Both the position numbers and the translations under genes were made by a program. Source: an uncultured Gammaproteobacteria bacterium (GTDB taxonomy: Bacteria; Actinomycetota; Acidimicrobiia; Spongiisociales; SHLN01). From it: a stretch of DNA of 64,000 nucleotides. The notes beneath the pieces are model-generated. The model searched no databases and was not told the origin of the DNA. It saw only the letters and a list, made by a program, of their open reading frames with translations. How positions within the stretch are numbered: position 1 is the stretch's first letter; each line of letters begins with the position of its first letter. Positions 1 through 64,000 of this stretch are shown here, in pieces. The stretch covers positions 10,326 through 74,325 of the forward strand of contig CAXMQV010000005.1 in NCBI GenBank assembly GCA_964195905.1, written 5' to 3'.

Positions 1-2
1 TC

Positions 3-911
3 ATCGAACCGCTCGAGCCAGGTTTCGGCTACACCATGGGCAATACGCTCCGTCGTACGCTGCTGGCCCGCATTCCGGGAGCGGCCATCACATCGGTTCG
101 CATCGAAGGTGTGCTCCACGAATTCACCACCGTTGAAGGCGTCAAAGAGGACGTCGTTGACATCATCCTGAACCTCAAGCAGATCGTCCTGCGCATGGAG
201 GACGGCGATGGTCAGACGCTCTTCCTGTCGGCGAAGGGTGCCGGGCCGGTCAAGGCCAGGCAGTTCAAGCTCCCGGCCGGGGTCGAGATCGTCAACCCCG
301 ACCTCGTCATTGCGACGCTGTCCACTTCAGGAAGCATCGACATGGAGGTAACGGTCGAGCGGGGCGTCGGCTATCGCACGGCCGAGAAGAACAAGAAGAG
401 TGACACCATCGGCGTCATTCCCATCGACTCGATCTTCTCGCCGGTACGCAAGGTCGCCTATGAGGTTGGCGCCACCCAGGTCGGCCAAATGACCAACTTC
501 GACAAGCTGATCGTTGACGTCGAGACCGACGGGTCGCTCACACCGTCCGAGGCCATTTCCTCGGCCGGCAAGACCCTTCGCGAACTGCTCGGCCTATTCG
601 CCGACGTGGGCGAGGGCGAGGGCATTGGCCTCGAGTTGGGCGACGTCATGGAGGCCGAATCCGGCTCACCGGATCTCGACCTGCCGATTGAGGCGCTCGA
701 CCTGTCCGAACGCCCCCGCAACTGCTTGCGCCGGGCTCAGGTCAAGACGGTCGGCGAATTGGTGATGCGCACCGAGGACGACCTCCTCAACATCACGAAC
801 TTCGGCCAGAAGAGCCTCGAAGAGGTGGCGGCCAAGCTCGACGAACTCGGACTCTCGCTGCGGCAGTCCCGCGACGAAGAGCCCGGCCAGGCGCTGGAGG
901 CAGGTCTCTAG
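3..911 (+). CDS. rpoA: DNA-directed RNA polymerase alpha subunit, 5' end cut by window edge
   Basis: Frame is open from base 3 ([21 protein letters not shown]...). C-terminal domain motif [19 protein letters not shown]...[10 protein letters not shown]. Followed by rplQ as in the conserved operon. Confidence 0.95.
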
Positions 912-913
912 CC

Positions 914-1267
914 ATGCCACGGCCCAAGAAGGGACCCCGCCTCGGCAAGAGCCCGTCCCACCACAAGCACATGATCTCGAACCTGGCAGCGTCGCTGTTC
1001 TGGGAAGGGCGCATTGAGACCACACTCACCAGGGCCAAAGTGCTCAGGCCCTACGCCGAGAAGCTCATCACTAAGGCCCGTCACGGCACTCTCCACGATC
1101 GGCGCATCATTCTCCGCCACATCGAGGACACCGAAGTGGTCACCAAGCTGTTCGACGAGGTTGCCCCTCGCTACACCGAGCGCCCGGGCGGCTACACCCG
1201 CATTATGAAACTCGGCCCCCGCCGCGGCGACGGGGCTGAGATGGCGATTATTGAACTTGTGGAGTAG
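914..1267 (+). CDS. rplQ: 50S ribosomal protein L17
   Basis: [25 protein letters not shown]...[25 protein letters not shown] is typical L17. Starts 3 nt after the rpoA stop. Confidence 0.95.
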
Positions 1268-1279
1268 CGCTTCGCGCTA
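1265..1279 (+). terminator. Hairpin tagcgc-TTC-gcgcta that includes the rplQ TAG stop codon
   Basis: 6-bp perfect stem with a TTC loop, folded by hand. No U tract follows. Confidence 0.4.
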
Positions 1280-1290
1280 GTCCACAAGTT

Positions 1291-1482
1291 GTCACCAGTC
1301 GCCGGTCACCTGTCACCGGCCCTTCCCGGCTGCCCTTCGGGCAGCTTTCCTCTCTCGCTCCGCTTCGCTACACGAATCGCCTCCCGCGCCATCACCACAG
1401 GCCATTGGCGGGCACCCTCACTCGCTTGAAGGTGGACGCTCCTTTTCTTGAGGCCGGTGACCGGGGACAGGTGACAGGTGAC
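1291..1482. repeat. Inverted pair of heptamer arrays flanking a 136-nt spacer
   Basis: Left array 1291-1318 is GTCACCA GTCGCCG GTCACCT GTCACCG. Right array 1455-1482 is CGGTGAC CGGGGAC AGGTGAC AGGTGAC, its imperfect reverse complement. The spacer contains the hairpin gctgccc-TTC-gggcagc (1329-1345). Confidence 0.85.
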
Positions 1483-1572
1483 CGCTCAACGGCGGAGCCG
1501 TTGAGCTCCGACTAGCGGTCCCTAACCGCGAAAACTAGTCTTGAACCCGCTAACCCACGGAAGAAGGAACCC

Positions 1573-2052
1573 ATGCTGCAACGGATGATTCGCGCTGCCA
1601 AGCTCGATGTCGAGCTCTACGAGACCGTTGAGCACGATCGGGGCTACACCGGTGAAGCTTTCACCATCGTCGTCCTGACGGCTCTCCTGTCGGGTATCGG
1701 CCTATGGCTCCTGCCGGAGACCAAGTTCTGGGGCAGTGTGGTTGGCGGGCTCATCACCGCAATCATCGGCTGGGTCATCTGGGCCATCATCTCGAACATC
1801 ATCGGCAAGCAACTCGGCGGTACATCGGACACCGGCGAGATGCTCAGGGTGCTCGGCTACGCCTCCAGCCCAATGGCGCTCGGCATCGTGCCGGGGATCG
1901 GCCACGTGGTCGGGGGAGTGTGGGCCCTGGTAGCGGCCGTCGTGGCGATACGGCAGGGCCAGGACTTCACGACCGGCAAAGCCGTCGGCACTGTCGTGAT
2001 CGGTTGGATCGTCTACGTCGTCGGTCGCGGCATACTGGGCTGGATCTTCTAG
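1573..2052 (+). CDS. Yip1-family integral membrane protein
   Basis: 159 aa with 4-5 hydrophobic helices after an N-terminal LDVELYETVEHD segment typical of Yip1-domain proteins. SD-like gaaggaa sits upstream of the ATG. Confidence 0.6.
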   Translation: MLQRMIRAAKLDVELYETVEHDRGYTGEAFTIVVLTALLSGIGLWLLPETKFWGSVVGGLITAIIGWVIWAIISNIIGKQLGGTSDTGEMLRVLGYASSPMALGIVPGIGHVVGGVWALVAAVVAIRQGQDFTTGKAVGTVVIGWIVYVVGRGILGWIF

Positions 2053-2060
2053 GAGTCTGA

Positions 2061-2588
2061 TTGGAAACCCAGCGCCTCTGGCAGGCCCTTCAGCTAAAAC
2101 GCGACGCCTACGTCTGGATGCAGTTCAACCAGGCTGCCAACGGTGACGCCGTCGTCATCGTGGCCGCGGTCTACGCCGTCTGGATCCTGTTTGCGGTCGT
2201 GTTCAGCCTCGGGGGTCTGCCGTTCCTCGCCAAAGGCGACTTCGCCGTCTCCGGATTCATCTCGCTGTTCATCAGCGGTGGGTTCGGCTGGATCCTCGGT
2301 TCGGGGGCGGTGTATGCCATCAACACGTTTATCTTCGAATCCCGGGTCAATTTCGGGGCCATCGTTCCGATCACGGGTTATGCGCACGCCCCGCTCGTCC
2401 TGGTGCCGGTCATTTCGCGGCTGGGCTTGCCGGTCGGTGCAGCCCTCATCTTCGTTGGTATCTGGTCGGCGGCGATGATGGTGACCGGGTTCCAATCCAA
2501 CCTCGACATGACACAGGAGCGAGCCATCGGTGCCGCGCTGACCGCCATGTTCGTGTGGCTCTTGCTGGTCGGCATCCCCGGCTTTTGA
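2061..2588 (+). CDS. Yip1-like integral membrane protein, paralogue-like neighbour
   Basis: 175 aa with a TTG start, the same architecture as the upstream gene, and high GC3. Confidence 0.5.
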   Translation: METQRLWQALQLKRDAYVWMQFNQAANGDAVVIVAAVYAVWILFAVVFSLGGLPFLAKGDFAVSGFISLFISGGFGWILGSGAVYAINTFIFESRVNFGAIVPITGYAHAPLVLVPVISRLGLPVGAALIFVGIWSAAMMVTGFQSNLDMTQERAIGAALTAMFVWLLLVGIPGF

Positions 2589-3316
2589 TCAACTACCGGC
2601 TCGACTTCTCCTACGACGGGAGCGGGTTCTCCGGATACGCAACGCAACCAGAACTCCGGACGGTGCAGGGTGATCTCCAGGGCGCGCTCGGCAAGGTGCT
2701 CGGCGACGTTCGGACCCATGTAGCAGGCCGGACCGACGCGGGCGTTCATGCTCATCATCAGGTCGTCAACGTCGAGGCCGAGCGGGAGATCCCGGTGGAG
2801 AGGCTCCACCGGTCCCTCAACCGAATGCTCGGTCCCGAGATGGCCTTCCAATCGGTGACTATCGCCGACCCGGGTTTCCATGCCCGTTATCACGCCACCC
2901 GCCGCACGTATCGCTACTTCGTGCTCAATCGGCGCTGGCCGGATCCGTTCCGGGCCCGTACCAGCTGGCATTGTCGATATCCCCTCGATCTCGATCGCCT
3001 CAACGCCGTCGCCGGTCATCTCGTCGGAGAGCACGAGTTCGCATCGATGTGCCGCAAGCGGGAAGGCAAGAGCAGCCGCCGCACCGTGGTGGCCGCCGGG
3101 TGGCGAACCGCCCCCGACGACATCGTGATGTTCGAGATCTCCGCCGATTCGTTCTGTCATCAAATGGTGCGCTCGATCGTGGCGCTCTCGGTCGAGATCG
3201 GCCGCGGCAACGGTGAACCGGACCGCGTGCCGGAGATCCTGGCGGGGGAGGACCGCAACGCCGCCCGGGGCGCCGCCCCCTCCCACGGCCTGTTCCTGTG
3301 GCGGGTCGATTACTAG
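2585..3316 (+). CDS. truA: tRNA pseudouridine(38-40) synthase
   Basis: YRLDFSYDGSGFSGYATQP...GRTDAGVHA motif. The ORF is open from GTG 2555, but TTG 2585 overlapping the upstream TGA (TTGA) gives a canonical N-terminus. Confidence 0.9.
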   Translation: MINYRLDFSYDGSGFSGYATQPELRTVQGDLQGALGKVLGDVRTHVAGRTDAGVHAHHQVVNVEAEREIPVERLHRSLNRMLGPEMAFQSVTIADPGFHARYHATRRTYRYFVLNRRWPDPFRARTSWHCRYPLDLDRLNAVAGHLVGEHEFASMCRKREGKSSRRTVVAAGWRTAPDDIVMFEISADSFCHQMVRSIVALSVEIGRGNGEPDRVPEILAGEDRNAARGAAPSHGLFLWRVDY

Positions 3317-3319
3317 AGA

Positions 3320-3472
3320 GTCCCAAGTCCCAAGTCGCACGTCCCAAGCCGGAACGAGCAATCCTCGTTGGGTCTTGGGTCTTGGGTCTTGGGTCTTGGG
3401 TCTTGGGTCTTGGGTCTTGGGTCTTGGGTCTTGGGTCTTGGGTCTTGGGTCTTGGGTCTTGGGTCTTGGGTC
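3320..3472. repeat. Heptamer arrays: 4 x GTCCCAA-type (3320-3347), 20-nt spacer, 15 x TTGGGTC (3368-3472)
   Basis: Counted directly: perfect 7-nt period from 3368 to 3472 (105 nt). The left arm is GTCCCAA GTCCCAA GTCGCAC GTCCCAA and starts 4 nt after the truA stop. Confidence 0.95.
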
Positions 3473-3553
3473 TGGAGAGATCCACATTGCACACCCCGTG
3501 GATCCCGCTATCATTCACCCGTTCCCGCAACCTCTCTGGGGAGTTTTCACCGC

Positions 3554-4015
3554 GTGAAACAACAGAAGACCTATACCCCGCGTCCCGCCGACATCGAGCG
3601 CGTCTGGTGGACCGTCGACGCCACCGACCTGCCGCTCGGGCGGCTCTCCTCGGAAATCGCCCGCATCCTGCGGGGAAAGCACAAGCCGCTCTATACCCCG
3701 CACCTCGATCTGGGCGACCACGTCATCGTCATCAACGCGGACAAGGTGGCAGTGACCTCCAAGAAATCCGAGCAGAAGATCTACTACCGCCACAGTGGCT
3801 TTCCCGGTGGCATCAAGGCCGAATCGTTCGAGCGTCTGCTCGATCGGCGGCCCGAGGTGATCATTGAACGGGCGGTACGCGGCATGCTCCCGAAGAATCG
3901 GCTTGGCAGAGCAATGTTCCGCAAGCTGAAGGTGTATGCCGGACCCGAGCACGGCCACTCCTCACAAAAGCCCCAGCCGCTCGAATTCAAGATTGCGAAA
4001 GTGGAGTCCAAGTAA
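3554..4015 (+). CDS. rplM: 50S ribosomal protein L13
   Basis: The GTG 3554 start gives [23 protein letters not shown]...[10 protein letters not shown]. The longer ORF from 3368 is only translation of the repeat array. Confidence 0.93.
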
Positions 4016-4407
4016 TGGCCGAGCTTCTTGCCAGGGCGACGGGTCGCCGCAAGCGTTCCCGCGCACAAGTGCGCATCATGGAGGGCGAGCCCGGGTTCAA
4101 CCTCAACGGCAAGCCTCTCGAGGAGTACTTCCCGACCATGGCCATGCGGGTGCGTGTGCTCGAGCCGCTCCGGGCGGTGGAGATGGAAGGCCGCTTCGAG
4201 ATCCTCGCAAAACTCGATGGCGGGGGAACCACCGGCCAGATCGACGCCCTCCGACTCGGGATCGCCCGGGCCCTCGAAATCATCGATCCCGAGCTTCGGG
4301 GCGTTCTCAAAAAGGGCGGCTTCCTGACTCGCGACCCACGGCGGGTCGAGCCTAAGAAGTACGGCTTGCGCAAGGCCCGGCGCGCACCTCAGTACACCAA
4401 ACGCTAA
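4015..4407 (+). CDS. rpsI: 30S ribosomal protein S9
   Basis: Ends ...GLRKARRAPQYTKR. TAATG overlap with rplM. Confidence 0.95.
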   Translation: MAELLARATGRRKRSRAQVRIMEGEPGFNLNGKPLEEYFPTMAMRVRVLEPLRAVEMEGRFEILAKLDGGGTTGQIDALRLGIARALEIIDPELRGVLKKGGFLTRDPRRVEPKKYGLRKARRAPQYTKR

Positions 4408-5733
4408 GTGCTCAAAGACGGCGAGCGGCTGTTCGGCACCGACGGCGTTCGGGGCAAGGCAAACGAAGAGCTCACGGTTGATTTCGCCATGGACCTGGCG
4501 CGGGCGGCGGCCGACGATATTTCGGGGCCGATCGTCATCGGCCGTGACACCCGGCGCTCCGGGGAGATGCTCAGCCTGGCCATGCAAGCGGGATTCCACT
4601 CGGTTGGGATCGATACCGAAGACGTGGGCGTCATCCCCACCGCCGCCATCGCCCATCTCACCGATCTCGCCGATGCCTCGCTCGGCGTCGTGGTTTCCGC
4701 CTCGCACAACCCGGCACCCGACAACGGCATCAAGTTCTTCGGCGGTGATGGGGGCAAGCTCTCCGACGCGCTCGAGGACAGGATCGAAGCTCGATTGCGC
4801 CGGGGTGCCCCGTGGCGCACACCGCGAGCCGGCGTCGGCATTCGATTCCCCCGCCCGAACGGGATCGACGAGTATCTCAACTGGTTGAAGAGCGACATCG
4901 CGTACACGCTGCGCGGCCTTGACGTCGTCATCGATGGGGCCAACGGGGCCGCCTTCCTGGCTGCACCCCGCCTCTTTGATGAGCTCGGGCTCAACGTTCG
5001 CTCGGTTGCCTGTGAACCCGACGGCTTGAATATCAACGACGGTTGCGGCGCCACTCATCCCGAGTTCCTGGCCTCCCAGATAGACGGTGAGATCGGGCTC
5101 GTCTTCGACGGCGATGCCGATCGGTTCCTGGCCATCGACGAAGCCGGCGTCCCTCTCAACGGCGACGTCATCATGGCCATCATCGCCCGTCACCTTCACG
5201 AGCAGGGCAAGCTCAAGAACGACACCGTCGTCGTCACGGTCATGACCAACCTGGGGTTTCGCCGGGCCATGGCCGACCTGGACATTCGCGTTATTGAGAC
5301 TGCCGTCGGAGATCGGCACGTGCTCGAGGCTATGCGGCAGCACAAAGCCATTCTCGGTGGCGAGCAGTCCGGGCACGTCATCTTCCTCGACCACATTTCG
5401 ACCGGAGACGGGCTGCTCACCGCCCTTCGACTGCTCGAGGTCGTTGCCGCCACCGGCCGGCCACTCACAGAGCTCCGGACCGTCATGACCAACTACCCCC
5501 AGGTGCTTCGCAATGTTCGGGTCGCCGACCGGGCCGGTCTCGAAAGCGCCGAGGCGGTGTGGGAGGCGGTCCGCCACACCGAAGAACTGCTCGGCGGGGG
5601 CGGCCGTGTTCTCATCAGGCCATCGGGTACCGAGCCTCTCGTGCGCGTCATGGTCGAAGCCGCCACCAAGACCGAAGCAGCCACCATCGCCGACGACCTT
5701 GCGAGAGTGGTTCGAGAGGCCCTCGGCGAGTAG
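4408..5733 (+). CDS. glmM: Phosphoglucosamine mutase
   Basis: LFGTDGVRGKAN and the active-site SASHNPAPDNGIKFF. GTG start directly after the rpsI stop. Confidence 0.93.
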   Translation: MLKDGERLFGTDGVRGKANEELTVDFAMDLARAAADDISGPIVIGRDTRRSGEMLSLAMQAGFHSVGIDTEDVGVIPTAAIAHLTDLADASLGVVVSASHNPAPDNGIKFFGGDGGKLSDALEDRIEARLRRGAPWRTPRAGVGIRFPRPNGIDEYLNWLKSDIAYTLRGLDVVIDGANGAAFLAAPRLFDELGLNVRSVACEPDGLNINDGCGATHPEFLASQIDGEIGLVFDGDADRFLAIDEAGVPLNGDVIMAIIARHLHEQGKLKNDTVVVTVMTNLGFRRAMADLDIRVIETAVGDRHVLEAMRQHKAILGGEQSGHVIFLDHISTGDGLLTALRLLEVVAATGRPLTELRTVMTNYPQVLRNVRVADRAGLESAEAVWEAVRHTEELLGGGGRVLIRPSGTEPLVRVMVEAATKTEAATIADDLARVVREALGE

Positions 5734-5736
5734 TCA

Positions 5737-5824
5737 GTCCCCGGTCCCCGGCGAGCCAACCGCCCACCGCCCACCGTCGACCGTCGACGTTCATCTCGCC
5801 AAGCGGTTGGCGGTTGGCGGTTTG
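5737..5824. repeat. Heptamer-phased element after glmM
   Basis: GTCCCCG x2, GCGAGCC, AACCGCC, CACCGCC, CACCGTC, GACCGTC (5737-5789), then the near-complementary GCGGTTG GCGGTTG GCGGTTT (5803-5823). The gcgagcc..aaccgcc caccg core recurs after trpS (24074-24101). Confidence 0.85.
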
Positions 5825-5879
5825 CCATCAGCCGAAGGCTGATTCAGTGATACGCTGTTTTCGTTGGTGCCGGAGATAC

Positions 5880-6020
5880 GGAAACAGCGCCCGACCTCGC
5901 TTTGCGAGGCGACGAGGAAGAGGGTCATCGAAATGTTCGGCGGATGCCCTCTCGGCCGCTCACGGTCGTAACCGACGGGAAGAAACCCCGGGAGCAATCC
6001 CGGTAACAGAGACCCGGCGG
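5880..6020 (+). ncRNA. glmS ribozyme: glmS glucosamine-6-phosphate-activated ribozyme
   Basis: Core reads A/GCGCC-CGACCUCGC-UUUG-CGAGG-CGACGAGGAAGAGGGUCAUCGAAAUGUUCGGCGGAUGCCCUCUCGGCC, matching the conserved AGCGCC...GACGAGGA...AUCGAA...UUCGGCGGAUGCC...CCCGG segments. A distal CCGGGA-GCAA-UCCCGG helix follows. It lies about 100 nt upstream of the glmS ATG. Confidence 0.8.
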
Positions 6021-6121
6021 ATGTGAGCCCACCTGGTGGGACCGAAGCCCCCTTGTGGGCCGAAGCCACCTGTGGCCGCGCACACCGCGCACACTCCGGC
6101 ACCTGAGAAAAGGAGCTAGAC

Positions 6122-7957
6122 ATGTGCGGAATCATGGGGTACGTCGGACCCCGTCCTGCCAGTCCGATCATTCTTCAGGGCCTCAAGCGGCTCGAATACC
6201 GGGGGTACGACTCGGCCGGAGTGGCCGTGGCCAACAACGGAGCGATCGAGGTCCGGAAGGCAGCAGGCAAGCTCGACCGACTTGCCGACATGCTCGAGAT
6301 CTCGGCGCCGGAAGGTCGACTCGGAATTGGGCACACGCGGTGGGCAACGCACGGTCCGCCGACCGATGTCAACGCCCATCCCCATGCCGATACCGACCAG
6401 GCCTTCGCCATCGTCCACAACGGCATTATCGAGAACTATTACGAGCTCAAAGAGGAATTGGTGGCTGCGGGCCGGGTCTTTGAGTCCGAGACCGACACTG
6501 AGGTGCTTGTGCACCTCATCGCCGATGAATACGACGGCGACCTCGCCGCGGCCGTCAGGCGGGCCGTCGGACGCGCCACCGGGGCCTATGCCCTTGTGGC
6601 GATGACCGCCCATGAGCCCGACACGTTGGTGGCGGTCCGCATGATCAGTCCGCTCGTCATCGGATTCGGAGACGGAGAGACGTTCCTTGCCTCAGGCATT
6701 CCCGCCTTGCTCGATCACACCCGTGAGGTCCTCGTCATGGAGGACGGCGAGATGGCCACCATCACGTTCTCCGGGGTGACGATGGAGAAGCTGGATGGCA
6801 CGCCGGTGCAACGAGAGCGCATGGAAGTGGATTGGGATGTCGAGCAGGCCGAGAAGGGTGGCTATCCGCACTTCATGCTCAAGGAGATATTTGAACAGCC
6901 GCGGGTGATTGCCGACTCCCTGCTGGGACGCCTGACCGGCACCAGGGTGACGCTTGAAGATGTCGGTTGGGATCCCGGATTCGAGGAGTCCCTGGAGAAG
7001 ATCTGGATCACTGCCTGTGGAACGGCGTTCCACGCCGGACTGGCCGGCAAGGAGCTGTTCGAGGGCATGCTGCGGGTTCCCACCGAGGCGGTCTACGCCC
7101 ACGAGCTGCGGTATCGGGACCCCATCGTCGGGCCCAATTCAATGACGCTGGCCATCAGCCAATCGGGGGAGACGGCCGACACGCTGGCAGGTGCCCGGCT
7201 CTTGCAGGAGCGCGGCTCGCGGCTGGTGGCGATCACGAATGTGGTCGGCTCGGCCCTCACCCACTACTCGGACGATGTGGTGTACACGAGGGCAGGCTTG
7301 GAGATCTCGGTCGCCTCGACCAAGGCCTACACCGCCATGCTCATCGCCCAGTATCTGCTGGCGTTGCGGCTCGGGCAGTCGCGAGGGATTCTCGATGAAG
7401 CGATGGCCCGGGACGTCGCGGCGGCCCTCGAAGCGCTGCCCGCCCAGGTGGAATCGCTCCTCTCGAGAGAGGAGGGCATCGACGAGATGGCCCGCTTCCT
7501 GGCCGGCCAACTGGCTCACAAGGACGACATCTACTTCATCGGGCGCGGCCTCGACTACGCGGTCGCCACCGAAGGATCGCTCAAACTCAAGGAAATCAGC
7601 TATCTGCACTCCGAGGCGATGCCGGCCGGGGAGTTGAAGCACGGGACGCTGGCTCTCATCACCGAAGGCACGCCGGTCATCGTGGTCAATACCCAGGCGC
7701 ATGTGTATGACAAGACGGTCTCAGCGCTTCAGGAGGTCAAGGCCCGCGGCGCCAGCGTGATTGCCGTCGCCTACGACGACGACACCGAGATCGAGCACTA
7801 CACGGACCACGTGCTGCGGATTCCCCGCACCATGGATCTGCTGAGCCCGGCGCTCTCGATTGTTCCACTTCAGCTCCTCGCCTATCACGTGGCCGACGCC
7901 CGCGGCCTCGATATCGACCAGCCGAGAAACCTGGCCAAGAGCGTCACCGTCGAGTAG
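6122..7957 (+). CDS. glmS: Glutamine--fructose-6-phosphate aminotransferase
   Basis: MCGIMGYVG N-terminal nucleophile Cys, two SIS domains, and a ...KSVTVE C-terminus. SD aaaaggag upstream. Confidence 0.96.
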   Translation: MCGIMGYVGPRPASPIILQGLKRLEYRGYDSAGVAVANNGAIEVRKAAGKLDRLADMLEISAPEGRLGIGHTRWATHGPPTDVNAHPHADTDQAFAIVHNGIIENYYELKEELVAAGRVFESETDTEVLVHLIADEYDGDLAAAVRRAVGRATGAYALVAMTAHEPDTLVAVRMISPLVIGFGDGETFLASGIPALLDHTREVLVMEDGEMATITFSGVTMEKLDGTPVQRERMEVDWDVEQAEKGGYPHFMLKEIFEQPRVIADSLLGRLTGTRVTLEDVGWDPGFEESLEKIWITACGTAFHAGLAGKELFEGMLRVPTEAVYAHELRYRDPIVGPNSMTLAISQSGETADTLAGARLLQERGSRLVAITNVVGSALTHYSDDVVYTRAGLEISVASTKAYTAMLIAQYLLALRLGQSRGILDEAMARDVAAALEALPAQVESLLSREEGIDEMARFLAGQLAHKDDIYFIGRGLDYAVATEGSLKLKEISYLHSEAMPAGELKHGTLALITEGTPVIVVNTQAHVYDKTVSALQEVKARGASVIAVAYDDDTEIEHYTDHVLRIPRTMDLLSPALSIVPLQLLAYHVADARGLDIDQPRNLAKSVTVE

Positions 7958-7970
7958 CGGCGTCCCCGCG

Positions 7971-7991
7971 GCTACCAGCTACCAGTCGCCA
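7971..7991. repeat. Heptamer array GCTACCA GCTACCA GTCGCCA after glmS
   Basis: Read directly, 14 nt after the glmS stop. Its reverse complement shares ctggtagc/aactgg words with the element at 42601-42628. Confidence 0.7.
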
Positions 7992-8107
7992 GTTTTCTCA
8001 GGGTCGGCGGAGGCTTCGGAGAGGCTTGCACCTTGGAGGGCTAGCCGCCCTCTGGAGTATCCCCAAGATGAAGCTTTCGTGAAAGGTGCTCTCGGTCTCT
8101 GACGGAC

Positions 8108-8162
8108 GCCAACCGCCAACCGCGATCTGAGTTCGGTGGGCGGTGCGCGGTGGGCGGTGCGC
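8108..8162. repeat. Heptamer inverted pair GCCAACC x2 / CGGTGGG-CGGTGCG x2
   Basis: Left arm 8108-8124, right arm 8134-8162. Hand folding gives one A.G mismatch per heptamer. Confidence 0.8.
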
Positions 8163-8180
8163 TCCGATAGGCTCGCCGTC

Positions 8181-8552
8181 ATGAACATCGTTGGCATCGG
8201 GATTGATTTGGCCGAGATCGAACGGGTCGAGAAGCTCTACGGCAAGTATCCGGATCAGTTCCTGGCCCGGTGCTTCACCGAGCACGAGCAGGCCTACGCC
8301 GCCCGGTTTGCCAATCCTGCCCGGCGCCTGGCGGCCCGCTTCGCCGGCAAAGAAGCAGTCATGAAGAGCCTCGGCCGGGGTTGGCGCCAGTTGCGCTGGA
8401 AGGACATCGAGATCACCGGCGGCGGCAAGCCAACGGTTCGCCTGTTCGGTACGGCACTGGAGCGGGCCTCCCAGCTCGGCGTCACCGAGGTCCACGTGTC
8501 GATCACCCATACCGATGTGACCGCGATGGTGCTGGCGATTTCCGTCAGTTGA
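8181..8552 (+). CDS. acpS: Holo-[acyl-carrier-protein] synthase
   Basis: MNIVGIGIDLAEIERV...FAGKEAVMKSLG is typical AcpS. ATG 8181 preferred over the upstream in-frame extension from 8136. Confidence 0.88.
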   Translation: MNIVGIGIDLAEIERVEKLYGKYPDQFLARCFTEHEQAYAARFANPARRLAARFAGKEAVMKSLGRGWRQLRWKDIEITGGGKPTVRLFGTALERASQLGVTEVHVSITHTDVTAMVLAISVS

Positions 8553-8554
8553 GA

Positions 8555-8617
8555 GTTCACAGTTCACAGTTCACAGTTCACAGTCAGAGGGGTATCGACT
8601 GTTGACTGTTGACTGCT
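8555..8617. repeat. Heptamer arrays GTTCACA x4 then GACTGTT x2-3
   Basis: Starts 3 nt after the acpS stop. The cagtc/gactg core pairs across an 11-nt loop, and the outer repeats pair with one mismatch plus one G.U per heptamer. Confidence 0.85.
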
Positions 8618-8659
8618 TGATTGCCGGATGCCCATTCTCGGCACCGGTACTCTTGACCT

Positions 8660-10075
8660 GTGCATCTCGTGATAACCCCTGAAGAGTCGGCCGTGCTCGA
8701 TGCAGCCGCCACTGATCGGATTGAGGCGCTCATGGAGCGGGCCGGACTGTGGGTGGCGCTGGCTGCCGTCGAGATGGGTGCCGGGTATGGATCTCGGGTC
8801 GCCGTCCTGGCCGGTCCCGGCAACAACGGTGGTGACGCCTATGTGGCTGCCAAGTACCTTGTCGGGAGAGGGGCGAAGGTCGTCGTCTATGCCCGCGGGT
8901 CTCCCAAGGGCGAATATTCGGCCGCTCGCAAGGCGTCTTGCGCCGCCACCGCCGCCGGGGTGCGGGTCCTGCCCTTCGGCCTGCCGGAACCTGCCGATCT
9001 CGTGATCGACGGCCTTTTCGGCTCGGGATTTCACGGAGAGCTCCCGGACGATGTTCTCCCGTGGCTCACCCATACCGCCCCCGTCCTCGCCATCGATGTC
9101 CCCAGCGGGCTCAGCGCTGCGAACGGTACCGTGGCAGGAGAAGCATTTTACGGCGACCGCACAGTGACTTTCCACGCTCTCAAGGTCGGGCATCTCCTCG
9201 GAGAGGGACCAGAACGCTGCGGCCGGCTTGACGTTCGCGATATCGGCCTGGGTGGCGGATCTCCCGAACTTCGCCTGGTCGAAGAGAGCGACGCCATCGT
9301 CCCGAATCGATCTCGAACCGCCCACAAATGGTCGGCCGGCTCGGTGCTCGTTGTGGGCGGGTCTCCCGGCCTAACCGGAGCAGTCATGCTGGCGGCCTCG
9401 AGTGCCCTGCAAGCCGGCGCGGGCGCCGTGGCGGCGGCGGTACCCGGCCGGTGGCAGTCGGCCCTGGAAGCCATGAGCGCGGGAGTGATGACACGGGGGA
9501 TCGGGAACGGAGATCGCTTCGAGACGGCCGACGTGGCCGAGTTGCTGGAGCAGGCGGCTCGCTTCGACGTACTGGCGCTTGGTCCCGGCCTCGGCCTCGA
9601 GCAGGAGAAGCTCGTAGGCGAGCTCATGAGCCGCTGGGACGGCAAGTTGCTCCTCGACGCAGATGGCCTCAACGCGATAGTCGACCCTGGCCAGTTGCGG
9701 AGAGCGGGTGGCACCATCATCACCCCCCATGCCGGCGAATTCGGGCGTTTGACCGGCGATGAGGCCACCTATGGCGCCGCATCCAACCTGGCGAACGCCC
9801 AGGATGTCACGGTGCTCCTGAAAGGCAACCCGACCTTCGTGGCCGGCCCCGGGGCACCGTGGGTGATCACCGAAGGCGGTCCGGAGCTCGCCACCGTCGG
9901 GACCGGCGACGTTTTGACCGGGACCGTGGCGGCGCTGTGGGCCCGGGGGCTCGACGCCGTTGCTGCCGCCCACACCGGCGCCTTCTGGCATGGCCGGGCC
10001 GGGCAGTCGCTGGCCGACTGGACGGTCGTCACCGCCGAGGAGCTCGTCGGAGAGATCGGAGTGGTACTGAGATGA
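8660..10075 (+). CDS. nnr: Bifunctional NAD(P)H-hydrate repair enzyme (epimerase/ADP-dependent dehydratase)
   Basis: YjeF-N motif GPGNNGGDAYVAA. C-terminal carbohydrate-kinase part HKWSAGSVLVVGGS...GTGDVLTG. Confidence 0.88.
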   Translation: MHLVITPEESAVLDAAATDRIEALMERAGLWVALAAVEMGAGYGSRVAVLAGPGNNGGDAYVAAKYLVGRGAKVVVYARGSPKGEYSAARKASCAATAAGVRVLPFGLPEPADLVIDGLFGSGFHGELPDDVLPWLTHTAPVLAIDVPSGLSAANGTVAGEAFYGDRTVTFHALKVGHLLGEGPERCGRLDVRDIGLGGGSPELRLVEESDAIVPNRSRTAHKWSAGSVLVVGGSPGLTGAVMLAASSALQAGAGAVAAAVPGRWQSALEAMSAGVMTRGIGNGDRFETADVAELLEQAARFDVLALGPGLGLEQEKLVGELMSRWDGKLLLDADGLNAIVDPGQLRRAGGTIITPHAGEFGRLTGDEATYGAASNLANAQDVTVLLKGNPTFVAGPGAPWVITEGGPELATVGTGDVLTGTVAALWARGLDAVAAAHTGAFWHGRAGQSLADWTVVTAEELVGEIGVVLR

Positions 10076-11169
10076 GGCCGTCCTGGGTGGAAGTCGATCT
10101 CGAGGCGATCCGCCACAATGTTCGGGAGATCAGCCGGGCGGTTGCTCCAGCCGCGTTCTGCGCGGTGGTCAAGGCCGACGGTTACGGGCACGGCGACGTC
10201 CCGGTGGCCGAGGCTGCCCTCCAGGCGGGGGCTGAGTGGTTGGCCGTGGCGACCGTTACCGAGGGCCTGCGGCTCCGCGAGGCCGGCATCGAAGCTCCGA
10301 TCCTTCTCCTGTCTGAGGCCACGGAGGCGGACGTGGCCGCAATCATTGCTGAGCGTCTCACGCCCACTGTGTACTCGGACGGCTTCCTGAGCGCACTAGC
10401 GGCGGCTGCCGGCGATCCGTTGGCAGTGCACGTGAAGGTCGATACCGGCATGCACCGGGTGGGAACCGATGAAGCGACCGCAGCCGGCCTCGTCGCTCGC
10501 ATCGTGGCCGACCCCGGGCTGCGTCTGGGCGGCCTCTGGACCCACTTCCCGTCGGCGGAGGAAGACCCTGCCTTCACCGGCGCCCAGATCAAGCAACTGG
10601 CTCAGTTCGTCGACGCCCGGGTTGCGGCGGGAGCAGCCCCCGACCTGGTGCACACCGCCAACTCGGCCGGCGCCCTGCTCTATCCCGAAGCCCGATTCGA
10701 TATGGTCCGCATCGGCCTGGCCATGTATGGCTGTTATCCATCACCAGCCTGTCGCGAGGTGGTGACGCTGCAGCCGGCCATGCGGGTCGTCTCTCAAGTC
10801 GTTCATGTCAAGCGCCTCCCCGCCGGGTCCCGACCCGCCTACGGCCGCATCCGGCCATTGGCTGAGGAATCGACCGTGGTCACGGTCCCCATCGGATACG
10901 CCGACGGAATCACGAGGCGGCTGGCCAAGATCGGAGGGGAAGTCCTCATCGGTGGCCGGCGGCGATCCTATGCGGGCATCGTGACGATGGATCAGATAAT
11001 CGTCACCATGGGTGACGATTCGGTGCAGCTCGGCGACGAAGTCGTTCTGCTTGGCCGACAGGGAGACGAGGAGATCGACGCCGACGAATGGGCCGGTCGG
11101 CTGGATTCGGTCAGCTGGGAAGTCCTCTGCGGGTTCGGTCCCCGGCTTCCGAGGCGCTACCGAGGATGA
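10072..11169 (+). CDS. alr: Alanine racemase
   Basis: MRPSWVEVDLEAIRHNV...AVVKADGYGHG (PLP lysine motif). ATGA overlap with nnr. The ORF extension from 9859 is rejected. Confidence 0.92.
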   Translation: MRPSWVEVDLEAIRHNVREISRAVAPAAFCAVVKADGYGHGDVPVAEAALQAGAEWLAVATVTEGLRLREAGIEAPILLLSEATEADVAAIIAERLTPTVYSDGFLSALAAAAGDPLAVHVKVDTGMHRVGTDEATAAGLVARIVADPGLRLGGLWTHFPSAEEDPAFTGAQIKQLAQFVDARVAAGAAPDLVHTANSAGALLYPEARFDMVRIGLAMYGCYPSPACREVVTLQPAMRVVSQVVHVKRLPAGSRPAYGRIRPLAEESTVVTVPIGYADGITRRLAKIGGEVLIGGRRRSYAGIVTMDQIIVTMGDDSVQLGDEVVLLGRQGDEEIDADEWAGRLDSVSWEVLCGFGPRLPRRYRG

Positions 11170-12056
11170 CACTCACCTCCGTTCCCGGTATCGGGGTGGG
11201 TCACTGGACCGACCTGGTCGGCCGTACCGGAGTAACCGTGGTGACGCTCCCCGAGCCAAACCGGGTCGTCGCCGAGGTCCGCGGGGCGGCGCCGGGAAGT
11301 CGCGAGCTGGCCCTGCTGGCCCCTGGAATGCGAGTCGAGGAGATTCAGGCACTCGTTCTCACCGGGGGAAGCGCTTTCGGGTTGGCTGCCGCCGACGGCG
11401 TCGTTCGGGCTCTAGAGACAGAGGGCCGCGGCCATCCGACCGCACGGGGACCGGTTCCGATTGTCCCGACCGCCGTCATCTACGACCTGTTGGCCGGAGA
11501 TCCACAAGCCCGTCCGGGGCCTGAAGAGGGGGCGGCCGCCTATGCGGCCGCCGGCACGATTCCGGTGGCCATGGGCTCGGTCGGCGCTGGGACCGGAGCC
11601 CTGGTGGCCGGGTGGAGAGGGCCTGAGCATTTCCGACCGGGAGGTATTGGCTCCGCCAGCACTCGCTCGGGCCCGGCCACCGTCGGCGCCCTGGCCGTTG
11701 TCAATGCGGTCGGGGATATATTCACGCTCGAAGGCGAACCGCTCACGGGAGGGTCACTGCGATCCGGTCCACCGGCGGCGCTTCCGGCCCCGCTCGAGAA
11801 CACCACATTGATCGTGGTCGCCACCAATGCCCGTATCGAACGTAATGACCTCCTGCGGCTGGCTGTGCGGGCCCAGGATGCCGTTGCCGCCTGCGTACGG
11901 CCCGGCCACACTCGATATGATGGCGACGTCGCCTTTGCCGTCTCGTGCGGCGAGGCAGAGGCGGACCTCGATGCGATCGGAGAAGCGGCGTTCGCGGTCG
12001 TCGGCGATGCCATCGAGGCGGCCATACGATCGGCGGACAGCAAGGAAGAGGGATGA
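11166..12056 (+). CDS. P1/S58 (DmpA-type) family aminopeptidase
   Basis: VPGIGVGHWTD...TGVTVV...LTGGSAFGLAAADGV pattern. ATGA overlap with alr. Confidence 0.7.
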   Translation: MTLTSVPGIGVGHWTDLVGRTGVTVVTLPEPNRVVAEVRGAAPGSRELALLAPGMRVEEIQALVLTGGSAFGLAAADGVVRALETEGRGHPTARGPVPIVPTAVIYDLLAGDPQARPGPEEGAAAYAAAGTIPVAMGSVGAGTGALVAGWRGPEHFRPGGIGSASTRSGPATVGALAVVNAVGDIFTLEGEPLTGGSLRSGPPAALPAPLENTTLIVVATNARIERNDLLRLAVRAQDAVAACVRPGHTRYDGDVAFAVSCGEAEADLDAIGEAAFAVVGDAIEAAIRSADSKEEG

Positions 12057-12679
12057 CGAGCGAAGACCGTGCCGGACGGCTCCGGTTACTGGAGAGCGAA
12101 GCATCTGCCTGTACCGACTGCCGTTTGCACGAAAGTCGCACGACGGTTGTGTTCGGCGACGGGGATCCCGACGCCGACCTCATGTTCATTGGAGAAGGCC
12201 CCGGCCAGCACGAGGATGAGCAGGGCCTCCCATTCGTCGGCCGCTCCGGCAAGCTTCTCTCCACCCTGCTCGAGCGAGTGGGATTGAGCCGCCCCGAGGT
12301 CTATATCGCCAACGTGGTGAAGTGCCGGCCACCGGGCAACCGGGATCCGCGTCCCGACGAGATCGCTGCCTGCAAGGGTTACCTGGTCGAGCAGCTCAAG
12401 ATCATCGATCCCGCGGTGGTTGTCACCCTCGGGAACTTCTCCACCAAGTTGCTGCTCAAGACCGAGGTCGGCATCACTCGAATGCGCGGACAGTCCTACC
12501 CGTGGTGGGGACGCCACGTGGTTCCGACCTTTCATCCCGCCGCCGGCCTCCGCAACGGCCCGGGCGTCGTCGAGGAGATGGTGAGCGACCTGCAATTGGC
12601 CGTTTCTGTCATCGAGCAGCGCCCCGAGCCGGCGCCCGTCGAGATCGACGAACCGCACCAGACGGTGATGTTCTCGTGA
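12053..12679 (+). CDS. udg: Uracil-DNA glycosylase, family 4
   Basis: CTDCRLHESRTTVVFGDGDPDADLMFIGEGPGQHED...VVKCRPPGNRDP...TFHPAAGLR. ATGA overlap with the upstream gene. Confidence 0.85.
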   Translation: MTSEDRAGRLRLLESEASACTDCRLHESRTTVVFGDGDPDADLMFIGEGPGQHEDEQGLPFVGRSGKLLSTLLERVGLSRPEVYIANVVKCRPPGNRDPRPDEIAACKGYLVEQLKIIDPAVVVTLGNFSTKLLLKTEVGITRMRGQSYPWWGRHVVPTFHPAAGLRNGPGVVEEMVSDLQLAVSVIEQRPEPAPVEIDEPHQTVMFS

Positions 12680-13131
12680 GCGTCGAAGTGCTGTGCGCCA
12701 CTTCCGCAGATACGATGGCGGTCGGCCGCCGGCTGGCCGGGCTTCTCCGGGTCGGTGATGTCGTGCTCATCGACGGTGATCTGGGCGTCGGCAAAACCAC
12801 CTTCGTGGCCGGGCTCGCCGAAGGTTTGGGCGTCGACGAGCCAATCACCAGCCCGACATTCATCCTCATGCGGACGTACCCCGGGCTCCTGCCCCTCACT
12901 CACGCCGATGTGTATCGGCTCGACACGCTGGCCGAGATTGAAGATCTCGAGCTCACCGAAGCCTCGTCCGACGGTGTGCTCGCAGTCGAGTGGGGAACCG
13001 CCATCGAACAGTGGATGCCCGCCGACCACCTGGTGGTTCGTATCCGGCTCGCTGAGGGCGAGAATCGTCAGATTGAGCTCATTCCCTACGGAAACTGGGG
13101 CACCCGTCCTCTCGGAGAAGTCACCGCATGA
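12676..13131 (+). CDS. tsaE: tRNA t6A37 biosynthesis ATPase TsaE
   Basis: GDLGVGKTTFVAGL...SPTFILMRTY...HADVYRL. GTGA overlap with udg. Confidence 0.88.
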   Translation: MSVEVLCATSADTMAVGRRLAGLLRVGDVVLIDGDLGVGKTTFVAGLAEGLGVDEPITSPTFILMRTYPGLLPLTHADVYRLDTLAEIEDLELTEASSDGVLAVEWGTAIEQWMPADHLVVRIRLAEGENRQIELIPYGNWGTRPLGEVTA

Positions 13132-13835
13132 ACATCCTCGCCATCGAGACCGCCACCCCGGCCTCCTCGGTCGCGCTGGGGACCGACAGTGCACTGCTCG
13201 CTATGTCGCTGCAGGTCGATCGGCGCGGCCATGTCGGCTTCCTTGTGAACGCAATGGATTACTGCTTTCAACAGGTTGGGTGGACTCCGGCCGAACTGGA
13301 TGCGGTAGTCGTCGACGTGGGCCCCGGGCTGTTCACAGGTATTCGGGCCGGGCTCTCCACCGCCCAGGGGGTGGCAGCGGCGACCGGAGCTCAACTGCTC
13401 GGGATCTCCTCGCTTGACGTGCTGGCGTTCCGGGCTTCGACCGGCCGCCGGATCATCTGGCCCGTTGTCGACGTGCGGAGAAATGAGGTGGCGACTGCCC
13501 CATATCGGCCCGTCCCGGGCGGGGTGCTCAGGGACGGTGCACCGGAGGTCGTGACCCCAGAGGGTCTAGCCGCCCTGCTCGACTCCACTGCCGAGGACAC
13601 ACTCGTGGTGGGAGACCACGAGGCGCTCCCGGCGGGGACTCTGCGGGGCCAGCACCGTGTCAAGGTGGGTCGACCCCGCTGGCCGAGCGCCGATGTGCTG
13701 CTGGAGCTGGCCCGTGCTCGCATGGCAAAAGGGGATCTTCCCGCCCCGGACGATGTCCGACCGCTCTATCTGCGGGATCCGGATGTGACCATCAATTGGA
13801 AGGACTACCGGCAAGAGGCGGGGTGGACCGAGTGA
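13128..13835 (+). CDS. tsaB: tRNA t6A37 biosynthesis protein TsaB
   Basis: MNILAIETATPASSVALG N-terminus. ATGA overlap with tsaE. Confidence 0.85.
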   Translation: MNILAIETATPASSVALGTDSALLAMSLQVDRRGHVGFLVNAMDYCFQQVGWTPAELDAVVVDVGPGLFTGIRAGLSTAQGVAAATGAQLLGISSLDVLAFRASTGRRIIWPVVDVRRNEVATAPYRPVPGGVLRDGAPEVVTPEGLAALLDSTAEDTLVVGDHEALPAGTLRGQHRVKVGRPRWPSADVLLELARARMAKGDLPAPDDVRPLYLRDPDVTINWKDYRQEAGWTE

Positions 13836-14317
13836 TGACCATTCGCCCCCTCGAGCACGGTGATCTCGATGCGGTCCTGGAGATCGAAATGGTGTCATTC
13901 GTGGAACCGTGGTCCCGTTCGCTGCTTGCCAAGGAGGTTGCCCAACCGACCAGGCGTTATGTCGTTGTCACCGATCAGGGCGCGATATGCGGGTACGGGG
14001 GGCTCATGCTGGTCGGAGAGGATGCCCATGTGGTGACCCTGGCGGTTGCGCCTGCACGTCGGGAGCGAGGGGTGGGGTCGCACCTGATGATGGAGCTCAT
14101 CGAGATCGCCCGTGCCAACGGTGCCCGGCACCTGACCCTCGAGGTCCGAGAATCGAACCAAGCCGCCCTCGAGTTGTATCGCAAGTTCGCGTTCGAATCG
14201 GCCGGGACCCGCAAGGGCTATTACACCACCGAAGACGCAGTGGTCATGTGGGCGGTAGACATCGACTCGGCCGGCTATCAGGCGACTCTGAGCTCGATCC
14301 GGGAGAAGGCGTCGTGA
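13835..14317 (+). CDS. rimI: Ribosomal-protein-alanine N-acetyltransferase
   Basis: GNAT fold (RRERGVGSHLM), MTIRPLEHGDLDAVLEIE N-terminus, and the conserved position between tsaB and tsaD. Start is ATG 13835 or GTG 13832. Confidence 0.8.
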   Translation: MTIRPLEHGDLDAVLEIEMVSFVEPWSRSLLAKEVAQPTRRYVVVTDQGAICGYGGLMLVGEDAHVVTLAVAPARRERGVGSHLMMELIEIARANGARHLTLEVRESNQAALELYRKFAFESAGTRKGYYTTEDAVVMWAVDIDSAGYQATLSSIREKAS

Positions 14318-15324
14318 GCGATACTCCGGTGGTGCTCGGGATCGAGACCAGCTGTGATGAGACCGGGCTGGGGGTGGTGGCCGGAACCACGATGCGGTCA
14401 AACGTGTTGGCGTCGCAAGTGGACATCCACGCTCGCTTTGGCGGTGTCGTGCCCGAGGTGGCCGCCCGTGCCCACGTTGAGTCGGTGCGCCACCTCGCCC
14501 ATCGGGCGTTGTCGGAGGCCGGGGTCCACCAGAGCGACCTGGACGGGATCGCGGCTACCCAGGGCCCGGGCCTCGTCGGTGCCCTCGTGGTCGGCTTCAC
14601 GTTTGCCAAGTCGCTGGCGTGGGCGCTCGGCAAGCCATTCATTGCGGTCAACCACATGGAGGGCCACCTGTTCGCTCCGCTGCTGGGCGATTACGACTTC
14701 GCTCCGCCGGCCGTGGTGCTGCTCGCCTCGGGCGGTCATAGCCAAATCGTCCACATGAAGGACTGGGGTGACTACGAGATCCTCGGGTCCACCATCGACG
14801 ACGCGGCCGGTGAGGCCCTCGACAAGACAGCCCGATTCCTCGGGCTCGGCTATCCGGGCGGGCCGGCCATCGACCGCGAGGCCGAGAACGGCGATCCTGC
14901 CGCGATTGCCTTCCCCCGGGCGTTGTCAGACCGTCCATACGACTTCTCCTTCTCGGGCCTCAAGACCTCTCTCATCACCTACGTCCGGGACCATCGCGAT
15001 GCCGGCACGCTGCCACCAATCCCGGATGTCGCGGCCTCGTTGCAGGAAGCGATTGTGGACGTACTCGTCGCCAAGACGTTCAACGCCGTCGATGCCACCG
15101 GCGTCAAAGTGGTCGGCGGCGGGGGAGGGGTCATGGCAAACACCCGTTTGCGGGCCCGGTTGCAGGAGGAAGCAGATCGGAGGGGGGTCACGTTGTTCGT
15201 GCCGCCCCGCGATCTCTGCACCGACAACGGCGCCATGATCGCCGTCGTCGGTGCCCACAAACTCGCCCGCGGCGAATCAAGCGGTTACGGCGGCGACGTT
15301 CAGGCGGGCTTGTCACTGGCGTGA
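14314..15324 (+). CDS. tsaD: tRNA N6-adenosine threonylcarbamoyltransferase
   Basis: VLGIETSCDETGLGVV...NHMEGHL...GGVMANTRLR. GTGA overlap with rimI. Confidence 0.93.
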   Translation: MSDTPVVLGIETSCDETGLGVVAGTTMRSNVLASQVDIHARFGGVVPEVAARAHVESVRHLAHRALSEAGVHQSDLDGIAATQGPGLVGALVVGFTFAKSLAWALGKPFIAVNHMEGHLFAPLLGDYDFAPPAVVLLASGGHSQIVHMKDWGDYEILGSTIDDAAGEALDKTARFLGLGYPGGPAIDREAENGDPAAIAFPRALSDRPYDFSFSGLKTSLITYVRDHRDAGTLPPIPDVAASLQEAIVDVLVAKTFNAVDATGVKVVGGGGGVMANTRLRARLQEEADRRGVTLFVPPRDLCTDNGAMIAVVGAHKLARGESSGYGGDVQAGLSLA

Positions 15325-15340
15325 CAGGTCACCTGTCACC
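15321..15340. repeat. Palindrome gtgacaggtCacctgtcac built from GGTCACC/TGTCACC heptamers, overlapping the tsaD stop
   Basis: 19-nt odd palindrome checked base by base. The same heptamer words recur at 1291, 19933, 26907, 30352 and 43321. Confidence 0.85.
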
Positions 15341-15437
15341 GGCCAGACCCACCAGGTCGCTTCTTGCTGGCAGCCGGCAACTGGTGGCCGCTCTGTCGGG
15401 TATCGATCGCAGCCTCCAATACCTCGCGAAAAACCTG

Positions 15438-15493
15438 TTAGCACTCGCATCGGTTGAGTGCTATATTTAGCGCTCGTAAGTATCGAGTGCTAA
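15438..15493 (+). promoter_or_regulatory. Two tandem CIRCE operators (HrcA sites) with an overlapping promoter
   Basis: TTAGCACTC-N9-GAGTGCTAT (15438-15464) and TTAGCGCTC-N9-GAGTGCTAA (15467-15493), against the consensus TTAGCACTC-N9-GAGTGCTAA. Candidate -35 TTAGCA and -10 TATATT (15462-15467) with an 18-nt spacer. SD aaggagg before groES. Confidence 0.9.
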
Positions 15494-15507
15494 AGGAGGG
15501 GAACCGC

Positions 15508-15795
15508 ATGAAGCTGAAGCCACTGGGCGATCGCATCATTGTAAAACCCAAGGAAGACGAAACCTCGACGACACCGTCGGGCCTCGTGATTCCGGATACT
15601 GCCAAGGAAAAGCCGCAACTCGGCGATGTCATGGCAGTCGGACCAGGTGAGTTCCAGGATGGCGAACGCCTTCCGTTGGACGTCAAGGAAGGCGACATCG
15701 TCGTCTATTCCAAGTACGGCGGAACCGAGATCAAATTTGAAGGCCAGGAATTCTTGATCCTGTCCTCCCGCGACGTGCTCGCGGTCATCGGCTAG
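15508..15795 (+). CDS. groES: Co-chaperonin GroES
   Basis: [14 protein letters not shown]...[13 protein letters not shown]. Confidence 0.96.
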
Positions 15796-17439
<1,644 letters not shown>

Positions 17440-17491
17440 GGAACTCTTCGAGTTCCTTGGGAGAAAGCCGGCGCTTTGCGCCGGCTTTCTC
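17440..17491 (+). terminator. Two consecutive hairpins after groEL
   Basis: ggaactc-TTC-gagttcc (17440-17456), then gagaaagccggcgc-ttt-gcgccggctttctc (17461-17491, 14-bp perfect stem). No U tract. Confidence 0.6.
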
Positions 17492-17520
17492 CATGCCAGG
17501 GTGGCTTCGCAGTTGGTAGA

Positions 17521-17556
17521 GAGAAGATCCCGGCGCAGAAGCGCCGGGATCTTCTC
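17521..17556. terminator. 16-bp perfect hairpin gagaagatcccggcgc-agaa-gcgccgggatcttctc between convergent genes
   Basis: Checked base by base. May serve either or both convergent transcripts. Confidence 0.55.
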
Positions 17557-17562
17557 GTGGGA

Positions 17563-17590
17563 CTGTCAACTGTCAACTGTCAACTGTCTA
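17563..17590. repeat. Heptamer array CTGTCAA x3 + CTGTCTA
   Basis: The last unit contains the stop codon (cta, 17588-17590) of the minus-strand gene. Confidence 0.85.
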
Positions 17591-19180
17591 CTCCTCCGAA
17601 TTGTCCCCTTCGGCCAGGAGCTCATCGAAGCCCTCAACGACTTGCTGAAGGTCGTCGTCGAGAACGAGGGAGGGATGGCCGGGGCTTACGGGGCGGCCTG
17701 CTTGCAGGAGCAGCCAATCGAAGTCGCCCTCGCGGCCGCGGCGACGGCGGCGTCGACGGGCTCCGACCGATCGGGAGCCGACCCCGAGGACGGCGCCGGC
17801 GCCAAATAGCGTCCAAACCAGAACCCCGACCTGAGGTCCCTCCATGGTGGGATCGAAGAAGGCATTGACGAGGAGCGCGGTCATCGAAAGGATCAGCCAG
17901 AACGCCAGGCTGGCGCGTCCATCCTCACCGAGCTCGCGAAACTGGCGGCGCGCCCGGATCAGGCTGAGGTACCAGCTGGTGAACATTGCCACCCAGAGAA
18001 CGATTCCTACCAATCCCATCCGAGCCAGCACCGACAGGTGCGAGTTGTGCGGATTCCGGAGCGGACTTGACCGATCCGTGTCGGCGACGCCGTAGCGCAG
18101 CGCGACATTCTCGCCGAACCCGAAGCCCGTCAAAACCCGTTCGGGTATGAAAACGTCCTCAACAACGAGTCCCCATAGGTTGAGCCGCCATTGTGTGGTG
18201 TTGTCGAATTGGCCTCCGGAGGTCGCCTCGTCTGTCACCGATTGGATGTTCTCGATTACCTGTTCGACGGACAGTTCTCGGCGATCTAGCTGGAACTTGA
18301 CGTCGAGGGCGGCCGCCAGGATGGCGACCATGATGGCGAGGGCCATGACCCCCAGCATGACGCTTCGAGCGTGACGGGCCGTCGCGAAGACCACCGTCAG
18401 GATGAGGAATGCGGCCAGGAACCCGGACCGACTCTGGGTCCCGACAGACACAACGAGGAGCAGACCCACCAGGGTTAGGCCGGTCGCCCGTCGGCGGAGC
18501 TCCTTGGATGCCGAAGGGCCGATGACGATGATGAAGAAGGCCAGGGCAATGGCGACGTTGACTGCGATGTTGGCCGTCTTGTGGGCGGTCAGGCGGGTCG
18601 ACGAGTCCGGAATTCGGGGGCCGATCGATGCCTGGGCGAAGGCGAAACGAATCAGCATGATCGTGAAGAAGAACGGGATGAAACGGGTGAGGCGGTCGAC
18701 CGTCTCGTCCCACACGCTGGGCTTGTACAGCAGGAGGACCCCGCTGATAAGGGCGAACCCTCCGTAGTACCAGAGGGCGCTATCCCGGACCGCATCGATT
18801 CCCCAGGTGCCGAAGCCCTCAAAGGCGAGTGCGAACCCCCACAGCATGAACAGCATGAGAAACTGAATTGGCCGGCTCACCCGAATGAGGCGTCCGAGAT
18901 GAGGTGTTTGGAGAATCACCCACAGCCCGAACACGAGCGCGATCTCCCCGACGAAGATCGGAGTTCCGGGAATGTGGATCCAAGCGAAGGCGCGATCGAA
19001 GAGCAGATAGCCGGTCAGGATCAGCCCCATCACCCGGCTGAGGAGGAGGAAGTTGTGGTCGAGTCGGCGCCCAGCCACCGATCGTCGGGACCGGGGCGGA
19101 ATGTAGACCGGGGGTGGTTGGGGAGTCTGTGTCGTCATGGGGCGCGCCGGGGTCATCGTACCGAGAATCCGGGCCTCCAC
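17588..19180 (-). CDS. O-antigen ligase/polymerase (Wzy_C-like) family polytopic membrane protein
   Basis: About 10 or more hydrophobic helices, a central VGTQSRSGFLAAFLIL motif typical of the family, and an Arg-rich acidic tail. Start may be M1, M9 or M15. Confidence 0.55.
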   Translation of the reverse strand: MEARILGTMTPARPMTTQTPQPPPVYIPPRSRRSVAGRRLDHNFLLLSRVMGLILTGYLLFDRAFAWIHIPGTPIFVGEIALVFGLWVILQTPHLGRLIRVSRPIQFLMLFMLWGFALAFEGFGTWGIDAVRDSALWYYGGFALISGVLLLYKPSVWDETVDRLTRFIPFFFTIMLIRFAFAQASIGPRIPDSSTRLTAHKTANIAVNVAIALAFFIIVIGPSASKELRRRATGLTLVGLLLVVSVGTQSRSGFLAAFLILTVVFATARHARSVMLGVMALAIMVAILAAALDVKFQLDRRELSVEQVIENIQSVTDEATSGGQFDNTTQWRLNLWGLVVEDVFIPERVLTGFGFGENVALRYGVADTDRSSPLRNPHNSHLSVLARMGLVGIVLWVAMFTSWYLSLIRARRQFRELGEDGRASLAFWLILSMTALLVNAFFDPTMEGPQVGVLVWTLFGAGAVLGVGSRSVGARRRRRRRGREGDFDWLLLQAGRPVSPGHPSLVLDDDLQQVVEGFDELLAEGDNSEE

Positions 19181-19282
19181 TCAGTGTCGGTACCGATCCT
19201 GGCGGCCTTGAGGCCCAGGTCCGACGGGGCCGTCCGGCGCGGACGTTTCCAGTGCCCGACCAACGATGGGGCGGTCGACCCG

Positions 19283-19879
19283 CTAGCCGGTTAGCCAGCC
19301 TGCCTCGACGTAGCGCGGCCTGCAGGCGGCGTACTCGTGCTCGAGCAGGCCCCATATGGAGTGATCCATCCATTCATCGTTCACCTGGAGCTCCTGTCGT
19401 AGGAGTCCCTCGCGGGTGAAACCGAGCTTCTCGGCGACGCGCTCACTCCCGCGATTGCCGACCGCGATGCGGAGTACGACTCGATGCAGCATCAACTCAT
19501 CGAACGCCACTTCGAGGATACGGGCGGTGGCCTCGGTGGCTACATTCTTGCGGGTTTCGGTCGATCGAATCCAATACCCCACCTCGCCGACCCGCGACTG
19601 ACGGGAGATGTACCAGACAGACACGTTGCCGACGTGAAAAGCCGGGTCTTCGAGATAGCGGATGGTGAAGTCGAAGGCGCGGCCCTCGCCCCATGCCGAA
19701 ACGGAATCCCGGAGAAAGACGAGCGCATCGCGGCGTCCATATCCCGAATGGGCCCACGGGAGCCACCTGGTGAGATCGGTGAGCGAATCGGCGGCGGCAT
19801 CGACAAGGGAATCGAGGTCGCGGCGCCGAAAGGGTCGCAGTTCCAGCCGCGGGGTGAACCGGGAGCCACCGGTGAGCAT
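19283..19879 (-). CDS. GNAT N-acetyltransferase (RimJ/RimL-like)
   Basis: LELRPFRRRDLDSL...GEVGYWI...RKNVATEATARILEVAF...HRVVLRIAVGNRGSERVAEKLGF. ATG 19879 is preceded by SD ggaggga; the ORF is open to 20026. Confidence 0.75.
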   Translation of the reverse strand: MLTGGSRFTPRLELRPFRRRDLDSLVDAAADSLTDLTRWLPWAHSGYGRRDALVFLRDSVSAWGEGRAFDFTIRYLEDPAFHVGNVSVWYISRQSRVGEVGYWIRSTETRKNVATEATARILEVAFDELMLHRVVLRIAVGNRGSERVAEKLGFTREGLLRQELQVNDEWMDHSIWGLLEHEYAACRPRYVEAGWLTG

Positions 19880-20006
19880 TCCCGGGCTCCCTCCTATTGA
19901 TAGTGGCCGCGGCATCGGTGAAGCATATCTCCGGTCACCGGTCACCCGCCAGAGGGGCGGCACGCCAGCCGGGAGCGGAGAACACCACTTGCCGTAGGCT
20001 TCTCCG

Positions 20007-20552
20007 ATGGCTTCGCTTTGGGACACGCTTACTGACCTGCCTGCCGATCATGTTGGGACACATCCGCCCACTGCGGCGGTGCTGGTTCCGCTATTCGAGG
20101 ACGATGACGGGATCGTGCGCGTGGTGATCACCAAGCGGCCCGACCACATGCCGTCGCACCCCGGTCAGCTGGCGTTTCCGGGAGGGAAGATCGATCCGAT
20201 CGATGACTCGGTGCTGGCTGCCGCGCTTCGCGAAGCTGACGAAGAGGTAGGAATTCAGGCCCATCAAGTGACGCCGCTCGGTTTCCTGGATCCGGTTTCG
20301 ACGAACCGCTTCGACGTGGTCGTAGCGCCGGTGGTTGGCCGGCTGGACGGCGTGCCGCGACTCGTTCCTGACCCTGCCGAGGTCGCCTCAACGATGGTGC
20401 CGCCCCTTCACCATTTCCTGAATGAGGAACGCTGGCGAACCGAGAACTGGTCCGGTCACGACCTCTGGTTCATTGAAGTCGAGGGCGAGGTGCTGTGGGG
20501 CGCCTCGGCCGCCATCATGCGATCGTTGCTCGCCGTCGTCAGAGGGCAGTGA
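20007..20552 (+). CDS. NUDIX hydrolase, CoA pyrophosphatase-like
   Basis: LAFPGGKIDPIDDSVLAAALREADEEVGI Nudix box, preceded by a VVITKRPDHMPSHPGQ motif. Confidence 0.78.
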   Translation: MASLWDTLTDLPADHVGTHPPTAAVLVPLFEDDDGIVRVVITKRPDHMPSHPGQLAFPGGKIDPIDDSVLAAALREADEEVGIQAHQVTPLGFLDPVSTNRFDVVVAPVVGRLDGVPRLVPDPAEVASTMVPPLHHFLNEERWRTENWSGHDLWFIEVEGEVLWGASAAIMRSLLAVVRGQ

Positions 20553-21276
20553 ACAACGGCGCCAGGATGAGCGCCGGCAGCAGGTTGCCGACCCGGATCC
20601 GTTTCAGGTCGAGCAGTCGGAGCGACACCCCCAGTAGCAGGATGCCTCCGGCCGAGGTCAGAGCGTCGAGGGAGGTATCTGATAGGAAGTCGCCGAGCAG
20701 CGCTGAGAGCCCGGCAATCCCGCCCTGGACAACGAATACAGTGACGGCTGAGAGGATGACGCCCCATCCATACACTGCCGCGAAGGCGGCGGAGGCGAAC
20801 CCGTCCAGGCCGGCCTTGATGTAGAGCAGCTCCGGATCACCCAGCCCGTCGTTGATGCTGCCGAGCACGGTGAGAGGACCGACACAGAACACGAGTGACG
20901 CGACGACAAAGCCCTCGGCGAATCGGCTGCCGCCGTCGGCAGGCAGATCCTCGATGGCTGCCTCGGGTAGTTCGGGGTCGATGGCGGGAGAGAGGTGCTG
21001 GCCTGCGAAGCGATCGCGCAACCGCTCTCCCAGCCACTCAAGGCCCTGTTCGATGCGCAGCAACTCTCCGATGACGCCCCCGGCGAGGATCGCCGCCAGG
21101 ATCGGAATGAACTCCGTCGCTGCCAGCGAATCCCGAAAGCCGATGGCCAGCGTCAGCAACCCGAGTCCGGCCATCACCGTCGACCGGATCCGCTCGGGGA
21201 ATCGGGACCCGGCGAGGGCGCCCACTGTGGATCCGATCAGGACCGTGGCGACATTGGCGGCGGTTCCGAGGAGCAT
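20539..21276 (-). CDS. DUF554-family membrane protein
   Basis: MLLGTAANVATVLIGSTVGALAGSRFPERIR N-terminus typical of DUF554. Seven or so hydrophobic segments. Confidence 0.7.
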   Translation of the reverse strand: MLLGTAANVATVLIGSTVGALAGSRFPERIRSTVMAGLGLLTLAIGFRDSLAATEFIPILAAILAGGVIGELLRIEQGLEWLGERLRDRFAGQHLSPAIDPELPEAAIEDLPADGGSRFAEGFVVASLVFCVGPLTVLGSINDGLGDPELLYIKAGLDGFASAAFAAVYGWGVILSAVTVFVVQGGIAGLSALLGDFLSDTSLDALTSAGGILLLGVSLRLLDLKRIRVGNLLPALILAPLFTAL

Positions 21277-21277
21277 G

Positions 21278-22834
21278 TCAGGTCAGCCGGAGCAGGCCGA
21301 CCACAACCCCGTCGGCGACCGCTTCCCACGACGCCTCGATGATGTTCTCATGGACGCCGATGGTTCCCCACGCCTCCTTGCCGTCGCTCATCTCGAGCAG
21401 AACCCGGGTGACGGCGGCCGTTCCTGCCGCCGGGTCGAGCACTCGTACCCGGTAGTCGGTGAGCCGGAGGTGCTCGACGACCGGATACGCTCCGGCCAGG
21501 GCCTGTCGAAGTGCCCTGTCGAGGGCATTGACGGGCCCGTCACCCTCGGCTGTAGCCACGACCCGCTCGCCTTGCACGTGGACTTTGATGGTCGCCTCGG
21601 CGATGACGTCGCCACCGACACGACGCTCGGTGAAGACCCGGAACGATTCCAGCTCGAAGAACGGCTGCACCCAGCCGGTCGCTTGCCGGACCAGCAACTC
21701 GAAGGTGCCGTCGGCCGCCTCGATCTGGTAGCCCCGGGTCTCTAGCTCTTTGACGGTGGCGAGGATGCTGGCTGCGGTCTCGTCGTCCAGATTCAAACCT
21801 TGCTCGCGAGCCTTGCCGAGCACGGTCGATCGGCCTGCCATTTCCGACACCACCATCCGCGTGGTGTTGCCGACCTCGGCAGGGCTGATGTGCTCATAGG
21901 CGTCGGATCGGCGGGCAAGTGCCGAGGTATGGAGCCCGGCCTTGTGGGCAAACGCCGAGGTCCCCACATACGGATGATGGGGATCCACGGTGACGTTGAC
22001 GAGGTCGGCAATGAGATGCGAGATGGTGGTGAGCCGGGTGAGCCGTTCCTTCGGTATCGCGTCGATCCCGAGCTTGAGAACGAGGTCGGGCAGAACCGTG
22101 CACAAGTCGGCGTTCCCGGTGCGCTCGCCGTAGCCGTTGATACAGCCTTGCACCTGGGTCACACCGGCCTCAACCGCCGCCAGGGTATTGGCGACGGCGC
22201 ACCCCGAGTCGTTGTGGGTGTGGATGCCGAGGACGGCCGCAGGCACCGCTGCTCTGGCGGCCGCGACGGCTGCGGCGATGGAGGACGGGAGGCCGCCCCC
22301 GTTCGTGTCGCACAGGATGACCCGCTCGGCGCCTGCTTCCGTGGCGGCGGCCACCACCTGGAGCGCGTATTCGGGGCTGTGAGTGAATCCGTCGAAGAAG
22401 TGCTCGGCGTCGAGGAACACCCGCTTGCCCTCCGAGCGCAGGAAGGTGACCGTGTCGGTGACCATGGCAAGGCCTTCTTCGAGCGTGGTACGGAGCGCCT
22501 CGGTCACGTGGTAGTCCCATGACTTGCCGACCACACAGATCACCTCGGTGTTGGCGTCGAGCAGTGCCTGCAGCTGAGGATCCGACGCCGCCTCGATGCC
22601 GGCCCGGCGGGTGGAACCGAACGCCACGAGCGTGGAGAGGTCGAGATCGAGTTCTTTTTCGGCCCGGATGAAGAACTCGGTGTCCTTGGGGAGTGCGCCC
22701 GGCCAGCCACCTTCGATGTAATGGACTCCCAACTCGTCGAGAAGGACGGCGATGCGCAGCTTCTCCTCCACCGTCAGGCTGATGCCCTCCCGCTGGGTTC
22801 CGTCGCGCAGGGTGGTGTCATAGATCTCGACCAT
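21278..22834 (-). CDS. cimA: Citramalate synthase (LeuA-related, CimA-type)
   Basis: MVEIYDTTLRDGTQREGISLTVEEKLRIAVLLDELGVHYIEGGWPG, HTHND, and a C-terminal LeuA-dimer-like domain. ATG 22834 is preceded by SD aaggaggaggg; the ORF extension to 22888 is rejected. Confidence 0.78.
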   Translation of the reverse strand: MVEIYDTTLRDGTQREGISLTVEEKLRIAVLLDELGVHYIEGGWPGALPKDTEFFIRAEKELDLDLSTLVAFGSTRRAGIEAASDPQLQALLDANTEVICVVGKSWDYHVTEALRTTLEEGLAMVTDTVTFLRSEGKRVFLDAEHFFDGFTHSPEYALQVVAAATEAGAERVILCDTNGGGLPSSIAAAVAAARAAVPAAVLGIHTHNDSGCAVANTLAAVEAGVTQVQGCINGYGERTGNADLCTVLPDLVLKLGIDAIPKERLTRLTTISHLIADLVNVTVDPHHPYVGTSAFAHKAGLHTSALARRSDAYEHISPAEVGNTTRMVVSEMAGRSTVLGKAREQGLNLDDETAASILATVKELETRGYQIEAADGTFELLVRQATGWVQPFFELESFRVFTERRVGGDVIAEATIKVHVQGERVVATAEGDGPVNALDRALRQALAGAYPVVEHLRLTDYRVRVLDPAAGTAAVTRVLLEMSDGKEAWGTIGVHENIIEASWEAVADGVVVGLLRLT

Positions 22835-22851
22835 CCCTCCTCCTTTCAATG

Positions 22852-22877
22852 AAAAACCCTCCGGGTTTTCCGAAGGG
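22852..22877 (-). terminator. Intrinsic-terminator-like hairpin + U5 inside the cimA 5' leader (candidate attenuator)
   Basis: The minus strand reads cccuucgg-aaaac-ccggaggg-uuuuu (8 bp with one G.U). It ends 5 nt before the cimA SD. Confidence 0.55.
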
Positions 22878-22906
22878 CAGGGGCGCATACGTCGGCGACG
22901 TATGCG

Positions 22907-22936
22907 CTAGGTAATGAGGATCTGGGTCTTGGCCAC
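22907..22936 (-). CDS. Candidate leaderless leader peptide M-A-K-T-Q-I-L-I-T
   Basis: gtg gcc aag acc cag atc ctc att acc tag. The GTG lies 6 nt after the candidate -10, and the TAG abuts the hairpin gcgcatacgtc-gcc-gacgtatgcgc (22883-22907). Confidence 0.4.
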   Translation of the reverse strand: MAKTQILIT

Positions 22937-22942
22937 GGGTGC

Positions 22943-22971
22943 AGTTTGGTGGGAGCGCGGGAGTAAGTCAA
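22943..22971 (-). promoter_or_regulatory. Candidate promoter for the cimA leader
   Basis: -35 TTGACT (22971-22966), 17-nt spacer, -10 CAAACT (22948-22943) on the minus strand. Confidence 0.4.
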
Positions 22972-22977
22972 TACGCA

Positions 22978-23044
22978 GTTCACAGTTCACAGTTCACAGC
23001 CGGAACCTGCGGCGATAACTGCTGACTGTCAACTGTCAACAGTT
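22978..23044. repeat. Heptamer inverted pair GTTCACA x3 / CTGTCAA x2 with a 25-nt spacer
   Basis: Left arm 22978-22998, right arm 23024-23044. Pairing leaves one C.C mismatch per heptamer. The spacer starts gccggaac, as does the spacer at 3348. Confidence 0.85.
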
Positions 23045-23090
23045 GGCTATCTGCCCGGGATCGGGAACCAGCAACTAACCTCGTCGTTCT

Positions 23091-24074
23091 ATGCCAAAAC
23101 AAGTCGTCTTCTCTGGTATTCAGCCGACCGGTGACATCCACATCGGCAACTACCTCGGCGCTCTGCGCAACTGGGTGCGTCTTCAGGATGAGTACGAGAC
23201 CATCTACTGCGTTGTCGACCTGCATGCATTGACCGTCCCGCAGGATCCTGCCGTATTCGAGAAGGACCGCTTGGAGGCGGCCAAGATGGTGATGGCGGCC
23301 GGGGTTGACCCGACCACGTCGTCGTTCTATTACCAGAGCCAGGTGCCCCAGCACACCGAATTGTCCTGGATCCTCGGCACTCTCACCCAGCTCGGGTCGC
23401 TCAATCGGATGACCCAGTTCAAGGACAAGTCAGATCGGGTGGGAGCCAATCTCGGTCTGTATTCCTATCCCGTACTGATGGCGGCCGACATCCTCATCCA
23501 CCACGCCCACAAGGTACCGGTGGGCGAAGATCAGACTCAGCATCTCGAGCTCGCCCGCGACCTGGCCGAGCGGTTCAACCGGCGTTACGGCGATGAGTTC
23601 CCGGTCCCGGAAGGCATCATCCCCGAGCATGGCGCCCGCATCATGTCTCTGCAGGACCCCACCTCGAAGATGTCCAAATCCGACCCGAATCAGGGGAGCC
23701 GGATTCTCCTACTCGATGGGCCCGACGTCGTCCGCAAGAAGGTAGGGCGGGCCGTGACAGACTCGGGCACCGGGATCGAGTATGACTGGGAGAAGAAGCC
23801 CGGCATCACCAACTTGCTCGAGATCCTGGCGCTCTTCCAGGACACACCGGTCGAGACGCTGGCTGAGGAGCACCACGACAAGCAGTACGGGGCGTTCAAG
23901 CAACTCGTGGCCGAGGCCGTCGTCGACGGTTTGGCGCCGATCCGTTCCGCCTACAGCGTCCTCGAGGATGAAGAGGTATCGCGCCTCATGAACAAGGGCG
24001 CCCTCGACGCCCGCTCAAGCGCGGAGAAGTATCAAGTCGGCGTGAGGCAGAAGGTTGGGTTGACGGGGCACTAG
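23091..24074 (+). CDS. trpS: Tryptophan--tRNA ligase
   Basis: VFSGIQPTGDIHIGNYLGA (HIGH region) and KMSKS. Confidence 0.95.
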   Translation: MPKQVVFSGIQPTGDIHIGNYLGALRNWVRLQDEYETIYCVVDLHALTVPQDPAVFEKDRLEAAKMVMAAGVDPTTSSFYYQSQVPQHTELSWILGTLTQLGSLNRMTQFKDKSDRVGANLGLYSYPVLMAADILIHHAHKVPVGEDQTQHLELARDLAERFNRRYGDEFPVPEGIIPEHGARIMSLQDPTSKMSKSDPNQGSRILLLDGPDVVRKKVGRAVTDSGTGIEYDWEKKPGITNLLEILALFQDTPVETLAEEHHDKQYGAFKQLVAEAVVDGLAPIRSAYSVLEDEEVSRLMNKGALDARSSAEKYQVGVRQKVGLTGH

Positions 24075-24137
24075 CGAGCCGACCGCCAACCGCCCACCGA
24101 CAAGTTGCGGTCGACGATGGGCGGTGGGCATCTTTTC
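24074..24137. repeat. Heptamer-phased element after trpS, ending in a T run
   Basis: GCGAGCC GACCGCC AACCGCC CACCGAC (24074-24101), then GCGGTCG ACGATGG GCGGTGG (24107-24127), then catcttttcg. Related to the element after glmM. Confidence 0.8.
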
Positions 24138-24191
24138 GCGATCTACCTCGAGGTCGGATCTGACTGCTGGCACCGCTAGTACCCTCCCGCT

Positions 24192-25352
24192 ATGGCAGAA
24201 ATCGAGATCGGCATTGGCAAGTCTGGTCGTCAGGCGTATGGCTTCGACGACATCGCAATCGTCCCCTCCCGGCGCACGCGGGATCCTGAGGACGTTGACT
24301 TGAGCTGGGAGATCGACGCCTACAAGTTCGATTTGCCACTCATGGCCTCGGCGATGGACTCGGGGGTGAGTCCCGAGACTGCGGTCGAGATCGGCCGTCT
24401 CGGTGGCCTGGCAGTTCTGAACCTCGAAGGCCTCTGGACGAGGTACGAGGACCCCTCTGCGCAGCTTGAAGAGATCGCCTCGCTCCCTGCCGAAAAGGCA
24501 ACCCGCCGCATGCAGGAGATCTACCAGGAGCCACTCAAGCCCGAGCTCATCGGTCGGAGGATCGCTGACCTGCGAAGCGCCGGGATCATCACCGCTGCCA
24601 GCCTCACCCCCCAGCGGGTACAGGAGTATGCCGGCCTCACCACCGACGCCGGCCTCCACATTCTCGTGATCCAGGGCACGGTGGTCTCGGCTGAGCACGT
24701 CTCGAGTCGGGAAGAGCCACTCAACCTGAAGGAATTCATTCGGAACTTCGAACTACCGGTCATCGTCGGCGGTGTCGCCTCCTACTCCACCGCGCTTCAT
24801 CTGATGCGCACCGGAGCGGTCGGTGTGCTGGTCGGTGTGGGACCGGGAGCAGCCTGCACTACCCGTGGGGTCCTCGGTATTGGAGTGCCCCAGGCCACCG
24901 CCATCGCCGACGCGGCCGGAGCCCGTATGTCCTACCTGGACGAAACAGGCCGCTATGTCCATGTCATCGCCGATGGTGGCATGCGTCGGGGCGGAGACAT
25001 TGCCAAGGCGATCGCCTGCGGCGCCGACGCCGTGATGATCGGCTCGCCACTGGCGTCGGCCGTGGAATCGCCCGGGAGGGGCGTGCACTGGGGTATGGCC
25101 ACCTTCCACCCCACCCTGCCGCGGGGAGCCCGGGTCGAGGTTGGCAAGCTCGGCACTCTTGAGGAGATTCTGGTCGGCCCCGCCTACGAGAACGACGGAC
25201 GGCGCAATCTCTTCGGTGGCTTGCGCGTTTCCATGGCCACCACCGGCTACGAGACCATCAAGGACTTCCAGAAGGCCGAGGTCATGATTGCCCCCGCCCT
25301 CCAGACCGAGGGCAAGGCCCTGCAAAAGGCTCAACAGGTAGGGATGGCTTGA
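24192..25352 (+). CDS. guaB3: GuaB3-type IMP dehydrogenase-related protein
   Basis: [33 protein letters not shown]-terminus and a TIM-barrel IMPDH core without a CBS pair. Confidence 0.78.
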
Positions 25353-26905
25353 TGCAACCGATTCACGAAGAAGGCTTCGACCGGGTCCTGGTGGTCGACT
25401 TCGGAGCTCAGTACGCCCAGCTGATTGCCCGCCGGGTCCGAGAGGCCCACGTGTTCTCGGAGATCGTTCCTCGTGACACGACTGCTGTCGAAGCGGCGGA
25501 GAAGAACCCGACCGCCATCATCCTGTCGGGGGGTCCAGCGTCGGTGTATGCGGAGAATGCCTACGACATCGACCCGGGCTTCTTCGAGCTCGGGATTCCG
25601 GTGTTCGGCATTTGCTATGGACACCAGCTGCTGGCCCACGGTCTCGGGGGTGTTGTCGACCATCGAGAAGCCGGCGAGTACGGCAAGGCGGATCTCGAAA
25701 CGACCGGCGAGTCGTCTGTCTTGTTCTCTGAGCTGCCCGAGAACCAGCCGGTATGGATGAGCCACGGCGATGCCGTGGTCAAGGCACCGCCCGGATTCGT
25801 GGTTACGGCCAACACCCCGGGCTCGCCGGTGGCCGCCATGGAGGACCCGGCTCGCCACTTCTACGGTGTCCAATTCCATCCGGAAGTCGCCCACACACCG
25901 CGTGGTCAGGAGATCCTCAAACAGTTCTTGTACGAGGCAGCCGGTGCCCGGCCGACGTGGACCCACGTGTCGATCATCGAACGTTCGGTCGATCACATCC
26001 GGGCCCAGGTCGGCGACCGCAAGGTCATCTGTGGGCTCTCGGGCGGGGTCGACTCGGCGGTGGCTGCCGCCCTCGTGCACAAGGCAGTTGGTGATCAGCT
26101 CACCTGCGTATTCATCGATCACGGCCTGCTTCGGTCTGGAGAGGCCGAACAGGTGGTCGAAACCTTTGATCGGGCCTTTCACATGAACCTCATCCATGTC
26201 GAGGCGGCCGACCGGTTCGTGTCGGCTTTGGAGGGCATCACCGACCCGGAACGCAAGCGGATGATTATCGGAGAGACGTTTATCCGGGTGTTTGAAGAAG
26301 TGGCGGCCGATCTGGAAGACGTCGATTTGCTTGTCCAGGGCACCCTCTACCCCGACATCATCGAATCGGGAACCAAGGACGCAGCCAGGATCAAGAGTCA
26401 CCACAACGTGGGCGGTCTACCCGACGACATGCAATTCGAGCTGGTTGAGCCCCTCAGGGATCTCTTCAAGGACGAGGTACGGGCGGTCGGCGAAGAATTG
26501 GGACTGCCCGACGAGATCGTGTGGCGCCAACCATTTCCCGGACCCGGTTTGGCCATCCGCATCATCGGCGAGGTCACCGAGGAACGTCTCGACATACTCC
26601 GGGCCGCCGATCACATCATCAGCGAGGAAGTACGCAGGGCCGGGCTCTACAAGGAGTTGTGGCAGTCGTTCGGGGTGCTGGCCGGCATTCGGACCGTCGG
26701 CGTGCAGGGCGATGAACGCACCTACGCCCACCCCCTGATACTCCGTGCCGTCACTTCCGACGACGCCATGACCGCCGACTGGGCCCGGCTTCCCTACGAC
26801 CTGCTCGAACGGATCTCATCTCGGGTCATCAACGAAGTGGATGGAATCAACCGGGTCACCTACGACATTTCCTCGAAACCGCCCGCAACGATCGAGTGGG
26901 AATAG
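25352..26905 (+). CDS. guaA: GMP synthase (glutamine-hydrolysing)
   Basis: GATase ICYGHQLL, the ATP-PPase motif [10 protein letters not shown], and a ...PPATIEWE C-terminus. Start is ATG 25352 (TGATG overlap) or TTG 25349. Confidence 0.95.
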
Positions 26906-26906
26906 C

Positions 26907-26927
26907 GGTCACCTGTCACCGGTCACC
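26907..26927. repeat. Heptamer array GGTCACC TGTCACC GGTCACC, 2 nt after the guaA stop
   Basis: Read directly. Confidence 0.85.
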
Positions 26928-27018
26928 GGCAACGCCTGAAGCGTTGCTAGCTATCAGGCGTCCGGCGCTCGCTTTCAGGCATCCGTTGATTGCGTTCTCC
27001 CCACTGGTGGGAACGCTA

Positions 27019-27053
27019 ATGCCGGTTGTCTGATGCCGGTTGTCTGGTGCCGG
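27019..27053. repeat. 14-nt direct repeat in 7-nt phase: ATGCCGG TTGTCTG ATGCCGG TTGTCTG GTGCCGG
   Basis: Read directly. Lies upstream of (or inside the 5' extension of) the CheA-like gene. Confidence 0.8.
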
Positions 27054-27145
27054 ATTCCGATGGGCAGCTTTCGTCTATTGCCTCAAGCCAACTGATCTCC
27101 TTGTCGATACCGCTTGCTAGTCCCTCGAGAACTGGCAAGGAATCC

Positions 27146-29338
27146 GTGGACTGGAATCAAGACGACGAATTGCAGGGGATCTTCCGGACGGAGATGGAAG
27201 ATCGATCACCGCGCCTCGTTGACGGCGCTCAAGCCATGATCGACGGGACCCTCACAGCCGAAGTGACTGAGACTTGCGCCCGCGAAGCTCACACGATCAA
27301 GGGAACGGCCAAAGTAATGGGCTTCGCCGCCATCGGCGATGCCGGTGGCCGGCTCGAGTCGGATTGGAAGGCAGTCCAGGATCACACCCTCGATCCGAGC
27401 GCCGAGCTCGGTCGCCGATTCCTCGCCGTCAGTCAACAGCTCGTGTCGGCGATTGACGCCGATCCCGAGCAGGGAACGCCCGAGCTCTCAGCTGCCCTCG
27501 GTGCCCTCATCCGGGGGGAAGAACCTCCTGCCGCGGCAATGGCTGAGGTCGCTGAGGCTCTCCCGAGCCCCATCTCGCTGGGAGATGTGCCGATCGCTGC
27601 CGATCAACCCGCTCCATATGATCACACCGGGGGTCCGGGGCTCATCGTCATCGATGGGGCGAAGGGCGACAACCCTCCGCCCGATCCGAACGTCGGCAAC
27701 CTTGGAGGTCTGCTTTCCTCCACCGAGACGTTCTCCTCGGGAGAGACGACCGGTGTTGATACCGCCAAGCTCTATCGGCTAATCAATCGGGTGGCCGAGC
27801 TCAGGCTCGACGCTGAGGCATTGAGCACAACGGTGGAGGCGCTGCGATTGGCCACCACCTCCAGCCCGCGCGAAGTGGCTTCGCTCGCCAGTCGCTGGGA
27901 GGCTGCCATCCACGACATAACCGCGGCGGTCGCCGAGATCCAGCAGCAGGCGGTCACACTCGTCGCGGTCCCGCTGTCGACAGTGACCGGCACGGTTCCC
28001 GGCCTCGTTCGATTCCTGGCCAAGAAGACCGGCCGCGAGGTCCGTCTCGAAATCGTCGACGACGACATCGAAGTCGACCTGCAGATTCTCGAGAATCTGG
28101 CAGATGCGTTCCGCAACCTGATCGTGAACTCCATCGAGCATGGCCTCGAGAACCCCGAGGATCGCCTCCACGCCGGGAAACCGGCCGCCGGCACACTGTC
28201 GATTCGTGCCTCGGTCGATGATGGGCGCCTTAGCTTGTCAGTCAGTGATGATGGCAAGGGTCTTGATTGGGCCGCCTTGCGTCAGACCGCCATCCTCAAC
28301 GGACATCTTGCACCCGATGGAGAGATCGGCGAAGACCAGCTCCGGGTCCTTCTCTTCGAAACCGGAATCAGCACGTCGCCAACCCATAGTGAGTTGAGCG
28401 GGAGCGGCCAGGGCTTCGGAAACGTTGCCCGGCTTGTTCGCGACATGCGCGGGTCGGTCCGGCTGGAGACCGAGACGGGAGTAGGCACCACGGTCACGAT
28501 TACCGTCCCGGCTTTCCAGAGCCTCCAGCGGGCACTCATCGTGGAGGCTGCCGGCCGCCGCTGGGGTCTCGCTGAGCCCGCAGTGCTCGATCGCTTCTCC
28601 ATCCTCGACGCCGACCGGGTCACCGTGGCCGGAAGTCAGGAAATCGTTTGGGGTGACGGAATGCTGCCGATCGGGTCATTTGCCGCCGCCGCCGGCCTCT
28701 CCGACAGCGAACCACACCGCGATGTGGTCGTAATCTCCACTCAAGCGGGTCCCGCCGCGCTGGCAGTTACCTCTGTGATCGGAATCCGCGAAGTGGCGAC
28801 CAAGAGTCTCGGTCCGCTCGTCTCGGGGACCCATCTCATCACCGGCGCCGCCCTCCTCGGCGGGGGGGAGCTGGCTCTAATGCTCGACGCCAATGCACTC
28901 GGTGAAGCGAGTCGCCAATCTCGTTCCGGACTGGTGCCCGACCAATTGCCCCGGATCCTCGTGGTCGACGACTCGCCGGGGGTGCGTCAGATCGTCGCAG
29001 GTGCCCTGGCCGCCGGCGGCTTCGACACCGTCGTGGCCGCCTCGGCCGAGGAAGCGCTCGAGATCGTGGCGGGCGGGGGAGTGGACGGGATTGTGGTCGA
29101 CTATTCAATGCCGGGGTCAGACGGCATCGCGCTGGTGGAGGGCGTCCGGGCTCGCTCGGCCGTTCTCCCCATCGTGATGATGTCCGCGGTAGCGGAGCGT
29201 TCCGATCAGGACAGGGCGAAAGCAGCAGGCGTAAACGCCTATTTCGATAAGTCAGACTTCCGGGAAGGGGCCCTCGTATCAACCCTTCACTCCTTGCTGG
29301 AAAGTGCCGATAGGGGACGAGAGGCAAGAGCACGATGA
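27146..29338 (+). CDS. CheA-like hybrid histidine kinase (Hpt - dimerisation - HATPase - CheW-like - REC)
   Basis: Hpt EAHTIKGTAKVMGF. P4-like NLIVNSIEHGLE...DDGKGLD...SGSGQGFG. A CheW-like segment, then REC RILVVDDSPGVR...VDYSMPGSDG. The ORF is open from TTG 27026; GTG 27146 has an aagga SD. Confidence 0.8.
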   Translation: MDWNQDDELQGIFRTEMEDRSPRLVDGAQAMIDGTLTAEVTETCAREAHTIKGTAKVMGFAAIGDAGGRLESDWKAVQDHTLDPSAELGRRFLAVSQQLVSAIDADPEQGTPELSAALGALIRGEEPPAAAMAEVAEALPSPISLGDVPIAADQPAPYDHTGGPGLIVIDGAKGDNPPPDPNVGNLGGLLSSTETFSSGETTGVDTAKLYRLINRVAELRLDAEALSTTVEALRLATTSSPREVASLASRWEAAIHDITAAVAEIQQQAVTLVAVPLSTVTGTVPGLVRFLAKKTGREVRLEIVDDDIEVDLQILENLADAFRNLIVNSIEHGLENPEDRLHAGKPAAGTLSIRASVDDGRLSLSVSDDGKGLDWAALRQTAILNGHLAPDGEIGEDQLRVLLFETGISTSPTHSELSGSGQGFGNVARLVRDMRGSVRLETETGVGTTVTITVPAFQSLQRALIVEAAGRRWGLAEPAVLDRFSILDADRVTVAGSQEIVWGDGMLPIGSFAAAAGLSDSEPHRDVVVISTQAGPAALAVTSVIGIREVATKSLGPLVSGTHLITGAALLGGGELALMLDANALGEASRQSRSGLVPDQLPRILVVDDSPGVRQIVAGALAAGGFDTVVAASAEEALEIVAGGGVDGIVVDYSMPGSDGIALVEGVRARSAVLPIVMMSAVAERSDQDRAKAAGVNAYFDKSDFREGALVSTLHSLLESADRGREARAR

Positions 29339-30339
29339 AAGTATTGATCGCAGACGACAGTCCGGTCCTTGTGACCGCCCTCCGCAAGCTGCTCGAACAG
29401 AGCGGTTATGAGGTCGTGGCGGCGATGGACGGTTTGGAAGCGGTTCAGAGGTTCTATCAGGAGAATCCCGACCTTGTGCTCCTCGACATTCAGATGCCCA
29501 AGCTCCATGGCTATGTGGTTTGCCGCTTGATCAAGGAAGACCCGGCATCGCGCCATATTCCCGTTCTCATTCTCACCGGCCGCGACTCGGCCGAGGATCG
29601 CTACTGGGGCAACCGCTCGGGCGCCGATGGCTACCTGACGAAAGAGTCCATGGGCGACGAACTGCTCGATGCGATTCAGTCGGCGCTCGCCAGCCGCGCT
29701 CTGTCCGACATGGGCCGGGTGGAGCCGCTTCCCCAGTCGCTCGACGAGAGTGACGTGCTCAGCCGGGTGTGCGAAGTCCTCGACCGCAAGCTCTTTGAGG
29801 CCACCATCGTGAACGACATCGTCGGGGTGGGGGTCCGTGCAATGGATCTGGAGGCGACCGTCGGTGAGGCGCTCAACATCATCCGGCGCATCCTCGACTT
29901 CGACGCGGCCGCGGTTGTCCTTCCCAATGAGCGGCGCTTGCTGACCCGGTTCGAGAAGACCTGCTCCACGGGCGACTTCGACGAGTTTCGTTCGCTGAGC
30001 GCCCTCAGGTGCCGTCAGTTCACGACCGCCGATGTGACCGTCGACGATCTCAACGTTGCCTTCGTGAATGGTGTCACTTCTGAAGAGATGATCGATGCCT
30101 CGGCAGGAGTGGAAGACAAGGGCTGGCCCTCCTTCGCAGTGGCTCCGCTGTGGTCCCGCGGCGAGGTGGTTGGCGTCCTGGTGCTCGGCTCTCAGCGGGA
30201 GGAGGCCTTCTCCGACGCCACCGATCGCACGCTCCGCACGATCGAGCCCCACGTCGCCAGCATCGTCGATTCCGCCCGCCACTATCAGAAGCTGCTTGAG
30301 CAAGAGGCAAGAAGCTCGCTGAGCTCCCTCTTCGAGTAG
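29335..30339 (+). CDS. Response regulator, REC + GAF-like output domain
   Basis: MKVLIADDSPVL...LLDIQMPKLHG...GADGYLTKE, then a C-terminal ...APLWSRGEVVGVLVLGSQREEAFSD... GAF-like region. ATGA overlap with the kinase. Confidence 0.75.
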   Translation: MKVLIADDSPVLVTALRKLLEQSGYEVVAAMDGLEAVQRFYQENPDLVLLDIQMPKLHGYVVCRLIKEDPASRHIPVLILTGRDSAEDRYWGNRSGADGYLTKESMGDELLDAIQSALASRALSDMGRVEPLPQSLDESDVLSRVCEVLDRKLFEATIVNDIVGVGVRAMDLEATVGEALNIIRRILDFDAAAVVLPNERRLLTRFEKTCSTGDFDEFRSLSALRCRQFTTADVTVDDLNVAFVNGVTSEEMIDASAGVEDKGWPSFAVAPLWSRGEVVGVLVLGSQREEAFSDATDRTLRTIEPHVASIVDSARHYQKLLEQEARSSLSSLFE

Positions 30340-30351
30340 AGCCCAGCTCGC

Positions 30352-30365
30352 TGTCACCGGTGACC
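30352..30365. repeat. TGTCACC/GGTGACC palindrome (gtcaccggtgac)
   Basis: 12-nt perfect palindrome, 13 nt after the stop of the REC-GAF gene. Confidence 0.8.
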
Positions 30366-30420
30366 GGCTAGAACTACACCCGTGGAATTCCTGTTCGGGA
30401 ACTCTCGTATACTCGCCCCC

Positions 30421-32613
30421 ATGTCTTCTGAGTCCTCTCTGTTTGTTGACCTCAATCCGGCCCAGCGCGAGGCGGTAGCCGCCACTGATGGGCCGGTGTT
30501 GGTGGTGGCCGGGGCCGGGTCGGGTAAGACGAGGGTGCTGACCTACCGGATTGCCCACCTCGTCCAGGATCTCGAGGTCTCTCCCTATCAGATCCTGGCG
30601 ATCACCTTCACCAACAAGGCCGCCTCCGAGATGAAGGACCGGGTCGGCGAGCTCGTCGGGCCGGTCATCAATTCGATGTGGGTTTCCACGTTTCATTCGG
30701 CCTGTGTCCGGATTCTGCGTCGGGAAGCGACCCGGTTCGGGTACAAGTCATCGTTCTCCATTTACGACGGGGCCGACTCGCTGCGCCTGGTCACCTATTG
30801 CCTACGCGACCTCGACCTCGACACAAAGCGATTTCCGCCCCGCAACATTCGAGCCGCCATCAGCAACGCCAAGAACGAGCTGATAGATCACGAGACCTTT
30901 GCTTCGCAGGGGAGTGGTTACTTCCACGAACAGGTGTCCGAGGTGTATCGCCTCTACCAACAGCGGCTGGTGGAGGCCTCGGCCATGGATTTCGACGATC
31001 TTCTCAAGGTGACCGTCGAGTTGCTCGGCGCCTTCCCCGAGGTCCTCTCCTACTACCAGGACAGGTTCCGCTACATCCTCATCGACGAGTACCAGGACAC
31101 GAACCACGCCCAGTACATGCTCGTGAAGATGCTGGCCGCCAAGCACGGCAACCTGTGCGTCGTGGGGGATTCGGATCAGAGCATCTATGCGTTCCGGGGC
31201 GCCAACATCCGCAACATCATCGAGTTCGAGCGGGACTACCCCGATGCTCGCATCGTGCTTCTCGAGCAGAACTACCGGTCAACGCAGAACATTCTCGATG
31301 CCGCCAATTCGGTCATCGCCAACAACCCGGCCCGTCAACCGAAGCGGCTCTGGACCGATGCCGGGGGCGGAGAGAAGATCCGTCGCTACGAGGCCCAGGA
31401 TGAGCGCGACGAGGCGGCCTATGTGTCTGAGAAGATCGGGGAACTGGAGTCAGACGGCTTCGCCGCCCGCGACATGGCCGTGTTCTATCGGACAAACGCC
31501 CAGAGCCGCGTGCTCGAGGAAGTGTTCGTCCGCTACGGAATCCCCTATCAAGTGGTGGGTGGGACCAAGTTCTACGAGCGGCGGGAGATCAAGGATGGCT
31601 TCGGTTACCTCCAGGTGCTGATCAACCCCGACGACCAGGTCGCCGTGAAACGGATTCTCAACTCTCCAAAACGCGGCATCGGGGACACTTCGGTCGGCCA
31701 TATCGACCGCTTTTCCCAGGCTGAGGGCATTTCGTTCTATGACGCCCTGCTCAAGATCAACGACATCCCCGGCGTTTCGCCGCGGGCGGCCAGGTCGGTG
31801 GCCGAGTTCCTCGGTCTGCTCGACTTCCTCCGCGAGAAGGCCGAGGATGGCCCGCGGGCAGCCGTCGACGCCATGCTGTCCGACAGCGGTCTCGTGCAGG
31901 CGTTCGAAGCTGAGCGAACGGTCGAAGCGCTCGGGCGGGTCGAGAACCTGAAAGAGATGCTCACCATTGCCGAGGAGTTCGAGGAGAGCGGGCCCGGCCG
32001 TGAGAACGCCGACGGGGTCCCCTGGGTGGAGATCGGGGGCATCGAGCGCCTCCAGTTGTTCCTTGAGACCGTGAGCCTCGTCAACGAGGTCGACGAGCTC
32101 GGCGACGGCGACCATACGGGATCGGTCACCCTCATGACGCTCCACAACGCAAAGGGTCTTGAGTTCCCGGTCATCTTCATGGTCGGGCTCGAAGACGGGG
32201 TGTTCCCACACATGCGCTCGCTCGGTGAACCGGCCGAGATGGAGGAGGAGCGCCGGTTGTTCTACGTGGGTGTGACGCGGGCCGAGCAGCGGCTCTTCCT
32301 GATCAATGCCATCCAGCGGGCCCTGTGGGGCGCCCCCAACTTCAATGGCCCGAGTCGATTCCTGCGTGAGGTGCCCGATCACCTGATCGAGGAGGAGTCG
32401 CGGGTGAAACGTGATCGCCGGGAGTCGATCATTCCCAAACCCGACGCCCTCTCCGAGGTTCATCCCGGCGAGATGGTGATTCACGATCATTGGGGCCGGG
32501 GAACGGTGGTAACGGTGGCCGGCACCGGCGATAAGGCGGAGGCGGTTGTTGAGTTCGACGGCGAAGGCAAGAAGACCCTGCTGCTGGCCTGGGCCCCGTT
32601 GCGCAAGGTGTAG
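30421..32613 (+). CDS. pcrA: ATP-dependent DNA helicase PcrA/UvrD
   Basis: LNPAQREAV...VVAGAGSGKTRVL, DEYQDTN, TLHNAKGLEF, VGVTRAE. Confidence 0.93.
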   Translation: MSSESSLFVDLNPAQREAVAATDGPVLVVAGAGSGKTRVLTYRIAHLVQDLEVSPYQILAITFTNKAASEMKDRVGELVGPVINSMWVSTFHSACVRILRREATRFGYKSSFSIYDGADSLRLVTYCLRDLDLDTKRFPPRNIRAAISNAKNELIDHETFASQGSGYFHEQVSEVYRLYQQRLVEASAMDFDDLLKVTVELLGAFPEVLSYYQDRFRYILIDEYQDTNHAQYMLVKMLAAKHGNLCVVGDSDQSIYAFRGANIRNIIEFERDYPDARIVLLEQNYRSTQNILDAANSVIANNPARQPKRLWTDAGGGEKIRRYEAQDERDEAAYVSEKIGELESDGFAARDMAVFYRTNAQSRVLEEVFVRYGIPYQVVGGTKFYERREIKDGFGYLQVLINPDDQVAVKRILNSPKRGIGDTSVGHIDRFSQAEGISFYDALLKINDIPGVSPRAARSVAEFLGLLDFLREKAEDGPRAAVDAMLSDSGLVQAFEAERTVEALGRVENLKEMLTIAEEFEESGPGRENADGVPWVEIGGIERLQLFLETVSLVNEVDELGDGDHTGSVTLMTLHNAKGLEFPVIFMVGLEDGVFPHMRSLGEPAEMEEERRLFYVGVTRAEQRLFLINAIQRALWGAPNFNGPSRFLREVPDHLIEEESRVKRDRRESIIPKPDALSEVHPGEMVIHDHWGRGTVVTVAGTGDKAEAVVEFDGEGKKTLLLAWAPLRKV

Positions 32614-32616
32614 GAC

Positions 32617-33087
32617 GTGAACGATCAGACTGCGTCGGCCGTCGGCCTGGAGATCCGGGCGATCTCTGCCGACGATGCCTTTCCGTTGCGACGCCACCAC
32701 CTCCGGCCCGGATTGCCCCCCGAAGCCTCCCGATACGCCGGCGACGACCACCCCGCCGCCTTTCATCTCGGGGCTTTCTCCGGCGACGAGGAACTGGTCG
32801 GTGTTGTCTCGTTTTTCCCCGGCACCGAGCAAGGTGAGGTCGAAACGGCCGTGTACCAGTTGCAGGGCATGGTCACCCGGCCGACCATGCGCAATGCCAG
32901 CATCGGCACGCGACTCGTACAGGAAGGCATCACCCGTCTCATTGCCATGGGCGTTGTCCGGGTGTGGTGCGACGGCCGGACCCCCGCCAGGTCGTTCTAC
33001 GAACGGCTCGGCTTCCACTCCGTCGGTGAGGAGTTCGTTACGCCGGCGACGGGACCCCACTATCGGTTTGTGCGGGACCTCGCCTGA
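32617..33087 (+). CDS. GNAT family N-acetyltransferase
   Basis: QLQGMVTRPTMRNASIGTRLV...ARSFYERLGF. GTG start. Confidence 0.7.
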   Translation: MNDQTASAVGLEIRAISADDAFPLRRHHLRPGLPPEASRYAGDDHPAAFHLGAFSGDEELVGVVSFFPGTEQGEVETAVYQLQGMVTRPTMRNASIGTRLVQEGITRLIAMGVVRVWCDGRTPARSFYERLGFHSVGEEFVTPATGPHYRFVRDLA

Positions 33088-33138
33088 GGGTGGGCTTGCC
33101 AGGCGGAGCTAGCCTCCTGGCACCACGAGAGGGTCTGG

Positions 33139-35220
33139 TTGGATACGCGGGCTGACGAGCGACCGGATGACAGCATCGGTGCGGACCTGCCGGTGGAACC
33201 GGCCGGGTCCCGTCCATATCCGGACATGCGCCCCCTGCTCGCCGTTGTGGGGGCATTTGGCCTCGCCTACTACTTCGCTTTCACCCGCCTGGTACGCGGT
33301 GATGTCTTCAACTCCTACCCGTTCATCTCCGCCGATGGATTCGACTGGCTCGTCGAGGGCCTGGCGGTAGCCCGCTGGTTTGATGGGATCGCCGTTCCCG
33401 AACTCCCAGCGGCTCGTAGTCCCGGCTTTGTCAGCGTGACGTTCGCCGATTTCCATATTGGAGCAGACGGCGGTGTGATGTTCGCCGTCATCGCTGCGGC
33501 GGTGGTCGCCTCGCTGGCGGCGATGCTTGTTCTGGCCCGATGGAACCGGGTGCCGCGCTATCAGGCCGGGGTCGTGGTTCTCGCCTTCGCCCTCTCTCCA
33601 CTCGGGTACTACCGGATGTGGATTCTCTCTGATCAGATCGCCGCTGCTCTGCTCGCCGTAGCGGCGGTCGCGCTTTACCCGTATGTCACCAGGGGAAGCC
33701 GGTGGTGGCTGGGCCTGGCAACCCTCGCAGCCGCTCTGGGGGGCGCTACCCAGCTCTACGGGCTGATCGGGTTCGGGGTGGCGGGTGGATGGGTGTTTGT
33801 CGTCTCAATGTGGCGTCGGAAGCCCGACTATCTGCTGGCCGGTGCCCTCGTGGCGGCGCCGGCGACAACACTCGCGCTCTCGAAAGTCTGGTTGGGTCAG
33901 GTGCCGCACAGCAGCGTGCCACCTCAACTCGGCTTGATCGAGCTCAGCTTTGACATGCTCGGGTTCTATGTCAACGCCTGGTCGTTCGCGTTCCTCGCCC
34001 TTCTGCCACTTCTCGTCGTGCTCTTCATCTATCGACGGCACCAGGTGGTGAGATCCCCACTTCTGACCGGCTATTGGCTCAGCGTGCTGGTGCTGATGGC
34101 GGGGACGTTCTTCTACCAGTTCGAGGAATTCCGGTTCACCATTCCAACCGGTTCGATGCTCGGCATTGCCATCGTGGCGAGCCTGTCGGGCGAGCACCCT
34201 TTGCCACGGCCGCGGGAACTGATGGTGGTCACAGCAACGCTTGCCATCATCGTGGGTCTCACTTTGGCGCCGGCCAGCTACTGGATTCCGAGATGGTCGG
34301 AAGTCAGGCTGGATCCATCCGGCACCTATTTCTCCCGTCTGATCACCGTCGGGCCGGTGGATCGGTTCTCGGTTGGCCCCTCTTGCGATTTCGACCGGGT
34401 CTGCCGGGGTATGGCGATCCCTGCCGGTGTCACCGACCACGAGCGCGCCCTCTTTGCTATCTACCGCCATCTCGCCAATGCCGACCCCTCGACATCGGTT
34501 GAGGATTTCCTGGAAGGGGTATACAGCGGCCTCTTCCTGGTGCGCAATACCAACGATTGTTGCGTAGCCGAAACCTCACTCTCGTTCGGGCTGACCGGTG
34601 ACCGGCCGATTAGCGGCAACTGGGATGGGCGGGCGGTCGGAACCCTATTCGGAACCGACACACCGGGACTCTTCCGGAGCGGCGTGTGGCTGCTCGTGAC
34701 TTCGGTTGTGGCACGCCAGGCCGACCTGGAGTTCAGATTCGGTGAAGCCGGGGATGTGCCCGTTGTCGGGGATTGGGATGGCGACGGGATCGATACCGTC
34801 GGAGTGTTCCGCGGCGGGGTCTGGATGCTTCGGAATTCGAATTCGGCGGGGCCGGTCGATGTCGAGTTCAGGTTCGGTGAAGTCGGGGACGTGCCGGTTT
34901 CAGGCGATTGGGACGGGGATGGGGTCGACACGGCCGGTGTCTACCGCAACGACCGTTGGCTGCTCAGGAATTCCAACGCGGAGGGTCCGCCCGACGTCTC
35001 GCTGGTTATGGGCGGCGACCTCGGCCGGCCGGTGGTGGGGGATTGGAATGGCGATGGTGCCGACACGATCGGCCTCTTCGACCAGGGATTCTGGAGGGTG
35101 CGTAATTCGACTACCACCGGTCCTGACGATCTCCAGTTCCATTTTGGCGCCTGGGGTGACCTACCCCTCACCGGTGACTGGGATGGTGATGGAGTCGACA
35201 CCATTGGTGTTGCACGGTAG
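33139..35220 (+). CDS. Polytopic membrane protein with five C-terminal GDWDGDG (FG-GAP/VCBS-like) repeats
   Basis: About 10 hydrophobic helices (residues ~30-400), then 5 repeats of ~45 aa: FRFGE.GDVPV.GDWDGDG.DT.GV.R.G.W.LRNSN. Start is TTG 33139 or ATG 33226. Confidence 0.7.
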   Translation: MDTRADERPDDSIGADLPVEPAGSRPYPDMRPLLAVVGAFGLAYYFAFTRLVRGDVFNSYPFISADGFDWLVEGLAVARWFDGIAVPELPAARSPGFVSVTFADFHIGADGGVMFAVIAAAVVASLAAMLVLARWNRVPRYQAGVVVLAFALSPLGYYRMWILSDQIAAALLAVAAVALYPYVTRGSRWWLGLATLAAALGGATQLYGLIGFGVAGGWVFVVSMWRRKPDYLLAGALVAAPATTLALSKVWLGQVPHSSVPPQLGLIELSFDMLGFYVNAWSFAFLALLPLLVVLFIYRRHQVVRSPLLTGYWLSVLVLMAGTFFYQFEEFRFTIPTGSMLGIAIVASLSGEHPLPRPRELMVVTATLAIIVGLTLAPASYWIPRWSEVRLDPSGTYFSRLITVGPVDRFSVGPSCDFDRVCRGMAIPAGVTDHERALFAIYRHLANADPSTSVEDFLEGVYSGLFLVRNTNDCCVAETSLSFGLTGDRPISGNWDGRAVGTLFGTDTPGLFRSGVWLLVTSVVARQADLEFRFGEAGDVPVVGDWDGDGIDTVGVFRGGVWMLRNSNSAGPVDVEFRFGEVGDVPVSGDWDGDGVDTAGVYRNDRWLLRNSNAEGPPDVSLVMGGDLGRPVVGDWNGDGADTIGLFDQGFWRVRNSTTTGPDDLQFHFGAWGDLPLTGDWDGDGVDTIGVAR

Positions 35221-35223
35221 ACG

Positions 35224-35240
35224 GGAACGCTTCGCGTTCC
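35224..35240 (+). terminator. Hairpin ggaacgc-TTC-gcgttcc followed by TTGGGAG
   Basis: 3 nt after the stop. Same template as the hairpin after groEL, with one compensatory base pair. Confidence 0.55.
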
Positions 35241-35350
35241 TTGGGAGCCACTTCGTGCCTCCACCTCAATGGGATCTTGGGGGCAAACGGCTCTGGTGGC
35301 CGGTGGCGAGCCGGGTGACACTGGTCGGATCGAGTCAACGGAGGGGTTCC

Positions 35351-35692
35351 ATGACGAAGGTAGAAGAGATTCTCACTCAAGCGCGCGACACGCTCACGGT
35401 TCGGCGGGTCTTCGGAGAGCCGATCACCCAGAACGGAGTCACCATTGTCCCGGCGGCGGCCGTTCGGGGCGGGGGAGGGGGAGGCGAAGGCGACCCCGGG
35501 AAAGAATCTCCTGGTGGTTCGGGCGGTGGGTTCGGCATGACTGCCCGCCCCGTTGGGGCCTATCGGATCAGGGGGGACGAGGTCGATTGGGTTCCCGCCG
35601 CCGACACTACGAGGGTGATCCTGCTGGCTGAGGTGTTGGGCATCGTGGCCCTGTTGGTGGTGCGATCCGTGCTCAGGAGCCGTCGACGCTGA
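35351..35692 (+). CDS. GerW/YtfJ-family protein
   Basis: [40 protein letters not shown]...[18 protein letters not shown] ggagggg. Confidence 0.65.
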
Positions 35693-37439
35693 GATCCCGG
35701 ATGGCCGACAGAAAGACCTCGCCGTAGGTCTCCAGTTTCTTCGGCCCCACCCCGCTGACGTCGAGCAGTTCGGCCGGCGTGGAAGGACGCCGTTCGATCA
35801 TTTCTGCGAGCGTGGCATCGCTGAAGACGATGTAGGCAGGCACGCCCGCCTCATCGGCGAGTTGTCGCCGGACCGCCTTCAGGGCTTCGAAGGCCGGTCC
35901 TTCGGCCGCGGGCATCGTCGGAGCGGCCCTCGGGGCCGTCCGCTTTGAGCCACCGGACAGACCGGCGAGGATGTCGGCTCCGGTGCACACATGGCACGAT
36001 TCGCCGCAGTCGTCGATGACTTCGCCGAAGTACCCGACGATGGTTCGGTGCCGGCAGGCCAGACGATCGGCCCAGTTGAACATGTGGCGGATCCTTCGGT
36101 CGCCTCCTTCTTCTCCGTCCCTAGTCATGCGCTCCAGATTGATGACATCGGCCCACGAGTAGAAAAGGATGCAGTCGCTCGGGAGACCGTCGCGGCCCGC
36201 CCGGCCGATTTCCTGGTAGTAGGACTCGATCGACCTGGGCATGTCCCGATGAATGACGTATCGGACATTCGACTTGTCGATGCCCATGCCAAAGGCGATG
36301 GTGGCGCAGATCACCTCGATCTCGTCATGGATGAAAGCATCCTGGACGGCGGCTCGGGCTTCTCGCTCCAGCCCGGCGTGATAGGGCATCGCCGCCACTC
36401 CCATGCTTCGCAAGTACTCGGCGGTGGACTCGGCCGATTTGCGCGACAGCGTGTACACGATGCCGCTTTGCCCGGGTCGGGCCAGGCACAGCTTGCCAAT
36501 GGACTCGCGCACCTTGACCCGCCGACCGTCGGCGCTTTCGCCCTTCTTGACGACATGGATGTTCAGATTGGAGCGCAGGAACGAGCCCCGGAACAGCACC
36601 GGCTTGCGAAGGGCCAGCTGATCCTCGATGTCGCGGGTCACCTCGGAGGTAGCGGTGGCGGTGAGGGCGAGAACCGGGACACCGAATCTGTCTTTCAATC
36701 CCTGCAAGTTCCGGTAGGCGGGCCGGAAGTCGTGGCCCCATTGGCTGATACAGTGCGCTTCGTCGACGGCGATGAGCCGGAGATCGACACCCGACAGCGC
36801 CCCTCCCACCGAAGCCTCCAGTCCTTCCGGGGCGGCATACACCAGTTCATATTCGCCCCGTCGCATCTTGGCGATGCGGTCGGACCGTTCTTGCGGAGCC
36901 AGACTCGAGTTGAGGTAAGTGGAGCGGAATCCGGCCTGATCGAGCCCGTCGACCTGGTCTTTCATGAGGGCGATGAGCGGCGAGATCACCAGTGTGGTGC
37001 CGCCCAGCACCCTGGCGGCGAGCTGGAACGTGAGCGACTTGCCCGCCCCGGTGGGCATGACACCGATGCAATCGCGGCCGCCTACGACGGCGTCGATGAT
37101 CTCGCGCTGGCCGCGTCGGAAGCTCGAGAACCCGAAGGTGGCCTTCAGTGCCTCGTCGACGGCGGAGGCCAGGAGGGTGGAGAGGCCGGCGCTCAGATCG
37201 GTCAAGAGCGCGACCTGGTCGGCCGCGAACGACCCGGGATCCTGGCTCCAGAGTTGTCGGAGCGCTCCGAGCTGTCCGGCCGCTTCGGTGTAATCGCCGG
37301 CGACTATCCGCTCATCGAGCTGAGAGATGGCTTGGTCGATTCCAGCGCTCGTGTCTTCCATCGGACGATGACGGTACTCGACGGCGGCAACAGACGTGGA
37401 CATGACGGCAGTGTGCCCGACGGGTGCGACAAATCGCAT
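35673..37439 (-). CDS. recQ: ATP-dependent DNA helicase RecQ
   Basis: [14 protein letters not shown]...[27 protein letters not shown], a Zn-binding CHVC region, and a C-terminal HRDC ([29 protein letters not shown]). Start is ATG 37439 or 37403; the 905-aa extension to 38390 is rejected. Confidence 0.9.
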
Positions 37440-37499
37440 CGGCGCCCGTCGAATCCGCCCCACCGTGAACGTCTTACCAGGTAAGGAAAGGAACAAACA

Positions 37500-38252
37500 A
37501 TGAGACGAGCCATCGTCGTGGCCGTGAGTACTGCGCTGTTGATGATACTGTTCGGCGGCGTTGCGGCCGCCAACTCCTCCATCGACGGCGACGCAACTGA
37601 GGCCGATTCGGTCGTTCGAATCGACGATGACGTTGAGGCGAGCCACATCTGGAAGCGCTGTCGCCACTTGTTCGGTGACGAGGACCTGACCGCGGTTGCC
37701 AAAGAGCGCTGCCGGCAGCTGTGGAAGCGGTGGTGTGAGGCCCATCCGGATTCCCGCCGGTGCCATCGCCCGGATCCACCCCCACCGCCACCGCCGTGCT
37801 ACGACCGGTTGACCGATCACCGATGCATACCGATTCCGTGTCTCAGTGTCGATCGGTTGGTTGACCGGCGCTGCATTCCGAACCCATGTCTCATCGATCA
37901 GCTGGCCGACCGGCTGTGCATCCCTGATCCGTGCCGAATCGCGGATTTGGCAGCGGACCGGGTGTGCGTGCCCGATCCGTGTCTGCGAGCAGACGGAATC
38001 CTCCCGTGCGTGCCCGACCCGTGTCTGCGAGCCGATGGAATCATCACGTGCGTACCCGACCCCACGGAAGTCCCCAAGGTCCGCCCCATCGACCGGCCGG
38101 TCGACCGTCCGATCGATGTCCCACCGGATCGTCCCTCCGACAAGCCACCGGAGGTTCGGCCGAAGGGTCGGACCCCCGACCGCACAACCGACCGTCCAAT
38201 CGATCGAGTAGGAAATGACTTTCACCTTCGAGCTCTCGACGCCGATTCCTAG
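37500..38252 (+). CDS. Secreted protein with six tandem C-[IV]-P-x-P-C repeats and a Pro/Asp/Arg-rich tail
   Basis: Signal-like [26 protein letters not shown]. Repeats [14 protein letters not shown] / [14 protein letters not shown] / [14 protein letters not shown] / [14 protein letters not shown] / [12 protein letters not shown] / [10 protein letters not shown] (DNA 37800-38060, 42-48-nt units). SD-like aaggaaagg upstream. Confidence 0.6.
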
Positions 38253-38842
38253 GAGTACTCTCGCAACCCAGGGGCGAGCAATTACGCGTGATCCGAGCAA
38301 CGCAGAATTGGACGCACTCCCCGAGGGGGTGCGTCGGCTCGCGCCCGAGTCCTTCCGCCGGCTGTACGAATTGCTGGCTGATGGGCTCAACTCGTTTGCC
38401 TATTCGATGCTGCGCGATGGGAATGCCGCCGAGGACGCCGTTCAGCAGGCCTTCCTGGAACTCGTCAAGGCGGCTCCCACCATCCGGGGGGACGGCGCTT
38501 CGCTGCGAGCCTGGCTGTTTCGGAGCGTTCGCTACCGGTGCCTCGACGAGATACGCCGCCGGGAGCGGAGCCGCGAAACGCTGCACGGACAGGTCCCGGA
38601 TTACCTTCTCCCCACGGATCCTTGCGGGGGGTGGTGGCGACCTCGAGGTCGCCATGGCCGAGTTGACGGATCAGCAGCGGGCCGTGCTGTTTCTCCGTCA
38701 CGTCATGGGCATGAGCGGTCGCGAGTTCGCGGCCGTCCTTGAGACGAACCGGGCGGCCGTGTTCGCAACGGCCGCCCGCGCCGAGCGGCGGCTCCGCCAG
38801 GTTATGTCCGACGACGCGTCGGCAGGCGGGATGGGTGCCTGA
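38215..38842 (+). pseudogene. ECF (group 4) sigma-70 factor interrupted by a +1 frame change at a G6 run
   Basis: Region 2 ([37 protein letters not shown]...LRAWLFRSVRYRCLDEIRRRER) lies in the frame of 38215. Region 4 (LEVAMAELTDQQRAVLFLRHVMGMSGREFAAVLETNRAAVFATAARAERRLRQ) lies in the frame of 38288. The frames meet at gcGGGGGGtgg, 38626-38631. Confidence 0.8.
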
Positions 38843-38843
38843 G

Positions 38844-39812
38844 ATGAGCAAGTTCTCGCACCGACTCAGGCAGGCGACCTGGCGGCCGCTATCGGAGGAC
38901 TCCCGGTTGGATCATCTGGCGTCGATCGAGTCGGCCGTTGACGCCGAGGCAGCCCGGGTCCTGGCGCCGGCCTATCACCGGCGTCGTTTCTCGGTGATGG
39001 CGTTGGCAGCCGCCCTCGTCATCGTGCCGACCGGCATTGCCTTCGCGGCTGAGAACGCCATTCCCGGCGATGTCCTCTATCCCGTCAAGCGAGTAACCGA
39101 GACGGTTCGTTCGTGGGTGGATGAAGACGTCGTGGCCGAGCATCGCGTCGAGGAGCTGGAGCAACTCGTGGCCGCCGATACCCCCGACGACGCGATCTCT
39201 GATCAGATCGATCGAGCCACTCAAGAGGTGAATCGGCTGGACGGCGACAGTGCCCTCGAGTCACGGATTCTGGACGCCACCGCCGGCCACACGAACGATC
39301 GGGTCACCGATACCCCGCCACCGCCGGTCCGACCCGGTGATGGCCGGCCGGTGGACACCCCATCGGAAACCACAACCGGCACGACCGCCACCATCACCGA
39401 TGGCACAACGGTGACCAGTACCCCGATTGACCGGCCCACGACGACCACAACTGCAACCACCGTTGTCGACAAGACAACAACCACGATTCGACCCGATGCC
39501 GGAACCCACCGGGTGTTCGGATACGTGCACGCCGGTCCGACCTGTCCGGTCGTCCGATTTCCGCCCGATCCTGGTTGCGCTGATCAGCCGGTGCCGGGAG
39601 CGGCCCTCGTCGTCACTCGCGCAGACGGCACCGAGCTGAAGCGGGTGGAATCAAGCGCGGAGGGCCGCTTTGAGACCAGCCTCCCGGATGGCCCCTACTT
39701 GCTCGTGCCGCGAGAGTACGACGGCCTCCTCGGAACCGCCCCGGCTCAGGAGTTCATCGTTGATGGGGGTCCGGTCGAGCTCGATGTCGCCTACGACACC
39801 GGCATCCGGTAG
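38844..39812 (+). CDS. Putative membrane anti-sigma factor (DUF5667-like) with a Thr-rich linker and a C-terminal beta-rich domain
   Basis: Starts 2 nt after the sigma stop. One TM segment (FSVMALAAALVIVPTGIAFAA), PGDVLYPVKRVTE motif, poly-Thr linker, and a C-terminal GPTCPVVRFPPDPGCADQPVPGAALVV. Confidence 0.5.
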   Translation: MSKFSHRLRQATWRPLSEDSRLDHLASIESAVDAEAARVLAPAYHRRRFSVMALAAALVIVPTGIAFAAENAIPGDVLYPVKRVTETVRSWVDEDVVAEHRVEELEQLVAADTPDDAISDQIDRATQEVNRLDGDSALESRILDATAGHTNDRVTDTPPPPVRPGDGRPVDTPSETTTGTTATITDGTTVTSTPIDRPTTTTTATTVVDKTTTTIRPDAGTHRVFGYVHAGPTCPVVRFPPDPGCADQPVPGAALVVTRADGTELKRVESSAEGRFETSLPDGPYLLVPREYDGLLGTAPAQEFIVDGGPVELDVAYDTGIR

Positions 39813-39821
39813 CCGGCCGGT

Positions 39822-41498
39822 CTAGCGCCAGTCGACCGAGCCCGTGGTGGGTGTGACGTGGATCCAGGTCCGTCCCGGGGTCATGGGGATCTCCCGCCCA
39901 TCGGTTCGGATGAGCCGGAAGAAGTCGCTGGTGCTGCCACGCTCCCAGGTGACCGGCCAGGCCTTGCCGTTGCGGAACACCACTCCATCTCCGCTGCCGA
40001 CCACCCGATAGTCGGGTACCGGCTGGCCGGCCGAGTCGAAGCGGCCCGTGCTGATCGGGTCGACGAAGACCACCACGACCGAATCGGCGGTGATGGGGTC
40101 GCCGGCGGTGTCAACCGCCGCGACGCCGGACTGGTGCCGGAAGTAGCGGTCCGACTGGTACTCCCAGGCGAGCGTATTCGGGCCGGACATAGCGACGTCG
40201 ATGCTGGTCGCCGACGCCCCGCCGGACGGTATCCAGGCGTCGAACGGGAGCACCGGGTCGACGACGCCGACCCAGCCGTCGTCGGGGAGCCGGTCGAAGT
40301 TGTACATGAGGTCATAGACCGGCGGTCGGCCGGCTTCCCGGTAATACCCGGCGATGCGTCCGTTACCCTCGTCGACGGCCACCTCGGCCAGGGCTGCCCG
40401 CACCGAAGGCTGGCCGCCGCTGTGGAGAACTCGGGCATCGAAGGGCTCAATGAGCTTTGGATCGACCTCCCGGACGCTGCGGATGGGCCCGACAGTCTCG
40501 GGGTACCCGGTCTGGTAGAGAGCGATCCACCGGCCGACGCCGCCTTCGACGATGACCTCCATGACGAGGTCGGCCTCGGCGATCCCGGCCTGGGGCCGGG
40601 CCTTGTAGGAGTTGGAGATCTTGGCGATGACCACTCGCCGCGAGGCGTCGCCACCTGCCAACCCGGTGAGGGGGGCGATCCGGCTGGTCGGCTCGACATG
40701 GAGGTGGATGTTGCCGGCGAGTGGCTGCCAACCGCGCCGGCCGAAGAGGAAGCTCTTTTGGGCCGATCCCGTCCAGAGGAAATTGTGGAGGTGGACCGAC
40801 GTCGTGAAGGGTCGGAAGATGCCGGGGGAATCGAATCCATCGCCGTCCCAGTCGCCGATGACGAGCTCGTCGCCGGAATCACCGAAGTAGAGCGAGCCGG
40901 AGGAGAAGGCTACGGGACCCCCGGCGGGGTCGTCCGTGTAGAAGATCGACGACGAGGAAGTTCGGTGCAGGAACAGCCCGTCGATGCCGTCCCCGTCCGG
41001 ATCGCCGGCATAGGGGATGTCGGTCGTGGTCCCGAACCAGAAGACGCGCGAGGCAATCGTGGTCGCGTTCGTGTCGGTCAAGAACACCTGTCCATTGCGG
41101 CTCAACCCAAGAGTGTCGACGCCATCGCCGTCCCAGTCACCGGTGAACACCCGGTCGCCCTGCAAGCCGAAGAAGAACGTGATGTCCGGCTCGGTGGTGG
41201 TGCTCCCGAATTTCGGGATCTCGTTGGTGAGATGGGCTGCTCCCCAGGCAGATCGATACACACCGGGAGTGTCGATCCCGTCGCCGTCCCAGTCACCGAG
41301 AAGGGGAATGTCGCCCGGTTCGCCGTATGTGAACGTGTAATCCACGAAACCGGGTACCTGTACGTGCCAGCGTCCGCCGGGCTCGACGAAAACCACGTGG
41401 TCGGTGGGCGCCGGAAATGCCGGGCTCGGCGTCGCCTGGAGGACGGCGCCGATGAGGGCAACGCCCAGCACCGTACCAACCGCCCATTTTCCGCCCAC
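39822..41498 (-). CDS. Secreted protein: N-terminal GDWDGDG (FG-GAP/VCBS-like) repeats + C-terminal DUF3048-like domain
   Basis: Signal-like N-terminus. About 5 repeats (GDIPLLGDWDGDGIDTPGVYR...). Then IAPLTGL...VVIAKISNSYKARPQAGIAEADLVMEVIVEGGVGRWIALY...VGPIRSVR, typical of DUF3048. Confidence 0.65.
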   Translation of the reverse strand: MGGKWAVGTVLGVALIGAVLQATPSPAFPAPTDHVVFVEPGGRWHVQVPGFVDYTFTYGEPGDIPLLGDWDGDGIDTPGVYRSAWGAAHLTNEIPKFGSTTTEPDITFFFGLQGDRVFTGDWDGDGVDTLGLSRNGQVFLTDTNATTIASRVFWFGTTTDIPYAGDPDGDGIDGLFLHRTSSSSIFYTDDPAGGPVAFSSGSLYFGDSGDELVIGDWDGDGFDSPGIFRPFTTSVHLHNFLWTGSAQKSFLFGRRGWQPLAGNIHLHVEPTSRIAPLTGLAGGDASRRVVIAKISNSYKARPQAGIAEADLVMEVIVEGGVGRWIALYQTGYPETVGPIRSVREVDPKLIEPFDARVLHSGGQPSVRAALAEVAVDEGNGRIAGYYREAGRPPVYDLMYNFDRLPDDGWVGVVDPVLPFDAWIPSGGASATSIDVAMSGPNTLAWEYQSDRYFRHQSGVAAVDTAGDPITADSVVVVFVDPISTGRFDSAGQPVPDYRVVGSGDGVVFRNGKAWPVTWERGSTSDFFRLIRTDGREIPMTPGRTWIHVTPTTGSVDWR

Positions 41499-41620
41499 GC
41501 CAGCTCCCGCTCTTTACCCTGTTCGACCCTATCAACGTGGCACGACGAACAACAATTGGCAAACCGCCTCGCAGGCATTTCTCAAGCGAGCCCGTTCGAG
41601 TTCCGATTACTCAGTCATGC

Positions 41621-42454
41621 ATGGAGGAACACCCAATGGCTGAACTGTCCGGCGACCTCGGGTCCTTTGGGCTCGACCGCGTGCTAGAGCTGCTTGCCGA
41701 CGCCGGCAAGGATGGTGAGCTACGGGTTCATTCTGAGCGGCTGGACGGCCGCATCTTGCTCCAGGGCGGTCGGGTCGCCTATGCCACAACCGCCACCGGC
41801 TCAGAGACCGTCGAGGAGCTCGATGCTCTGCTCGAGCGGTACCAGGCCGATGTGTTTGCGAGTGACCTGCCGGCAACTCTCGAAGAGGTGCTCGAGGAGC
41901 AGCTCACCGAGGTTGCCTACTTCATGATGGCGCTCGGATCCGGTTCGTTCGAGTTCGCCGGATCAGAGCAACCCGGCCCCGATGATGTTCATACGATCAC
42001 GGTTTCCGAGCTACTTGAGAAGGTCGATGCCCGGACCGAGGAGTGGCGCCTCATTCGTCGGGTCATCCCGACTAACGACCAGCCGTTCTGGCTCGTCTCC
42101 CAGCTACCGGTCGGGCGTGCCGACGCGACGCTCAGCGCCGGACAATGGGCCCTGCTGGCCGCCGTCGGCTCCGGAGCATCGGTAACGGAAGTAGCGGCGG
42201 CGCTCAATCTCTACGAGTTCCATGCCGCCGGCGCCTTCGCACGCCTCGTCGAGGAAGGTCTGCTCGAATCGACCGACAAGGCGGAGCACCCCACCCGCCC
42301 CGAGCAGCTCGAGGAACCCGGAGAACACCAGGAACCGGGAATGCCCGATCTGCGCCCGACCGACGAAGCGGTGACATTCTCAACTCAGGATCTCAGCTCA
42401 GATGAGATCAACGAGGTCATCCGCAACATGGGTCGCGGCATCTTCCCCGGCTAG
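41621..42454 (+). CDS. DUF4388 (PatA-N-like) domain protein with an acidic C-terminal half
   Basis: LSGDLGSFGLDRVLELLADAGKDGELRVHSERLDGRILLQGGRVAYA. Start is ATG 41621 or 41636. Confidence 0.6.
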   Translation: MEEHPMAELSGDLGSFGLDRVLELLADAGKDGELRVHSERLDGRILLQGGRVAYATTATGSETVEELDALLERYQADVFASDLPATLEEVLEEQLTEVAYFMMALGSGSFEFAGSEQPGPDDVHTITVSELLEKVDARTEEWRLIRRVIPTNDQPFWLVSQLPVGRADATLSAGQWALLAAVGSGASVTEVAAALNLYEFHAAGAFARLVEEGLLESTDKAEHPTRPEQLEEPGEHQEPGMPDLRPTDEAVTFSTQDLSSDEINEVIRNMGRGIFPG

Positions 42455-42600
42455 CGATTCTCTACCGGCCGCGTTCATTTCCGCGGCGCGATCGTACTGC
42501 CACACTCGACGACGCCGGTTGGCTCTCGCGTGGCGCGGAGAGCTCCGAGCAGCGGGGATGTGGTCGATCACTCTGCGCAGCTTCGTGCTGACGCGCGTCC

Positions 42601-42628
42601 AACTGGTAGCCGGCAACTGGTAGGTACC
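42601..42628. repeat. Heptamer-phased AACTGGT AGCCGGC AACTGGT AGGTACC
   Basis: The 14-mer agccggcaactggt (42608-42621) is identical to 15372-15385, downstream of tsaD. Confidence 0.75.
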
Positions 42629-42763
42629 TGATAGACGTCGATTCACGGTTCGCGAACGCCGGGAACGGCGCGGGCCGTCAACGTTTTGTCCGGGATGCCG
42701 ATAACTGCTGAAACAGTTCTCGCGCCGACGGGATCACCTGCGGGGGCGAGGAGAGGAGTTGGC

Positions 42764-43312
42764 ATGGACTACGTGTACGGAGTGCTCACCAATCCTTCCC
42801 GGGAAGAGGACGAGCTGGTCGTGCTGCCCGAGGACAGCGCCTTCGAGCTCGCCGAGATCAGAGGTCTGCTCCGGTGCCGGACCTGGGGCGATCTGCGGGC
42901 CAAGGCCTCTCCTGCGCGGTATCGAGAGCTGCTCACAAAGTGCGGATACAACGAATATGCCGAGCTGTCCGCCGAGCTGGATCTGGGCGGGGGGCTCAGG
43001 GGTGCGCTAGAGATGGCCCTGGCCGAGTTCGATCCGCGGGCGGTCCCGCCCGGCGACGACGAGCCCTTCCACGCCCACGAGGTTGCCGTCGACCCCGACA
43101 ATGACTACCCGCCCGATCCCCATTACCTCCAGAACCTGCTCGTTTCACAACAGGTCGTCGACCGGTGGGGGGAGCGGTACGAAACCCCCCGTCACCTACC
43201 GGGCGCCGTGTTGCGGGCCGCCGATCTGGCCGATGTCATCAACTCCCTTGAAGCCGAAGGGCACCGGTGTCGCGAAGACCCTGACCTCATTCGGGCCGGA
43301 ATCTCGGAATAG
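42764..43312 (+). CDS. Hypothetical acidic protein (182 aa)
   Basis: ATG 42764 preceded by SD gaggagaggag, with high GC3. I recognise no family. Confidence 0.6.
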   Translation: MDYVYGVLTNPSREEDELVVLPEDSAFELAEIRGLLRCRTWGDLRAKASPARYRELLTKCGYNEYAELSAELDLGGGLRGALEMALAEFDPRAVPPGDDEPFHAHEVAVDPDNDYPPDPHYLQNLLVSQQVVDRWGERYETPRHLPGAVLRAADLADVINSLEAEGHRCREDPDLIRAGISE

Positions 43313-43320
43313 GCGACGCC

Positions 43321-43357
43321 GGTCACCTGTCACCTGTTACCTCCCCTCCGGGGGAGG
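43321..43357. repeat. GGTCACC TGTCACC TGTTACC array running into the hairpin cctcccc-tccg-ggggagg
   Basis: Starts 9 nt after the stop at 43312. Confidence 0.8.
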
Positions 43358-43434
43358 AAAACAAACACCAGGCTCGAGGGGAAGGAATTTCTTCGCGTCT
43401 TGCGAACGTATGTTCGAGCGGGTATGGTCGCGTC

Positions 43435-44298
43435 TTGGACTTGGAGAACGCTCTGGAACGCCCACTCATCTCGGAACTGACGGTCGATCGGGGGAGTTCG
43501 GTCGATCACTTCTCCGAGACCCTCCGCGCCCTGCACGACAAATACGGATCGGCGATCGCCAAGGAGATCGGGACCGAGATCGACGGAGCCCGTCGCCTCG
43601 AAGGCAAGGCTCTCCAACGCCGGGCTCGGGCAGCCACCCTCTCCAGGCAGATCACCCAACTCCAGCAGGAGGCGGAGGCTCTGGAGCAAGAAGCGACCGG
43701 CTACGAACGGGGCATCCAGGCGCTGCTGGGATCGGTGGTCGATCGCATCGAGCACGGGCATGGACCGTCCTGGTCTCCGTGGCCGGTGTTCGGCTACCGG
43801 ATCTGGTCGATTGAGAAGGACGGTCTGCACGGCGCCTGGGTGCACTGGCGCTCGACCGAACTGACGGCCACCTGCAGGAATGGTTCGCTTGAAGACGTGC
43901 CACACGACAACCGCCGGTGTGGCCCGCCCAGCTGTGGGATCTATGCCGTCAAGCGGATCGGCACTCTCCTCAACAACTACCCGATCGAAGACCCCGGCAA
44001 CTTCGCCATCGGGTTGGTGGCGCTGTCTGGCCGCGTCGTTGAGCACACGCGCGCCTACCGGGCCCTGCAGGCCCGGGTGGTTGCCATCGGGGCGGTGGTT
44101 GGACGCCGCATGATTCTGACAAGCGACCGCCAGCGCCTCCATGAGATCTTTGCCGACGTAGGCGCCGCCGCCGCCGCTTTCCCCGAGGTGACCGCCGATG
44201 CCGGCGAGGTCGACGGCCGAATCATCGACTTCCTCACCGAACAAGAAAGGATGCAACCCACATGGACATCGGGAAGCAACAGCGAATCATCACCGTAG
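43435..44298 (+). CDS. Hypothetical protein: N-terminal coiled-coil-like region + C-terminal domain with a C..H..C..C pattern
   Basis: TTG start (first start in the frame, no clear SD), high GC3. QITQLQQEAEALEQEATGYERGIQ, then FGYRIWSIEKDGLHGAW...ATCRNGSLEDVPHDNRRCGPPSCGIYAVK...GLVALSGRVVEHTRAYRA. Confidence 0.6.
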   Translation: MDLENALERPLISELTVDRGSSVDHFSETLRALHDKYGSAIAKEIGTEIDGARRLEGKALQRRARAATLSRQITQLQQEAEALEQEATGYERGIQALLGSVVDRIEHGHGPSWSPWPVFGYRIWSIEKDGLHGAWVHWRSTELTATCRNGSLEDVPHDNRRCGPPSCGIYAVKRIGTLLNNYPIEDPGNFAIGLVALSGRVVEHTRAYRALQARVVAIGAVVGRRMILTSDRQRLHEIFADVGAAAAAFPEVTADAGEVDGRIIDFLTEQERMQPTWTSGSNSESSP

Positions 44299-44553
44299 AG
44301 CCTGAGCCGATCAAGGAACCGGCCGTCCAGCCGGAACCGGCCACCCCCGAGACCGTGCCGGAGCCCGTCGAGACTCCGGCAGGTTGATCGACCCGTCCCA
44401 TTTCCGGCGGAACCCGGCTACGGCGGGGGCGGGATCGACCCCGACAAGCTTGACGAGATGCATCGCAAGATGGATTCCTCCTTCGGCTTCGAAGAGAAGA
44501 AGGAACGACTTCGGGCTCTGAAGGTGCGACTTGCAGAGATCTCGGGCGACTAG
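44262..44553 (+). pseudogene. Small Pro/Glu-rich ORF apparently split by a +1 frame change near 44380
   Basis: Frame A is MDIGKQQRIITVEPEPIKEPAVQPEPATPETVPEPVETPAG* (44262-44387). The next frame continues in coding-like fashion, VDRPVPFPAEPGYGGGGIDPDKLDEMHRKMDSSFGFEEKKERLRALKVRLAEISGD* (to 44553), but has no start codon before 44458. Confidence 0.4.
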
Positions 44554-44616
44554 CTTCGGAACCCAGCAAGTACGAGGTCCGTAATCAAGAACTGGTTTCG
44601 AGACGCCAATTCACGG

Positions 44617-45822
44617 ATGGCGACTATCGGGGTCGCTCCGGACGACGACGACCAGGTCGTACTCCAGAAGCAGCTGCTGGTGTTCTCGTCGATCATGATC
44701 GGATTCGCCGGGGTCGCCTGGGGGTTGATCTACCTGGTGCTGGGAGAACCGCTCGCCGCCTCGATTCCCCTCATCTACAGCCTGCTCTCGGCAATCTCCA
44801 TCGCCTTCTTCTCCCGTCACAAGCGGTACCGGCTCTTTCGATTCAGCCAGCTCGGCCTCACACTCATCCTCCCGTTCTGTCTTTCGATGGCGCTGGGTGG
44901 CCTGGTCAACTCGTCGGCAGTGGTGTTGTGGTCGTTCACCTCCCCTCTCGGAGCCCTCGTCTTCGGGGGTCGGGCGCGGCACTGGTTTGTTTCGTTCGCG
45001 GTGATCGTGCTGGCAACCGGCCTCCTGGAGTCGGTTCTCGACGGAGGTGACCTGTCCTCAGCGGTGGTCACCACGTTCTTCGTAGCGAATATCGTGGCCG
45101 TGACCGCCATCACCTTCGTCCTCCTCCAGTACTTCACCGGCCAACGCGAGACCGCCTTCAGTCTGCTGTCGAACGAGCAAGAGAAGTCGGAGGCGCTGCT
45201 GCTCAATATCCTTCCCAAGCAGATCGCCGAGGCTCTAAAAGCTTCCCCGACCACCATCGCCCAGCATTACGACGGCGCCAGTGTCTTGTTCGCCGATGTG
45301 GTCGAGTTCACGCCGATGTCGGCCCAGATGACGCCAAGCGAGCTGGTCGAGATACTCAATGAGGTTTTCACCTATTTCGACGTGGTGGCCGACGAGCTCG
45401 GGATCGAGAAGATCAAGACGATCGGTGACGCCTACATGGCGGCGGCCGGGGTGCCAACGCCGCGGTCCGATCACGCTCAGGTTCTTACCCGGATGGCCTT
45501 GCAGGTGCGAGATCATTTCAGCGTCAGTGAGGTGGCCGGCCGGAAGCTGGCCTTCCGGATCGGGATCAATTCCGGACCGCTCGTGGCCGGGGTCATCGGG
45601 ACTCGCAAGTTCATCTACGACCTGTGGGGAGACGCCGTCAACACTGCCAGCCGCATGGAGTCACAGGGATCGGGAGGTGCCATCCAGATAACCCGCGCCA
45701 CCTACGAGCTCATCAAGGACGAGTTCGACTGTGTCTCTAGAGGCTTAATCGAGGTGAAGGGGAAAGGCGAGATGGAGGTCTGGCACGTGGTGACCGAGAG
45801 GGAACGGACCGCACTGAACTGA
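44617..45822 (+). CDS. Class III adenylate/guanylate cyclase with a 6-TM N-terminal domain
   Basis: LLNILPKQIAEAL...ASVLFADVVEFT...IKTIGDAYMAAAGVP...GINSGPLVAGVIG...YDLWGDAVNTASRMES. Confidence 0.88.
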   Translation: MATIGVAPDDDDQVVLQKQLLVFSSIMIGFAGVAWGLIYLVLGEPLAASIPLIYSLLSAISIAFFSRHKRYRLFRFSQLGLTLILPFCLSMALGGLVNSSAVVLWSFTSPLGALVFGGRARHWFVSFAVIVLATGLLESVLDGGDLSSAVVTTFFVANIVAVTAITFVLLQYFTGQRETAFSLLSNEQEKSEALLLNILPKQIAEALKASPTTIAQHYDGASVLFADVVEFTPMSAQMTPSELVEILNEVFTYFDVVADELGIEKIKTIGDAYMAAAGVPTPRSDHAQVLTRMALQVRDHFSVSEVAGRKLAFRIGINSGPLVAGVIGTRKFIYDLWGDAVNTASRMESQGSGGAIQITRATYELIKDEFDCVSRGLIEVKGKGEMEVWHVVTERERTALN

Positions 45823-45830
45823 GACCGGGG

Positions 45831-47036
45831 TTACGGCCCGACCACCAGGCGGCCCGCCTTCCACACCTGTTCGATCCCGGCCCGGAGTGTGTCGAATTCG
45901 AACGGATCCGAGCTGCTGATGACGAGGTCGGCAAACTTGCCGGGCTCGAGCGATCCGAGCTCATCGTCCAGCCCCATCAGGCGGGCGCCTCCCATGGTGG
46001 CCGAAGCGAATGCCTCCTCCGGGCTTTGCCCATCGGCCACCATCAAGGAGAGCTCGTCGAGGTTCTCGCCGTGGGGGGTGACGGCGCTGTCGGTACCCAT
46101 TGCGATGTTGACTCCGGCGTCGACGGCCCGCCGGAACGACTCACGGTGAACTTCGATCACCTCGCCGGCTTTCCGAACCGCGGCTGCCGACATCGGTGCC
46201 CCGGCGGCGACGGCCTTCTCAACGCCGGTGGGAGCCACCAGGGTCGGCACGAGATAGGTCCCGTGTTCGAGCATGAGGCCGATGGCTTCATCGTCCAGGT
46301 AGATGCCGTGCTCGATCGACCGGATGCCGGCCCGGACCGCGTTCTTGATGCCGTCGGCGGCCTGGGCATGCGCCATGACCCACAGTCCGGCGGCGGCCGC
46401 CTCGGTGACCAGCACATCGAGCTCCTCGGGGCGGAAGTGGGCGTGGGTCGGTTCGTCACGGGGCGAGAGCACCCCGCCGGAGGTGGCGACCTTGATGACG
46501 TCGGCGCCGGCCCGCACCAGCTCGCGCACTTTCCGGCGCACCTCATCGGGCCCATCGGCGATGCCTGATGGTCTTCCCGGGTAGGGGGTGGCAAGGTGGA
46601 CGGGAATGCCGGACAGATTCCAGCCGTCACCGTGACCCCCGGTCTGGCTGATCATGGCGAGGGAAATCTGCATGCGGGGGCCGAGGATCAGACCGTGTTC
46701 CACCGCCTCCTTCATGCCGAGATCGGCGCCGCCGGCGTCCCGAACTGTCGTTATGCCGGTTTCGAGGGTGCGAGCCATATTCCCGATGGCGAGATAGAAG
46801 TTGTATGAGAGCGGGGTGTGGATGTGGCGCCACAGATCGATGTGGGTGTAGGCGAGGTGCACGTGAGCGTCGATCAGGCCCGGGAAGACGAATTTGCCTG
46901 AGCAGTCGATGGCCTCGTCGCCGTCGAGCCCGGTGCCGACCTCGATGATCCGACCGTCGGTGACGGTCAGATCGGATTCGAGTCGGCCCAGCACCGGGTC
47001 CACGATGGTTCCACCGTGGAACAAGATTCGGGTCAT
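45831..47036 (-). CDS. Amidohydrolase-superfamily metal-dependent hydrolase
   Basis: VFPGLIDAHVHL (HxH), a later HAQ and IEHG, and a GTDS metal ligand region. Confidence 0.8.
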   Translation of the reverse strand: MTRILFHGGTIVDPVLGRLESDLTVTDGRIIEVGTGLDGDEAIDCSGKFVFPGLIDAHVHLAYTHIDLWRHIHTPLSYNFYLAIGNMARTLETGITTVRDAGGADLGMKEAVEHGLILGPRMQISLAMISQTGGHGDGWNLSGIPVHLATPYPGRPSGIADGPDEVRRKVRELVRAGADVIKVATSGGVLSPRDEPTHAHFRPEELDVLVTEAAAAGLWVMAHAQAADGIKNAVRAGIRSIEHGIYLDDEAIGLMLEHGTYLVPTLVAPTGVEKAVAAGAPMSAAAVRKAGEVIEVHRESFRRAVDAGVNIAMGTDSAVTPHGENLDELSLMVADGQSPEEAFASATMGGARLMGLDDELGSLEPGKFADLVISSSDPFEFDTLRAGIEQVWKAGRLVVGP

Positions 47037-48028
47037 GCGGCCACCGGGGCCGTATCAAATGTGCGCCGGATGTGGAGCCACTGGTAGGTGAGGAACCGGG
47101 ACGGTTCACCAACGGGCTCGAACGGGATCGGGTCGATGAGCCGCTTCCCGTAGTTCTTGATCAGTGTTACTTGCCCGCCAGGGGCGAGGTTGTCCATGTC
47201 GTCGAAGGCGCTACGGACCCATTCCTCGCCGATGAGGGTCGGATCAGCGTCGGCGATGCCCGACAACATGTCGAGCAAATCCGAGCGGTAGTCGCCGACC
47301 AGGAAGAACTCGGTCATGTGCCGAAACAACGGCTTGTCGAGGGCGCTGCGCTTGTAAACCCGGTGGATGCGCAAGTATTCGATGGCCTGGCTGAGCCGCT
47401 CGGCGACCTCGGGAGTGCGGCGCTCCGGCGGGATGGTGGCCAAAGCCCGGAAGGCGCCGGCCACACCGTGGTAGCAGGAGACCGAGTCCCAGCACCCGTA
47501 GTTGGCGGGCGCCTGGTAGGGCCATTCCGCTTCGCCACCCGCCCGGAGACCTTTGTGGTCGAACCGCTGGTGGTCGACGAGCCATTGAATGGAGGATTGG
47601 ACTACCTCGGTATCCAGGGCTCCCATCCCGATGAGGGCGGTGACTACCACGCCGACATAACAGGACAGGATGCCCGATCCTCCGGTGGTGTAGGAGAGGG
47701 CGCCCTTGCCGAGGTGGTGCTCGGAGAGGTAGTCGATCATGCGGGCGACGGGTTGGTCGGTGATGTTCAACCCGCACCGATGCATGAGGCTGAGAGCGGT
47801 GAACGTTGGCTGGGCGGTCAGGGTCTTCTGGGCGAAGGGAAAGCTGCCGTCGTCGCGCTGCGGATCGAGGATACGCTGCAGCGGCTCCCATTCGAGGATG
47901 TCCGCTCGCAGGTCCGCCAGAGTTTCAGTCGATGGTGGCGGATCGGTGAGATCACGGGCGGCCAGGTACCGCACAGGCGGATTGTCGGGGGAGGACAACC
48001 ACTCAAGCAACTCGGCTTCGTGTGTCAC
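47033..48028 (-). CDS. Hypothetical protein, possibly an alpha/alpha-toroid (prenyltransferase/terpene-cyclase-like) fold
   Basis: 331 aa with high GC3. LLEWLSSPDNPPVRYLAARDL...QRDDGSFPF...WLVDHQRFD resemble toroid repeats, but the fold call is weak. ATGA overlap with the amidohydrolase. Confidence 0.5.
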   Translation of the reverse strand: MTHEAELLEWLSSPDNPPVRYLAARDLTDPPPSTETLADLRADILEWEPLQRILDPQRDDGSFPFAQKTLTAQPTFTALSLMHRCGLNITDQPVARMIDYLSEHHLGKGALSYTTGGSGILSCYVGVVVTALIGMGALDTEVVQSSIQWLVDHQRFDHKGLRAGGEAEWPYQAPANYGCWDSVSCYHGVAGAFRALATIPPERRTPEVAERLSQAIEYLRIHRVYKRSALDKPLFRHMTEFFLVGDYRSDLLDMLSGIADADPTLIGEEWVRSAFDDMDNLAPGGQVTLIKNYGKRLIDPIPFEPVGEPSRFLTYQWLHIRRTFDTAPVAA

Positions 48029-48073
48029 CGGGTCATCTTCGCGCCCTGGGCGCGTGCAGTCCAGTTCGCCCGG

Positions 48074-48538
48074 TCAGTCGGCGCTGAGGAATCGGTCGAG
48101 GCCACGGAGGGCCTCGTTCCTGACCCGGTTCCCGATCACCGGGGTTGCTCCCAGGAAGAAACCGACCGGACCGAGCGCCTGTTTGGCCCAGGCGTGAAAG
48201 GAGAAGGTGTCGACATGGTTGACGATGAGGCCACTCTCGAAAACGAAGCGGGCGTCGACCCGGTTCACGACGGGCCGCTTGGAAGGGCCGAACGCATACC
48301 GGGCCACCCAGTGGGCCGAGCCGGTCGTTTCGTCGGCTCGAACATCGGAAAGGTCAACCTCGATGCCGTCACTGTGCGAGGTGAGCATTCGCCACATCCC
48401 TCCGACCCGTTCACCGGTCAGGACGCCGAACGCCGGATCCTCGAATCGGGGGTTGGGCGCGTAGCAAGCGGCCATGGCATCGCCGTCGCCTGTGCGAAGC
48501 CCCTCGTAGAGCCGTTCGATGAGATCGGTGTTGCTCAT
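48074..48538 (-). CDS. NTF2-like (SnoaL/ketosteroid-isomerase-like) protein
   Basis: MSNTDLIERLYEGLRTGDGDAMAACYAPNPRFEDPAFG is a typical SnoaL-like N-terminus. Confidence 0.7.
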   Translation of the reverse strand: MSNTDLIERLYEGLRTGDGDAMAACYAPNPRFEDPAFGVLTGERVGGMWRMLTSHSDGIEVDLSDVRADETTGSAHWVARYAFGPSKRPVVNRVDARFVFESGLIVNHVDTFSFHAWAKQALGPVGFFLGATPVIGNRVRNEALRGLDRFLSAD

Positions 48539-48549
48539 TGCGAGGAACG

Positions 48550-49746
48550 CTACCCGTTGGTCGGGTGGGCGGGGAGAGCGAAGGTGACGACACCGCCCGG
48601 CCCGGCTCCGAGCTCGAGTGATCCGCCGTGGGCGTCAACGAGGCCTCGTACGATGGCAAGACCGAGGCCGGCTCCACCGTGGGATCTGGCCCTGGCGGCG
48701 TCGGCCCTGGTGAACTCCCGGGCGGCATCGGCCCGGAAGTCGAGTGGAAAGCCGGGTCCCTGGTCGGCAACAGAAACGCTCACGTGCCCGTTGTCTCTAC
48801 CCACCGAGACGTCGACGAGCGAGCCGGCCGGAGCGAATCGGATGGCGTTGTCGAGCAGATTTCGAACGACCCGTCCCAGCTCGGCCGGGCCTCCCCGTAC
48901 CAGGGTGGCGCCAGAGCGCTGAAGCTGCATTCGTACCCGCCCCCTGTCGGCCACCGGTTGCATGGCTTCGATGGCTTCGTCGACCAGCTCTGCCACGTCG
49001 ACGGCCACGACAATCATTTCGAGGCGGCCGGCATCGATTCTCGACAGCAAGAACAGGTCATCCACCAATCGGGCCAGGGCGTCAACGTCCTTGCTGAGCG
49101 ACCTGAGATAGCGCTCGGGGTCGGGGGCCATGCCGTCCTCGAGGGCTTCGACGGCGACTCGCATGGCAGTGAGCGGCGTGCGCAGGTCGTGGCTCAGTGA
49201 GGCCAGGAGGGTCTTGCGGGCGCCTTCGGCCCGCTCCCGAGCGGCCGTTGCCCCGGCCAGGCGGTTGGTCATCTCGTCAAAGGTGCGTGCCAGATCACCG
49301 AGCTCGTCAAGACGGGTTGTCGACACCCGGGCGGTCAGGTCGCCGGCTCCCACCTCCTGGACGATGGCCCGAAGCGCTTCGAGGTCCCGGCTGAGGGTGT
49401 TCGTCATGGAGGTCGAGAGCACGATCCCGAGCCCGACCGCCATGAGCAGAGCAATGAGGACGACCCGCAGGTCGTGCGGCGACAGGAACATGAGGAAGGC
49501 GGCCGCCAGGACCACAACGACAACCAGGGTGATGGCCGACAGGCTTATGACGAGGACCCTGGTCCGGATCGATCGCAGACGGGCCGTGAGCCGGCCGAGC
49601 GATCGGGCGGCCGCCACGGCGAACAGCGCGGCGCCGCCGAAGATGAGAACAAAGGCAACCCGGTCCCGGGCTGTCGGCTGCATCACCGCCTCGGTGGCGA
49701 TGAGGGCGCCGATGGCTATTCCGAGGGTTCCGAGGACGACCCTCAT
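48550..49746 (-). CDS. Sensor histidine kinase (2 TM, HAMP, HisKA, HATPase_c)
   Basis: H-box LSHDLRTPLTAM, N-box VRNLLDNAIRFAP, G-boxes DQGPGF and GGAGLGLAIV. Confidence 0.9.
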   Translation of the reverse strand: MRVVLGTLGIAIGALIATEAVMQPTARDRVAFVLIFGGAALFAVAAARSLGRLTARLRSIRTRVLVISLSAITLVVVVVLAAAFLMFLSPHDLRVVLIALLMAVGLGIVLSTSMTNTLSRDLEALRAIVQEVGAGDLTARVSTTRLDELGDLARTFDEMTNRLAGATAARERAEGARKTLLASLSHDLRTPLTAMRVAVEALEDGMAPDPERYLRSLSKDVDALARLVDDLFLLSRIDAGRLEMIVVAVDVAELVDEAIEAMQPVADRGRVRMQLQRSGATLVRGGPAELGRVVRNLLDNAIRFAPAGSLVDVSVGRDNGHVSVSVADQGPGFPLDFRADAAREFTRADAARARSHGGAGLGLAIVRGLVDAHGGSLELGAGPGGVVTFALPAHPTNG

Positions 49747-50447
49747 GGCTCGAACCGATAGCCCACACCCCAGACGGTGGCGATGCGGGGGACGCGGTCA
49801 CCGAGCTTGGTCCGCAAGCGTCGGACGTGCACGGTGACGGTGGAGGGATCCTGCCATTCCGGCGATGAGTCCCACACGTGGTCGAGGAGCTGGGTGCGGG
49901 AGAAGACCTGCCCGGGGGAGCCGGCCAGGAAGGAGAGCAGCTCGAATTCACGGCGAGTCAGATCGACAACCTCGCCTCTGACGGTCACCCGTCGGGATCG
50001 GGCGTCGATGCTCAGCTCCCCGTAAGTGAGTTGTTCGACAGCGGGCTGGGCGGTGGGGGAGCTCCGGCGCAGGACCGATTTGACTCGAGCGGCCAGCTCG
50101 CGGGCCGAGAAGGGCTTGGTCACGTAGTCGTCGGCTCCGAGTTCGAGACCGAGGACCCGGTCGCTCTCTTCGCCGCGGGCGGTGAGGAGGATCACAGGCA
50201 CGTCGCTGTCGCGCCGGAGCGCTCCCAGCACCTCGAGGCCGCTCAGCGTGGGAAGCATGAGGTCGAGCACCACCATGTCCGGTTTGGATTCCGCGATGAG
50301 GGCGAGCGCCTCGGCTCCGTCGGCTGCTGTGATCACATCAAAGCCTTCCCGGCGCAGATACCTGGTTACCACCTCGCGCACCATCGGCTCGTCGTCGACG
50401 ACGGCGATGCAGGCGTCGGTGGGTGATATGTCCGGGATTGTGATCAC
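49743..50447 (-). CDS. OmpR/PhoB-family response regulator
   Basis: VVDDEPMVREV...DMVVLDLMLP and a winged-helix C-terminus ...RRLRTKLGD...IATVWGVGYRFEP. ATGA overlap with the kinase. Confidence 0.92.
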   Translation of the reverse strand: MITIPDISPTDACIAVVDDEPMVREVVTRYLRREGFDVITAADGAEALALIAESKPDMVVLDLMLPTLSGLEVLGALRRDSDVPVILLTARGEESDRVLGLELGADDYVTKPFSARELAARVKSVLRRSSPTAQPAVEQLTYGELSIDARSRRVTVRGEVVDLTRREFELLSFLAGSPGQVFSRTQLLDHVWDSSPEWQDPSTVTVHVRRLRTKLGDRVPRIATVWGVGYRFEP

Positions 50448-50498
50448 GTGTTCCAGCGTACGTTCGGCTACCCCAGGAACGGGGGCCGGAGGTGATTA

Positions 50499-50536
50499 GT
50501 TCCGCGTTTGTTCATTTCTGCGTTCTCGGCGGTTCA
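50499..50536. promoter_or_regulatory. Four GTTC direct repeats at 10-12-nt spacing in the divergent promoter region
   Basis: GTTCC 50499, GTTCA 50510, GTTCT 50522, GTTCA 50532. The helical-turn spacing fits OmpR-family tandem sites. Confidence 0.4.
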
Positions 50537-50588
50537 CAACCGGCTGTCACCTTGTCAGTGCACTCACAGCTATTGAAAAGGAGTCGCA

Positions 50589-51320
50589 ATGACGAGACGA
50601 GCAAGATGGGTTGCCGCCCTGGTGATGATGCTGACCGCAGCTTCGCTGGTGCCGGCCGCTGCCTCCGCCCCCAATACCCGCACCTACACGGTGACCATCA
50701 CCAACCTGACGGACGGGCAGCCGTTCACGCCGCCGCTGGTGGCAACCCACAAACGACCTGCCGACTTCTTCGACGTCGGCTCGCCGGCCAGTTATGGGAT
50801 CAAGGAGATCGCCGAGAACGGCAACCTCGCCCCGCTCATGGATTCCTTGCTGGCCAGCAACAAGGTCTCTGATGTAGTTGTGGCGGTGGCCGGTGATCCG
50901 CCGCCGCTCATGCCGGGGGCGTCCGTGACGTTCGATATCGACGGCGGTCCTGGAGCCAAGTGGCTCTCGTACGCCTCGATGCTCATTTGCACGAACGACG
51001 GCTTCACCGGCGCAGACGGCCTTCGCCTTCCGAAGACGGTTGGTGAAACGGTTTCGGCTACCTCCTTTGCCTATGACGCGGGGACCGAGATCAACACCGA
51101 GTACTTCGGGGACATCGTGCCGCCCTGCCCGGCTCTCACCGGCGTTGCCAGCTCGGTGGCGGGCAGTGGGATGAGCAACGGCGCCCTGGCGGAGGGTGGT
51201 GTCATCACCCATCACGACGGTGTGATGACCGCCGCCGGAATGGACGCGCTGCTGGTGTCCGTGCACGGCTGGGACACGTCTCTTCCTGTGGCGCGGATCA
51301 CCGTCACTCGCACCGGCTAG
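50589..51320 (+). CDS. Secreted spondin-N domain protein
   Basis: Sec signal ...LVPAAASA/PN, then TYTVTITNLTDGQPFTPPLVATH...ICTNDGF. Confidence 0.7.
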   Translation: MTRRARWVAALVMMLTAASLVPAAASAPNTRTYTVTITNLTDGQPFTPPLVATHKRPADFFDVGSPASYGIKEIAENGNLAPLMDSLLASNKVSDVVVAVAGDPPPLMPGASVTFDIDGGPGAKWLSYASMLICTNDGFTGADGLRLPKTVGETVSATSFAYDAGTEINTEYFGDIVPPCPALTGVASSVAGSGMSNGALAEGGVITHHDGVMTAAGMDALLVSVHGWDTSLPVARITVTRTG

Positions 51321-51334
51321 GAGACCTACCGGTT

Positions 51335-51368
51335 GAGAAGAGGGCCGGCGTGAGCCGGTCCTCTTCTC
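51335..51368 (+). terminator. Hairpin gagaagagggccggc-gtga-gccggtcctcttctc
   Basis: 15-bp stem with one mismatch, 15 nt after the stop. Same GAGAAG...CTTCTC design as the hairpins at 17461 and 17521. Confidence 0.55.
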
Positions 51369-51402
51369 GTGCTGCCTGCGTAACGAACTAATCGGCGCCG
51401 GC

Positions 51403-53475
51403 GTGCGTTTGAATGACGTGGTGAAACGAACACTCCTTCTCAGCGTGGCCCTGGCACTGGTTGCCGCCGCCTGTGCCGGTTCGGCAACCGGCACCGACAC
51501 GCCGGCTACAACCCGGCTCGGTGGCTCGACGACCTCAATCGCTCCCAATGATTCGACCGAACCGGTTGGATCCTTCGCCGGCACCGACCCTGCGCCCGAA
51601 TTCCCGGCCGGGCTCGATTGGTTGAATACCGCCGAACCGATCTCCCTCGCCGACCTCGAAGGCAAAGTGGTGTTGCTCGACTTCTGGACTTACGGCTGCA
51701 TCAATTGCATCCACATCATCCCGGACCTGAAACGTCTCGAGGCCGAGTTCGCCGACGAGCTCGTCGTCATCGGGGTGCATTCGGCCAAGTTCGTAAACGA
51801 AGCCGAGACCGACAACATCCGCGACGTCGTCCTGCGCTACGGCCTCGAGCACCCGGTCGTCAACGACCGGGACTTCGAGATCTGGCGGACATGGGGGGCC
51901 AACGCCTGGCCAACTACCGCCGTCGTCGACCCGGCCGGCAACGTGGTGGGAGGCTTCTCGGGCGAGGGCGTCTACGACGTAGTGGCGCCGGTGATCGCCG
52001 GGCTCATCGATGAGTTCGAGCGCTCCGGGGTTCTCGACCGAACCCCGGTCGTGTTCGCTCGCGAGGCCGATGGTCGCCCGGACACCATCCTGTCCTATCC
52101 GGGGAAGGTGTTCGTCGATCCAGCCGGCTCCACCCTCTTCATCGCCGACACCGGGCACCACCGGATCGTGGCTGCCGATTCCGAAACTGGCGAGGTCAAG
52201 AACGTCTACGGGCGGGGCAAGCCCGGTTACGCCGATGGTCCTGCCCTCGAGGCACTGTTCGACTCGCCGCAGGGGATGGCGTTGAGCCCCGATGGGAAGT
52301 ACCTGTATGTGGCCGACACGAACAACCACGCCATTCGATCGATCGAGCTGGCTACCGGTGAGGTCGGCACCATCCTCGGAACGGGAACGCTCGGGTGGCC
52401 TCCCACCGGAGGGCTCGCCGATGAGGTCTCGATCAATTCGCCCTGGGCGCTCGAAGAGCGCGATGGCCTGCTCTACATCGCCATGGCCGGTCACCATCAG
52501 ATCTGGTTGATGGACCCGGCCGCCGGTACCGCCGCCCCTCTCGTCGGCAATGCCCGGGAATCCACCGTCAACGGACCGCTCGCCGAAGCTGAGCTGGCCC
52601 AGCCGAGCGGCCTCGCCTTCGATGCGGGCGGGCTGCTCTATTTCGCCGACTCCGAGTCGAGTGCCATCCGGTCCGCCGAGGTCTTGACCGACGGGGTAAC
52701 CGACATCGTGGTCGGGAGTAACGACACCCTGTTCGACTTCGGCGACGTCGACGGGGCCGGTACCGAGGCCCGCCTCCAGCATCCGCTTGGCCTCGCGTAC
52801 GCCGATGACGGGCTCCTCTATGTGGCCGACACGTACAACTCGAAGCTCAAGCGCATCGATCTCGCAGCCGGCTCGGTCGAGACCTATCTCGGTGGCCCAC
52901 AGGGATGGCAGGACGGCCCCGCCGCCCTGTTCTCGGAGCCGGGGGGTCTCGCCACCCACGGAGGATTGCTGTATGTGGCCGACACCAACAACCACACGGT
53001 GCGGATCGTCGATTTGGCGACTGCCACTACCAGCACCCTCGTGCTGAAGGGGATCGAGGAGTTCGCTCCACCGCCCGACGCCGCCGATTTTTTCGGCGAG
53101 GTGATCGAGCTGACGGCGGCGGTCAATCCCCGGCCCGGGTTCCTCACCATCAACATCGGACTGCCCCCCGATCACAAGGTCAATGAGGCGGCCCCATCAT
53201 CGGCCGAGTTCTCCGTCAGTGGGGGAGTGGCCGACTTCGGCGGCGAGGCCGCGCTGTCGCTGACCGGTGTCACCTTCCCGGTCACCATTCCCGTCGAGTT
53301 CACAGAAGGAGCCGGTCGCGTCACCGCCGACCTCACCGTCATCTACTGCCACAAGGACGCTGAGAGCCTGTGCTTCATCCAGCAACTCCGGTTTGTGGTG
53401 GATCTAAGGGTGAGTCCGGAGATTTCGTCCGACACGATCAACCTCAACTACCAGATCGTCCTGCCGGATCTATAG
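51403..53475 (+). CDS. Lipoprotein with a thioredoxin-like (redoxin) domain + NHL-repeat beta-propeller + C-terminal beta domain
   Basis: Lipobox LVAAAC, redox motif WTYGCINCIH, NHL repeats (PQGMALSPDGKYLYVADTNNHAIRSI and others). The true start is probably GTG 51418/51421. Confidence 0.8.
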   Translation: MRLNDVVKRTLLLSVALALVAAACAGSATGTDTPATTRLGGSTTSIAPNDSTEPVGSFAGTDPAPEFPAGLDWLNTAEPISLADLEGKVVLLDFWTYGCINCIHIIPDLKRLEAEFADELVVIGVHSAKFVNEAETDNIRDVVLRYGLEHPVVNDRDFEIWRTWGANAWPTTAVVDPAGNVVGGFSGEGVYDVVAPVIAGLIDEFERSGVLDRTPVVFAREADGRPDTILSYPGKVFVDPAGSTLFIADTGHHRIVAADSETGEVKNVYGRGKPGYADGPALEALFDSPQGMALSPDGKYLYVADTNNHAIRSIELATGEVGTILGTGTLGWPPTGGLADEVSINSPWALEERDGLLYIAMAGHHQIWLMDPAAGTAAPLVGNARESTVNGPLAEAELAQPSGLAFDAGGLLYFADSESSAIRSAEVLTDGVTDIVVGSNDTLFDFGDVDGAGTEARLQHPLGLAYADDGLLYVADTYNSKLKRIDLAAGSVETYLGGPQGWQDGPAALFSEPGGLATHGGLLYVADTNNHTVRIVDLATATTSTLVLKGIEEFAPPPDAADFFGEVIELTAAVNPRPGFLTINIGLPPDHKVNEAAPSSAEFSVSGGVADFGGEAALSLTGVTFPVTIPVEFTEGAGRVTADLTVIYCHKDAESLCFIQQLRFVVDLRVSPEISSDTINLNYQIVLPDL

Positions 53476-53481
53476 GCGGTC

Positions 53482-53739
53482 CTACGCACCGTCCTCTGAT
53501 CGGTCGTTGACCCCGGACACGTGGGAGGAGAGAGCCCGACATTCGCCGCTGTCCTTAATCGGCACGTTGCTCGACTTGTAGGTGTAGTTGGTGGCGATGC
53601 CGGTCCCATCCACGATCGCGAACTGGCCGCGGTAGATCTGGAGGCGTTCGATCCGGTATTCGAACTCGCCAGGGTCCCACTCGTTGTCCCGGATGTAGGC
53701 GAGCTCGTCGGCTTTGGTGGAGCGGTTCCCATCGGCGCT
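53482..53739 (-). pseudogene. 85-codon coding-like ORF with no start codon, in frame with the A2M gene behind TGA-6 codons-TAG
   Basis: SADGNRSTKADELAYIRDNEWDPGEFEYRIERLQIYRGQFAIVDGTGIATNYTYKSSNVPIKDSGECRALSSHVSGVNDRSEDGA*. Strong GC3. An ATG at 53732 is out of frame, followed by only two G before the in-frame aac (a fourth G in the atGGG run would restore the frame). Confidence 0.5.
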
Positions 53740-53760
53740 CTACCGCCGCGGCCAGAGGAT

Positions 53761-56700
53761 TCAGCGGGACTCGACGATGACGATGTCGGAGCCTGATCGG
53801 CCGAACGTCTCGGGGGCGTAGATTTCCTCGGCCTTGGTCGGTGGCACCACGAACGTTCCCGGCGTGGTGGCCCGGGCTACATACGTGTAGTCGTAGGTTC
53901 CCGCCCACAACAGTGAAGCGAAGGCTTCGGCCCGATCGTCGCGCAGGTTGTCATGCTCGTACCACTGCCACCACCAGAACGACCTGCGCCCGAAGAAGGT
54001 CTCCTCGTCCTCGAATTCCTCGACCGGGATTGGCGGGGTGCCGGCCAGGGCCGGGTTGAGGGCCTCGAAGCCGGCCGGCAGCGGGTCGACCAGCGCCACG
54101 TGGGTGCGGCGACTGTCGGCCACCATCGTCAGACGTACCCGCACCTCGGCGCCCGGCTTGATGTGCCAGGTTCCGTCGGCGTCGCGAGTCACGTCCCCGG
54201 GATCGTCGATGGCCTCGTAGCTCCGTTGCACCACGAATCCCCGGTCGAGCGGGTCGAGGTCGAGGTCGACGGGGGCGTAGCGCAGACCGAGCCGGTAATA
54301 GAGGCGTCCGACGCCATCCTTGCTGACAACCAGGTTGGTCTCGCCGCCCTGGGCTTGGGCGATCAATTCGGCCATCGGCACGACCGTCTCGTCTCGATCG
54401 GTGGTGCGGCCCTCGAAAACGTGCTCGGCGGCGTAGAGGTCGCCCAGCCAGATCCGGGCCACGAAGTCCGGGGTGACGGCTTCGAAGGTGTCGAAGTACT
54501 CGTTGAGTGCCAGCAGGATGAAGGCGTTCTCCTGCACGTTGTTCCAGCGGCCCCGCGTCTGGTTGCCCAGCAGCCCGGCCACCACCTTGGGGATGAGATC
54601 GCCGCCGGGTGCCTCGTCGATCAGAGCGTCGAGGATGATGCCGTCGGTGCGGCGGTCCGAGTGCAGGATCAGGTAGGCATCCTCGCCGTAGTCGGTGGTG
54701 AAGGTGGCGGCGCCGGCCGTCTCGGTGGCCCGGTTGCTGAACAGCCGCTCGATCTCTGCATCGGAGCCGGCATCGTCCAGTACCGGCCACAGCCAGGCCA
54801 CCGCATCGAGCCCGAGATCGGCACCGGCCCGGCGGTACAGCTGGTTGGCTTTGGCGGCATCCCGATCGCCGGCCAGGTTGCGCACGTGCAGGGCATAGGC
54901 ACTGAGCGTGTCGCGGGTCTGCTGGCTGTAGACGGAGGGATAGAAGTCCTCGATATTGGCCAGGTACCACAGGGCCTCCTCCAGACGATCGGCCGGCACC
55001 GCATAGCCCTCGGCCTTGGCTTCGATGAGGGCGTGGGTGGCCTGAATGCTGTGATAGGGGACGGTCTCGTTGGTGCGCCGCCAGATGGCGAAGCCGCCCG
55101 GACCGGTCTGCAGGCGAAGCAATCCCTCGATGTCCTCGGCCACCCGGGCCTCCAATTCGGCGGCGGGGGGCAGCCCGTCGGCCTCGAACGCCTCCAACAC
55201 GTCCCGCAATGCCGCGATGGCCAGGATGCGGGAGGCGAACCCGTCGGCACTCTCATACCGGTAGTCGTTGAGGTAGATGATGGCGTCGGTCAGGGCCTGC
55301 AGGGCGGTGGAAGAGGTGTTGACTTCCAGCCCGCCGAACTGAGGGAACACCCCCTCGGGTGCCAGCACCGTCTGGGCGATGACCCCGTCGTCGAGGACGC
55401 CGTAGGTGGCGAACGCCTCGGTGGTGGCCGGGGTGTAGACGGGGAGGGCGATGGTGGCGGCGTCGGCCAGGGTGCCGCTGACGGCGGCCACCCGGAACCG
55501 GGCGGTGCCGACGTCCTCGGCTGCGGCCGGGAAGCGGACCTCAATCCGGTCGTTGGCCGGCACCGTGACCCGCCGGCCCGCCCCGGCGGTGAGGCTCAGG
55601 TTGGCGGTCTGGATCCCGACGTCGACTTGCAGGTCTTCGTCGGTCTGGTTCTGGATGACGACCGGCAGCTCGAACTGATCGCCGAAGTTGAGGAAGCGGG
55701 GGGCTGAGGGCCGCACCATCAGCGGCAGGCGAGCGGTGATGTTGGACTCGGCCGATCCGAACCGGTCGACGCCGTCGACGGCCACCACCATCACCCGGTA
55801 GCGGGTGAGGCTGTCGGGCAGCGGGACTTCGATGGTGGCAGTACCGTCGGAGCTAGTCCGGACCTCGGGATCGAATACCGCCAGGGCATCGAAGTTGGTC
55901 CGCACGTCGATGGCGCTGTCGGATGCGCCGTCGTCGGACTCCTCGGCCGCATACCGCCCATCGGAGAGGGCCTCAGAAGCCGGCGCGAAGTCGGCGCCAT
56001 CAGCGCCGCCCCCGGCATCCCCTCCGGCCGCCGCGGTGGAGGTGGTCTGGCTCTCGTCACCCAACTTCTCCGGATTGGCCAGTTCGATGCTGTGGCGCAG
56101 ATAGCGGCTCGATACGCCCGAGTCGATTGGCCGGTAGAAGACGTCGAGCGGGTCGGGCAGCTGGTAATCGCTGAGGGCCAGCACCGCTTCGTCGACGACC
56201 ACGACCGCCAGTTCGGCACCCGCCACCGGGTTGCCGGCGCCGTCGGCAACGGTCACCTCGACGCTGGTGGTGCTGCCGGGTTCGGTGGTCGGAGCCGCCG
56301 GATCGACCGACAGGCTCAAGGTGCGGCTGAGCGGCGGGACCTGCAGGGTGAGGCGGCCGACGGCGAAGGCCGGCCGGTCGGGCGCGTCGGGCAGCGGGTC
56401 GCCTGCGTCGGTGGTGCGCCCGGTGGCGCCGACCAGGTCGACCTGGATGTGGATGTTGGGGATGTAATCATCGACGATGGGGATGGACAGCACCGTGCTG
56501 GTGTCCTCGATGGTGAACGTTTCCTGGCTGACGAAGCCGTTGCGGCTGACGGTGAGCAGCCCTTCGGCAGGGCTGAAGGGAGCTTCGACCAGGATCTCGG
56601 CGGTGTCGCCGGGGGCGTACTCCGGCTGGTCGGGGATGAGGGTGGCCTCTTCCTGCACCACGTTGCGCTCGGGTCGGCGGTTCCCGCCGCTCACCCAGCG

Positions 56701-59700
56701 GGTGAGCTCGGTGCGGCTGGTTCGGCCGGCACCGTCGGCCACGGTGGAGACGATCTGATAGGTACCCCCGACCTCGGTTTGGAACGTGCACTCGACTGCG
56801 GCATCGCCGGAGGTGACCGGGCAGGTCTCGACTTCGACGGTGACTTCCTCCCAGCGGCCGTCGAGAATCTGCCAGTCGAGCCGGCCGGACTCAACGGTGA
56901 CGGGCCGGGCAGGGACGGCATTCCCGTCGATGTCGGTGACGATGGCTTCGATCACCAGCGGCTCGCCGGCCTTGACGAAGGTCCGTTCGCCTCGCAAGCC
57001 GACGTACAGCTCGCCCGGATGAACCAGCAGGTCGGTGCCGTCCGACCAGGCCTGACGATTCACATCGAACACGGTTGCCTGGGACGAGACCGTCGTCGGC
57101 AGCCCTTCACCGTCACCGTCGAAATCCATCTGCAGGTAGTGATTGCCTGAGGCATCGGTGCGTCCGGAGAAGGTCTCCACGGTGGCGGGATCGAACTGCG
57201 GCCCGAAGTCGCCATAGAACGACTCGCCGGCGAACCCGCCCTCGTAGTAGTCGTCGCCGCCGAACCCACCGACCGGGTACACGTCCCCATACCACCAGGG
57301 GGTCCACACTCCGAAGGTGAACTCGTCCCAGTTGGGCGGTGAGTAGGTGGCCTGACGGGTGGTAACCGTCCACTCGACGGCGGCGTCGGGCAGCGGTCCG
57401 CCCGAGAAGTAGGCGGCCTCGACCGCCACTGTGGCCGGCTTGCCGGCCACGTAGGGTCCCGCCGATTCGGCCCGGGTGGTGACCTCGAACTCGGGGCGGC
57501 GGAACTCCTGGATCTGAAAGTTGTGGGTGTAGGCGTTGTCCAGTCGGCCGGCTCCGGTTACCGAGAGGTTGACCCAGGCTGCGCCCAGGTTGGCGCCGGC
57601 GGGTATCTCGATCTCGAAGTCGAAGCCGCCCAGCACGTTGAGGTCAACCGAACCCGCTCCGATGTCGTTGCCGTACCAGTCGTTCACCTGATAGCTGACG
57701 GCGGCGTTGGCGCCGACTTCGGCGAGCTGGGCGTCGTCGCTCACCGTCAATCGGCGGACCCATCCCTTGAAGTGAGCGGTCTCGCCCGGCCGGTACAGCT
57801 GGCGGTCATCGAACACATACCAGAGCGACTGGTCGGTTCGGGGGCGCTGCCGCCAGTCCGAGTCGAGGATGGCGCTGTCCTCTCCGCGGCGGGCGATGAG
57901 ATGGCCGGTTTCGAACGACGGTTTGTCGATCCGGGCCAGGCCGTCGGTATTGGTGGTGCCGGTGGTGGGTGCCTGGTCGAATGTCACCTCGACACCGGCC
58001 AACGGCTCACCGCTCCGCAGATCGGTGGCCCAAACGACCAGCTCGTCGGCGTCGTCGAAGACGCCGGTGCCGATGAGGGTGGACTGCGCCCACACGAGGG
58101 CGGGCCGGTTGCTCCAGAAATCGTTGTCGTCGAGGGTCGATTCGGCCAGCCGCCCGGTGGGCTCCACCAGCACGATCACGTGGCCCGGTTCGCCCTCGAG
58201 CGCCGCGCCGAGCTCGACGGTGGTCTCGGTCAGCTCGTTGTCTTCGGCGTCGGTGTCGATGGTGGTGTCGAGCACCTCATCCCAGTTGGGCAGGGGCGGG
58301 GCGTCCCGGTAGTCCCACCGCTGATCTTGGTATGTCAGGTACGAGTCCCAGTCGTCCAGGTCCACCCGGAACAAGCGGATCCGCAGCTCGTCGTGGTTGA
58401 CGGTGGTGACCGCCAGCGAGGGCTCGGGAGCGAGCGGATCGAGCGTGACCAGGCGGTCGTTGAACTGGTTCAAATACGGCCGGGCGTCGGTGATGTCGAA
58501 GTCGACCGTCTCGTCGTCGCCCAGGGTCTGGCCGTAGGTGTCGGTCAGCCCGGCGGACACGGTGGCGGTGTACGTGGTACCGCCGACGGTGGCACCCCGG
58601 ATCGAGATCGAGTTGTACTCGGCGAACACGGACATGCCCGCCAGCTCCGGCTCGACGGTGACCATGGACGGATCGAACGCCCCGGTGTCGAGTGGGTTGT
58701 TGAAGCCGATGGAGAGCCACCGGCCCGGCTCGCACCGATCATCTCCCCGGCACGACCAGTCGCGGATGCGGAGCGGCGAATAAGTGTGGGCGGTGTAGCG
58801 GGCGGCGTCTGAGGTGACCCGGGGCCCTTCGGCAGATGGGGTCCCGGGTCCGATCTGGATGGTGAGGGCGGTATCGGTCTCGAAGGCATCGGTGGCCCGG
58901 AAGGCCAGCCAGCGGTCCTCGAGCAGTCCGTCGACGCGGCGGCTGATGTGCTCGTCGGCGGCGAGCTCGGCCCCGGTAGCCAGCCGGAGCGGCCGCTCGG
59001 TGCCGTCGGCGGTGAGGGTGATGGTCTCCAGCACGGCCGCCGGGTCGATCCGCTGATCGAACGCTGCCAGGAAGACGGGCTCGAGCGGCAGCGAATCGTT
59101 CTCCGGCGTGAACGACTGCACCTGAACCGGCGGAGTGGAGAACTCCCAACGAACGGTCGCCGCCAGCGCACCGCCGGTCTGGCTCGTGGTGCCGACCGGG
59201 ATCTCGACGGTGTACTCGGTGGCCATGGGAAGCCGGTCGAACCGGTCGGGCTCGTGCTCGAAGCGCAGCGTGCGGGTGCCGATCCATTGCCAGCGGCCGG
59301 GGAGATCGGGGGTGATGGTGGCGGGAACGTCGAGGGTGTCGAGCTGCTCGAGGGTGGCGAGGGGCACCATCGGCTGGTTGAACGTGATGCTGACGAAGGG
59401 GGCGATGTCGACGGCACCCTCCGGCTGGAAGCGCAGCACTTCGAGGGGACCGGTCGGCACGTCGGGCGGGGGAGGGTCAGTTCCGGCCGGGAAGGGGACC
59501 TCAACGGTCTCGCCTACCAGGGGAGGCCGCAGGGTCTTGGCGGGCCGGTTGAAGTCCTGCCGGTCGTCGTCTGGCGCAACCCAGGTGGGAAGTCGGTCGA
59601 ATATGGCGGCAACGGTGTCATCGTCGAGCGGCTCGCCCGGCACCACCGTCACCGGGTCGGGGCCGAACTGGGTCAGGGCGGCGCCGGCACTGAGCCGGAC

Positions 59701-59889
59701 GGTGAGGGGCTCGCCGGGCAGGCCGAGGGCGAGGATCTTCCCGGTTTGGCCCGGTCCCACCGGACCGGTCCCGATCGGGCCCGACCCGTCGCTCGAAGTG
59801 CACTGGGAGGCAATGAGCGCCACCACGAGAACGACGACTAGGGCGCCTCCAATTCGTGCGGCCGTACGACCGCCCGTAGCTGTCGCCAT
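53761..59889 (-). CDS. Alpha-2-macroglobulin family protein (bacterial, thioester-less type)
   Basis: About 2040 aa from MATATGGRTAARIGGALVVVLVVALIA (signal/anchor). Family-typical C-terminus ...ATTPGTFVVPPTKAEEIYAPETFGRSG. The thioester position reads YRYESADGFASR, with no CxEQ. The ORF extension to 60498 is rejected. Confidence 0.82.
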   Translation of the reverse strand: MATATGGRTAARIGGALVVVLVVALIASQCTSSDGSGPIGTGPVGPGQTGKILALGLPGEPLTVRLSAGAALTQFGPDPVTVVPGEPLDDDTVAAIFDRLPTWVAPDDDRQDFNRPAKTLRPPLVGETVEVPFPAGTDPPPPDVPTGPLEVLRFQPEGAVDIAPFVSITFNQPMVPLATLEQLDTLDVPATITPDLPGRWQWIGTRTLRFEHEPDRFDRLPMATEYTVEIPVGTTSQTGGALAATVRWEFSTPPVQVQSFTPENDSLPLEPVFLAAFDQRIDPAAVLETITLTADGTERPLRLATGAELAADEHISRRVDGLLEDRWLAFRATDAFETDTALTIQIGPGTPSAEGPRVTSDAARYTAHTYSPLRIRDWSCRGDDRCEPGRWLSIGFNNPLDTGAFDPSMVTVEPELAGMSVFAEYNSISIRGATVGGTTYTATVSAGLTDTYGQTLGDDETVDFDITDARPYLNQFNDRLVTLDPLAPEPSLAVTTVNHDELRIRLFRVDLDDWDSYLTYQDQRWDYRDAPPLPNWDEVLDTTIDTDAEDNELTETTVELGAALEGEPGHVIVLVEPTGRLAESTLDDNDFWSNRPALVWAQSTLIGTGVFDDADELVVWATDLRSGEPLAGVEVTFDQAPTTGTTNTDGLARIDKPSFETGHLIARRGEDSAILDSDWRQRPRTDQSLWYVFDDRQLYRPGETAHFKGWVRRLTVSDDAQLAEVGANAAVSYQVNDWYGNDIGAGSVDLNVLGGFDFEIEIPAGANLGAAWVNLSVTGAGRLDNAYTHNFQIQEFRRPEFEVTTRAESAGPYVAGKPATVAVEAAYFSGGPLPDAAVEWTVTTRQATYSPPNWDEFTFGVWTPWWYGDVYPVGGFGGDDYYEGGFAGESFYGDFGPQFDPATVETFSGRTDASGNHYLQMDFDGDGEGLPTTVSSQATVFDVNRQAWSDGTDLLVHPGELYVGLRGERTFVKAGEPLVIEAIVTDIDGNAVPARPVTVESGRLDWQILDGRWEEVTVEVETCPVTSGDAAVECTFQTEVGGTYQIVSTVADGAGRTSRTELTRWVSGGNRRPERNVVQEEATLIPDQPEYAPGDTAEILVEAPFSPAEGLLTVSRNGFVSQETFTIEDTSTVLSIPIVDDYIPNIHIQVDLVGATGRTTDAGDPLPDAPDRPAFAVGRLTLQVPPLSRTLSLSVDPAAPTTEPGSTTSVEVTVADGAGNPVAGAELAVVVVDEAVLALSDYQLPDPLDVFYRPIDSGVSSRYLRHSIELANPEKLGDESQTTSTAAAGGDAGGGADGADFAPASEALSDGRYAAEESDDGASDSAIDVRTNFDALAVFDPEVRTSSDGTATIEVPLPDSLTRYRVMVVAVDGVDRFGSAESNITARLPLMVRPSAPRFLNFGDQFELPVVIQNQTDEDLQVDVGIQTANLSLTAGAGRRVTVPANDRIEVRFPAAAEDVGTARFRVAAVSGTLADAATIALPVYTPATTEAFATYGVLDDGVIAQTVLAPEGVFPQFGGLEVNTSSTALQALTDAIIYLNDYRYESADGFASRILAIAALRDVLEAFEADGLPPAAELEARVAEDIEGLLRLQTGPGGFAIWRRTNETVPYHSIQATHALIEAKAEGYAVPADRLEEALWYLANIEDFYPSVYSQQTRDTLSAYALHVRNLAGDRDAAKANQLYRRAGADLGLDAVAWLWPVLDDAGSDAEIERLFSNRATETAGAATFTTDYGEDAYLILHSDRRTDGIILDALIDEAPGGDLIPKVVAGLLGNQTRGRWNNVQENAFILLALNEYFDTFEAVTPDFVARIWLGDLYAAEHVFEGRTTDRDETVVPMAELIAQAQGGETNLVVSKDGVGRLYYRLGLRYAPVDLDLDPLDRGFVVQRSYEAIDDPGDVTRDADGTWHIKPGAEVRVRLTMVADSRRTHVALVDPLPAGFEALNPALAGTPPIPVEEFEDEETFFGRRSFWWWQWYEHDNLRDDRAEAFASLLWAGTYDYTYVARATTPGTFVVPPTKAEEIYAPETFGRSGSDIVIVESR

Positions 59890-60124
59890 CCTGTCCCGGG
59901 CCCTTCGCTGTGGTTGTGGCATTCGACGCTCGCAGGCACACGATAGGTTCCCCCCCACGGGGTGCCGTGGACCTGTTCGGCCGGGCTGGAACGGCAGTGT
60001 CGGCACCGTGCCCGCCTGATTGGGGAGCGAGTGCCCCGCCTGGCGGGCCCCGCCGCGACCGTCATCGGCGCAACAGTCCGGCCGAGTCAATAAACTGAGT
60101 TGTGCCGCGGCCCAGAAGGTCAAC

Positions 60125-61939
60125 GTGAGTAAGCGTCGGCGACGGAAACAGCATTCCCAGCTCGGCCCCGACGGGCTGCCCCTGCCCCTCAAGTGGCGCC
60201 CCCGGGTGCGCATCTTCGGCCTCATCAGTGGGGCGATCGGTGGGCTGGGGGCGGTCGTTCTCATCCAGCAATACGGGATCGCTCCGCTCGGTAGGGCGCT
60301 CACCCTGCAGGGACTCATCGGGGGAGCCATCTTCGGCATCGTCATTCCGTCAGTCGTGTTCGCGATCGTGGTTCGGAAGTACAACCGCAAGCTGGCCGAA
60401 GCCCGGGGGCGTCTCCCGCCAGGGCCGGCGGCATCCCCCGGCGTCGGAGCTGTCGTTCTCTTCGTCATGCTGATCGGAACGTTCACGGCATTCGGCACGG
60501 GGGCCGCCTACGGCGAGGGACGGGGACCGTGCCGGTTAGTAGTCGATGGATACGACGTCGCCACCCTGGACGTGACCCCGTCTGATGCCATTCCGGTTGA
60601 GAGCGAGTCGTCGTTCATCGCGTCCATGAGTTGGCCGTCGGACTTTGCGACATTTGAGGTGCGGTTCTTCTATGCGGGCTTCAGCTACGGATTTGGCGAC
60701 GGTGAGGTCGACGAAGAAGGAAGTGATGGAGGACCGGACAGCGGAACCGTCGAGCTGCCGGTCGACGTCTTCTTCCAATATGCCGGCGGCCTGTATGAGG
60801 TGCACGTAGACGGTGTGATGGTGAACGGCCAGAGCTGCAACTTCGCCATGCTTTTCGACGTCGACCGCAACCCGCTCGAGACGGTGGTTGGGAAAGTGGC
60901 TGCCGCTACTGCCGCGGTGGGAGCGGTCGGGGTCATCGGCGTCGGGGCGGCGGCCGCGATTGATGGAACGCGCATGATCGGCGATCTCACCTCGATTCTG
61001 GCCGACCCCAAGCTGACAACCGTTTTCGACACTTCCGGCCTGGACGTCAACGACGGGATCGTGGACGGAGCCCGCGTTGATAGGACCGGGGACGGATTAG
61101 TTGGTGATCACCCGGGTGATACGTCCGAACCATCCGGTGGTGCTGCTCCTGAGCCGAAGGTGGTGCCGAAGACGGGTGAACCGGGTGCCGGTGCTGCTCT
61201 GGAGCCGAAGGTGGTGCCAAAGGCCGTTGAATCGGTGGCTGATGCTGCTCCGGAGCCGGGGGTGATTCCAAAGCCGATTGAGCCGGCCGGTGGCGCTGTG
61301 GAGCCGAAGGTGGCCGCGGGCTCCGTTGCCCGTGACGGTCTTGACCCGAAGGTGATACCCGATGCGGCTGAGCCGGCCCTTGGCTCCGTTCCCGGCCAAA
61401 CGGAGATGCCGGTCGAGCCGATCGTCGGGGATGGTGTTCCCGACGAGATCGCCACCGAACCGGCCGGAGCCGGCACCTCGGAACCTGCTGCACTCCCATC
61501 GCAGCTCAATTCCGCCGAAACTGCGGCCGACGCCCCTGGGCCCGGTGGAGAGCCCGCCACCGGCGAGGTGCCCCCGACCGACCCGATAATCCTCGAGCCC
61601 GCTCAGCCCGCCACAGGAAAGCCCGGGGGAGGAGTGCTGGGAGGCAAGGTGGGTATGGCGGCAGGTGTCGTCCTCACCCCGGCCCTCGTGGGATCTCTGG
61701 AAAGGGCGGCCAAAGAGCGCTCAAGCGGAGCCGCCTCCACAACGGCATCGTTCTGGTTCTATGTCACCGAGCCAACGCCGTTGTTCGGGCTCGAGGACTA
61801 CAGCACCGTCGTCGGTGAGCTGTCACCCGGTTCGTGGTACCTGGCCCAGGGCACGCATGGCGAGTGGGTGCATGCGGTCGACAGCGCCACAAACGTCGAG
61901 GGCTGGGTGGCGGGCCCGGCAGCCCAGCCGGCGCCATAG
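60125..61939 (+). CDS. Multi-pass membrane protein with Pro-rich 'EPKVVPK' repeats and a C-terminal SH3b-like domain
   Basis: GTG 60125 gives VSKRRRRK followed by TM helices. Repeats AAPEPKVVPKTGEPGA / AALEPKVVPKAVESVAD / AAPEPGVIPKPIEPAG. C-terminus ...GSWYLAQGTHGEWVHAVDSATNVEGWV. The start is uncertain (ORF open from 60020). Confidence 0.55.
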   Translation: MSKRRRRKQHSQLGPDGLPLPLKWRPRVRIFGLISGAIGGLGAVVLIQQYGIAPLGRALTLQGLIGGAIFGIVIPSVVFAIVVRKYNRKLAEARGRLPPGPAASPGVGAVVLFVMLIGTFTAFGTGAAYGEGRGPCRLVVDGYDVATLDVTPSDAIPVESESSFIASMSWPSDFATFEVRFFYAGFSYGFGDGEVDEEGSDGGPDSGTVELPVDVFFQYAGGLYEVHVDGVMVNGQSCNFAMLFDVDRNPLETVVGKVAAATAAVGAVGVIGVGAAAAIDGTRMIGDLTSILADPKLTTVFDTSGLDVNDGIVDGARVDRTGDGLVGDHPGDTSEPSGGAAPEPKVVPKTGEPGAGAALEPKVVPKAVESVADAAPEPGVIPKPIEPAGGAVEPKVAAGSVARDGLDPKVIPDAAEPALGSVPGQTEMPVEPIVGDGVPDEIATEPAGAGTSEPAALPSQLNSAETAADAPGPGGEPATGEVPPTDPIILEPAQPATGKPGGGVLGGKVGMAAGVVLTPALVGSLERAAKERSSGAASTTASFWFYVTEPTPLFGLEDYSTVVGELSPGSWYLAQGTHGEWVHAVDSATNVEGWVAGPAAQPAP

Positions 61940-62014
61940 CCCGACTCCGATCATCGTTCGGCGGGGCTTGGCTCTTATCAGCGATCACGGTGTGATGCGG
62001 ATCGGGCACCCAGG

Positions 62015-62049
62015 ATGAGGAGGACCCCCGGCTCGGCGGTCCTCCTCAT
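62015..62049 (+). terminator. Hairpin atgaggaggacc-N11-ggtcctcctcat
   Basis: 12-bp perfect stem, 75 nt after the stop at 61939. Confidence 0.45.
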
Positions 62050-62486
62050 AACAGATGCGTTCGGTTCAAACGACGTCGCGGCGCGCCACCGAGATCCCGC
62101 CGGGGGAGGGGATTGAGTTTGGTTGGGATCGAGTTGAAGGTTTGCAGTGCTCATGGGTTATTGCCTTTCTTTCAGGAAGCGGTCCGGGTGAGGACCGTGT
62201 CGACCATGAAGGCCACGAATTGGTGCGGCTGCTCGAACAGCGGCCGGTGGCCTGAGGTCTCGTTCCTCTCGTCCCGATGATCGAAGAGCCGCCGTGATGG
62301 CTTCGGCCCTGTTTGTGATCTTGATGTTGGACAATCCCTGGTCGGGCGACACCGCCCTCAAACCCGAGGCGTTTGAACACATTCATACGATGCAGGACCG
62401 GATGCAGCACCCTGAAGTGGCCCCATGAGGTGAAGGCGTCGGCTTCACGTGAAGCCCGGGTCTGTCGCTCACCCGGCGCGACAGCG

Positions 62487-63692
62487 TTATTCGGTCCTGA
62501 TGTGACCGCGGTGGAGTTCGTTGACAGAAGTCACACCGAGTAGCTGCATCGTGCGGATGATCCCTTCGCGGAACATCTGTAGAGCTCGATCGACGCCGTG
62601 CTCGCCGCCCGCCATCAGAGCGTAGAGATATGCTCGACCGACGAATGCTGCGGTGGCGCCTTGCGCGACCGCCGCGACGACGTCGGCCCCATCCATGATG
62701 CCTCCGTCGACATAGACCTCGATTTGATCTCCGACGGTATCCACAACCTGGGGGAGTAGCTCGAATGTGGTCGGGGAACGGTCGAGTTGACGGCCGCCGT
62801 GATTGGAGACAACGATGGCGGAAGCCCCATGGTCGACCGCCTTCCTGGCGTCGTCGACGTTCATGATCCCCTTGACGACAAGTGGTCCGTTCCATTGATC
62901 CCGGACCCAGTCGACGTCGGACCAAGTGAGGGTCGGTTGGAAGGTGTGGGTCATGAGCTCGGCAACGGTTCCGTCGAAGTTGCGGAAACTGGCGAATTCG
63001 AGCGGCTCGGTGGTGAGAAGGTTGTACCACCAGCTCGGATGACGGCCCATATCGAACAGAGTCTTCAGAGTCAGCGAGGGCGGTATCGTCAGCCCGTTCC
63101 GAATGTCGCGCAACCGGGCCCCCGGGACCGGGACGTCAACCGTAAGGACGACGGCCGAGTAGTCGGCAGCTTGGGCTCGACGAAGTAATTCTTCAGTGGA
63201 GCCACGGTCTTTCAGCACATACAGCTGGAACCAGCGGTTCAGTTCGGGGGCCGCCTCGGCGACATCTTCAGCCGAAGAAGTGCCCAGGGTGGACAGGGTG
63301 TAGGCGATCCCGGCGCGAGCCGCCGCCCGGGCCACGGCCGGCTCGCCCTCATGCTGCATCATCCGCGTGAATCCGGTTGGGGCGAACGCCAGCGGCATGC
63401 TGGAAGTTGCCCCGAGGAGGGTCGTCGAGGTGTCGACCCGCGAGACATCGCGCAGTACCGTCGGGATGAACTCGACGCGCCGGTAGGCCTGGCGGGAGCG
63501 GCGAAGCGCTATCTCCGCCTCGGCGGCGCCGTCCGTGTAGTCGAATGCGGCTCGCGGTGTACGACGTCGGGCGATCTTGCGTAGGTCCCAGATCGAAGCC
63601 GCCGAAGCCAAGCGCGCCTCCGGCCCAATGCCGGGCCACCGTATCTTGATCAGCGGTTCGATATCTGCCCAGCGGGGCATACGTCTGTCCAT
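62487..63692 (-). CDS. lldD: FMN-dependent alpha-hydroxy-acid dehydrogenase (L-lactate dehydrogenase/oxidase family)
   Basis: AFDYTDGAAEAEIALRRSRQAYRRVEFIPTVLRDVS...VVSNHGGRQLD... Confidence 0.85.
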   Translation of the reverse strand: MDRRMPRWADIEPLIKIRWPGIGPEARLASAASIWDLRKIARRRTPRAAFDYTDGAAEAEIALRRSRQAYRRVEFIPTVLRDVSRVDTSTTLLGATSSMPLAFAPTGFTRMMQHEGEPAVARAAARAGIAYTLSTLGTSSAEDVAEAAPELNRWFQLYVLKDRGSTEELLRRAQAADYSAVVLTVDVPVPGARLRDIRNGLTIPPSLTLKTLFDMGRHPSWWYNLLTTEPLEFASFRNFDGTVAELMTHTFQPTLTWSDVDWVRDQWNGPLVVKGIMNVDDARKAVDHGASAIVVSNHGGRQLDRSPTTFELLPQVVDTVGDQIEVYVDGGIMDGADVVAAVAQGATAAFVGRAYLYALMAGGEHGVDRALQMFREGIIRTMQLLGVTSVNELHRGHIRTE

Positions 63693-63857
63693 TGCACCTC
63701 CGTTGGCCCGATCGACAGGCTATACGACCGATCCCGGCCTTCTGTGCGACGTCGGATGGCGACTGAAAGAGAAACGAAAGGATCTCGGCTCCGCTGGACA
63801 CATCAGGAGTGAAGCCAGCAAATCAGTGTGCTTGGCACATCGACACAGGAGTAGATC

Positions 63858-64000
63858 ATGACACGCAGAGTCTGGACCATCGTTACCGCAGTAACCCTGA
63901 CCCTCGTCGCCATCGGAGGCGCAGCCGCCTTTGCAGCCGGCGGGGGAGCAGAGGATGAACAGGACACCAGTCCGAGTCTCGGAGTACCGGCGCCCGGCTA
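63858..64000 (+). CDS. Secreted/membrane-anchored protein, 3' end cut by window edge
   Basis: SD aggag, then ATG 63858. MTRRVWTIVTAVTLTLVAIGGAAAFAAGGGAEDEQD is signal-like. Confidence 0.5.
   Translation, partial: MTRRVWTIVTAVTLTLVAIGGAAAFAAGGGAEDEQDTSPSLGVPAPG

Follow-up and report, generated by a model that had tools for sequence, protein, structure and literature searches.

Short arrays of 7-nt units lie in the spacers of a metagenome-assembled genome (MAG) from the Acidimicrobiia, many of them just past stop codons, and this raises the question of what such arrays are and how they came to be there. We addressed it in one 64,000-nt stretch of this genome, referred to here as the window, and in the corresponding regions of related genomes.

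Period-7 arrays in the window

Arrays were detected with TRF and with our own period-7 scans, and gene names were checked with Pfam. Both detection methods found the intergenic arrays where a sequence-only reading of the window had placed them, about 23 arrays across 16 intergenic sites in the whole window (Table 1). The strict 7-nt period described in that reading applies to most sites, the exceptions being the 14-nt-period array and the palindrome at the sites beginning at 42601 and 30352. Independent assemblies (NCBI MAG, Logan and ENA) contain the same arrays, which therefore do not stem from faulty assembly.

Intergenic DNA makes up 6.3 kb of the window and contained 16 stringent period-7 arrays, as against a mean of 0.43 in dinucleotide shuffles (maximum 3 in 200 shuffles), and no arrays with periods of 8, 9 or 10; 7 was the only over-represented period. 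Stringent arrays were all intergenic (17/17, none in a CDS), even though 89.6% of the window is coding. We also found that, as had been claimed, the heptamers belong to related families within the genome: the patterns GTCACCNGTCACC, CCMACCGCCMACCG and ACTGTYRACTGTYR had 14, 11 and 8 matches in the window where 0.70, 0.34 and 0.17 were expected. A chance origin of the period-7 arrays is excluded.

Table 1. Arrays and associated hairpins in the window
Position	Strand	Feature	Context
1291..1319	+	GTCACC-type array, TGTCACC AGTCGCC GGTCACC TGTCACC; left arm of long-range pair with 1455-1482	23 nt past rplQ stop
1329..1345	+	Small GC hairpin GCTGCCC-TTC-GGGCAGC, then TTTCC	Between both GTCACC arrays; from sequence and fold
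1455..1482	-	Inverted GTCACC-type array, GGTGACC GGGGACA GGTGACA GGTGACC	
3319..3348	+	AGTCCCA array, ~4 units; left hairpin arm	2 nt past truA stop
3368..3473	+	TTGGGTC x15, 100% identical units; right hairpin arm	U.U mismatch every 7 nt
5737..5788	+	GTCCCCG x2, GCCMACC x3, ACCGTCG x2.3 arrays	3 nt past glmM stop, upstream of glmS ribozyme
5803..5822	+	GCGGTTG x3, inverted partner of CCAACCG array	Region 5737-5822 holds four arrays
7971..7985	+	GCTACCA x2, then GTCGCCA	13 nt past glmS stop; without partner
8107..8162	+	CGCCAAC x2.4 (8107-8123) facing CGGTGGG/CGGTGCG x4 (8134-8162)	Hairpin immediately 5' of acpS start
8546..8620	+	CAGTTCA x5 (8546-8584) facing GACTGTT x3 (8597-8620)	1 nt past acpS stop; as called by TRF, begins inside the stop codon, which lies in the first, degenerate CAGTTCA unit
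15325..15342	+	CAGGTCACCTGTCACCGG	Directly past tsaD stop (1-2 nt)
17562..17592	-	ACTGTCA x4.4 (minus strand: GACAGTT)	Overlaps Wzy_C gene stop codon
19931..19946	+	CCGGTCA x2.3	Divergent (5'/5') spacer
22976..23040	+	CAGTTCA x3.4 (22976-22999) facing ACTGTCA x2.3 (23025-23040)	C.C mismatch per unit; divergent spacer, upstream of trpS
24078..24128	+	GCCRACC x3.7 (24078-24103) facing GATGGGCGGTGGGC (24115-24128), then TCTTTTC	3 nt past trpS stop
26906..26929	+	CGGTCAC x3.4	Directly past guaA stop (0-2 nt)
30352..30367	+	TGTCACCGGTGACCGG, palindromic, not tandem	12 nt past REC-GAF gene stop
42601..42625	+	CAACTGGTAGCCGG CAACTGGTAGG, 14-nt period, not a strict heptamer array	
43322..43342	+	GTCACCT x3, then hairpin CCTCCCC-TCCG-GGGGAGG	9 nt past stop at 43312

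Placement and folding of the arrays

Adjacency to stop codons had been proposed for 11 named genes of the window, and it was found at all 11. The window also has exceptions, as the arrays at 19931, 22976/23025 and 8107/8134 occupy 5' or divergent spacers. In 1.3 Mb pooled from related genomes, 185 arrays were intergenic and 87 lay in a CDS, and the pooled density was 1.3-3.5 arrays per kb in spacers with a 3' end versus 0.47 per kb in divergent spacers. Measured from the stop codon, the first array began at a median of 17 nt (within 10 nt in 32/78 cases); the last array ended a median of 72 nt before the next gene start. Of 50 first arrays past a stop, 37 were richer in C than in G on the sense strand (p=0.001). 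These data support the conclusion that the arrays lie between genes and gather at gene 3' ends. Their exclusion from coding DNA is expected, since a change of 7 nt is a frameshift.

The arrays had been described as usually forming inverted pairs. There are indeed seven pairs in the window, but these account for only about half of its sites, with around eight arrays standing singly. Pairing is far above expectation: 16/57 adjacent array pairs were inverted complements, allowing no more than one mismatch per 7 nt (null, 1.4%), and for 37% of arrays an inverted double unit lay no more than 160 nt away (controls, 5-9%). About a third of the arrays across related genomes have an inverted complementary or near-complementary partner. 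Arm lengths are sometimes very unequal (4 vs 15 units).

When folded, facing arrays formed the long helices that had been predicted by hand, with one mismatch per 7 nt. The four periodic mismatches named (U.U, C.C, A.G and C.U) are right by sequence, and in the minimum free energy (MFE) folds each gives a 1x1 internal loop once per 7 nt. Each 7 nt of the 8546..8620 stem comprises five Watson-Crick pairs, one G-U pair and one C.U mismatch. Folds in the window had dG values of -22 to -94 kcal/mol, with z as low as -5 for array pairs (1285-1490: dG -89.4, z -4.8); the groEL spacer reached z -9 and also contains strong ordinary hairpins. The periodic mismatch, while present in the window pairs, is no rule, as many pairs in other genomes are perfectly complementary. 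The most plausible reading is that each arm was amplified from its own seed unit, with any mismatch between the seeds repeated every 7 nt as a side effect.

Ordinary hairpins accompany several arrays. The one at 1329..1345 looks like a terminator, the 17562..17592 array separates the Wzy_C stop from a strong GC hairpin that is bidirectional, and a separate hairpin, GCAACGCC-TGAA-GCGTTGC, follows the 26906..26929 array. Among the array hairpins of the window, only that at 24078..24128 has a U-rich tail (TCTTTTC); the others have no U-tracts. Canonical terminators were not enriched in the window (7 vs 11.4 and 14 vs 9.7 in shuffles). Because sense and antisense RNA folds were equally stable (13 vs 13, p=0.94), there is no sign of selection at the RNA level over the DNA level. 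The idea that arrays replaced ancestral hairpins is not generally supported, since the 50 nt past stop codons in array-poor relatives showed no excess of structure over shuffles (mean z -0.24).

Variation between strains and clades

We compared 13 kb with a 99.6% identical strain and found that 5/5 indels lay inside arrays, with sizes of 7, 7, 7, 14 and 70 nt. Every one is a multiple of 7, which bears out the suggestion that the arrays are slippage-prone VNTRs. In strain L001, the TTGGGTC array at 3368..3473 is shorter by 70 nt (10 units), the 8107..8162 hairpin has one unit less, and the 8546..8620 pair has lost 14 nt from its left arm and gained 7 nt in its right; the 5737..5788 arrays have one unit less in both L001 and L002. 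In strain L004, the 1455..1482 array has lost one unit and gained another, leaving its net length unchanged. What the arrays gain, lose and reshuffle is thus always a whole heptamer, as expected of replication slippage or unequal exchange.

A comparison of 80 glmS loci from related genomes showed the arrays to be a clade-level trait, with array-rich genomes grouping in two sister clades of the GlmS tree. A close relative, L009, has shorter spacers and no arrays at the same positions, and the arrays are therefore dispensable. Heptamer vocabularies are genome-specific, and orthologous spacers retain arrays while the heptamer changes; the truA-rplM spacer, for instance, has arrays in 7/8 related genomes, with differing heptamers. 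An identical heptamer was found in different spacers in 6.1% of within-genome comparisons versus 0.4% between genomes. GCTACCA also follows glmS in L065 and L053, while L032 has a degenerate version of it there; the heptamer persists past glmS in genomes with GlmS identities of only 63-87%. GGGATTA, GGGAATC/GGGAAAC, GGGCGTC and GGGTGAC arrays occur in related genomes, and the same architecture is found in ANGP1-type genomes on a period of 9.

Origin and possible role of the arrays

The sequence-only reading did not recognize a described repeat family, yet the class is already described as heptanucleotide SSRs or STRRs, and a match to known repeats is thus in part what we found. According to summaries of Mrazek 2007 in PMC4679880 and PMC4692102, heptanucleotide repeats are the commonest class of long SSR in many bacteria. 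Several heptamer families occur in cyanobacteria, such as the Calothrix heptamers cited in PMC4692102. GGGAATC repeats of Xanthomonas lie between co-oriented ORFs, 0-50 bp from a stop codon or overlapping it, form 70-75 inverted pairs and vary in length between species (PMC4692102). The window arrays share stop-codon proximity, inverted pairing and length variation with these, and likewise with the Nostoc heptamer repeats; transcripts tend to begin or terminate at the Xanthomonas and Nostoc repeats. The window arrays are not a new repeat class.

Could the arrays have been copied as mobile elements of the REP/BIME or MITE kind by a transposase such as a RAYT? The sequence-only reading had suggested a dispersal of related elements, and REPs likewise occur past stop codons in inverted pairs. 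Cores of 16-20 nt do recur between sites, with GGTCACCTGTCACC at four sites, common stretches of up to 18 nt, and CGAGCC...AACCGCCCACCG...GTCGACG common to the glmM and trpS elements. The 14-mer AGCCGGCAACTGGT is truly identical at 15372 and 42608, but it is weak evidence when the window contains 104 different 14-mers in more than one copy. What same-heptamer arrays share is the heptamer or a core of ~16-20 nt, not common flanks or a MITE/REP-like unit: beyond partner arms, only 4-5/81 flank pairs exceeded the 99th percentile of the null, and these because of neighbouring repeat units. Given that neither terminal inverted repeats nor target duplications were seen, that the gene map and Pfam place no transposase beside an array in the window, and that variation consists of unit-number change rather than presence or absence of a fixed element, we consider mobile elements very unlikely. 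That the arrays are regulatory repeats forming G-quadruplexes, of the GGGNATC type known from Xanthomonas/Nostoc, is extremely unlikely. The 15 TTGGGTC units, with GGG every 7 nt, fit a G4 pattern, related genomes have GGG-containing arrays, and the placement is as in PMC4692102, but G3 tracts occur in just this one of ~23 window arrays; GTCACC, CAGTTCA, ACTGTCA and GCTACCA arrays cannot form a G4 on either strand and CCMACCG-type arrays could at best do so partially, so this reading is unable to account for the entire family.

A trans-acting protein that reads the arrays in 7-nt register would fit the strict register, genome-specific vocabularies without flank homology (the vocabulary co-evolving with the protein), first arrays that are C-rich and G-poor on the sense strand, and clade-level inheritance, as of a heritable factor. 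Such a protein could control termination, antitermination or mRNA fate; candidates are cold-shock-domain proteins (single-strand site ~6-7 nt), another ssRNA or ssDNA binder, or Rho, which would load on the first array with its many Cs, and Csp, S1 and CsrA had been proposed as binders of TAACTGA heptamers. We nonetheless judge this improbable: no specific protein was identified, unrelated heptamers (GTCACCN, CAGTTCA, CCAACCG, AGTCCCA, GCTACCA) coexist in one genome with no consensus beyond composition, the period is 9 in ANGP1-type genomes, and the known binding geometry of Rho does not match 7 nt. It is possible, if rather doubtful, that the arrays are neutral or selfish mutational debris, with a lineage-specific property of replication or repair making 7-nt slippage frequent and nothing being selected. 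Arrays would then survive where harmless, mainly in 3' flanks, and inverted pairs would arise by template switching at quasi-palindromes. Rapid turnover in unit steps, the all-or-none distribution among clades (with L009 lacking arrays), the missing RNA-strand signal and U-tracts, the unequal arms and the polymerase-slippage idea of Mrazek 2007, as given in a summary, all favour this. Random seeding, however, does not predict the excess of heptamer sharing within genomes; nor does neutrality fit the C over G bias, the retention of GCTACCA past such divergent glmS genes, or the many arrays that start 0-3 nt past the stop rather than uniformly along the tolerated 3' spacer.

We favour, with moderate confidence, the explanation that these are slippage-driven heptamer microsatellites, belonging to the class of long heptanucleotide SSRs or STRR-like repeats, that have been built into 3'-flank hairpins and constitute a genome-wide trait inherited within certain Acidimicrobiia clades. 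Weighing against it are the missing U-tracts and RNA-strand signal, the lack of terminator enrichment, the absence of arrays from L009, the unequal arms, the arrays in 5' or divergent spacers, and the genome-specific vocabularies, for which slippage alone is an insufficient explanation. At facing arrays, the transcript or single-stranded DNA would fold into a long helix; long perfect palindromes and long perfect dsRNA are unstable in bacteria, which may be why the periodic mismatches are tolerated or favoured. Single arrays may serve to keep the stop codon apart from an ordinary GC hairpin. The structures would then act in the manner of the 3' hairpins without U-tracts that are common in Actinobacteria, helping to form or protect mRNA 3' ends or to insulate adjacent operons, and changes in unit number would tune this 3'-end effect, with no individual array being essential.

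Tandem heptamers in the window and their variation among strains

The window has a G+C content of 63-68% and the gene order rpoA-rplQ-Yip1-truA-rplM-rpsI-glmM-(glmS ribozyme)-glmS-acpS-nnr-alr-...-tsaD-groES-groEL. Its nearest genomes are all Acidimicrobiia MAGs, with GlmS identity of up to 91%, and exact-protein look-ups with AcpS and GroEL returned no match. On a gene map derived from codon statistics, 89.6% of the window is coding. TRF reported 59 tandem repeats, about 25 of them with a period of 7, and these rows together with our own scans reveal 7-nt units joined head to tail in about three or more copies. In a uniform scan of the window we found period-7 arrays and none of period 8-13, and all 17 stringent arrays proved to be intergenic. 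The 6.3 kb of intergenic DNA contains 16 period-7 arrays, compared with 0.43 on average, and never more than 3, in dinucleotide shuffles, and no arrays of period 8-10. Three main heptamer vocabularies are each 20- to 50-fold over shuffle expectation; by family, GTCACC has 7 window sites, CAGTTCA/ACTGTYR 3 and CCMACCG 3. Chance or low complexity is thus ruled out as their origin by the shuffles and the other periods. So is an assembly artefact, because the same arrays recur in assemblies made independently: near-identical contigs that contain them come from two NCBI MAGs and from several assemblies of Logan and ENA. A known RNA family does not account for them either: at the gathering threshold, Rfam matches only the glmS ribozyme in the window.

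On re-check, the array coordinates, stop-codon distances and mismatch types listed in a sequence-only reading of the window were all correct. Its site at 42601 is real, with a period of 14 nt, and its statement that the arrays usually form inverted pairs applies to only about half of the window sites. An identical 14-mer that it had offered as a sign of dispersal does exist, but is weak evidence, since 104 14-mers recur in the window. Within intergenic DNA 23 do so, all of them repeat-family members or that same 14-mer.

The arrays are unevenly spread: they occupy 12 of the 17 spacers containing a gene 3' end in 1-43.5 kb, compared with 0 of 5 in 43.5-64 kb (Fisher p=0.01). Housekeeping genes (ribosomal proteins, groESL, guaAB, trpS) make up the array-rich part; a 2021-aa protein is encoded in the array-free part, where most genes have no annotation. 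Other repeats lie nearby. The glmS ribozyme has a heptamer hairpin on its glmM side, immediately 5', and an 18-nt period repeat immediately 3'. The guaA-cheA-like spacer holds repeats of period 21 and 14, and TGCCGGA/CCGGATG heptamer arrays akin to them are found in the related loci L032 and L071. Three coding-region tandem repeats have units that are all multiples of 3 and bear no relation to the heptamer arrays.

Strain comparison showed how the arrays change. Over 13.2 kb compared at 99.6% identity, there were 23 substitutions and 5 indels (-70, -7, -7, -14 and +7), and all five indels fell within arrays and were multiples of 7. The arrays are therefore true VNTRs. The 70-nt difference affects the longest array, and could reflect short-read collapse. 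In a further strain, L004, array 1455-1482 has lost one unit and gained another, with no net change in length. Over 18.5-33.9 kb, at 99.9-100% identity, there were no indels. Two short-read MAG contigs break off at such repeats, L002 inside an array (window 3392) and L090 between the two arms of a pair (window 23004). The arrays break up assemblies, and counts of them from MAGs may be too low.

Features of the arrays and their surroundings in the window and in retrieved loci (L-numbers)
Feature	Location	Strand	Detail
glmS ribozyme, RF00234	window 5875-6029	+	upstream of glmS; 95.6 bits
18-nt period repeat	window 6026-6075
guaA-cheA-like spacer repeats	window 26946-27053		period 21 at 26946-26985; period-14 ATGCCGGTTGTCTG x2.5 at 27019-27053
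Coding-region tandem repeats	window 34729-34973, 37964-38062, 61139-61313		units of 135, 42, 51 nt
truA-rplM heptamers	window, L012		AGTCCCA/TTGGGTC
truA-rplM heptamers	L011		GTGGTCA, GTCGCCR, TGACAGT
truA-rplM heptamer	L032		AGGCAAT
truA-rplM heptamer	L010		GCGTACT
truA-rplM heptamers	L013, L014		CGACTGC, CTGCTTC
Motif GCTATCATTCCTCCGTTCCCGCAACCTC	window 3490-3553; L009-L014, L032		upstream of rplM
GCTCGCTTCGCTCGC-like motif	window 1350-1370, 26960-26975; L032 9514-9620; after-glmS spacers of L012, L025, L053, L065
9-nt period arrays	L079 ~9830-9930; L083 ~10060-10160		GTCTACNNN facing GTAGACNNN
Nested inverted heptamer arrays	L185 9853-10060, 11219-11455, 12708-12828; L153; L125		AGCAGSA/CTTCCYG outside, CCGGTGA/CGGTCAC inside
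Predicted fold	truA 3'		dG -73.7, z -5.0
Predicted fold	acpS 3'		dG -26.2
Predicted fold	spacer upstream of trpS		dG -31.8, z -4.2
Predicted fold	long-range rplQ-Yip1 pair		dG -89.4, z -4.8

Spread, placement and pairing across related genomes

To place the window among its relatives, we added to it 80 loci that surround glmS orthologues, for a pooled set of 1.30 Mb. Although intergenic DNA makes up only ~12% of this set, it carries 185 of the period-7 arrays, compared with 87 in CDS; the corresponding counts are 6 and 24 for period 8, and 38 and 594 for period 6. In a tree of GlmS, genomes rich in arrays fall into two adjacent clades, that of the window and one of ten genomes, each of which has 3-11 arrays. 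Arrays are lacking from most other Acidimicrobiia on the tree, long-read MAG contigs of 0.3-2.7 Mb among them, and from L009, a near relative of the window. The same array design is found in some unrelated genomes (ANGP1 and unclassified MAGs), at times with a period of 9. In two ANGP1-type MAGs, 9-nt arrays face each other directly after the glmS stop; hairpins with repeat arms therefore do not depend on a 7-nt unit in every lineage.

A metagenome scan with GGTCACCTGTCACCGG gave mostly chance coding matches (for example to a conserved LVTCHRRE motif) and the same locus in no case, together with some genuine arrays from other organisms. Five metagenome contigs of ~50% G+C (L119, L121, L181, L198, L204) carry several perfect hairpins each, CCGGTGACAGGTGACCC-TTTTG-GGGTCACCTGTCACCGG. 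These come from an unrelated, lower-GC organism and consist of the two heptamers that the GTCACC family of the window also uses. Three others, of 67% G+C, hold nested long-range inverted arrays that recall the window pair at 1291/1455, which encloses 135 nt.

The placement of the arrays follows gene ends. In the pooled set, their density is 1.3-3.5 per kb in spacers that contain a 3' end, compared with 0.47 per kb in divergent spacers. Between co-oriented genes, the first array starts a median of 17 nt past the stop codon (10 nt or less in 32 of 78 spacers) and the last ends a median of 72 nt ahead of the next start. Sites persist while their sequence does not. The truA-rplM spacer contains arrays in seven of eight related genomes, with differing heptamers; that of L009 is short and array-free. 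Directly after glmS, 11 of 79 loci passed a strict period-7 run criterion, and by eye there are repeat arrays in roughly 20 of the ~45 loci with a sizeable spacer. These are mostly inverted pairs whose unit differs in almost every genome. GCTACCA/GCTACCG, however, recurs after glmS: the window shares it with L065 and L053, and L032 has a degenerate version.

Two other intergenic motifs were seen. GCTATCATTCCTCCGTTCCCGCAACCTC, conserved in all relatives, is probably an rplM-rpsI leader or promoter, and the arrays sit upstream of it and leave it undisturbed. A GCTCGCTTCGCTCGC-like motif recurs right after stop codons or ahead of arrays in several genomes and may be a further shared intergenic element.

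Neighbouring arrays are related to each other as arms. Adjacent arrays in the same spacer are inverted complements, with at most one mismatch per 7 nt, in 16 of 57 cases, compared with 1.4% of random pairs. For 37% of arrays, compared with 5-9% of reversed or complemented controls, an inverted double unit lies no more than 160 nt away. Each genome also reuses its own vocabulary: an identical heptamer occurs in different spacers in 6.1% of within-genome comparisons and 0.4% of those between genomes, or 18.9% and 3.2% with one mismatch allowed. Because the flanks of same-heptamer arrays showed no homology, the shared part is the heptamer or a core of 16-20 nt, such as GGTCACCTGTCACC at four window sites, not a larger mobile unit.

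The paired arrays of the window are predicted to fold as long helices interrupted every 7 nt by a 1x1 mismatch. The GTCACC-type arrays at 1291, 26906 and 43322 are single, as is the ACTGTCA array at 17562; each separates a stop codon from an ordinary GC hairpin. Many pairs in other genomes are fully complementary. The periodic mismatch is therefore no design rule, and looks like a relic of a different seed unit amplified in each arm.

Relation to described repeats

The sequence-only reading had not recognised the arrays as a described family, a view that does not hold, since the heptanucleotide SSR/STRR class is already described and the window arrays belong to it. They share its tandem units, period-7 excess, non-coding location, unit polymorphism and multi-site families. 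The name STRR (short tandemly repeated repetitive), with its details, reportedly goes back to Mazel et al. in 1990. Like STRRs, the window arrays comprise several heptamer families amplified in tandem, dispersed in the non-coding DNA of one genome and lineage-restricted. They are not STRRs in the strict sense, because their host is a member of the Acidimicrobiia instead of a heterocystous cyanobacterium and their heptamers are not those of STRR1-3. ACTGTTG at 8597 is the reverse complement of STRR3 CAACAGT, which is probably a coincidence. Cyanobacteria have several heptamer families (PMC4692102), and three are cited there for Calothrix PCC 7601. As relayed in PMC4679880 and PMC4692102, the survey of Mrazek, Guo & Shah (2007) found heptanucleotides to be the commonest long SSRs in many bacteria or most SSR-rich genomes, Actinobacteria included, with a sporadic phylogenetic spread. 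In the same accounts their exclusion from coding regions is put down to a unit length not divisible by 3, and an origin by polymerase slippage tied to a 7-nt contact is proposed. The window arrays share the period-7 dominance and non-coding location so reported; the survey, as relayed, is a statistical one of genomes, and stop-codon adjacency, inverted-pair hairpins and genome-specific vocabularies do not figure in these accounts of it.

A close parallel in placement is offered by the GGGAATC of Xanthomonas and GGGGA(C/T)T of Nostoc (Rehm et al. 2015, PMC4692102), heptamers that are repeated in tandem from a few times to about 15 times. They are strongly intergenic, favour co-oriented ORFs, are rare between divergent ones, lie 0-50 bp from a stop codon or overlap it, and form 70-75 stem-loop-capable inverted pairs per genome; their length varies between related genomes while site and type are kept (PMC4692102). 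The window arrays match them in unit number, intergenic placement, distance from the stop (50 bp or less), inverted pairs, rarity between divergent genes and length variation, and the host is high in GC, as is Xanthomonas (65%). They differ in their actinomycetotal (Acidimicrobiia) host, in the frequent regular arm mismatch, and in having at least five unrelated heptamers in place of one G-rich, G4-forming motif. Only TTGGGTC is G4-capable: the array at 3368-3473 alone has a G3 tract in each of at least four units, and the other window arrays lack G3 tracts. TAACTGA direct repeats of marine Beggiatoaceae and some Cyanobacteria and Bacteroidetes (MacGregor 2015, PMC4679880) are likewise intergenic tandem heptamers, in 2-6 and up to 43 copies, with a patchy cross-phylum spread. 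However, they are a single heptamer located just upstream of start codons and are hardly ever inverted, with one indirect repeat among 169 sets (PMC4679880), whereas the window arrays follow stop codons and are often paired.

REP/BIME elements and the U-tract-less ("I-shaped") terminators of actinobacteria are also extragenic, post-stop, hairpin-forming and sometimes in inverted pairs, with proposed roles in mRNA 3'-end protection or termination. They have neither tandem units nor unit-step length variation, and REPs are imperfect palindromes of ~20-40 nt linked to RAYT transposases, a link not seen for the window arrays. Dispersal as REP/BIME or MITE elements was rejected: flanks are non-homologous, variation is in unit number, and no transposase lies near the window arrays. 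Literature searches returned no account of such arrays in Acidimicrobiia. The host lineage thus appears to be new, as do the combination of at least five unrelated heptamers in one genome with inverted-pair architecture, the clade-level phyletic pattern, and the persistence of positions with heptamer replacement.

Candidate roles and implications

We are confident that the arrays are heptamer microsatellites driven by slippage. That they also become part of 3'-flank hairpins, with a probable role at mRNA 3' ends, which they would help to form, protect or insulate, makes for a joint claim that we consider only a little likelier than not. A candidate transcription-linked role is suggested by the tight adjacency to stop codons, the scarcity of arrays in divergent spacers, the sense-strand C>G bias of first arrays (37 vs 13, p=0.001) and the precedent of Xanthomonas, whose transcripts have their starts or ends at the repeats more frequently than at control sites. 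The main rival, that the arrays are purely neutral debris, we think rather unlikely. Several observations argue against a transcription-linked role. The arrays lack U-tracts, and canonical intrinsic terminators (GC hairpin plus U-tract) are not enriched: no predicted one in the window coincides with an array, counts do not exceed those in shuffles, and a TCTTTTC tail follows only the hairpin at 24078-24128. Arrays can be dispensed with, as L009 does without them. Folds of the sense and antisense strands do not differ in stability (13 vs 13), so G-U asymmetry gives no signal of selection at the RNA level. Finally, array-poor relatives show no general excess of post-stop structure, their first 50 nt being no more structured than shuffles, and the idea that arrays took the place of ancestral hairpins next to stops is not supported as a rule; plain hairpins do follow glmS in L009 and L010. 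Units serving as all-frame backup stop codons were also rejected, as by inspection the sense-strand units contain no stop codons.

The 7-nt unit and the genome-specific vocabularies leave a small chance of a dedicated trans-acting system. On this reading the arrays would be no passive microsatellites but the cis part of a heritable, lineage-specific system, whose putative factor would read the heptamers in register, or make or copy them by templated repeat addition or conversion; it could, for example, be an ssRNA- or ssDNA-binding protein acting on stop-codon-adjacent hairpins. If true, this improbable reading would account together for 7 nt across phyla, private vocabularies without flank homology, and clade presence or absence.

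The window and 80 related loci add Acidimicrobiia as a new phylum-level host. Any explanation is constrained by clade-level inheritance combined with turnover of individual arrays between species and even strains, by the retention of arrays at the same gene ends (truA-rplM, after glmS) as the heptamer changes, and by a small private vocabulary that each genome reuses with unshared flanks. In practice, short-read assemblies break at the arrays, which would suit well as VNTR markers for typing strains of these uncultured lineages. If the arrays are functional 3'-end elements, they would provide tunable, mutation-prone operon insulation in bacteria without canonical terminators.

Follow-up and report, generated by a model that had tools for sequence, protein, structure and literature searches.

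In the 64,000-nt stretch of DNA that was analysed (hereafter the window), the spacer between truA and rplM carries a perfect run of 15 TTGGGTC heptamers, preceded by an interrupted complementary arm of about four units, and the number of TTGGGTC units differs between conspecific genomes. We consider it probable that this is an intergenic hairpin-type repeat element with a slipped G-rich arm, which belongs to a genome-wide set of heptamer arrays as well as to a small paralogous family. Most likely the 15-copy run arose as a near-neutral slippage expansion of the uninterrupted arm of a hairpin that borders the 3' end of truA, and rplM-rpsI expression would be expected to depend little, if at all, on copy number. 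The class of heptamer repeats is already known from other bacteria, and the locus adds a member to it. The genome (G000) is a 2.7-Mb Acidimicrobiia MAG with 64% GC in 147 contigs, and the runs that contain the window sequence are marine sediment metagenomes.

Both arms, which the first-pass annotation had described as 15 TTGGGTC copies opposite four GTCCCAA-type copies, were recovered by TRF, the right one as 15.1 copies of TTGGGTC (period 7, 100% matches) and the left one as 4.3 copies of AGTCCCA (period 7, 82% matches). The two are inverted repeats with about 80% complementarity (Table 1), and the TTGGGTC units stand in head-to-tail tandem, as in other heptanucleotide SSRs. In the predicted core hairpin the arms pair with one U·U mismatch per heptad. 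The last full TTGGGTC unit ends at 3472, 82 nt 5' of the rplM GTG at 3554, exactly the distance reported in the first pass, and this GTG is also the start used in the gene calls of L111, L112 and L113. As for the flanking genes, PF01416 is found on the 243-aa product of the identical truA gene in the conspecific L111/L217, the TruA C-terminus (GLFLWRVDY followed by the stop) is kept among congeners, and a protein identical to RpsI occurs in two other NCBI MAGs and four Logan assemblies. The repeat-derived WVLGLGS and PKTQDPR ORFs, which had been flagged as spurious, are present on both strands in the ORF list. They are not genes, because the 5- and 15-copy alleles differ in length by 70 nt, which is not a multiple of 3, and a coding repeat was rejected on this ground. 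One repeat ORF lengthens rplM on its 5' side as far as a TTG at 3368, and rplM is called 62 codons too long when the first in-frame start is taken.

Table 1. Features of the truA-rplM-rpsI region and further variable heptamer arrays, in window positions.
Feature	Position	Strand	Remarks
truA (tRNA pseudouridine synthase)	2585..3316	+	TAG stop 3314-3316
C-rich left arm, GTCCCAA GTCCCAA GTCGCAC GTCCCAA	3319..3348	+	interrupted, probably "frozen"; begins 2 nt past the truA stop
Loop CCGGAACGAGCAATCCTCG	3349..3367	+	small internal stem GGAACGAG/CUCGUU in the predicted fold
G-rich right arm, perfect (TTGGGTC)x15.1	3368..3473	+	variable microsatellite (TRF); indel at 3368, -10 units in L217
Core hairpin (predicted)	3317..3405	+	left arm with the first ~5 right-arm units; MFE -50 kcal/mol
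Putative rplM promoter	3487..3514	+	-35-like TTGCAC 3487-3492, 16-nt spacer, -10 TATCAT 3509-3514
Conserved leader CCGTTCCCGCA	3519-3529	+	invariant alignment columns
Shine-Dalgarno GGGGAG	3538-3543	+	invariant alignment columns
rplM (ribosomal protein L13)	3554..4015	+	GTG start; PF00572
rpsI (ribosomal protein S9)	4015..4407	+	PF00380
Second polymorphic array, ACCGTCG	5773..5788	+	one unit fewer in L111, L112 and L113; indel at 5773, -1 unit in L217
Polymorphic array	8134-8162	+	indel at 8147, -1 unit in L217 (MAFFT)
Polymorphic array	8546-8584	+	indel at 8554, -2 units in L217 (MAFFT)
Polymorphic array	8597-8620	+	indel at 8596, +1 unit in L217 (MAFFT)

The copy number of the array is polymorphic. 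In L111/L217, where the flanks are 99.6-99.9% identical to those of the window, the spacer is unchanged except that it holds 5 units instead of 15, and contig L112/L218 starts within the array and contains 82 nt of it, i.e., at least 11.7 units. These alleles agree with the suggestion made from the letters alone that the array is a recently slipped VNTR, and they give the proposed comparison of lengths between strains a positive answer. Over the roughly 11 kb that L217 shares with the array and the 3474-14428 region of the window, MAFFT alignments contain 22 SNPs and five indels, and each of the five falls within a heptamer array and measures a multiple of 7 nt (Table 1). Slippage polymorphism in this population is real, because the short variable arrays fall far below any assembler k.

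The exact copy numbers call for more caution, since 15 and 5 both come from third-party short-read assemblies, and the array might be real while the two values reflect assembler behaviour rather than alleles. In the Logan k=31 assemblies the array appears as a collapsed, cyclic unitig of 37 nt, whose depth is 17-52x that of the flank, against 10.9x expected from 15 copies. TTGGGTC arrays with AT-rich flanks are also found in other organisms of the same sediments, so that k-mer depth ratios are unusable for copy number and at least part of the excess depth is theirs. Among perfect arrays, the three longest of the genome measure 103-106 nt (103-109 nt when near-perfect arrays are included), which is close to the span limit of a 150-nt read, and alleles longer than about 103-109 nt would therefore be invisible. 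In addition, one conspecific contig and the contig of the congener G003 break at or near the array. Because the Logan contigs collapse the array and the longest arrays cluster at this length, the value 15 is less secure than the polymorphism itself. An artefact of assembly is nevertheless an unlikely source of the two values. With 36 nt, the 5-copy array stays below the final k that common assemblers use, and the contig carrying it should thus be backed by spanning k-mers or reads; L112 independently has at least 82 nt of array; and the variation by one or two whole units in four short arrays between the same MAGs cannot be an artefact.

A likely boundary of the element is given by conserved sequence downstream of the array. 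Seven same-genus genomes, in which RplM is 82-92% identical, were compared, and the last ~85 nt of the spacers were aligned for nine genus and family genomes. In this alignment CTATCAT and the TGC of the -35-like hexamer are at least 90% conserved, and the order TTGCAC, TATCAT, CCGTTCCCGCA, GGGGAG is conserved across the genus and a sister genus. The boundary is sharp, and the spacer 5' of TTGCAC is without conserved sequence. The array ends 13 nt before the -35-like hexamer. Judged by this conservation, the block probably represents rplM's own promoter and leader. A strict sigma-70 consensus scan of positions 3200-3700 called no promoter, and a search of the leader and locus against Rfam returned no family, with only spurious miRNA matches at E >= 0.15. 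The metatranscriptome runs X21 and X22 yielded 2-3 short contigs. With the promoter-like block placed 3' of the array and 5' of the GTG, the rplM transcript would start downstream of the array, and the array would belong to the truA 3' region, which disagrees with its initial placement inside a truA-rplM-rpsI transcript.

Upstream of the conserved block, a hot spot of heptamer arrays is seen in the variable portion of the truA-rplM spacer of the relatives. The sister species G004 (~80% nucleotide identity) has about 14 TTGGGTC units in the same spacer, 12 of them perfect. Other units occupy the spacer in G006, with (GTGGTCA/GCCGGTC)x11 and (GACAGTT)x3, in G001, with (GGCAATA)x13, in G007, with (GCGTACT)x8, and in G009, with (GACTGCC)x4 together with (CTGCTTC)x4, while the spacers of G005 and G002 are without any array. 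The contig of G003 breaks 36 nt 5' of rplM. The gene context is thus the same and length and unit vary among relatives, as is typical of a heptanucleotide SSR.

The non-repeat parts of the element connect it to other loci in the genome. A search with nhmmer identified 6-8 full-length copies of a family with a common architecture, in which a fixed, interrupted C-rich arm is followed by a conserved loop of ~20 nt and a pure G-rich arm of variable length, (TTGGGTC or TGGGGTC)n. The copies share sequence outside the repeat units, as do other dispersed elements. The 30-nt left-arm string GTCCCAAGTCCCAAGTCGCACGTCCCAAGCC, with its unusual unit GTCGCAC, is found again at C22, C139, C13, C60 and C125, and the loop follows the consensus GCC(A/G)GAA(C/A)GCGCGATC(T/C)TC both in the paralogous copies and in G004. 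Because the arm string with GTCGCAC and the loop recur at other loci, the left arm is more than an array in decay, and because the C-rich arm is interrupted and the G-rich arm pure in every copy, the arm asymmetry is a property of the family. A 17-nt signature has 10 matches in G000 (five of them exact) and eight in G004, and in 29 other relatives its counts do not rise above background, so that the paralogous family appears to be common to these two species alone. In G004 the copies are built alike, with G-arms of 2-12 perfect units. No loop homology was found in the other unit families, and dispersal as paralogous copies is consequently demonstrated only for the GTCCCAA/TTGGGTC family.

As for their relation to known dispersed elements, the hairpins were considered as REPINs and rejected as such, because the RAYT/Y1 transposase (PF01797) is found in none of 31 genomes (G000 and 30 relatives) although it is detected in six of 14 control genomes. 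REP/REPIN elements, which are associated with RAYT transposases, and the pneumococcal BOX elements are short, dispersed intergenic hairpin elements that occur after genes, and BOX has an internal module of variable copy number. Unlike these, the family described here has arms built of heptads, is not accompanied by a Y1/RAYT protein, and comprises only about 6-10 copies.

These observations can be combined into a simple scheme for the origin of the 15-copy allele. The element occupies the non-conserved part of the spacer, from 2 nt past the truA stop to 13 nt before the -35-like hexamer, and its basal state would be a balanced hairpin of ~4.5 + 5 units with a predicted stability of about -50 kcal/mol, as in the conspecific MAG, where the 5-copy allele is predicted to fold into the same balanced hairpin (-52 kcal/mol). 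The 15-copy allele would then be this basal hairpin plus 10 units gained through replication slippage. Judging from the general behaviour of microsatellites, the interrupted C-rich arm is probably frozen and only the uninterrupted arm slips, which is the simplest cause of the arm asymmetry. The hairpin is probably located at the 3' end of truA transcripts. As for the surplus units of the 15-copy allele, ViennaRNA predicts that they can self-pair through G-U and G-C pairs (-32.7 kcal/mol) or form G-quadruplexes, and they need not be single-stranded for this reason; the picture of 11 unpaired repeats in the first-pass annotation is too simple.

The element is part of a much larger set of arrays. 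Among perfect arrays of at least three copies, the genome has 160 with period 7, 20 with period 6 and none with period 8, which excludes chance. TRF reports 590 period-7 arrays at ~415 loci, and at least 404 of these lie entirely between genes although ~86% of the genome is coding; arrays of period 6, 9 and 12 are nearly all coding. Over-representation of period 7 and intergenic bias, the two hallmarks of heptanucleotide SSRs, are thus both present. The modal copy number is 4.0-4.5 units, and adjacent arrays form 49 inverted against five direct pairs, so that the four-unit preference and the inverted pairing that mark the class described by Rehm et al. 2015 are also found. The vocabulary of units is restricted, with GAC/GTC in 61% of units (26% expected) and CTC/GAG in 2% (27% expected), and the commonest units are GTCACCG and GTCAACG. 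Across the order, array density is patchy: G000, G004, G006 and G001 are rich in arrays, the congener G005 and genus g2 have next to none, and arrays are present again in G020, G022 and G025. A survey of JGI metagenomes found no conspecific contigs, the best RplM identity being 77%, and any period-7 array at four of 80 loci.

A strong strand bias is seen for arrays near stop codons. Of 587 arrays, about 160 begin no more than 10 nt from a stop codon. Where an array abuts a stop, its sense strand is the C-rich one in 140 of 162 cases, with 22 exceptions (p=3e-22). Of 11 convergent spacers, 10 have a C-rich arm behind each of the two stops. The skew belongs to the arrays themselves (+0.19, vs +0.02 in array-free post-stop sequence), and the truA-rplM locus follows the rule, with its C-rich arm after the truA stop. 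The 140:22 ratio hints at some transcription-linked constraint that our preferred explanation does not include. One form of such a constraint, which we regard as possible but somewhat unlikely, is that the stop-proximal C-rich arm and the hairpin constitute a truA 3'-end element that terminates transcription, through Rho loading on C-rich, G-poor RNA or as a hairpin terminator lacking a U-tract, or else protects the 3' end of the mRNA and insulates the rplM promoter. The expansion of the G-rich arm would then be incidental, which makes this proposal compatible with a slipped hairpin element. Besides the position and strand bias of the arrays, the presence of a Rho gene in the genome and the predicted stability of the hairpin (-50 kcal/mol) are consistent with it.

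Several properties of the locus and of the arrays argue against a terminator or another role of RNA structure. No terminator-like site was found in 3200-3700, and no U-tract follows the hairpin, the subsequent sequence being GGGUCUGGAGAG or more UUGGGUC units. Folds of the sense RNA show no significant gain in stability over antisense folds (19 of 30, p=0.13). Mismatches between arms are mostly A·A, T·T and C·T with hardly any G·U, a pattern that gives no indication of selection on RNA pairing. With ~28 nt, the C-rich stretch would make a short rut site, and its complement follows directly 3' of it; arrays are also frequent in divergent spacers (1.21 per kb). A more far-reaching proposal would regard the heptad hairpins as host-maintained, strand-specific post-stop signals, in which the G-arm VNTR tunes read-through and insulation toward the next gene. 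This appears very improbable. If it were true, Rho or an RNase would load or act on the C-rich arm, always placed on the sense strand right behind the stop, strains with 5 and 15 units would differ in how far truA transcription reads through into the rplM-rpsI promoter, and the paralogous copies and restricted units would reflect sequence-specific maintenance or spreading without RAYT.

The closest described relatives of these arrays are the G-rich heptamer repeats GGGAATC of Xanthomonas and GGGGA(C/T)T of Nostoc (Rehm et al. 2015; PMC4692102). Those repeats show an intergenic bias, a four-unit preference, 70-75 inverted pairs and perfect runs of 14-26 units, and their gene context is constant among relatives whereas length and sequence are variable (PMC4692102). 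In both cases there is a 7-nt unit with a G3 tract, the repeats number in the hundreds and lie mostly between genes, perfect runs can be long, inverted pairs that could form stem-loops are frequent, and four units are preferred. Unlike the Xanthomonas and Nostoc repeats, the present arrays belong to an acidimicrobiial host, are built from many unit types instead of one consensus, extend the four-unit preference to units without a G-tract, and include, in the TTGGGTC family, an element with a fixed interrupted arm and a conserved loop. The orientation is also reversed. The G-rich sense strand within 50 bp of stops (Rehm 2015) is not found here, where stop-proximal arrays are C-rich on the sense strand.

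Because the GGGAATC and GGGGA(C/T)T repeats favour four units and adopt G4 structures in vitro (PMC4692102), a G-quadruplex function has to be considered for the TTGGGTC array. Its GGGTCTT unit fits G3N4, and a series of tandem G4s could form from the 15 GGG tracts with 4-nt loops, either in RNA or in the non-template strand of the DNA, with selection acting on this structure. ViennaRNA with G4 energies does place quadruplexes in the surplus units. However, the four-unit preference is identical for arrays with and without a G3/C3 tract (median 3.9 in each group, the latter comprising 366 of the 590), the commonest units are unable to form G4s, and the stop-proximal arm at the truA-rplM locus is not the G-rich one, in contrast to the situation in Xanthomonas and Nostoc. 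We regard selection for G4s as very unlikely, and because four units are preferred also where G4s cannot form, the published G4 rationale for this preference is weakened.

As for regulation of the downstream genes, the best working analogue is the 5'UTR SSR (AUCUUUC)n of Haemophilus influenzae hmw1/hmw2, which has a natural copy number of 11-63 (PMC12721329). It is situated between promoter and start codon, is transcribed and processed by RNase III, and sets the expression of a surface-adhesin contingency locus, with expression dropping as copy number rises (PMC12721329). In analogy to hmw, the array could be co-transcribed with rplM, through truA read-through or from an upstream start, and the number of surplus UUGGGUC units could tune the structure, processing or translation of the rplM-rpsI mRNA. 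The geometry appears comparable, with a long heptamer SSR, a shorter complementary arm in a hairpin (G-rich in the case of hmw) and surplus units outside it (PMC12721329), and both loci are polymorphic in copy number. The long arm kept by G004 in the same spacer could be read in the same way, and it is not obviously what pure neutrality would predict. Unlike hmw, the array is located 5' of the promoter-like block and, as far as conservation tells, not between promoter and start codon; it lies beside housekeeping genes and is one of hundreds. A change in copy number leaves the sequence beside the promoter-like block unaltered, two congeners do without an array and others carry unrelated units, and with ~590 arrays in the genome there is no visible link to gene function. 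A copy-number-dependent regulator of rplM-rpsI is thus quite unlikely, and the attenuator, sponge and tuner roles put forward in the first-pass annotation are unsupported in view of the congeners, the 5-copy allele and the number of arrays.

Upkeep of a long arm specifically at this locus was considered separately and is unsupported, as G004 has 12 perfect units at L223 and in its truA-rplM spacer alike. Other family copies in G004 are equally long as its truA-rplM copy.

Heptanucleotide repeats have also been noted in other lineages. PMC4692102 attributes the over-representation of long heptanucleotide SSRs in many bacteria to Mrazek and co-workers (2007), and also cites the cyanobacterial STRR, tandem heptanucleotides of Calothrix PCC 7601. 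The present arrays resemble STRR as intergenic tandem heptamers with a GTC core. The STRR units reported in 1990 by Mazel et al. are said to be CCCCAGT, TTGGTCA and CAACAGT. Rotations of two of these units occur in the genome, ACTGGGG in nine arrays and AACAGTC in 16. TTGGGTC is not among the three, and the host is a high-GC actinobacterium, unlike the heterocystous cyanobacteria that carry STRR. A further case is TAACTGA, an intergenic direct repeat of marine Beggiatoaceae, cyanobacteria and Bacteroidetes (PMC4679880). As here, these heptamers are abundant, intergenic, patchy in phylogenetic distribution and present also at ribosomal-protein operons, but they consist of a single AT-rich unit in 2-6 copies, lie a few nt from start codons and form essentially no inverted pairs (PMC4679880).

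With respect to this background, the present set extends bacterial heptanucleotide repeats (STRR and the GGGNATC repeats of Xanthomonas/Nostoc) to Acidimicrobiia. In relation to the known class, what is new is the host phylum, the variety of unit types, the preference for four units where G4s cannot account for it, the reversed strand rule, and a family in which one arm is probably frozen and the other slips. The truA-rplM locus offers a clean and checkable case of a heptamer VNTR within one natural population, in which the 5- and 15-copy alleles adjoin essential ribosomal genes and every conspecific indel amounts to one or more whole heptamers. The strong sense-strand rule of the stop-proximal arrays bears on the question of why 7-nt repeats exist. 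In practical terms, such arrays produce spurious ORFs, over-extended gene starts and breaks in short-read assemblies. Heptamer arrays directly upstream of rplM are also seen at a cyanobacterial locus (L053).

Across the source Acidimicrobiia MAG (G000), 162 heptamer arrays sit directly next to a stop codon (≤15 nt away), and the sense strand is C-rich in 140 of them (p=3e-22); in convergent spacers, 10 of 11 cases have a C-rich arm behind each of the two stops. Array-free sequence after stop codons in this genome shows no skew. The arm behind truA conforms to the same rule, and the orientation is opposite to that reported for the heptamer repeats of Xanthomonas and Nostoc.

As for pairing between the arms, only 13 of the 49 inverted heptamer-array pairs in G000 are exactly complementary at the level of the unit, and the remaining pairs carry one systematic mismatch in each heptad. 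In the G-tract families, the central GTC (or GAC) is identical on one strand in both arms, which places a T·T or A·A opposition every 7 nt (9 pairs); mismatches of the G·U type are nearly missing.

Relative to conspecific MAGs, four more heptamer arrays differ by one or two whole units, and together with the main array they account for every indel found across 11 kb. Further G000 arrays of 14–16 units all measure 103–109 nt, and this pile-up suggests that the true length distribution is cut off by short-read assembly. The window also contains three tandem repeats of longer period, which are not related to the heptamer family.

Coordinates of the features discussed (window unless a contig or locus is named)
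Feature	Position	Description
C-rich arm	3319–3348	example of the genome-wide stop-proximal rule
Inverted pair	3319–3473	
Inverted pair	C22 32238–32343	G000 contig
Inverted pair	C139 7877–7955	G000 contig
Polymorphic array	5773–5788	
Polymorphic array	8134–8162	
Polymorphic array	8546–8584	
Polymorphic array	8597–8620	
Long array	C114 45699–45881	G000 contig
Long array	C82 5990–6092	G000 contig
Long array	C83 38391–38494	G000 contig
Tandem repeat	34729–34973	135 nt ×1.8
Tandem repeat	37964–38062	42 nt ×2.4
Tandem repeat	61139–61313	51 nt ×3.5
Block before rplM	3487–3543	TTGCAC, 16 nt, TATCAT, invariant CCGTTCCCGCA, GGGGAG
Arrays upstream of rplM	L053 2379–2474	(TAATGGG)×6 + perfect (CAATTAC)×7.3

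The block upstream of rplM is kept across the genus and in one sister genus. It probably comprises a promoter and a conserved leader of the L13 operon, and Rfam contains no matching family. When ORFs are called from the first in-frame start, rplM is lengthened by 62 codons through the array, from a TTG at 3368 (3368–4015), and similar over-extension is likely elsewhere in G000 wherever arrays stand before genes.

Arrays of TTGGGTC bordered by AT-rich sequence, such as CAAAAACTTTTTAAAAGGACTGG..., are present in the same sediments (metagenome runs X1–X4 and metatranscriptome run X21), one of them in a metatranscriptome contig, and the unit is therefore also borne by other, unrelated organisms. 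Within the genus, heptamer arrays are abundant in G000, G004, G006 and G001, unlike in G005 (loci L083 and L118; ~79% nucleotide identity), which is essentially devoid of them in the syntenic 18 kb. The trait is gained or lost inside one genus, which hints at a genetic determinant. Some 12 heptamer arrays occur within 5 kb in L053, a Phormidiaceae cyanobacterium MAG locus, among them those directly upstream of its rplM; this locus is a parallel case from the phylum that classically bears STRR.

Follow-up and report, generated by a model that had tools for sequence, protein, structure and literature searches.

What governs the citramalate synthase gene (cimA) in the window, the whole stretch of 64,000 nucleotides analyzed here, and how could a ribosome control a terminator without recourse to an alternative RNA pairing? 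The pyruvate route to isoleucine has its committed step at citramalate synthase, and cimA is probably the main entry point to this amino acid in the lineage; consistent with this, a full-length IlvA was not detected in the window's genome, which is roughly 90% complete. An earlier note had read a leaderless short ORF (uORF) and a terminator upstream of cimA as the parts of a ribosome-mediated attenuator. Its reading of the elements themselves, from the -35 hexamer, the 17-nt spacer, the -10 hexamer and the 6-nt gap to the MAKTQILIT uORF, the 11-bp hairpin fused to its stop codon and the terminator, is correct to the base. In order of position, these features and their neighbors are as follows.

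21278..22834, minus strand: cimA, citramalate synthase, 518 aa, with its ATG at 22834 (TIGR00977, 684 bits against a cut-off of 450)
22835..22846, minus strand: Shine-Dalgarno region of cimA, AAAGGAGGAGGG, as read from the sequence
22852..22878, minus strand: predicted intrinsic terminator T, a 9-pair stem GCCCUUCGG/CCGGAGGGU (22878-22856) followed by a U-tract (22855-22852)
22879..22882, minus strand: spacer CCCU between H1 and T (1-8 nt in 62 homologues)
22883..22907, minus strand: hairpin H1, 11 bp with the loop GCC, its first pair using the G of the TAG stop
22907..22936, minus strand: leader ORF GTG..TAG, MAKTQILIT, with an in-frame start and stop in all relatives
22943..22948, minus strand: -10 hexamer CAAACT, similar in relatives, with A2 and T6 kept
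22966..22971, minus strand: -35 hexamer TTGACT, read from the sequence, with a TTGAC-like counterpart in most relatives

Read on the minus strand, TTGACT and CAAACT are 17 nt apart, and the 6 nt GCACCC separate the latter from the GTG start at 22936-22934. As the -10 hexamer ends 6 nt before this GTG, the first base of the transcript would also be that of the ORF, and we accordingly predict a transcription start at or adjoining G22936. A consensus promoter scan of the window did not call the cimA leader promoter, because CAAACT agrees with TATAAT at only three of six positions. Conservation in relatives nevertheless supports it. A CimA protein search of 40 related genomes gave 30 loci, drawn from the genus, its family and eleven other families in the order, and once these loci were oriented and compared, a TTGAC-like -35 was found at the same place in 24 of the 30 and a 17-nt spacer likewise in 24. 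The -10 is an identical CAAACT in six congeners and takes the form of CATACT, TAGACT and similar hexamers elsewhere in the order, which amounts to a NANNCT-like pattern at the order level. The start codon lies 5-11 nt past the -10 across the 30 relatives, with a mode of 8-9 nt, and a Shine-Dalgarno-like sequence precedes it in one of these leaders and is absent from the other 29. We infer, with good support from these comparisons, that the uORF is leaderless. The term is exact for the 6-nt gap of the window but looser for most relatives, where the commoner gap of 8-9 nt would leave a 5' UTR of 1-3 nt, or at the widest 0-4 nt. The complete layout, comprising the -35/-10 pair, a short ORF, a hairpin fused to its stop codon and a terminator with a U-tract, stands before cimA in all 30 of these same-order genomes.

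The uORF of the window reads GTG GCC AAG ACC CAG ATC CTC ATT ACC TAG, with the TAG at 22909-22907, and contains just two Ile codons, ATC at 22921-22919 and ATT at 22915-22913. Its counterparts in relatives have 7-14 codons, of which 2-5 near the end are Ile codons, followed by one further codon and the stop. The two codons nearest H1 are almost invariant at the first base (A in 54-57 of 61 sequences) and the second (T in 57-59 of 61), and have a C/T mix at the third (22/39 and 28/34), a pattern that preserves Ile and is that of a coding sequence. Among 62 leaders, the Ile codons are ATC in 151 cases, ATT in 94 and ATA in 9, the stop codon is TAG in 41, TGA in 19 and TAA in 2, and in every one of the 62 a start codon near the -10 and a stop codon lie in frame with them. 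By comparison, the codon between the last Ile codon and the stop is free to vary: within the genus, the residue before the stop, Thr in the window, varies widely, and the middle residue of the I-L-I stretch is Leu, Gly, Val, Asn or Ile. The absence of conservation at both positions led us to reject Leu and Thr as co-sensors, leaving isoleucine alone as the conserved sensor. The earlier proposal of an Ile/Leu/Thr sensor is therefore retained for Ile, whose codons are conserved, and abandoned for Leu, whose place is taken by Gly, Val, Asn or Ile in congeners, and for Thr, whose position is variable. The expectation that an I/L/T-rich uORF would be conserved before cimA orthologues is borne out to the same extent, as an Ile-rich uORF is present in 30 of 30 loci of the order, but with varying Leu and Thr.

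Equally constrained is the placement of these codons relative to H1. In all 62 leaders, 5-8 nt separate the end of the last Ile codon from the first H1 pair (5-6 nt in 56 of them), and the stop codon sits at the base of H1 in 53 of the 62. In the other nine, which are of the Streptomyces, Nonomuraea and Symbioplanes type, it lies inside H1, past the 5' arm; here a sense codon stands in place of the TAG, and ..IIGRRAG closes the peptide. Given this fixed placement, finishing the uORF would open H1 and stalling at Ile would not. The leading edge of a ribosome is taken to lie about 12 nt past the first base of the A-site codon, as is generally known from toeprints; on that assumption, a ribosome stalled at the last Ile codon would open at most 3-4 bp of H1, and one stalled at an earlier Ile codon would open none. 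What appears to be held constant across these leaders is thus the state of H1 for a given position of the ribosome, rather than the position of the stop codon as such.

That H1 and T belong to the 5' leader of cimA and not to the end of a gene follows from the divergent orientation of the neighboring trpS gene (TIGR00233), which starts at 23091. Between the U-tract of T and the ribosome-binding site of cimA lie the five nucleotides CAUUG. The 121-nt leader has a predicted folding energy of -52.2 kcal/mol (z = -4.5), which none of 200 shuffled sequences equaled. In an alignment of 63 sequences, compensatory changes are seen at 10 of the 11 pairs of H1, which include G-U pairs, and at 8 of the 9 pairs of T, where 98.4% of the cells are paired; for the two hairpins together, 18 of 20 pairs have changed on both sides. 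Standard pairs occupy 93.9% of the cells, as against 34-57% after a shift of the partners by 1-3 columns, and the covariation score is 0.606 against 0.06-0.16, with no shuffle reaching the observed measures; the alignment had been fitted to a covariance model, which favors structure, and the margin is large nonetheless. The frequency of G-U pairs in both helices argues that H1 and T are helices of RNA on the cimA strand, and T would by its form act as an intrinsic terminator. The length of the H1 loop ranges from 3 to about 60 nt among homologues. Searches with Rfam models gave no relevant match in the 2 kb of the window around the leader at E-values up to 10, and in seven homologous loci they gave only Phe_leader, at 28.6 bits and hence below its gathering score of 55.

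A covariance model (R1) built from 27 order-level leaders carries the comparison beyond the order. It matches 63 of 100 cimA loci, in each case upstream of the gene and on its strand, and in a sample drawn evenly from the phylum it has matches in 78 of 301 genomes, or 62 of 199 genera. Among the Actinomycetes, the positive loci include those of Pedococcus, Kribbella, Actinoplanes, Nonomuraea, Acrocarpospora, Streptomyces and Sporichthyaceae. In many of the negative loci, cimA lies within an operon behind ilvE, and at one locus of this arrangement (L086) the module is found 1.2 kb upstream. The distance from T to the gene is likewise variable, reaching 100-270 nt in many lineages. By itself, the window would be no more than suggestive; it is the comparison with relatives that places the module beyond what chance could be expected to produce.

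The only other match of R1 in the window's genome points in the same functional direction. It lies on another contig (C85:5677-5770, E = 0.11) and contains a uORF, ATG TCC ACA CTC ACC TAC ATC CTC GTA CTC AGA TAG (MSTLTYILVLR), whose stop codon is fused to an H1-like hairpin with an adjacent terminator, 24 nt before ilvB. The latter encodes an acetolactate synthase of 571 aa; ilvN and a true leuA (657 bits) come after it. Second matches in four relatives are also situated before ilvB, with the leader peptides MNHTPSTLVILID, MKTRPTAELVLILIV, MTTTSFVLILM and MPSILVLP. The ilvB leader peptides thus carry mixed Ile/Leu/Val codons, whereas those of cimA carry conserved codons for Ile only. The codons that would act as sensor track the pathway of the gene downstream, and this is the strongest argument for reading them as a sensor of supply. 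When the 2.7 Mb of the genome were scanned for a stop codon abutting a strong hairpin with a terminator within 8 nt, four sites emerged, namely the cimA leader, the ilvB leader and two coincidental ones, of which one is a gene-end terminator and the other lies within a gene.

If the ribosome is to decide the fate of T, the classical expectation would be a pairing that competes with it. We therefore folded 55 leaders, from the start of the uORF to the end of T, by partition function in four states: free, masked for a ribosome that has the last Ile codon in its A site, and masked for one at the stop codon (+12 or +15). In nearly every state, T pairs with a probability of about 0.7 or more, the sole exception being one leader (L026) in which it falls to 0.12-0.18 with the ribosome at the stop, and forbidding T costs 14-26 kcal/mol in every state. 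By the thermodynamics of free RNA, then, T should always form. A classical overlapping antiterminator, with a 2:3 pairing set against 3:4, is accordingly rejected, as T has no competitor in the masked folds of the 55 leaders, and inspection of the arms by eye found no complementarity beyond 4 bp between the 3' arm of H1 and T or between the uORF and T. The earlier note had found no convincing antiterminator pairing in the one sequence before it; the agreement of 55 homologous leaders makes this a property of the whole family and not an oversight. Two further candidates were also discarded. In the minimum-free-energy fold of the window, GAUCCUC of the uORF pairs with the ribosome-binding site GAGGAGG of cimA, and a closing stem of this kind, in the style of the LEU element, proved inconsistent in the folds of 37 full leaders. 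The Shine-Dalgarno-like GGAGGG in the 3' arm of T was rejected as a ribosome site since loci of the Ilumatobacteraceae type have GGGCGGC instead. Under a loose energy criterion, a predicted hairpin occurs within 8 nt upstream of 57 of the 181 terminator-like sites in the window's genome; the genome being GC-rich, a test for an upstream adjacent hairpin does not discriminate.

Known leader-peptide systems share the parts of this module in differing degrees. The enterobacterial attenuators, such as ilvL of ilvGMEDA, ivbL, thrL, trpL and hisL, use Shine-Dalgarno-led ORFs of 14-32 codons and the pairings 1:2, 2:3 and 3:4. Like them, the cimA leader has end-product codons in a short ORF which would report the supply of charged tRNA to a downstream intrinsic terminator; unlike them, it is limited to 7-14 codons, is predicted to be leaderless and has no competing pairing. 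The ilvB1NC leader of Mycobacterium tuberculosis is an attenuator that responds to the position of the ribosome, validated by SEnd-seq, ribosome profiling and an LVVI-to-AAAA mutation (PMC13236596). There too, a short uORF carries branched-chain codons (LVVI) near its end, stalling leads to read-through, and a structure directly after the stop codon is masked by the terminating ribosome and followed by a Rho-independent terminator with a U-tract (PMC13236596). However, the folds of that leader are mutually exclusive, whereas H1 and T of cimA share no nucleotides and coexist in the models, and it serves the ilvB1 gene as a multivalent sensor, whereas the cimA module would respond to Ile alone.

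In Streptomyces lividans TK24, mapping of transcription starts has identified eight leaderless leader peptides (ilvL, leuL1/2, trpL1/2 and others), none of them on cimA (PMC8079986). The cimA uORF would resemble these and the ilvBNC leader of Corynebacterium glutamicum in beginning at or within one base of the transcription start, which is here a predicted one, and in lacking a Shine-Dalgarno sequence; it also resembles them in being followed by hairpins, often with a U-tract, before an amino-acid biosynthesis gene (PMC8079986, PMC11857589). The C. glutamicum leader differs in having three overlapping hairpins (anti-antiterminator, antiterminator and terminator) in place of two adjacent and nonoverlapping ones (PMC11857589). 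Seliverstov et al. in 2005 described the LEU element upstream of actinobacterial leuA, as well as leaders “with missing components,” and did not treat cimA (PMC1262725). As in that element, the leader ORF of the cimA module is actinobacterial, contains a run of cognate codons and precedes a member of the isopropylmalate/citramalate synthase family. In contrast, the LEU element is a pseudoknot whose Leu codons pair with the leuA ribosome-binding site and has no clear terminator (PMC1262725), whereas the cimA module has a clear terminator and no conserved stem between codons and ribosome-binding site. In the ilvB leader of Streptomyces coelicolor, mutations of the candidate regulatory codons were without effect (reported in PMC1262725), which indicates that actinobacterial leaders are not always classical in their behavior. 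The full-text literature searched, whose coverage excludes most subscription journals, contains no published description of a cimA leader peptide or attenuator. Judged by its sequence and its comparisons, the cimA module is best classed as a probable leader-peptide attenuator of unusual layout, in which the overlapping antiterminator that defines the classical type is absent.

The reading offered by the earlier note, in which a leaderless uORF and a terminator form a ribosome-mediated attenuator of cimA, is supported on comparative grounds, through conservation, covariation, the Ile codons, their geometry and the ilvB module. We regard it as quite likely that the module is an Ile-sensing, ribosome-mediated leader-peptide transcription attenuator, a degree of confidence that covers the class of attenuator only and does not extend to the steric step considered below. 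Weighing against it are the weakness of the -10 hexamer by consensus, the presence of only two Ile codons in the window's peptide, the missing competitor of T and the codon mutations without effect in S. coelicolor. Under the proposed mechanism, transcription would start on the GTG or no more than a few bases away, and the uORF would be translated without a Shine-Dalgarno sequence. With Ile-tRNA plentiful, the ribosome would reach the stop codon and unwind the 5' arm of H1, and T would end most transcripts; with Ile-tRNA scarce, it would wait at the Ile codons, H1 would stay folded and more transcripts would read through into cimA. The state of H1 would hence be the readout, an intact hairpin leading to read-through and an opened one to termination, which is the direction that physiology requires.

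Since H1 and T share no bases, their antagonism would have to arise within the transcription complex. As the way in which an intact H1 opposes T, we tentatively prefer steric exclusion, with a confidence slightly short of even. For termination to occur, the polymerase would have to pull the base of T far into its RNA exit channel. A rigid H1, GC-clamped throughout the order and lying 1-8 nt upstream, could not follow T into the channel, and T would have to wait until H1 is unwound; a melted H1 would provide the slack that lets T complete. H1 might also be a pause hairpin, delaying the polymerase while a 70S ribosome loads at the leaderless 5' end. We know of no precedent for the steric idea, and the loose comparison of terminator-like sites given above does not favor it in particular. 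More tentative still is the broader claim that the module embodies a distinct design, in which a nonoverlapping H1 blocks T by folding 1-8 nt upstream, sterically and/or by parking a stalled ribosome, and in which a ribosome that unwinds H1 turns termination on; this is a possibility to which we give clearly less than half of our credence.

A variant of the same attenuator differs in the last step alone. Here, H1 would be a pause hairpin combined with a collapsible spacer, and the stalled ribosome itself would antiterminate: a folded H1 would hold it only a few nucleotides from T's 5' arm, leaving no room for both ribosome and polymerase if T folds, while a ribosome at the stop codon would unfold H1 and thereby create about 15-18 nt of slack in which T could fold. 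The geometry described above fits this variant equally, with Ile codons 5-8 nt before H1, a spacer of 1-8 nt and a stop codon at or inside H1. It would also account for the need of a leaderless ORF for time to load a 70S ribosome, H1 being the only structure able to pause the polymerase, and it is in keeping with the absence of an RNA antiterminator. However, a stall at the first Ile codon of a run would leave about 3 nt between the ribosome and H1 and make its contact with T indirect, and no conserved pause consensus was identified after H1. By sequence, the variant and the model in which H1 acts sterically on its own look alike. We consider this close variant unlikely.

Quite improbable is an alternative in which T is constitutive and leaky and the output of Ile sensing is post-transcriptional: a ribosome stalled on the uORF at the 5' end would either shield read-through mRNA against decay from that end, as in erm leaders, or release the cimA ribosome-binding site from its pairing with the uORF. 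The formation of T in nearly all modeled states of the 55 leaders would agree with a constitutive terminator, Actinobacteria possess 5'-end-dependent RNases, and the pairing of GAUCCUC with GAGGAGG in the fold of the window would occlude the site. This pairing is, however, lost within the genus, where CUC is replaced by GGU, GUU, AAC or AUC, and T cannot act on the ribosome-binding site in the many lineages that have it 100-270 nt upstream of cimA. The alternative also leaves unexplained both the strict placement of the stop codon at or inside H1 and the adjacency of H1 and T. Finally, an untranslated uORF, with H1 or an AUYAUY motif binding a protein or ligand that controls T, or with H1 as a repressor-bound DNA palindrome, is very improbable: H1 of the window is indeed a perfect palindrome at the DNA level and an RNA antiterminator is missing, but the sequence of H1 and its loop (3 to about 60 nt) vary, with compensatory changes and G-U pairs that led us to reject a DNA operator. 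The upstream motif has a 3-nt periodicity and synonymous C/T wobble, and all 62 sequences have a start and a stop in frame with it; the ilvB copy, for its part, brings in Leu and Val codons, and no Rfam family matches.

Should the attenuator reading hold, the RNA-level control of cimA would consist of a simple and widely conserved Ile-specific sensor operating beside the multivalent sensor of ilvB. If the adjacency of H1 and T is in fact the switch, it would be a logic common to the control of cimA and ilvB in much of Actinomycetota, and it might explain those actinobacterial attenuators that seem to have “missing parts.” The occurrence of an Ile-only and an Ile/Leu/Val module in the same cells provides a natural pair for studies of specificity by codon content, and, as a compact part of 85 nt, the cimA element could find use as an Ile-responsive switch when actinobacteria are engineered. 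As to transcript records, the sequencing runs that contain the window are DNA metagenomes of marine sediment, and no RNA of its organism was found among the runs searched. Three oligo-dT metatranscriptomes contain low-depth contigs only, from relatives of roughly 90% identity. One such contig of 206 nt, within which neither a start nor a termination site falls, spans the 5' end of cimA, T and H1 up to 22917 and represents read-through RNA.

Transcription across the cimA leader is shown for a relative by a 206-nt RNA-derived contig from the sediment metatranscriptome run X22, which matches positions 22712-22917 of the window and originates from that roughly 90%-identical organism. It extends from inside the citramalate synthase gene through the predicted terminator T and the hairpin H1, which is fused to the stop codon of the leader ORF, and ends within the Ile codons. 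It represents a read-through leader-cimA transcript in that relative, although the coverage is too sparse to place either the 5' or the 3' end.

Directly upstream of the -35 element of the leader are perfect tandem heptamers on the same strand:

22976-22999 and 23025-23040, minus strand: tandem heptamer repeats, GTGAACT (3.4 copies) and GTTGACA (2.3 copies)

The position of these repeats is shared with the homologous loci L002, L009, L014, L017, and L019; the heptamer itself differs among relatives at this site (e.g., CTTACTG, CGACCGG, CTTCCGT, and CTGCCGT).

The leader also occurs in a variant form in which the stop at the base of H1 is replaced by a sense codon (AGG, TCG, or TGG), as seen at loci L058, L061, L062, L067, L070, L083, L087, L095, and L100, with Nonomuraea, Acrocarpospora, Symbioplanes, and Streptomyces among the carriers. 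Here, the ORF runs on past the 5' arm of H1 and ends at a TGA or TAG that lies within the loop or downstream of it, so that the predicted leader peptides end in, for example, LIIGRRAG or LIIRTSRAG, and in the Streptomyces version H1 has grown to some 70-77 nt. The Ile codons keep the same spacing from H1 as in other cimA leaders. A typical module (MLSITVIIA, TAG, H1, and T) is found at L110, the record of which is titled as a MAG of Bifidobacterium breve and belongs to a sample series of otherwise environmental appearance. The species label may be wrong, because the only sequencing runs containing the locus are freshwater or unlabelled.

The best match in the window's own genome to the biosynthetic threonine deaminase model TIGR01124 covers the catalytic part alone:

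C58:43431-44324, plus strand: 324 aa, 242 bits versus a cut-off of 411

The assembly, about 90% complete, yielded no IlvA that carries regulatory domains, and this points to the citramalate route as the chief supplier of 2-oxobutyrate.

A putative second attenuator of the same design lies upstream of ilvB-ilvN-leuA in this genome, on a contig outside the window, with the following predicted parts:

C85:5630-5800, plus strand:
promoter-like TTGACA, 17 nt, CATACT
leader ORF MSTLTYILVLR, starting after a 16-nt gap from CATACT
H1-like hairpin GCGCAC..GUGCGC, fused to the TAG stop
terminator-like hairpin CCCUCCG..CGGAGGG with U6, following the H1-like hairpin

The 16-nt gap after the -10 raises the possibility that translation here is not leaderless. 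In four relatives (L118-L121), ilvB is likewise preceded by a leader of this type.

Follow-up and report, generated by a model that had tools for sequence, protein, structure and literature searches.

A predicted operon of a secreted cysteine-loop protein, an ECF sigma factor and a putative membrane anti-sigma factor behind one candidate promoter in marine-sediment Acidimicrobiia

ECF sigma factors and their anti-sigma partners are the commonest bacterial reporters of envelope events, and for most of their groups the signals and outputs are unknown. The window analysed here, a stretch of 64,000 nucleotides from an uncultured member of the Acidimicrobiia, carries on its plus strand a gene for a cysteine-rich repeat protein (REP), an ECF sigma factor gene and a gene for an anti-sigma-like membrane protein. 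The locus raises the question of what REP is to the regulatory pair behind it. A sequence-only reading had proposed a disulfide- or metal-rich envelope protein acting as sensed ligand or output of the system, and had left the reading frame of the gene in doubt.

Comparison between genomes indicates that the three genes are a conserved operon, served by one putative promoter, in a small group of marine-sediment Acidimicrobiia. The ORF at 37500-38252 (plus strand, 250 aa), exactly where it had been placed before, has 14 homologues, which come without exception from Acidimicrobiia or from metagenomes of sediment; homologues with open frames are present in five of the seven genomes of the same genus and in one other genus; the exact REP sequence of the window is not on record in public assemblies. 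REP is directly followed by the ECF sigma gene at all 14 loci with readable flanks (the window and 13 genomic or metagenomic loci), and a gene for a DUF5667-like membrane protein comes after sigma at every locus whose contig reaches far enough, which bears out the proposal of a three-gene unit. The junctions are also as described: the REP ORF overlaps the ORF that opens at ATG 38215 by 38 nt, and the anti-sigma-like gene starts at ATG 38844, 2 nt past the sigma stop at 38842. The REP and sigma genes share one frame at four loci, and a stop-codon read-through fusing the two products was considered and judged implausible, since REP is predicted to be exported. The poly-A metatranscriptomes of a related study contained none of the sampled words (zero coverage), which is not evidence of silence.

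The sigma gene had been taken for a single intact ORF and is in fact split in the window, with its two regions in different frames. The region-2 part lies at 38215-38625 (plus strand), in a frame that continues to a stop at 38742, and the region-4 part at 38627-38842 (plus strand), in the +1 frame relative to region 2 and closed by TGA at 38840-38842; candidate starts are ATG 38215, ATT 38281, TTG 38308 and GTG 38329. Sigma70_r2 (PF04542) matches the frame 38215-38742 at E=2.4e-16 and Sigma70_r4_2 (PF08281) the frame 38288-38842 at E=1.2e-8, region 4 being 70-83% identical to that of the orthologues. Regions 2 and 4 are the only ones present and the ECF superfamily model TIGR02937 is matched (45.2 bits for the region-2 piece of the window, 74.3 for an intact orthologue, cut-off 42.9), so that the product has the composition of an ECF (group 4) sigma factor, albeit across two frames that change at 38622-38631 and leave no continuous reading frame. 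None of the named subgroup models (SigE-family TIGR02983, SigM, SigK, SigJ and others) reaches its curated cut-off, the best scores being 80.7 bits against 208 for PRK05602 and 77.5 against 141.6 for TIGR02983, and the best PDB sequence matches are ECF sigma factors, including SigK, SigL, SigE and SigH.

A search for a cognate promoter upstream of 37500, which the output half of the earlier proposal called for, yielded a putative ECF-type footprint at 37448-37476 (plus strand), 24 nt upstream of the REP ATG. It consists of a -35-like block GTCGAATC (37448-37455), a variable 14-nt spacer and a -10-like block CGTCTTA (37470-37476), and is conserved across loci in the form GTCGAATC-N14-CGTCTTA; it is followed by a Shine-Dalgarno-like run AAGGAAAGGA (37483-37492, plus strand), conserved in all aligned upstream regions. 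Over 14 loci each block is either unchanged or has no more than two differing bases, whereas the spacer varies. The -10 fits the CGT type, and the -35 reads GAAT where the usual ECF -35 is GAAC. Of 61 relatives, 17 carry the exact motif, each of them once, and a reversed-motif control gave no match in the same 61 or in 401 genomes. In the window's own genome the strict motif has one match and, with at most two mismatches, ten, among which there is no second credible site: all the others fall inside coding sequence, including an aminotransferase, a CCA-adding/HD enzyme and a small basic ribosomal protein gene. With this genome at about 90% completeness, further promoters may lie in the part that is absent. 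Matches outside the order were set down to chance, being without the flanking CC, the Shine-Dalgarno run or a downstream sigma gene, and matches with an N15 spacer in two genomes (G045, G054) lie inside the same aminotransferase coding sequence. In four other families of the order (G037, G032, G044/G404 and G347) the motif again stands upstream of a gene for a secreted protein, with the orthologous sigma gene after it, and there the first genes are unrelated to REP and encode Asp-rich proteins. The neighbouring sigma factor would be the candidate user of this footprint.

The third gene (38844-39812, plus strand), whose position after sigma is conserved, encodes a 322-residue protein for which AlphaFold2 predicts cytoplasmic helices (aa 3-38), a transmembrane segment (aa 46-69), a DUF5667-like helical ectodomain (aa 72-153), a Thr/Pro-rich disordered linker (aa 154-218) and a beta-sandwich with C234 and C245 (aa 221-317). 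The DUF5667 likeness noted before is recurrent, in that all eight orthologues match at E at most 0.01 (best 2.3e-5), yet weak, the window protein itself staying below the gathering threshold of PF18915 (aa 72-133, 23.5 bits against 27, E=7.3e-5); 'DUF5667-like' is a fair label for what falls short of membership. The supposed likeness between its Cys/Pro signature GPTCPVVRFPPDPGC and the REP repeat did not hold up: the segment has no CxPxPC repeat, its two cysteines being spaced C-x10-C where the beta-sandwich begins. That domain is modelled with a pLDDT of about 85 and a predicted CnaB/transthyretin-like fold; in Foldseek its match to the CnaB2 structure 8bdw_A has E=4e-6 and TM 0.79 on the target, with 48 matches at E at most 1e-3. 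CarboxypepD_reg matches six of eight orthologues and is sub-threshold in the window (23.5 bits against 32.3), and in other families the domain is also encoded by itself, as a small separate protein. No Pfam or NCBIfam anti-sigma family matches the protein, and a PDB sequence search returned a chance match only (E=0.19). The ZAS class I domain is an N-terminal, four-helix unit that spans about 80 aa and carries an H-x3-C-x2-C motif; the cytoplasmic part here is about 45 aa long and has neither Cys nor a zinc motif. Gene position, membrane topology and conserved linkage nevertheless point to a putative anti-sigma factor, which would bind the sigma factor encoded beside it.

Together, the occurrence of one motif per genome and the presence of unrelated secreted genes behind it elsewhere make REP most likely the output of the circuit, and an autoregulated ECF circuit with a single promoter and REP as its output is the reading that we favour, with some reserve. 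The short cytoplasmic N-terminus of the anti-sigma factor would tether sigma at the membrane, and the ectodomain, helical bundle and beta-sandwich alike, would read an envelope signal and free it; the freed sigma would then act on the one promoter of this type that the genome has, and so transcribe the operon that encodes it. If sigma serves only this promoter, REP is the single non-regulatory product, which would leave the cell by the Sec route and owe its fold to disulfide bonds. The arrangement resembles actinobacterial pairs such as SigK-RskA, SigL-RslA and the SigE family of M. tuberculosis in its two-domain sigma factor (regions 2 and 4), in a co-transcribed single-pass membrane partner and in an 'AAT/AAC ... 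CGTC' promoter upstream of its own operon, the last two being predictions for this locus. It differs from them in a sigma factor below the cut-off of every specific ECF subfamily model, in a partner whose ectodomain is DUF5667-like and CnaB-like and which has no recognisable anti-sigma domain or zinc motif, and in a first cistron for a secreted protein, with the operon promoter apparently as sole target.

REP might instead, or in addition, be a signalling partner, the 'sensed ligand' of the earlier proposal, a possibility that is compatible with its being the output and that we regard as doubtful though still worth weighing. The anti-sigma ectodomain or a site-1 protease would then read the C-terminal peptide of REP or its folding state, and the trio would act as a three-component system that monitors oxidative folding or the redox state outside the cytoplasm. 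A third extracytoplasmic protein has a precedent in CnrYXH/NccYXH of Cupriavidus, an autoregulated operon that also holds an ECF sigma and a membrane anti-sigma; the parallel goes no further than the idea of a third component, as the gene order differs and REP has no sequence or predicted-fold relation to CnrX. The REP C-terminus, [GS][ND]D.[HY][VL]R...AD[SL], is kept at the protein level even in the most distant members, and REP is the first translated gene of the operon, both of which suit such a role. The full-length anti-sigma with its beta-sandwich C-domain is likewise found only in genomes with a REP-family member, relatives with other first genes having anti-sigmas without this domain, but the co-occurrence is limited to one clade and confounded by descent. 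Against a signalling role, moreover, unrelated first genes accompany the same promoter and sigma elsewhere, which fits swappable cargo better.

As to what the favoured output would be, the REP sequence suggests an extended, secreted protein built of small loops. It begins with a signal peptide (aa 1-24), as had been read (MRR, a hydrophobic stretch and AAA before N, with a modelled helix at residues 2-23), followed by a four-Cys helical hairpin (aa 43-88), a poly-Pro stretch (aa 91-99), six Cys loops (aa 100-184), a DRP-repeat tail (aa 189-236) and a conserved C-terminus of 14 residues (aa 237-250, GND[VF]HLR..DADS). The 14-16-aa repeats with C-[IV]-P-x-P-C and the D/P/R-rich tail behind them are present as announced, although only five of the six motifs are complete, the sixth reading CVPDP-T, and the cysteines number 16 and not 18: C54, C71, C79 and C88 plus twelve over C100-C184. 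We read the repeats as six C-x8-10-C loops connected through [IV]-P-x-P linkers, with predicted disulfides C100-C109, C114-C125, C130-C140, C145-C156, C161-C170 and C175-C184. Across the 2.7-Mb genome, REP is the single ORF of 100 aa or longer in which more than two C.P.PC motifs occur. At the DNA level a 42-nt tandem repeat (37964-38062, plus strand; 2.4 copies with 89% matches in Tandem Repeats Finder) encodes the last two or three loops, and across homologues the number of loops ranges from one to about eight, the smallest members retaining the four core cysteines and one C-x10-C loop. AlphaFold2, run with 15 sequences, is confident only for the helices at 2-23, 43-58 and 65-81 and gives residues 100-250 a pLDDT below 50; in the absence of a confident model for this part, the loop and linker reading follows from sequence logic alone.

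REP lies outside every named family, as far as Pfam-A and NCBIfam go, with no match for the window protein, and its own family is very small. PT repeat (PF04886) is the sole match among homologues (3 of 15); such proline-rich spacers resemble the Pro-rich disordered DRPxDRP tail, whereas the four-Cys hairpin and C-terminal motif of the REP family are absent from PT-repeat proteins. A structural analogy, without homology, is offered by the immunoglobulin G3 hinge, whose proline-rich tandem modules of about 15 residues with paired cysteines are thought to form a stiff extended stalk; the hinge disulfides are interchain, and those of the REP loops would be intrachain. Indirect support for the disulfide-rich character proposed before comes from an even cysteine count in 19 of 19 family members and from a VKOR and a DsbA-like protein encoded in the genome. 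We read REP as a disulfide-stapled protein of the envelope, extended in shape and evolving in length through loop gain and loss. Its small four-Cys hairpin head would lead into a variable number of C-x8-10-C loops joined by rigid [IV]-P-x-P linkers, and behind these come the DRP-repeat spacer and the conserved peptide at the C-terminus; its secretion, disulfide pairing and role are all predictions.

The metal-rich half of the same proposal found no support. It is unlikely that REP, like the products of the other first genes, serves outside the cytoplasm as a 'sponge' for cations or metals made under metal stress, with the ECF pair as a metal-responsive switch, a reading for which the periplasmic PcoE/SilE and, for the switch, CnrYXH are the comparisons from general knowledge. 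All five types of first gene encode secreted, low-complexity proteins with 15-21% Asp that also carry Cys, His or Met clusters (CxC repeats and HTHGHAH in G032, a D/H tail in G044, a D/H/M-rich protein in G347). In REP, however, the even cysteine counts speak for disulfides and not free thiolates, His residues are few and the mature part has no Met; no metal-resistance genes adjoin the operon. Pfam and NCBIfam, searched with REP, gave no homology to a metal-binding family, and nothing in them links it to a CnrX-type sensor or to PcoE/SilE, the likeness being by analogy only.

Whether the circuit can work in this particular strain depends on the split sigma gene. In the assembly of the window the gene is broken by a 2-base deletion and one substitution at 38622-38631 (plus strand), where the window reads T-GC-GGGGGG and the in-frame allele T-CCCC-GGGGGG; relative to the window the latter is G38624C with CC inserted (in longer strings, TGCGGGGGG in the window and TCCCCGGGGGG in frame). 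Every sigma orthologue is one ORF with TDPSPGGEGDL or similar. Among Logan contigs the in-frame allele is found in runs X3, X4, X5 and X6 and the window's allele in X1 and X2. The plain single frame in every orthologue and in four public runs led us to reject programmed frameshifting. The strain variant of this assembly is probably unable to switch the operon on.

An assembly or sequencing artefact, which would leave the operon intact and functional in the real organism, seems on balance improbable. In its favour, the break falls in a C4G6 run made of G and C only, read depth is low there (3-14x), and four of six runs show the in-frame allele within sequence that is otherwise near-identical, two of these runs being from the study that produced X1 and X2. 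The same change is nevertheless shared by the MAG and the contigs of two runs that were built independently, one of them at about 14x, and its complexity (two bases lost and G for C) is not that of a simple homopolymer length error. A Phe-for-Val change private to the window in region 4 (38726) would also fit relaxed constraint.

That 37500-38252 contains no gene, being the 5' part of a long recQ or non-coding, is scarcely credible, for although an antisense ORF stays open over it (35673-38390, as had been reported) and GC3 is nearly equal in the two frames (0.705 for REP and 0.692 for antisense within the window), RecQ homology ends at about 37403, the antisense extension is broken in orthologues, and the plus-frame protein is conserved, with substitutions and indels that suit its frame. 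GC3 is unable to separate the two frames because they share codon position 2, and the frame was then judged from substitution counts per codon position and from conservation of the antisense ORF. Between REP and its closest homologue there are 31, 24 and 73 substitutions at codon positions 1, 2 and 3, and this predominance of third positions favours the plus frame; indels among the homologues are whole repeat units. The antisense recQ extension, open for 341 codons in the window, is open for 17-224 codons in orthologues. The recQ helicase gene itself (35673-37403, minus strand; DEAD, Helicase_C, RecQ_Zn_bind and HRDC domains) probably starts at ATG 37403 (MSTSV...), divergent from the operon: its orthologues are 70-75% identical and conservation stops near the MSTSV/VEYRHR start, so that the 5' end at 38390 given in the ORF list is a false extension. 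The breaks in the antisense ORF and the codon-position substitutions refute the long-recQ and non-coding readings alike, and the earlier doubt about the frame is settled for the plus strand, where the comparative evidence identifies a real gene.

The preferred output circuit can be combined with parts of the alternatives into a broader picture, which as a whole we hold to be speculative and unlikely. The locus would belong to an undescribed ECF group of one Acidimicrobiia order, whose sigma factor serves its own promoter only and whose first cistron is a fast-evolving, exchangeable cassette for an Asp-rich secreted protein. Here the cassette would encode REP, a ladder of disulfide loops whose oxidative folding state or C-terminal peptide feeds back on the beta-sandwich ectodomain of the anti-sigma factor; sigma would be kept scarce by an AUU/AUC start, and sigma-null alleles in natural populations would switch the circuit off.

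A literature search found nothing on DUF5667, on ECF sigma factors in Acidimicrobiia or on CXPXPC. The circuit changes no general principle. REP defines a small unnamed family of unusual design, with predicted disulfide-closed loops on proline linkers in a copy number from one to about eight. That the same sediments harbour sigma in both its broken and its intact form suggests that some conditions make the circuit dispensable or select against it. The output of an ECF system appears readable here from sequence, as one promoter per genome leads to a secreted protein and its own regulators. This would provide a compact and testable circuit in marine-sediment Acidimicrobiia, a lineage with almost no genetics, and its orthogonal promoter/sigma pair could serve as a genetic part.

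The 250-aa ORF at 37500-38252 (+), which encodes a predicted secreted Cys/Pro-repeat protein (REP), lies opposite a long antisense ORF that could be taken as a 5′ extension of recQ, and this had cast doubt on its reading frame. Since codon position 2 is common to both ORFs, base composition gives no verdict between their frames. The doubt is settled in favour of the plus strand by 14 REP homologues in public data (32-72% identity), those with names coming from Acidimicrobiia, with open-frame matches in five of seven same-genus genomes and one other genus. Indels among the homologues are whole repeat units, and substitutions relative to the closest one fall 31/24/73 on plus-frame codon positions 1/2/3, with similar ratios in more distant pairs. 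The antisense extension, open for 341 codons in the window versus 17-224 in orthologues, is rejected as the 5′ part of recQ and considered a shadow, since similarity to RecQ also stops near ATG 37403, the likely recQ start (minus strand, upstream of REP). On these comparative grounds, we regard the plus-strand REP ORF as a real gene.

The window has a G+C content of 65%, belongs to a 2.7-Mb metagenome-assembled genome that is roughly 90% complete, and its DNA is contained in marine-sediment metagenomes. The proposal that REP, an ECF sigma factor and a membrane protein form a three-gene unit holds, because sigma lies directly 3′ of REP in all 14 loci: the window, six related genomes, five independent metagenome or MAG contigs and two short contigs in which only the REP-sigma junction is readable. 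A membrane protein of 306-376 aa comes after sigma wherever the contig continues, and the divergent neighbour is recQ in most loci; downstream in the window lies a DUF3048 gene (39822-41498, minus strand). At four loci (L022, L050, L051 and L014), REP and sigma share a reading frame and are separated only by the REP TAG stop and about 9 codons with no start codon; read-through from REP into sigma is judged implausible there.

Alignment of the upstream regions, where the sequence-only reading had called for a search for a cognate promoter, uncovered two invariant plus-strand blocks, CCGTCGAATC (37448-37455) and CGTCTTA (37470-37476, 24 nt before the REP ATG), separated by a variable 14-nt spacer and followed by a conserved AAGGAAAGGA. 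The composite CCGTCGAATC-N14-CGTCTTA resembles what an ECF promoter should look like (‘..AAT’ at -35, ‘CGTC’ at -10): its -10 block agrees, but its -35 block has GAAT in place of the GAAC usual for ECF promoters. A further block at 37405-37436 (GCAGTGTG.C....GGTG.GACAAATC), between the recQ start and this candidate promoter, is strongly conserved, contains the small palindrome CCCGTCGGG and may be a recQ promoter or leader.

Of 61 relatives, 17 have the exact promoter pattern, each in a single copy like the window’s genome, and none has the reversed control; in a class-wide sample of 401 genomes the pattern is found in 16, the reversed control in none. Allowing two mismatches gives no further credible site in the window’s genome because all additional ones lie inside coding sequence. 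The motif also precedes a secreted-protein gene with the orthologous sigma behind it in four further families belonging to the order; these first genes are unrelated to REP and encode DRPT repeats with a Cys/His cluster (genome G037), CxC repeats with a His-rich tract (G032), an Asp/His-tailed acidic protein (G044 and G404) or an Asp/His/Met-rich protein (G347), with Asp contents of 15-21%. Most likely, then, sigma has no target other than its own operon, and the first cistron is its cargo, exchanged during evolution. Of the two roles first suggested for REP, sensed ligand or output, the single promoter and the swapped first genes favour the output over an obligatory sensor. At locus L028 (G050:C53, motif 3361-3388), the promoter and leader of G032 recur but precede a gene for a GDWDGDG-repeat (FG-GAP/VCBS-like) protein rather than a Cys-repeat protein. 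This protein is similar to the repeats at the N-terminus of the DUF3048 protein adjoining the operon; its gene may represent either a second target or the result of a rearrangement. At L047 (G356:C215, motif 10288-10315), the motif and a good Shine-Dalgarno sequence precede a gene for a 159-aa acidic secreted or membrane protein, which is followed by a FabH-like gene instead of sigma; G356 may have its sigma gene at another locus.

REP begins with a Sec signal peptide-like segment (aa 1-24; MRR, hydrophobic run, AAA|N), a Tat signal being unlikely since orthologues have MKR. Its best-conserved part, aa 43-88 (W-KRCR..(17)..ERC..LWKRWC.AHP..R.C), has four invariant cysteines, and AlphaFold2 predicts it to form a hairpin of two helices (43-58 and 65-81, pLDDT 71-88); confidence is low for everything past residue 100. 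Two proteins from other organisms (P0021 and P0023), unrelated to REP, carry 4-5 tandem copies of a similar C-x17-C helical motif (for example, ...CW..H.SDDAP..LK.RCR.W...), so the hairpin may be a more widespread small module. After the hairpin comes a poly-Pro run and then the repeat region, in which twelve cysteines (C100 to C184) are indeed present, as first described, but only five of the six CxPxPC units are complete. Instead, we take each unit to be a C-x8-10-C loop plus a trailing [IV]-P-x-P linker, a reading that also explains the lone C100 and C184; the smallest family members have the four core cysteines and exactly one C-x10-C loop, DC[RH]ITDRV[VIL]DRRC. Cysteine counts are even in 19 of 19 members (range 4 to 20) and the genome codes for VKOR and a DsbA-like thioredoxin, so the loops are likely closed by disulfides. 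Homologues have from 1 to about 8 loops, and the window’s last ones are encoded by a 42-nt DNA tandem repeat, pointing to an array that evolves by duplication. The loops are followed by a DRPxDRP spacer and a C-terminus, [GS][ND]D.[HY][VL]R...AD[SL], kept even in the most distant members. Neither Pfam nor NCBIfam has a matching family, and when 1.84 billion proteins were searched with a profile of the N-terminal domain, only 15 representatives came up, of which about 12 are true members; the family, though genuine, is very small.

The third gene (38844-39812, +) encodes a 322-aa protein with weak DUF5667 and CarboxypepD_reg matches, whose putative anti-sigma label comes from position, topology and linkage. 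In an AlphaFold2 model built from 8 sequences, cytoplasmic helices (aa 3-38) precede a membrane helix (46-69) and a helical bundle (79-153); a Thr/Pro linker predicted to be disordered (154-218) then leads to a confidently modelled beta-sandwich (221-317) that matches CnaB and transthyretin-like domains. The C234/C245 pair, once likened to the REP repeats, is part of this sandwich and bears no resemblance to them. Residues 221-322 (39504-39809; GPTCPV...DTGIR) have free-standing homologues of 127-206 aa (49-56% identical) in a number of further families within the order (genomes G030, G047, G039, G019, G050 and G032), and the N-terminal half is also found with other C-termini.

Sigma is an ordinary ECF factor, although none of the subgroup models compared scores above its cut-off. 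Its orthologues are all single ORFs reading ...PDDLLSTDPSPGGEGDL...; in the window, the ORFs carrying Sigma70_r2 (38215-38742, +) and Sigma70_r4_2 (38288-38842, +) use two frames, and the switch from one to the other falls at 38622-38631. Public contigs from four sequencing runs (X3 and X4, from the study that also produced X1 and X2, and X5 and X6, from another) carry G38624C and an inserted CC, restoring one frame (...TDPSPGGGGDL...), so the window allele, also found in X1 (about 14x) and X2, differs from this co-occurring allele by the loss of 2 bases and one substitution. That combination rules out a one-G homopolymer error and, because the same complex change is present in three separate assemblies, the frameshift is very probably a real polymorphism; the strain variant sequenced here probably has an inactive circuit. 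In region 4, position 38726 is T (Phe) in the window and G (Val) in contigs of X1, X2, X6 and X8; orthologues have Val, making this a private non-synonymous change in an already frameshifted gene. As for the start, the 38-nt overlap with REP that follows from ATG 38215 is present, but this ATG arises from REP’s conserved Gly-Asn-Asp codons (GGAAATGAC) and is out of the sigma frame in 5 of 13 comparable loci, where no ATG, GTG or TTG precedes a conserved 13-residue stretch of sigma (38215-38330 region) whose variation is 3-base periodic. An invariant ATT/ATC (38281-38283) is located 5-8 nt downstream of a purine-rich stretch (AGGGG at 38270-38274 in the window); a non-canonical AUU/AUC start at 38281 is thus possible, which we offer as an observation, not a conclusion.

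An autoregulated ECF module with REP as its exported disulfide-loop product is, on balance, the architecture we favour. The membrane protein would sequester sigma until an envelope cue frees it; sigma would then transcribe its own gene together with those for REP and the inhibitor, all from the single promoter. After export, oxidative folding would give REP the form of an elongated chain of disulfide loops, stiffened by prolines and flanked by a small helical head and a conserved tail. Three mutually compatible roles can be envisaged for it: tentatively, a structural or spacer protein of the envelope; a feedback partner of the anti-sigma, which is rather unlikely, albeit compatible with an exchangeable first cistron; and, doubtful at best, a cation or metal binder. 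Among known ECF systems there are three-component ones whose third protein is extracytoplasmic (CnrYXH), but REP is unrelated to the CnrYXH proteins. The unit is of a known general kind; the protein family it carries is unnamed and narrowly distributed.
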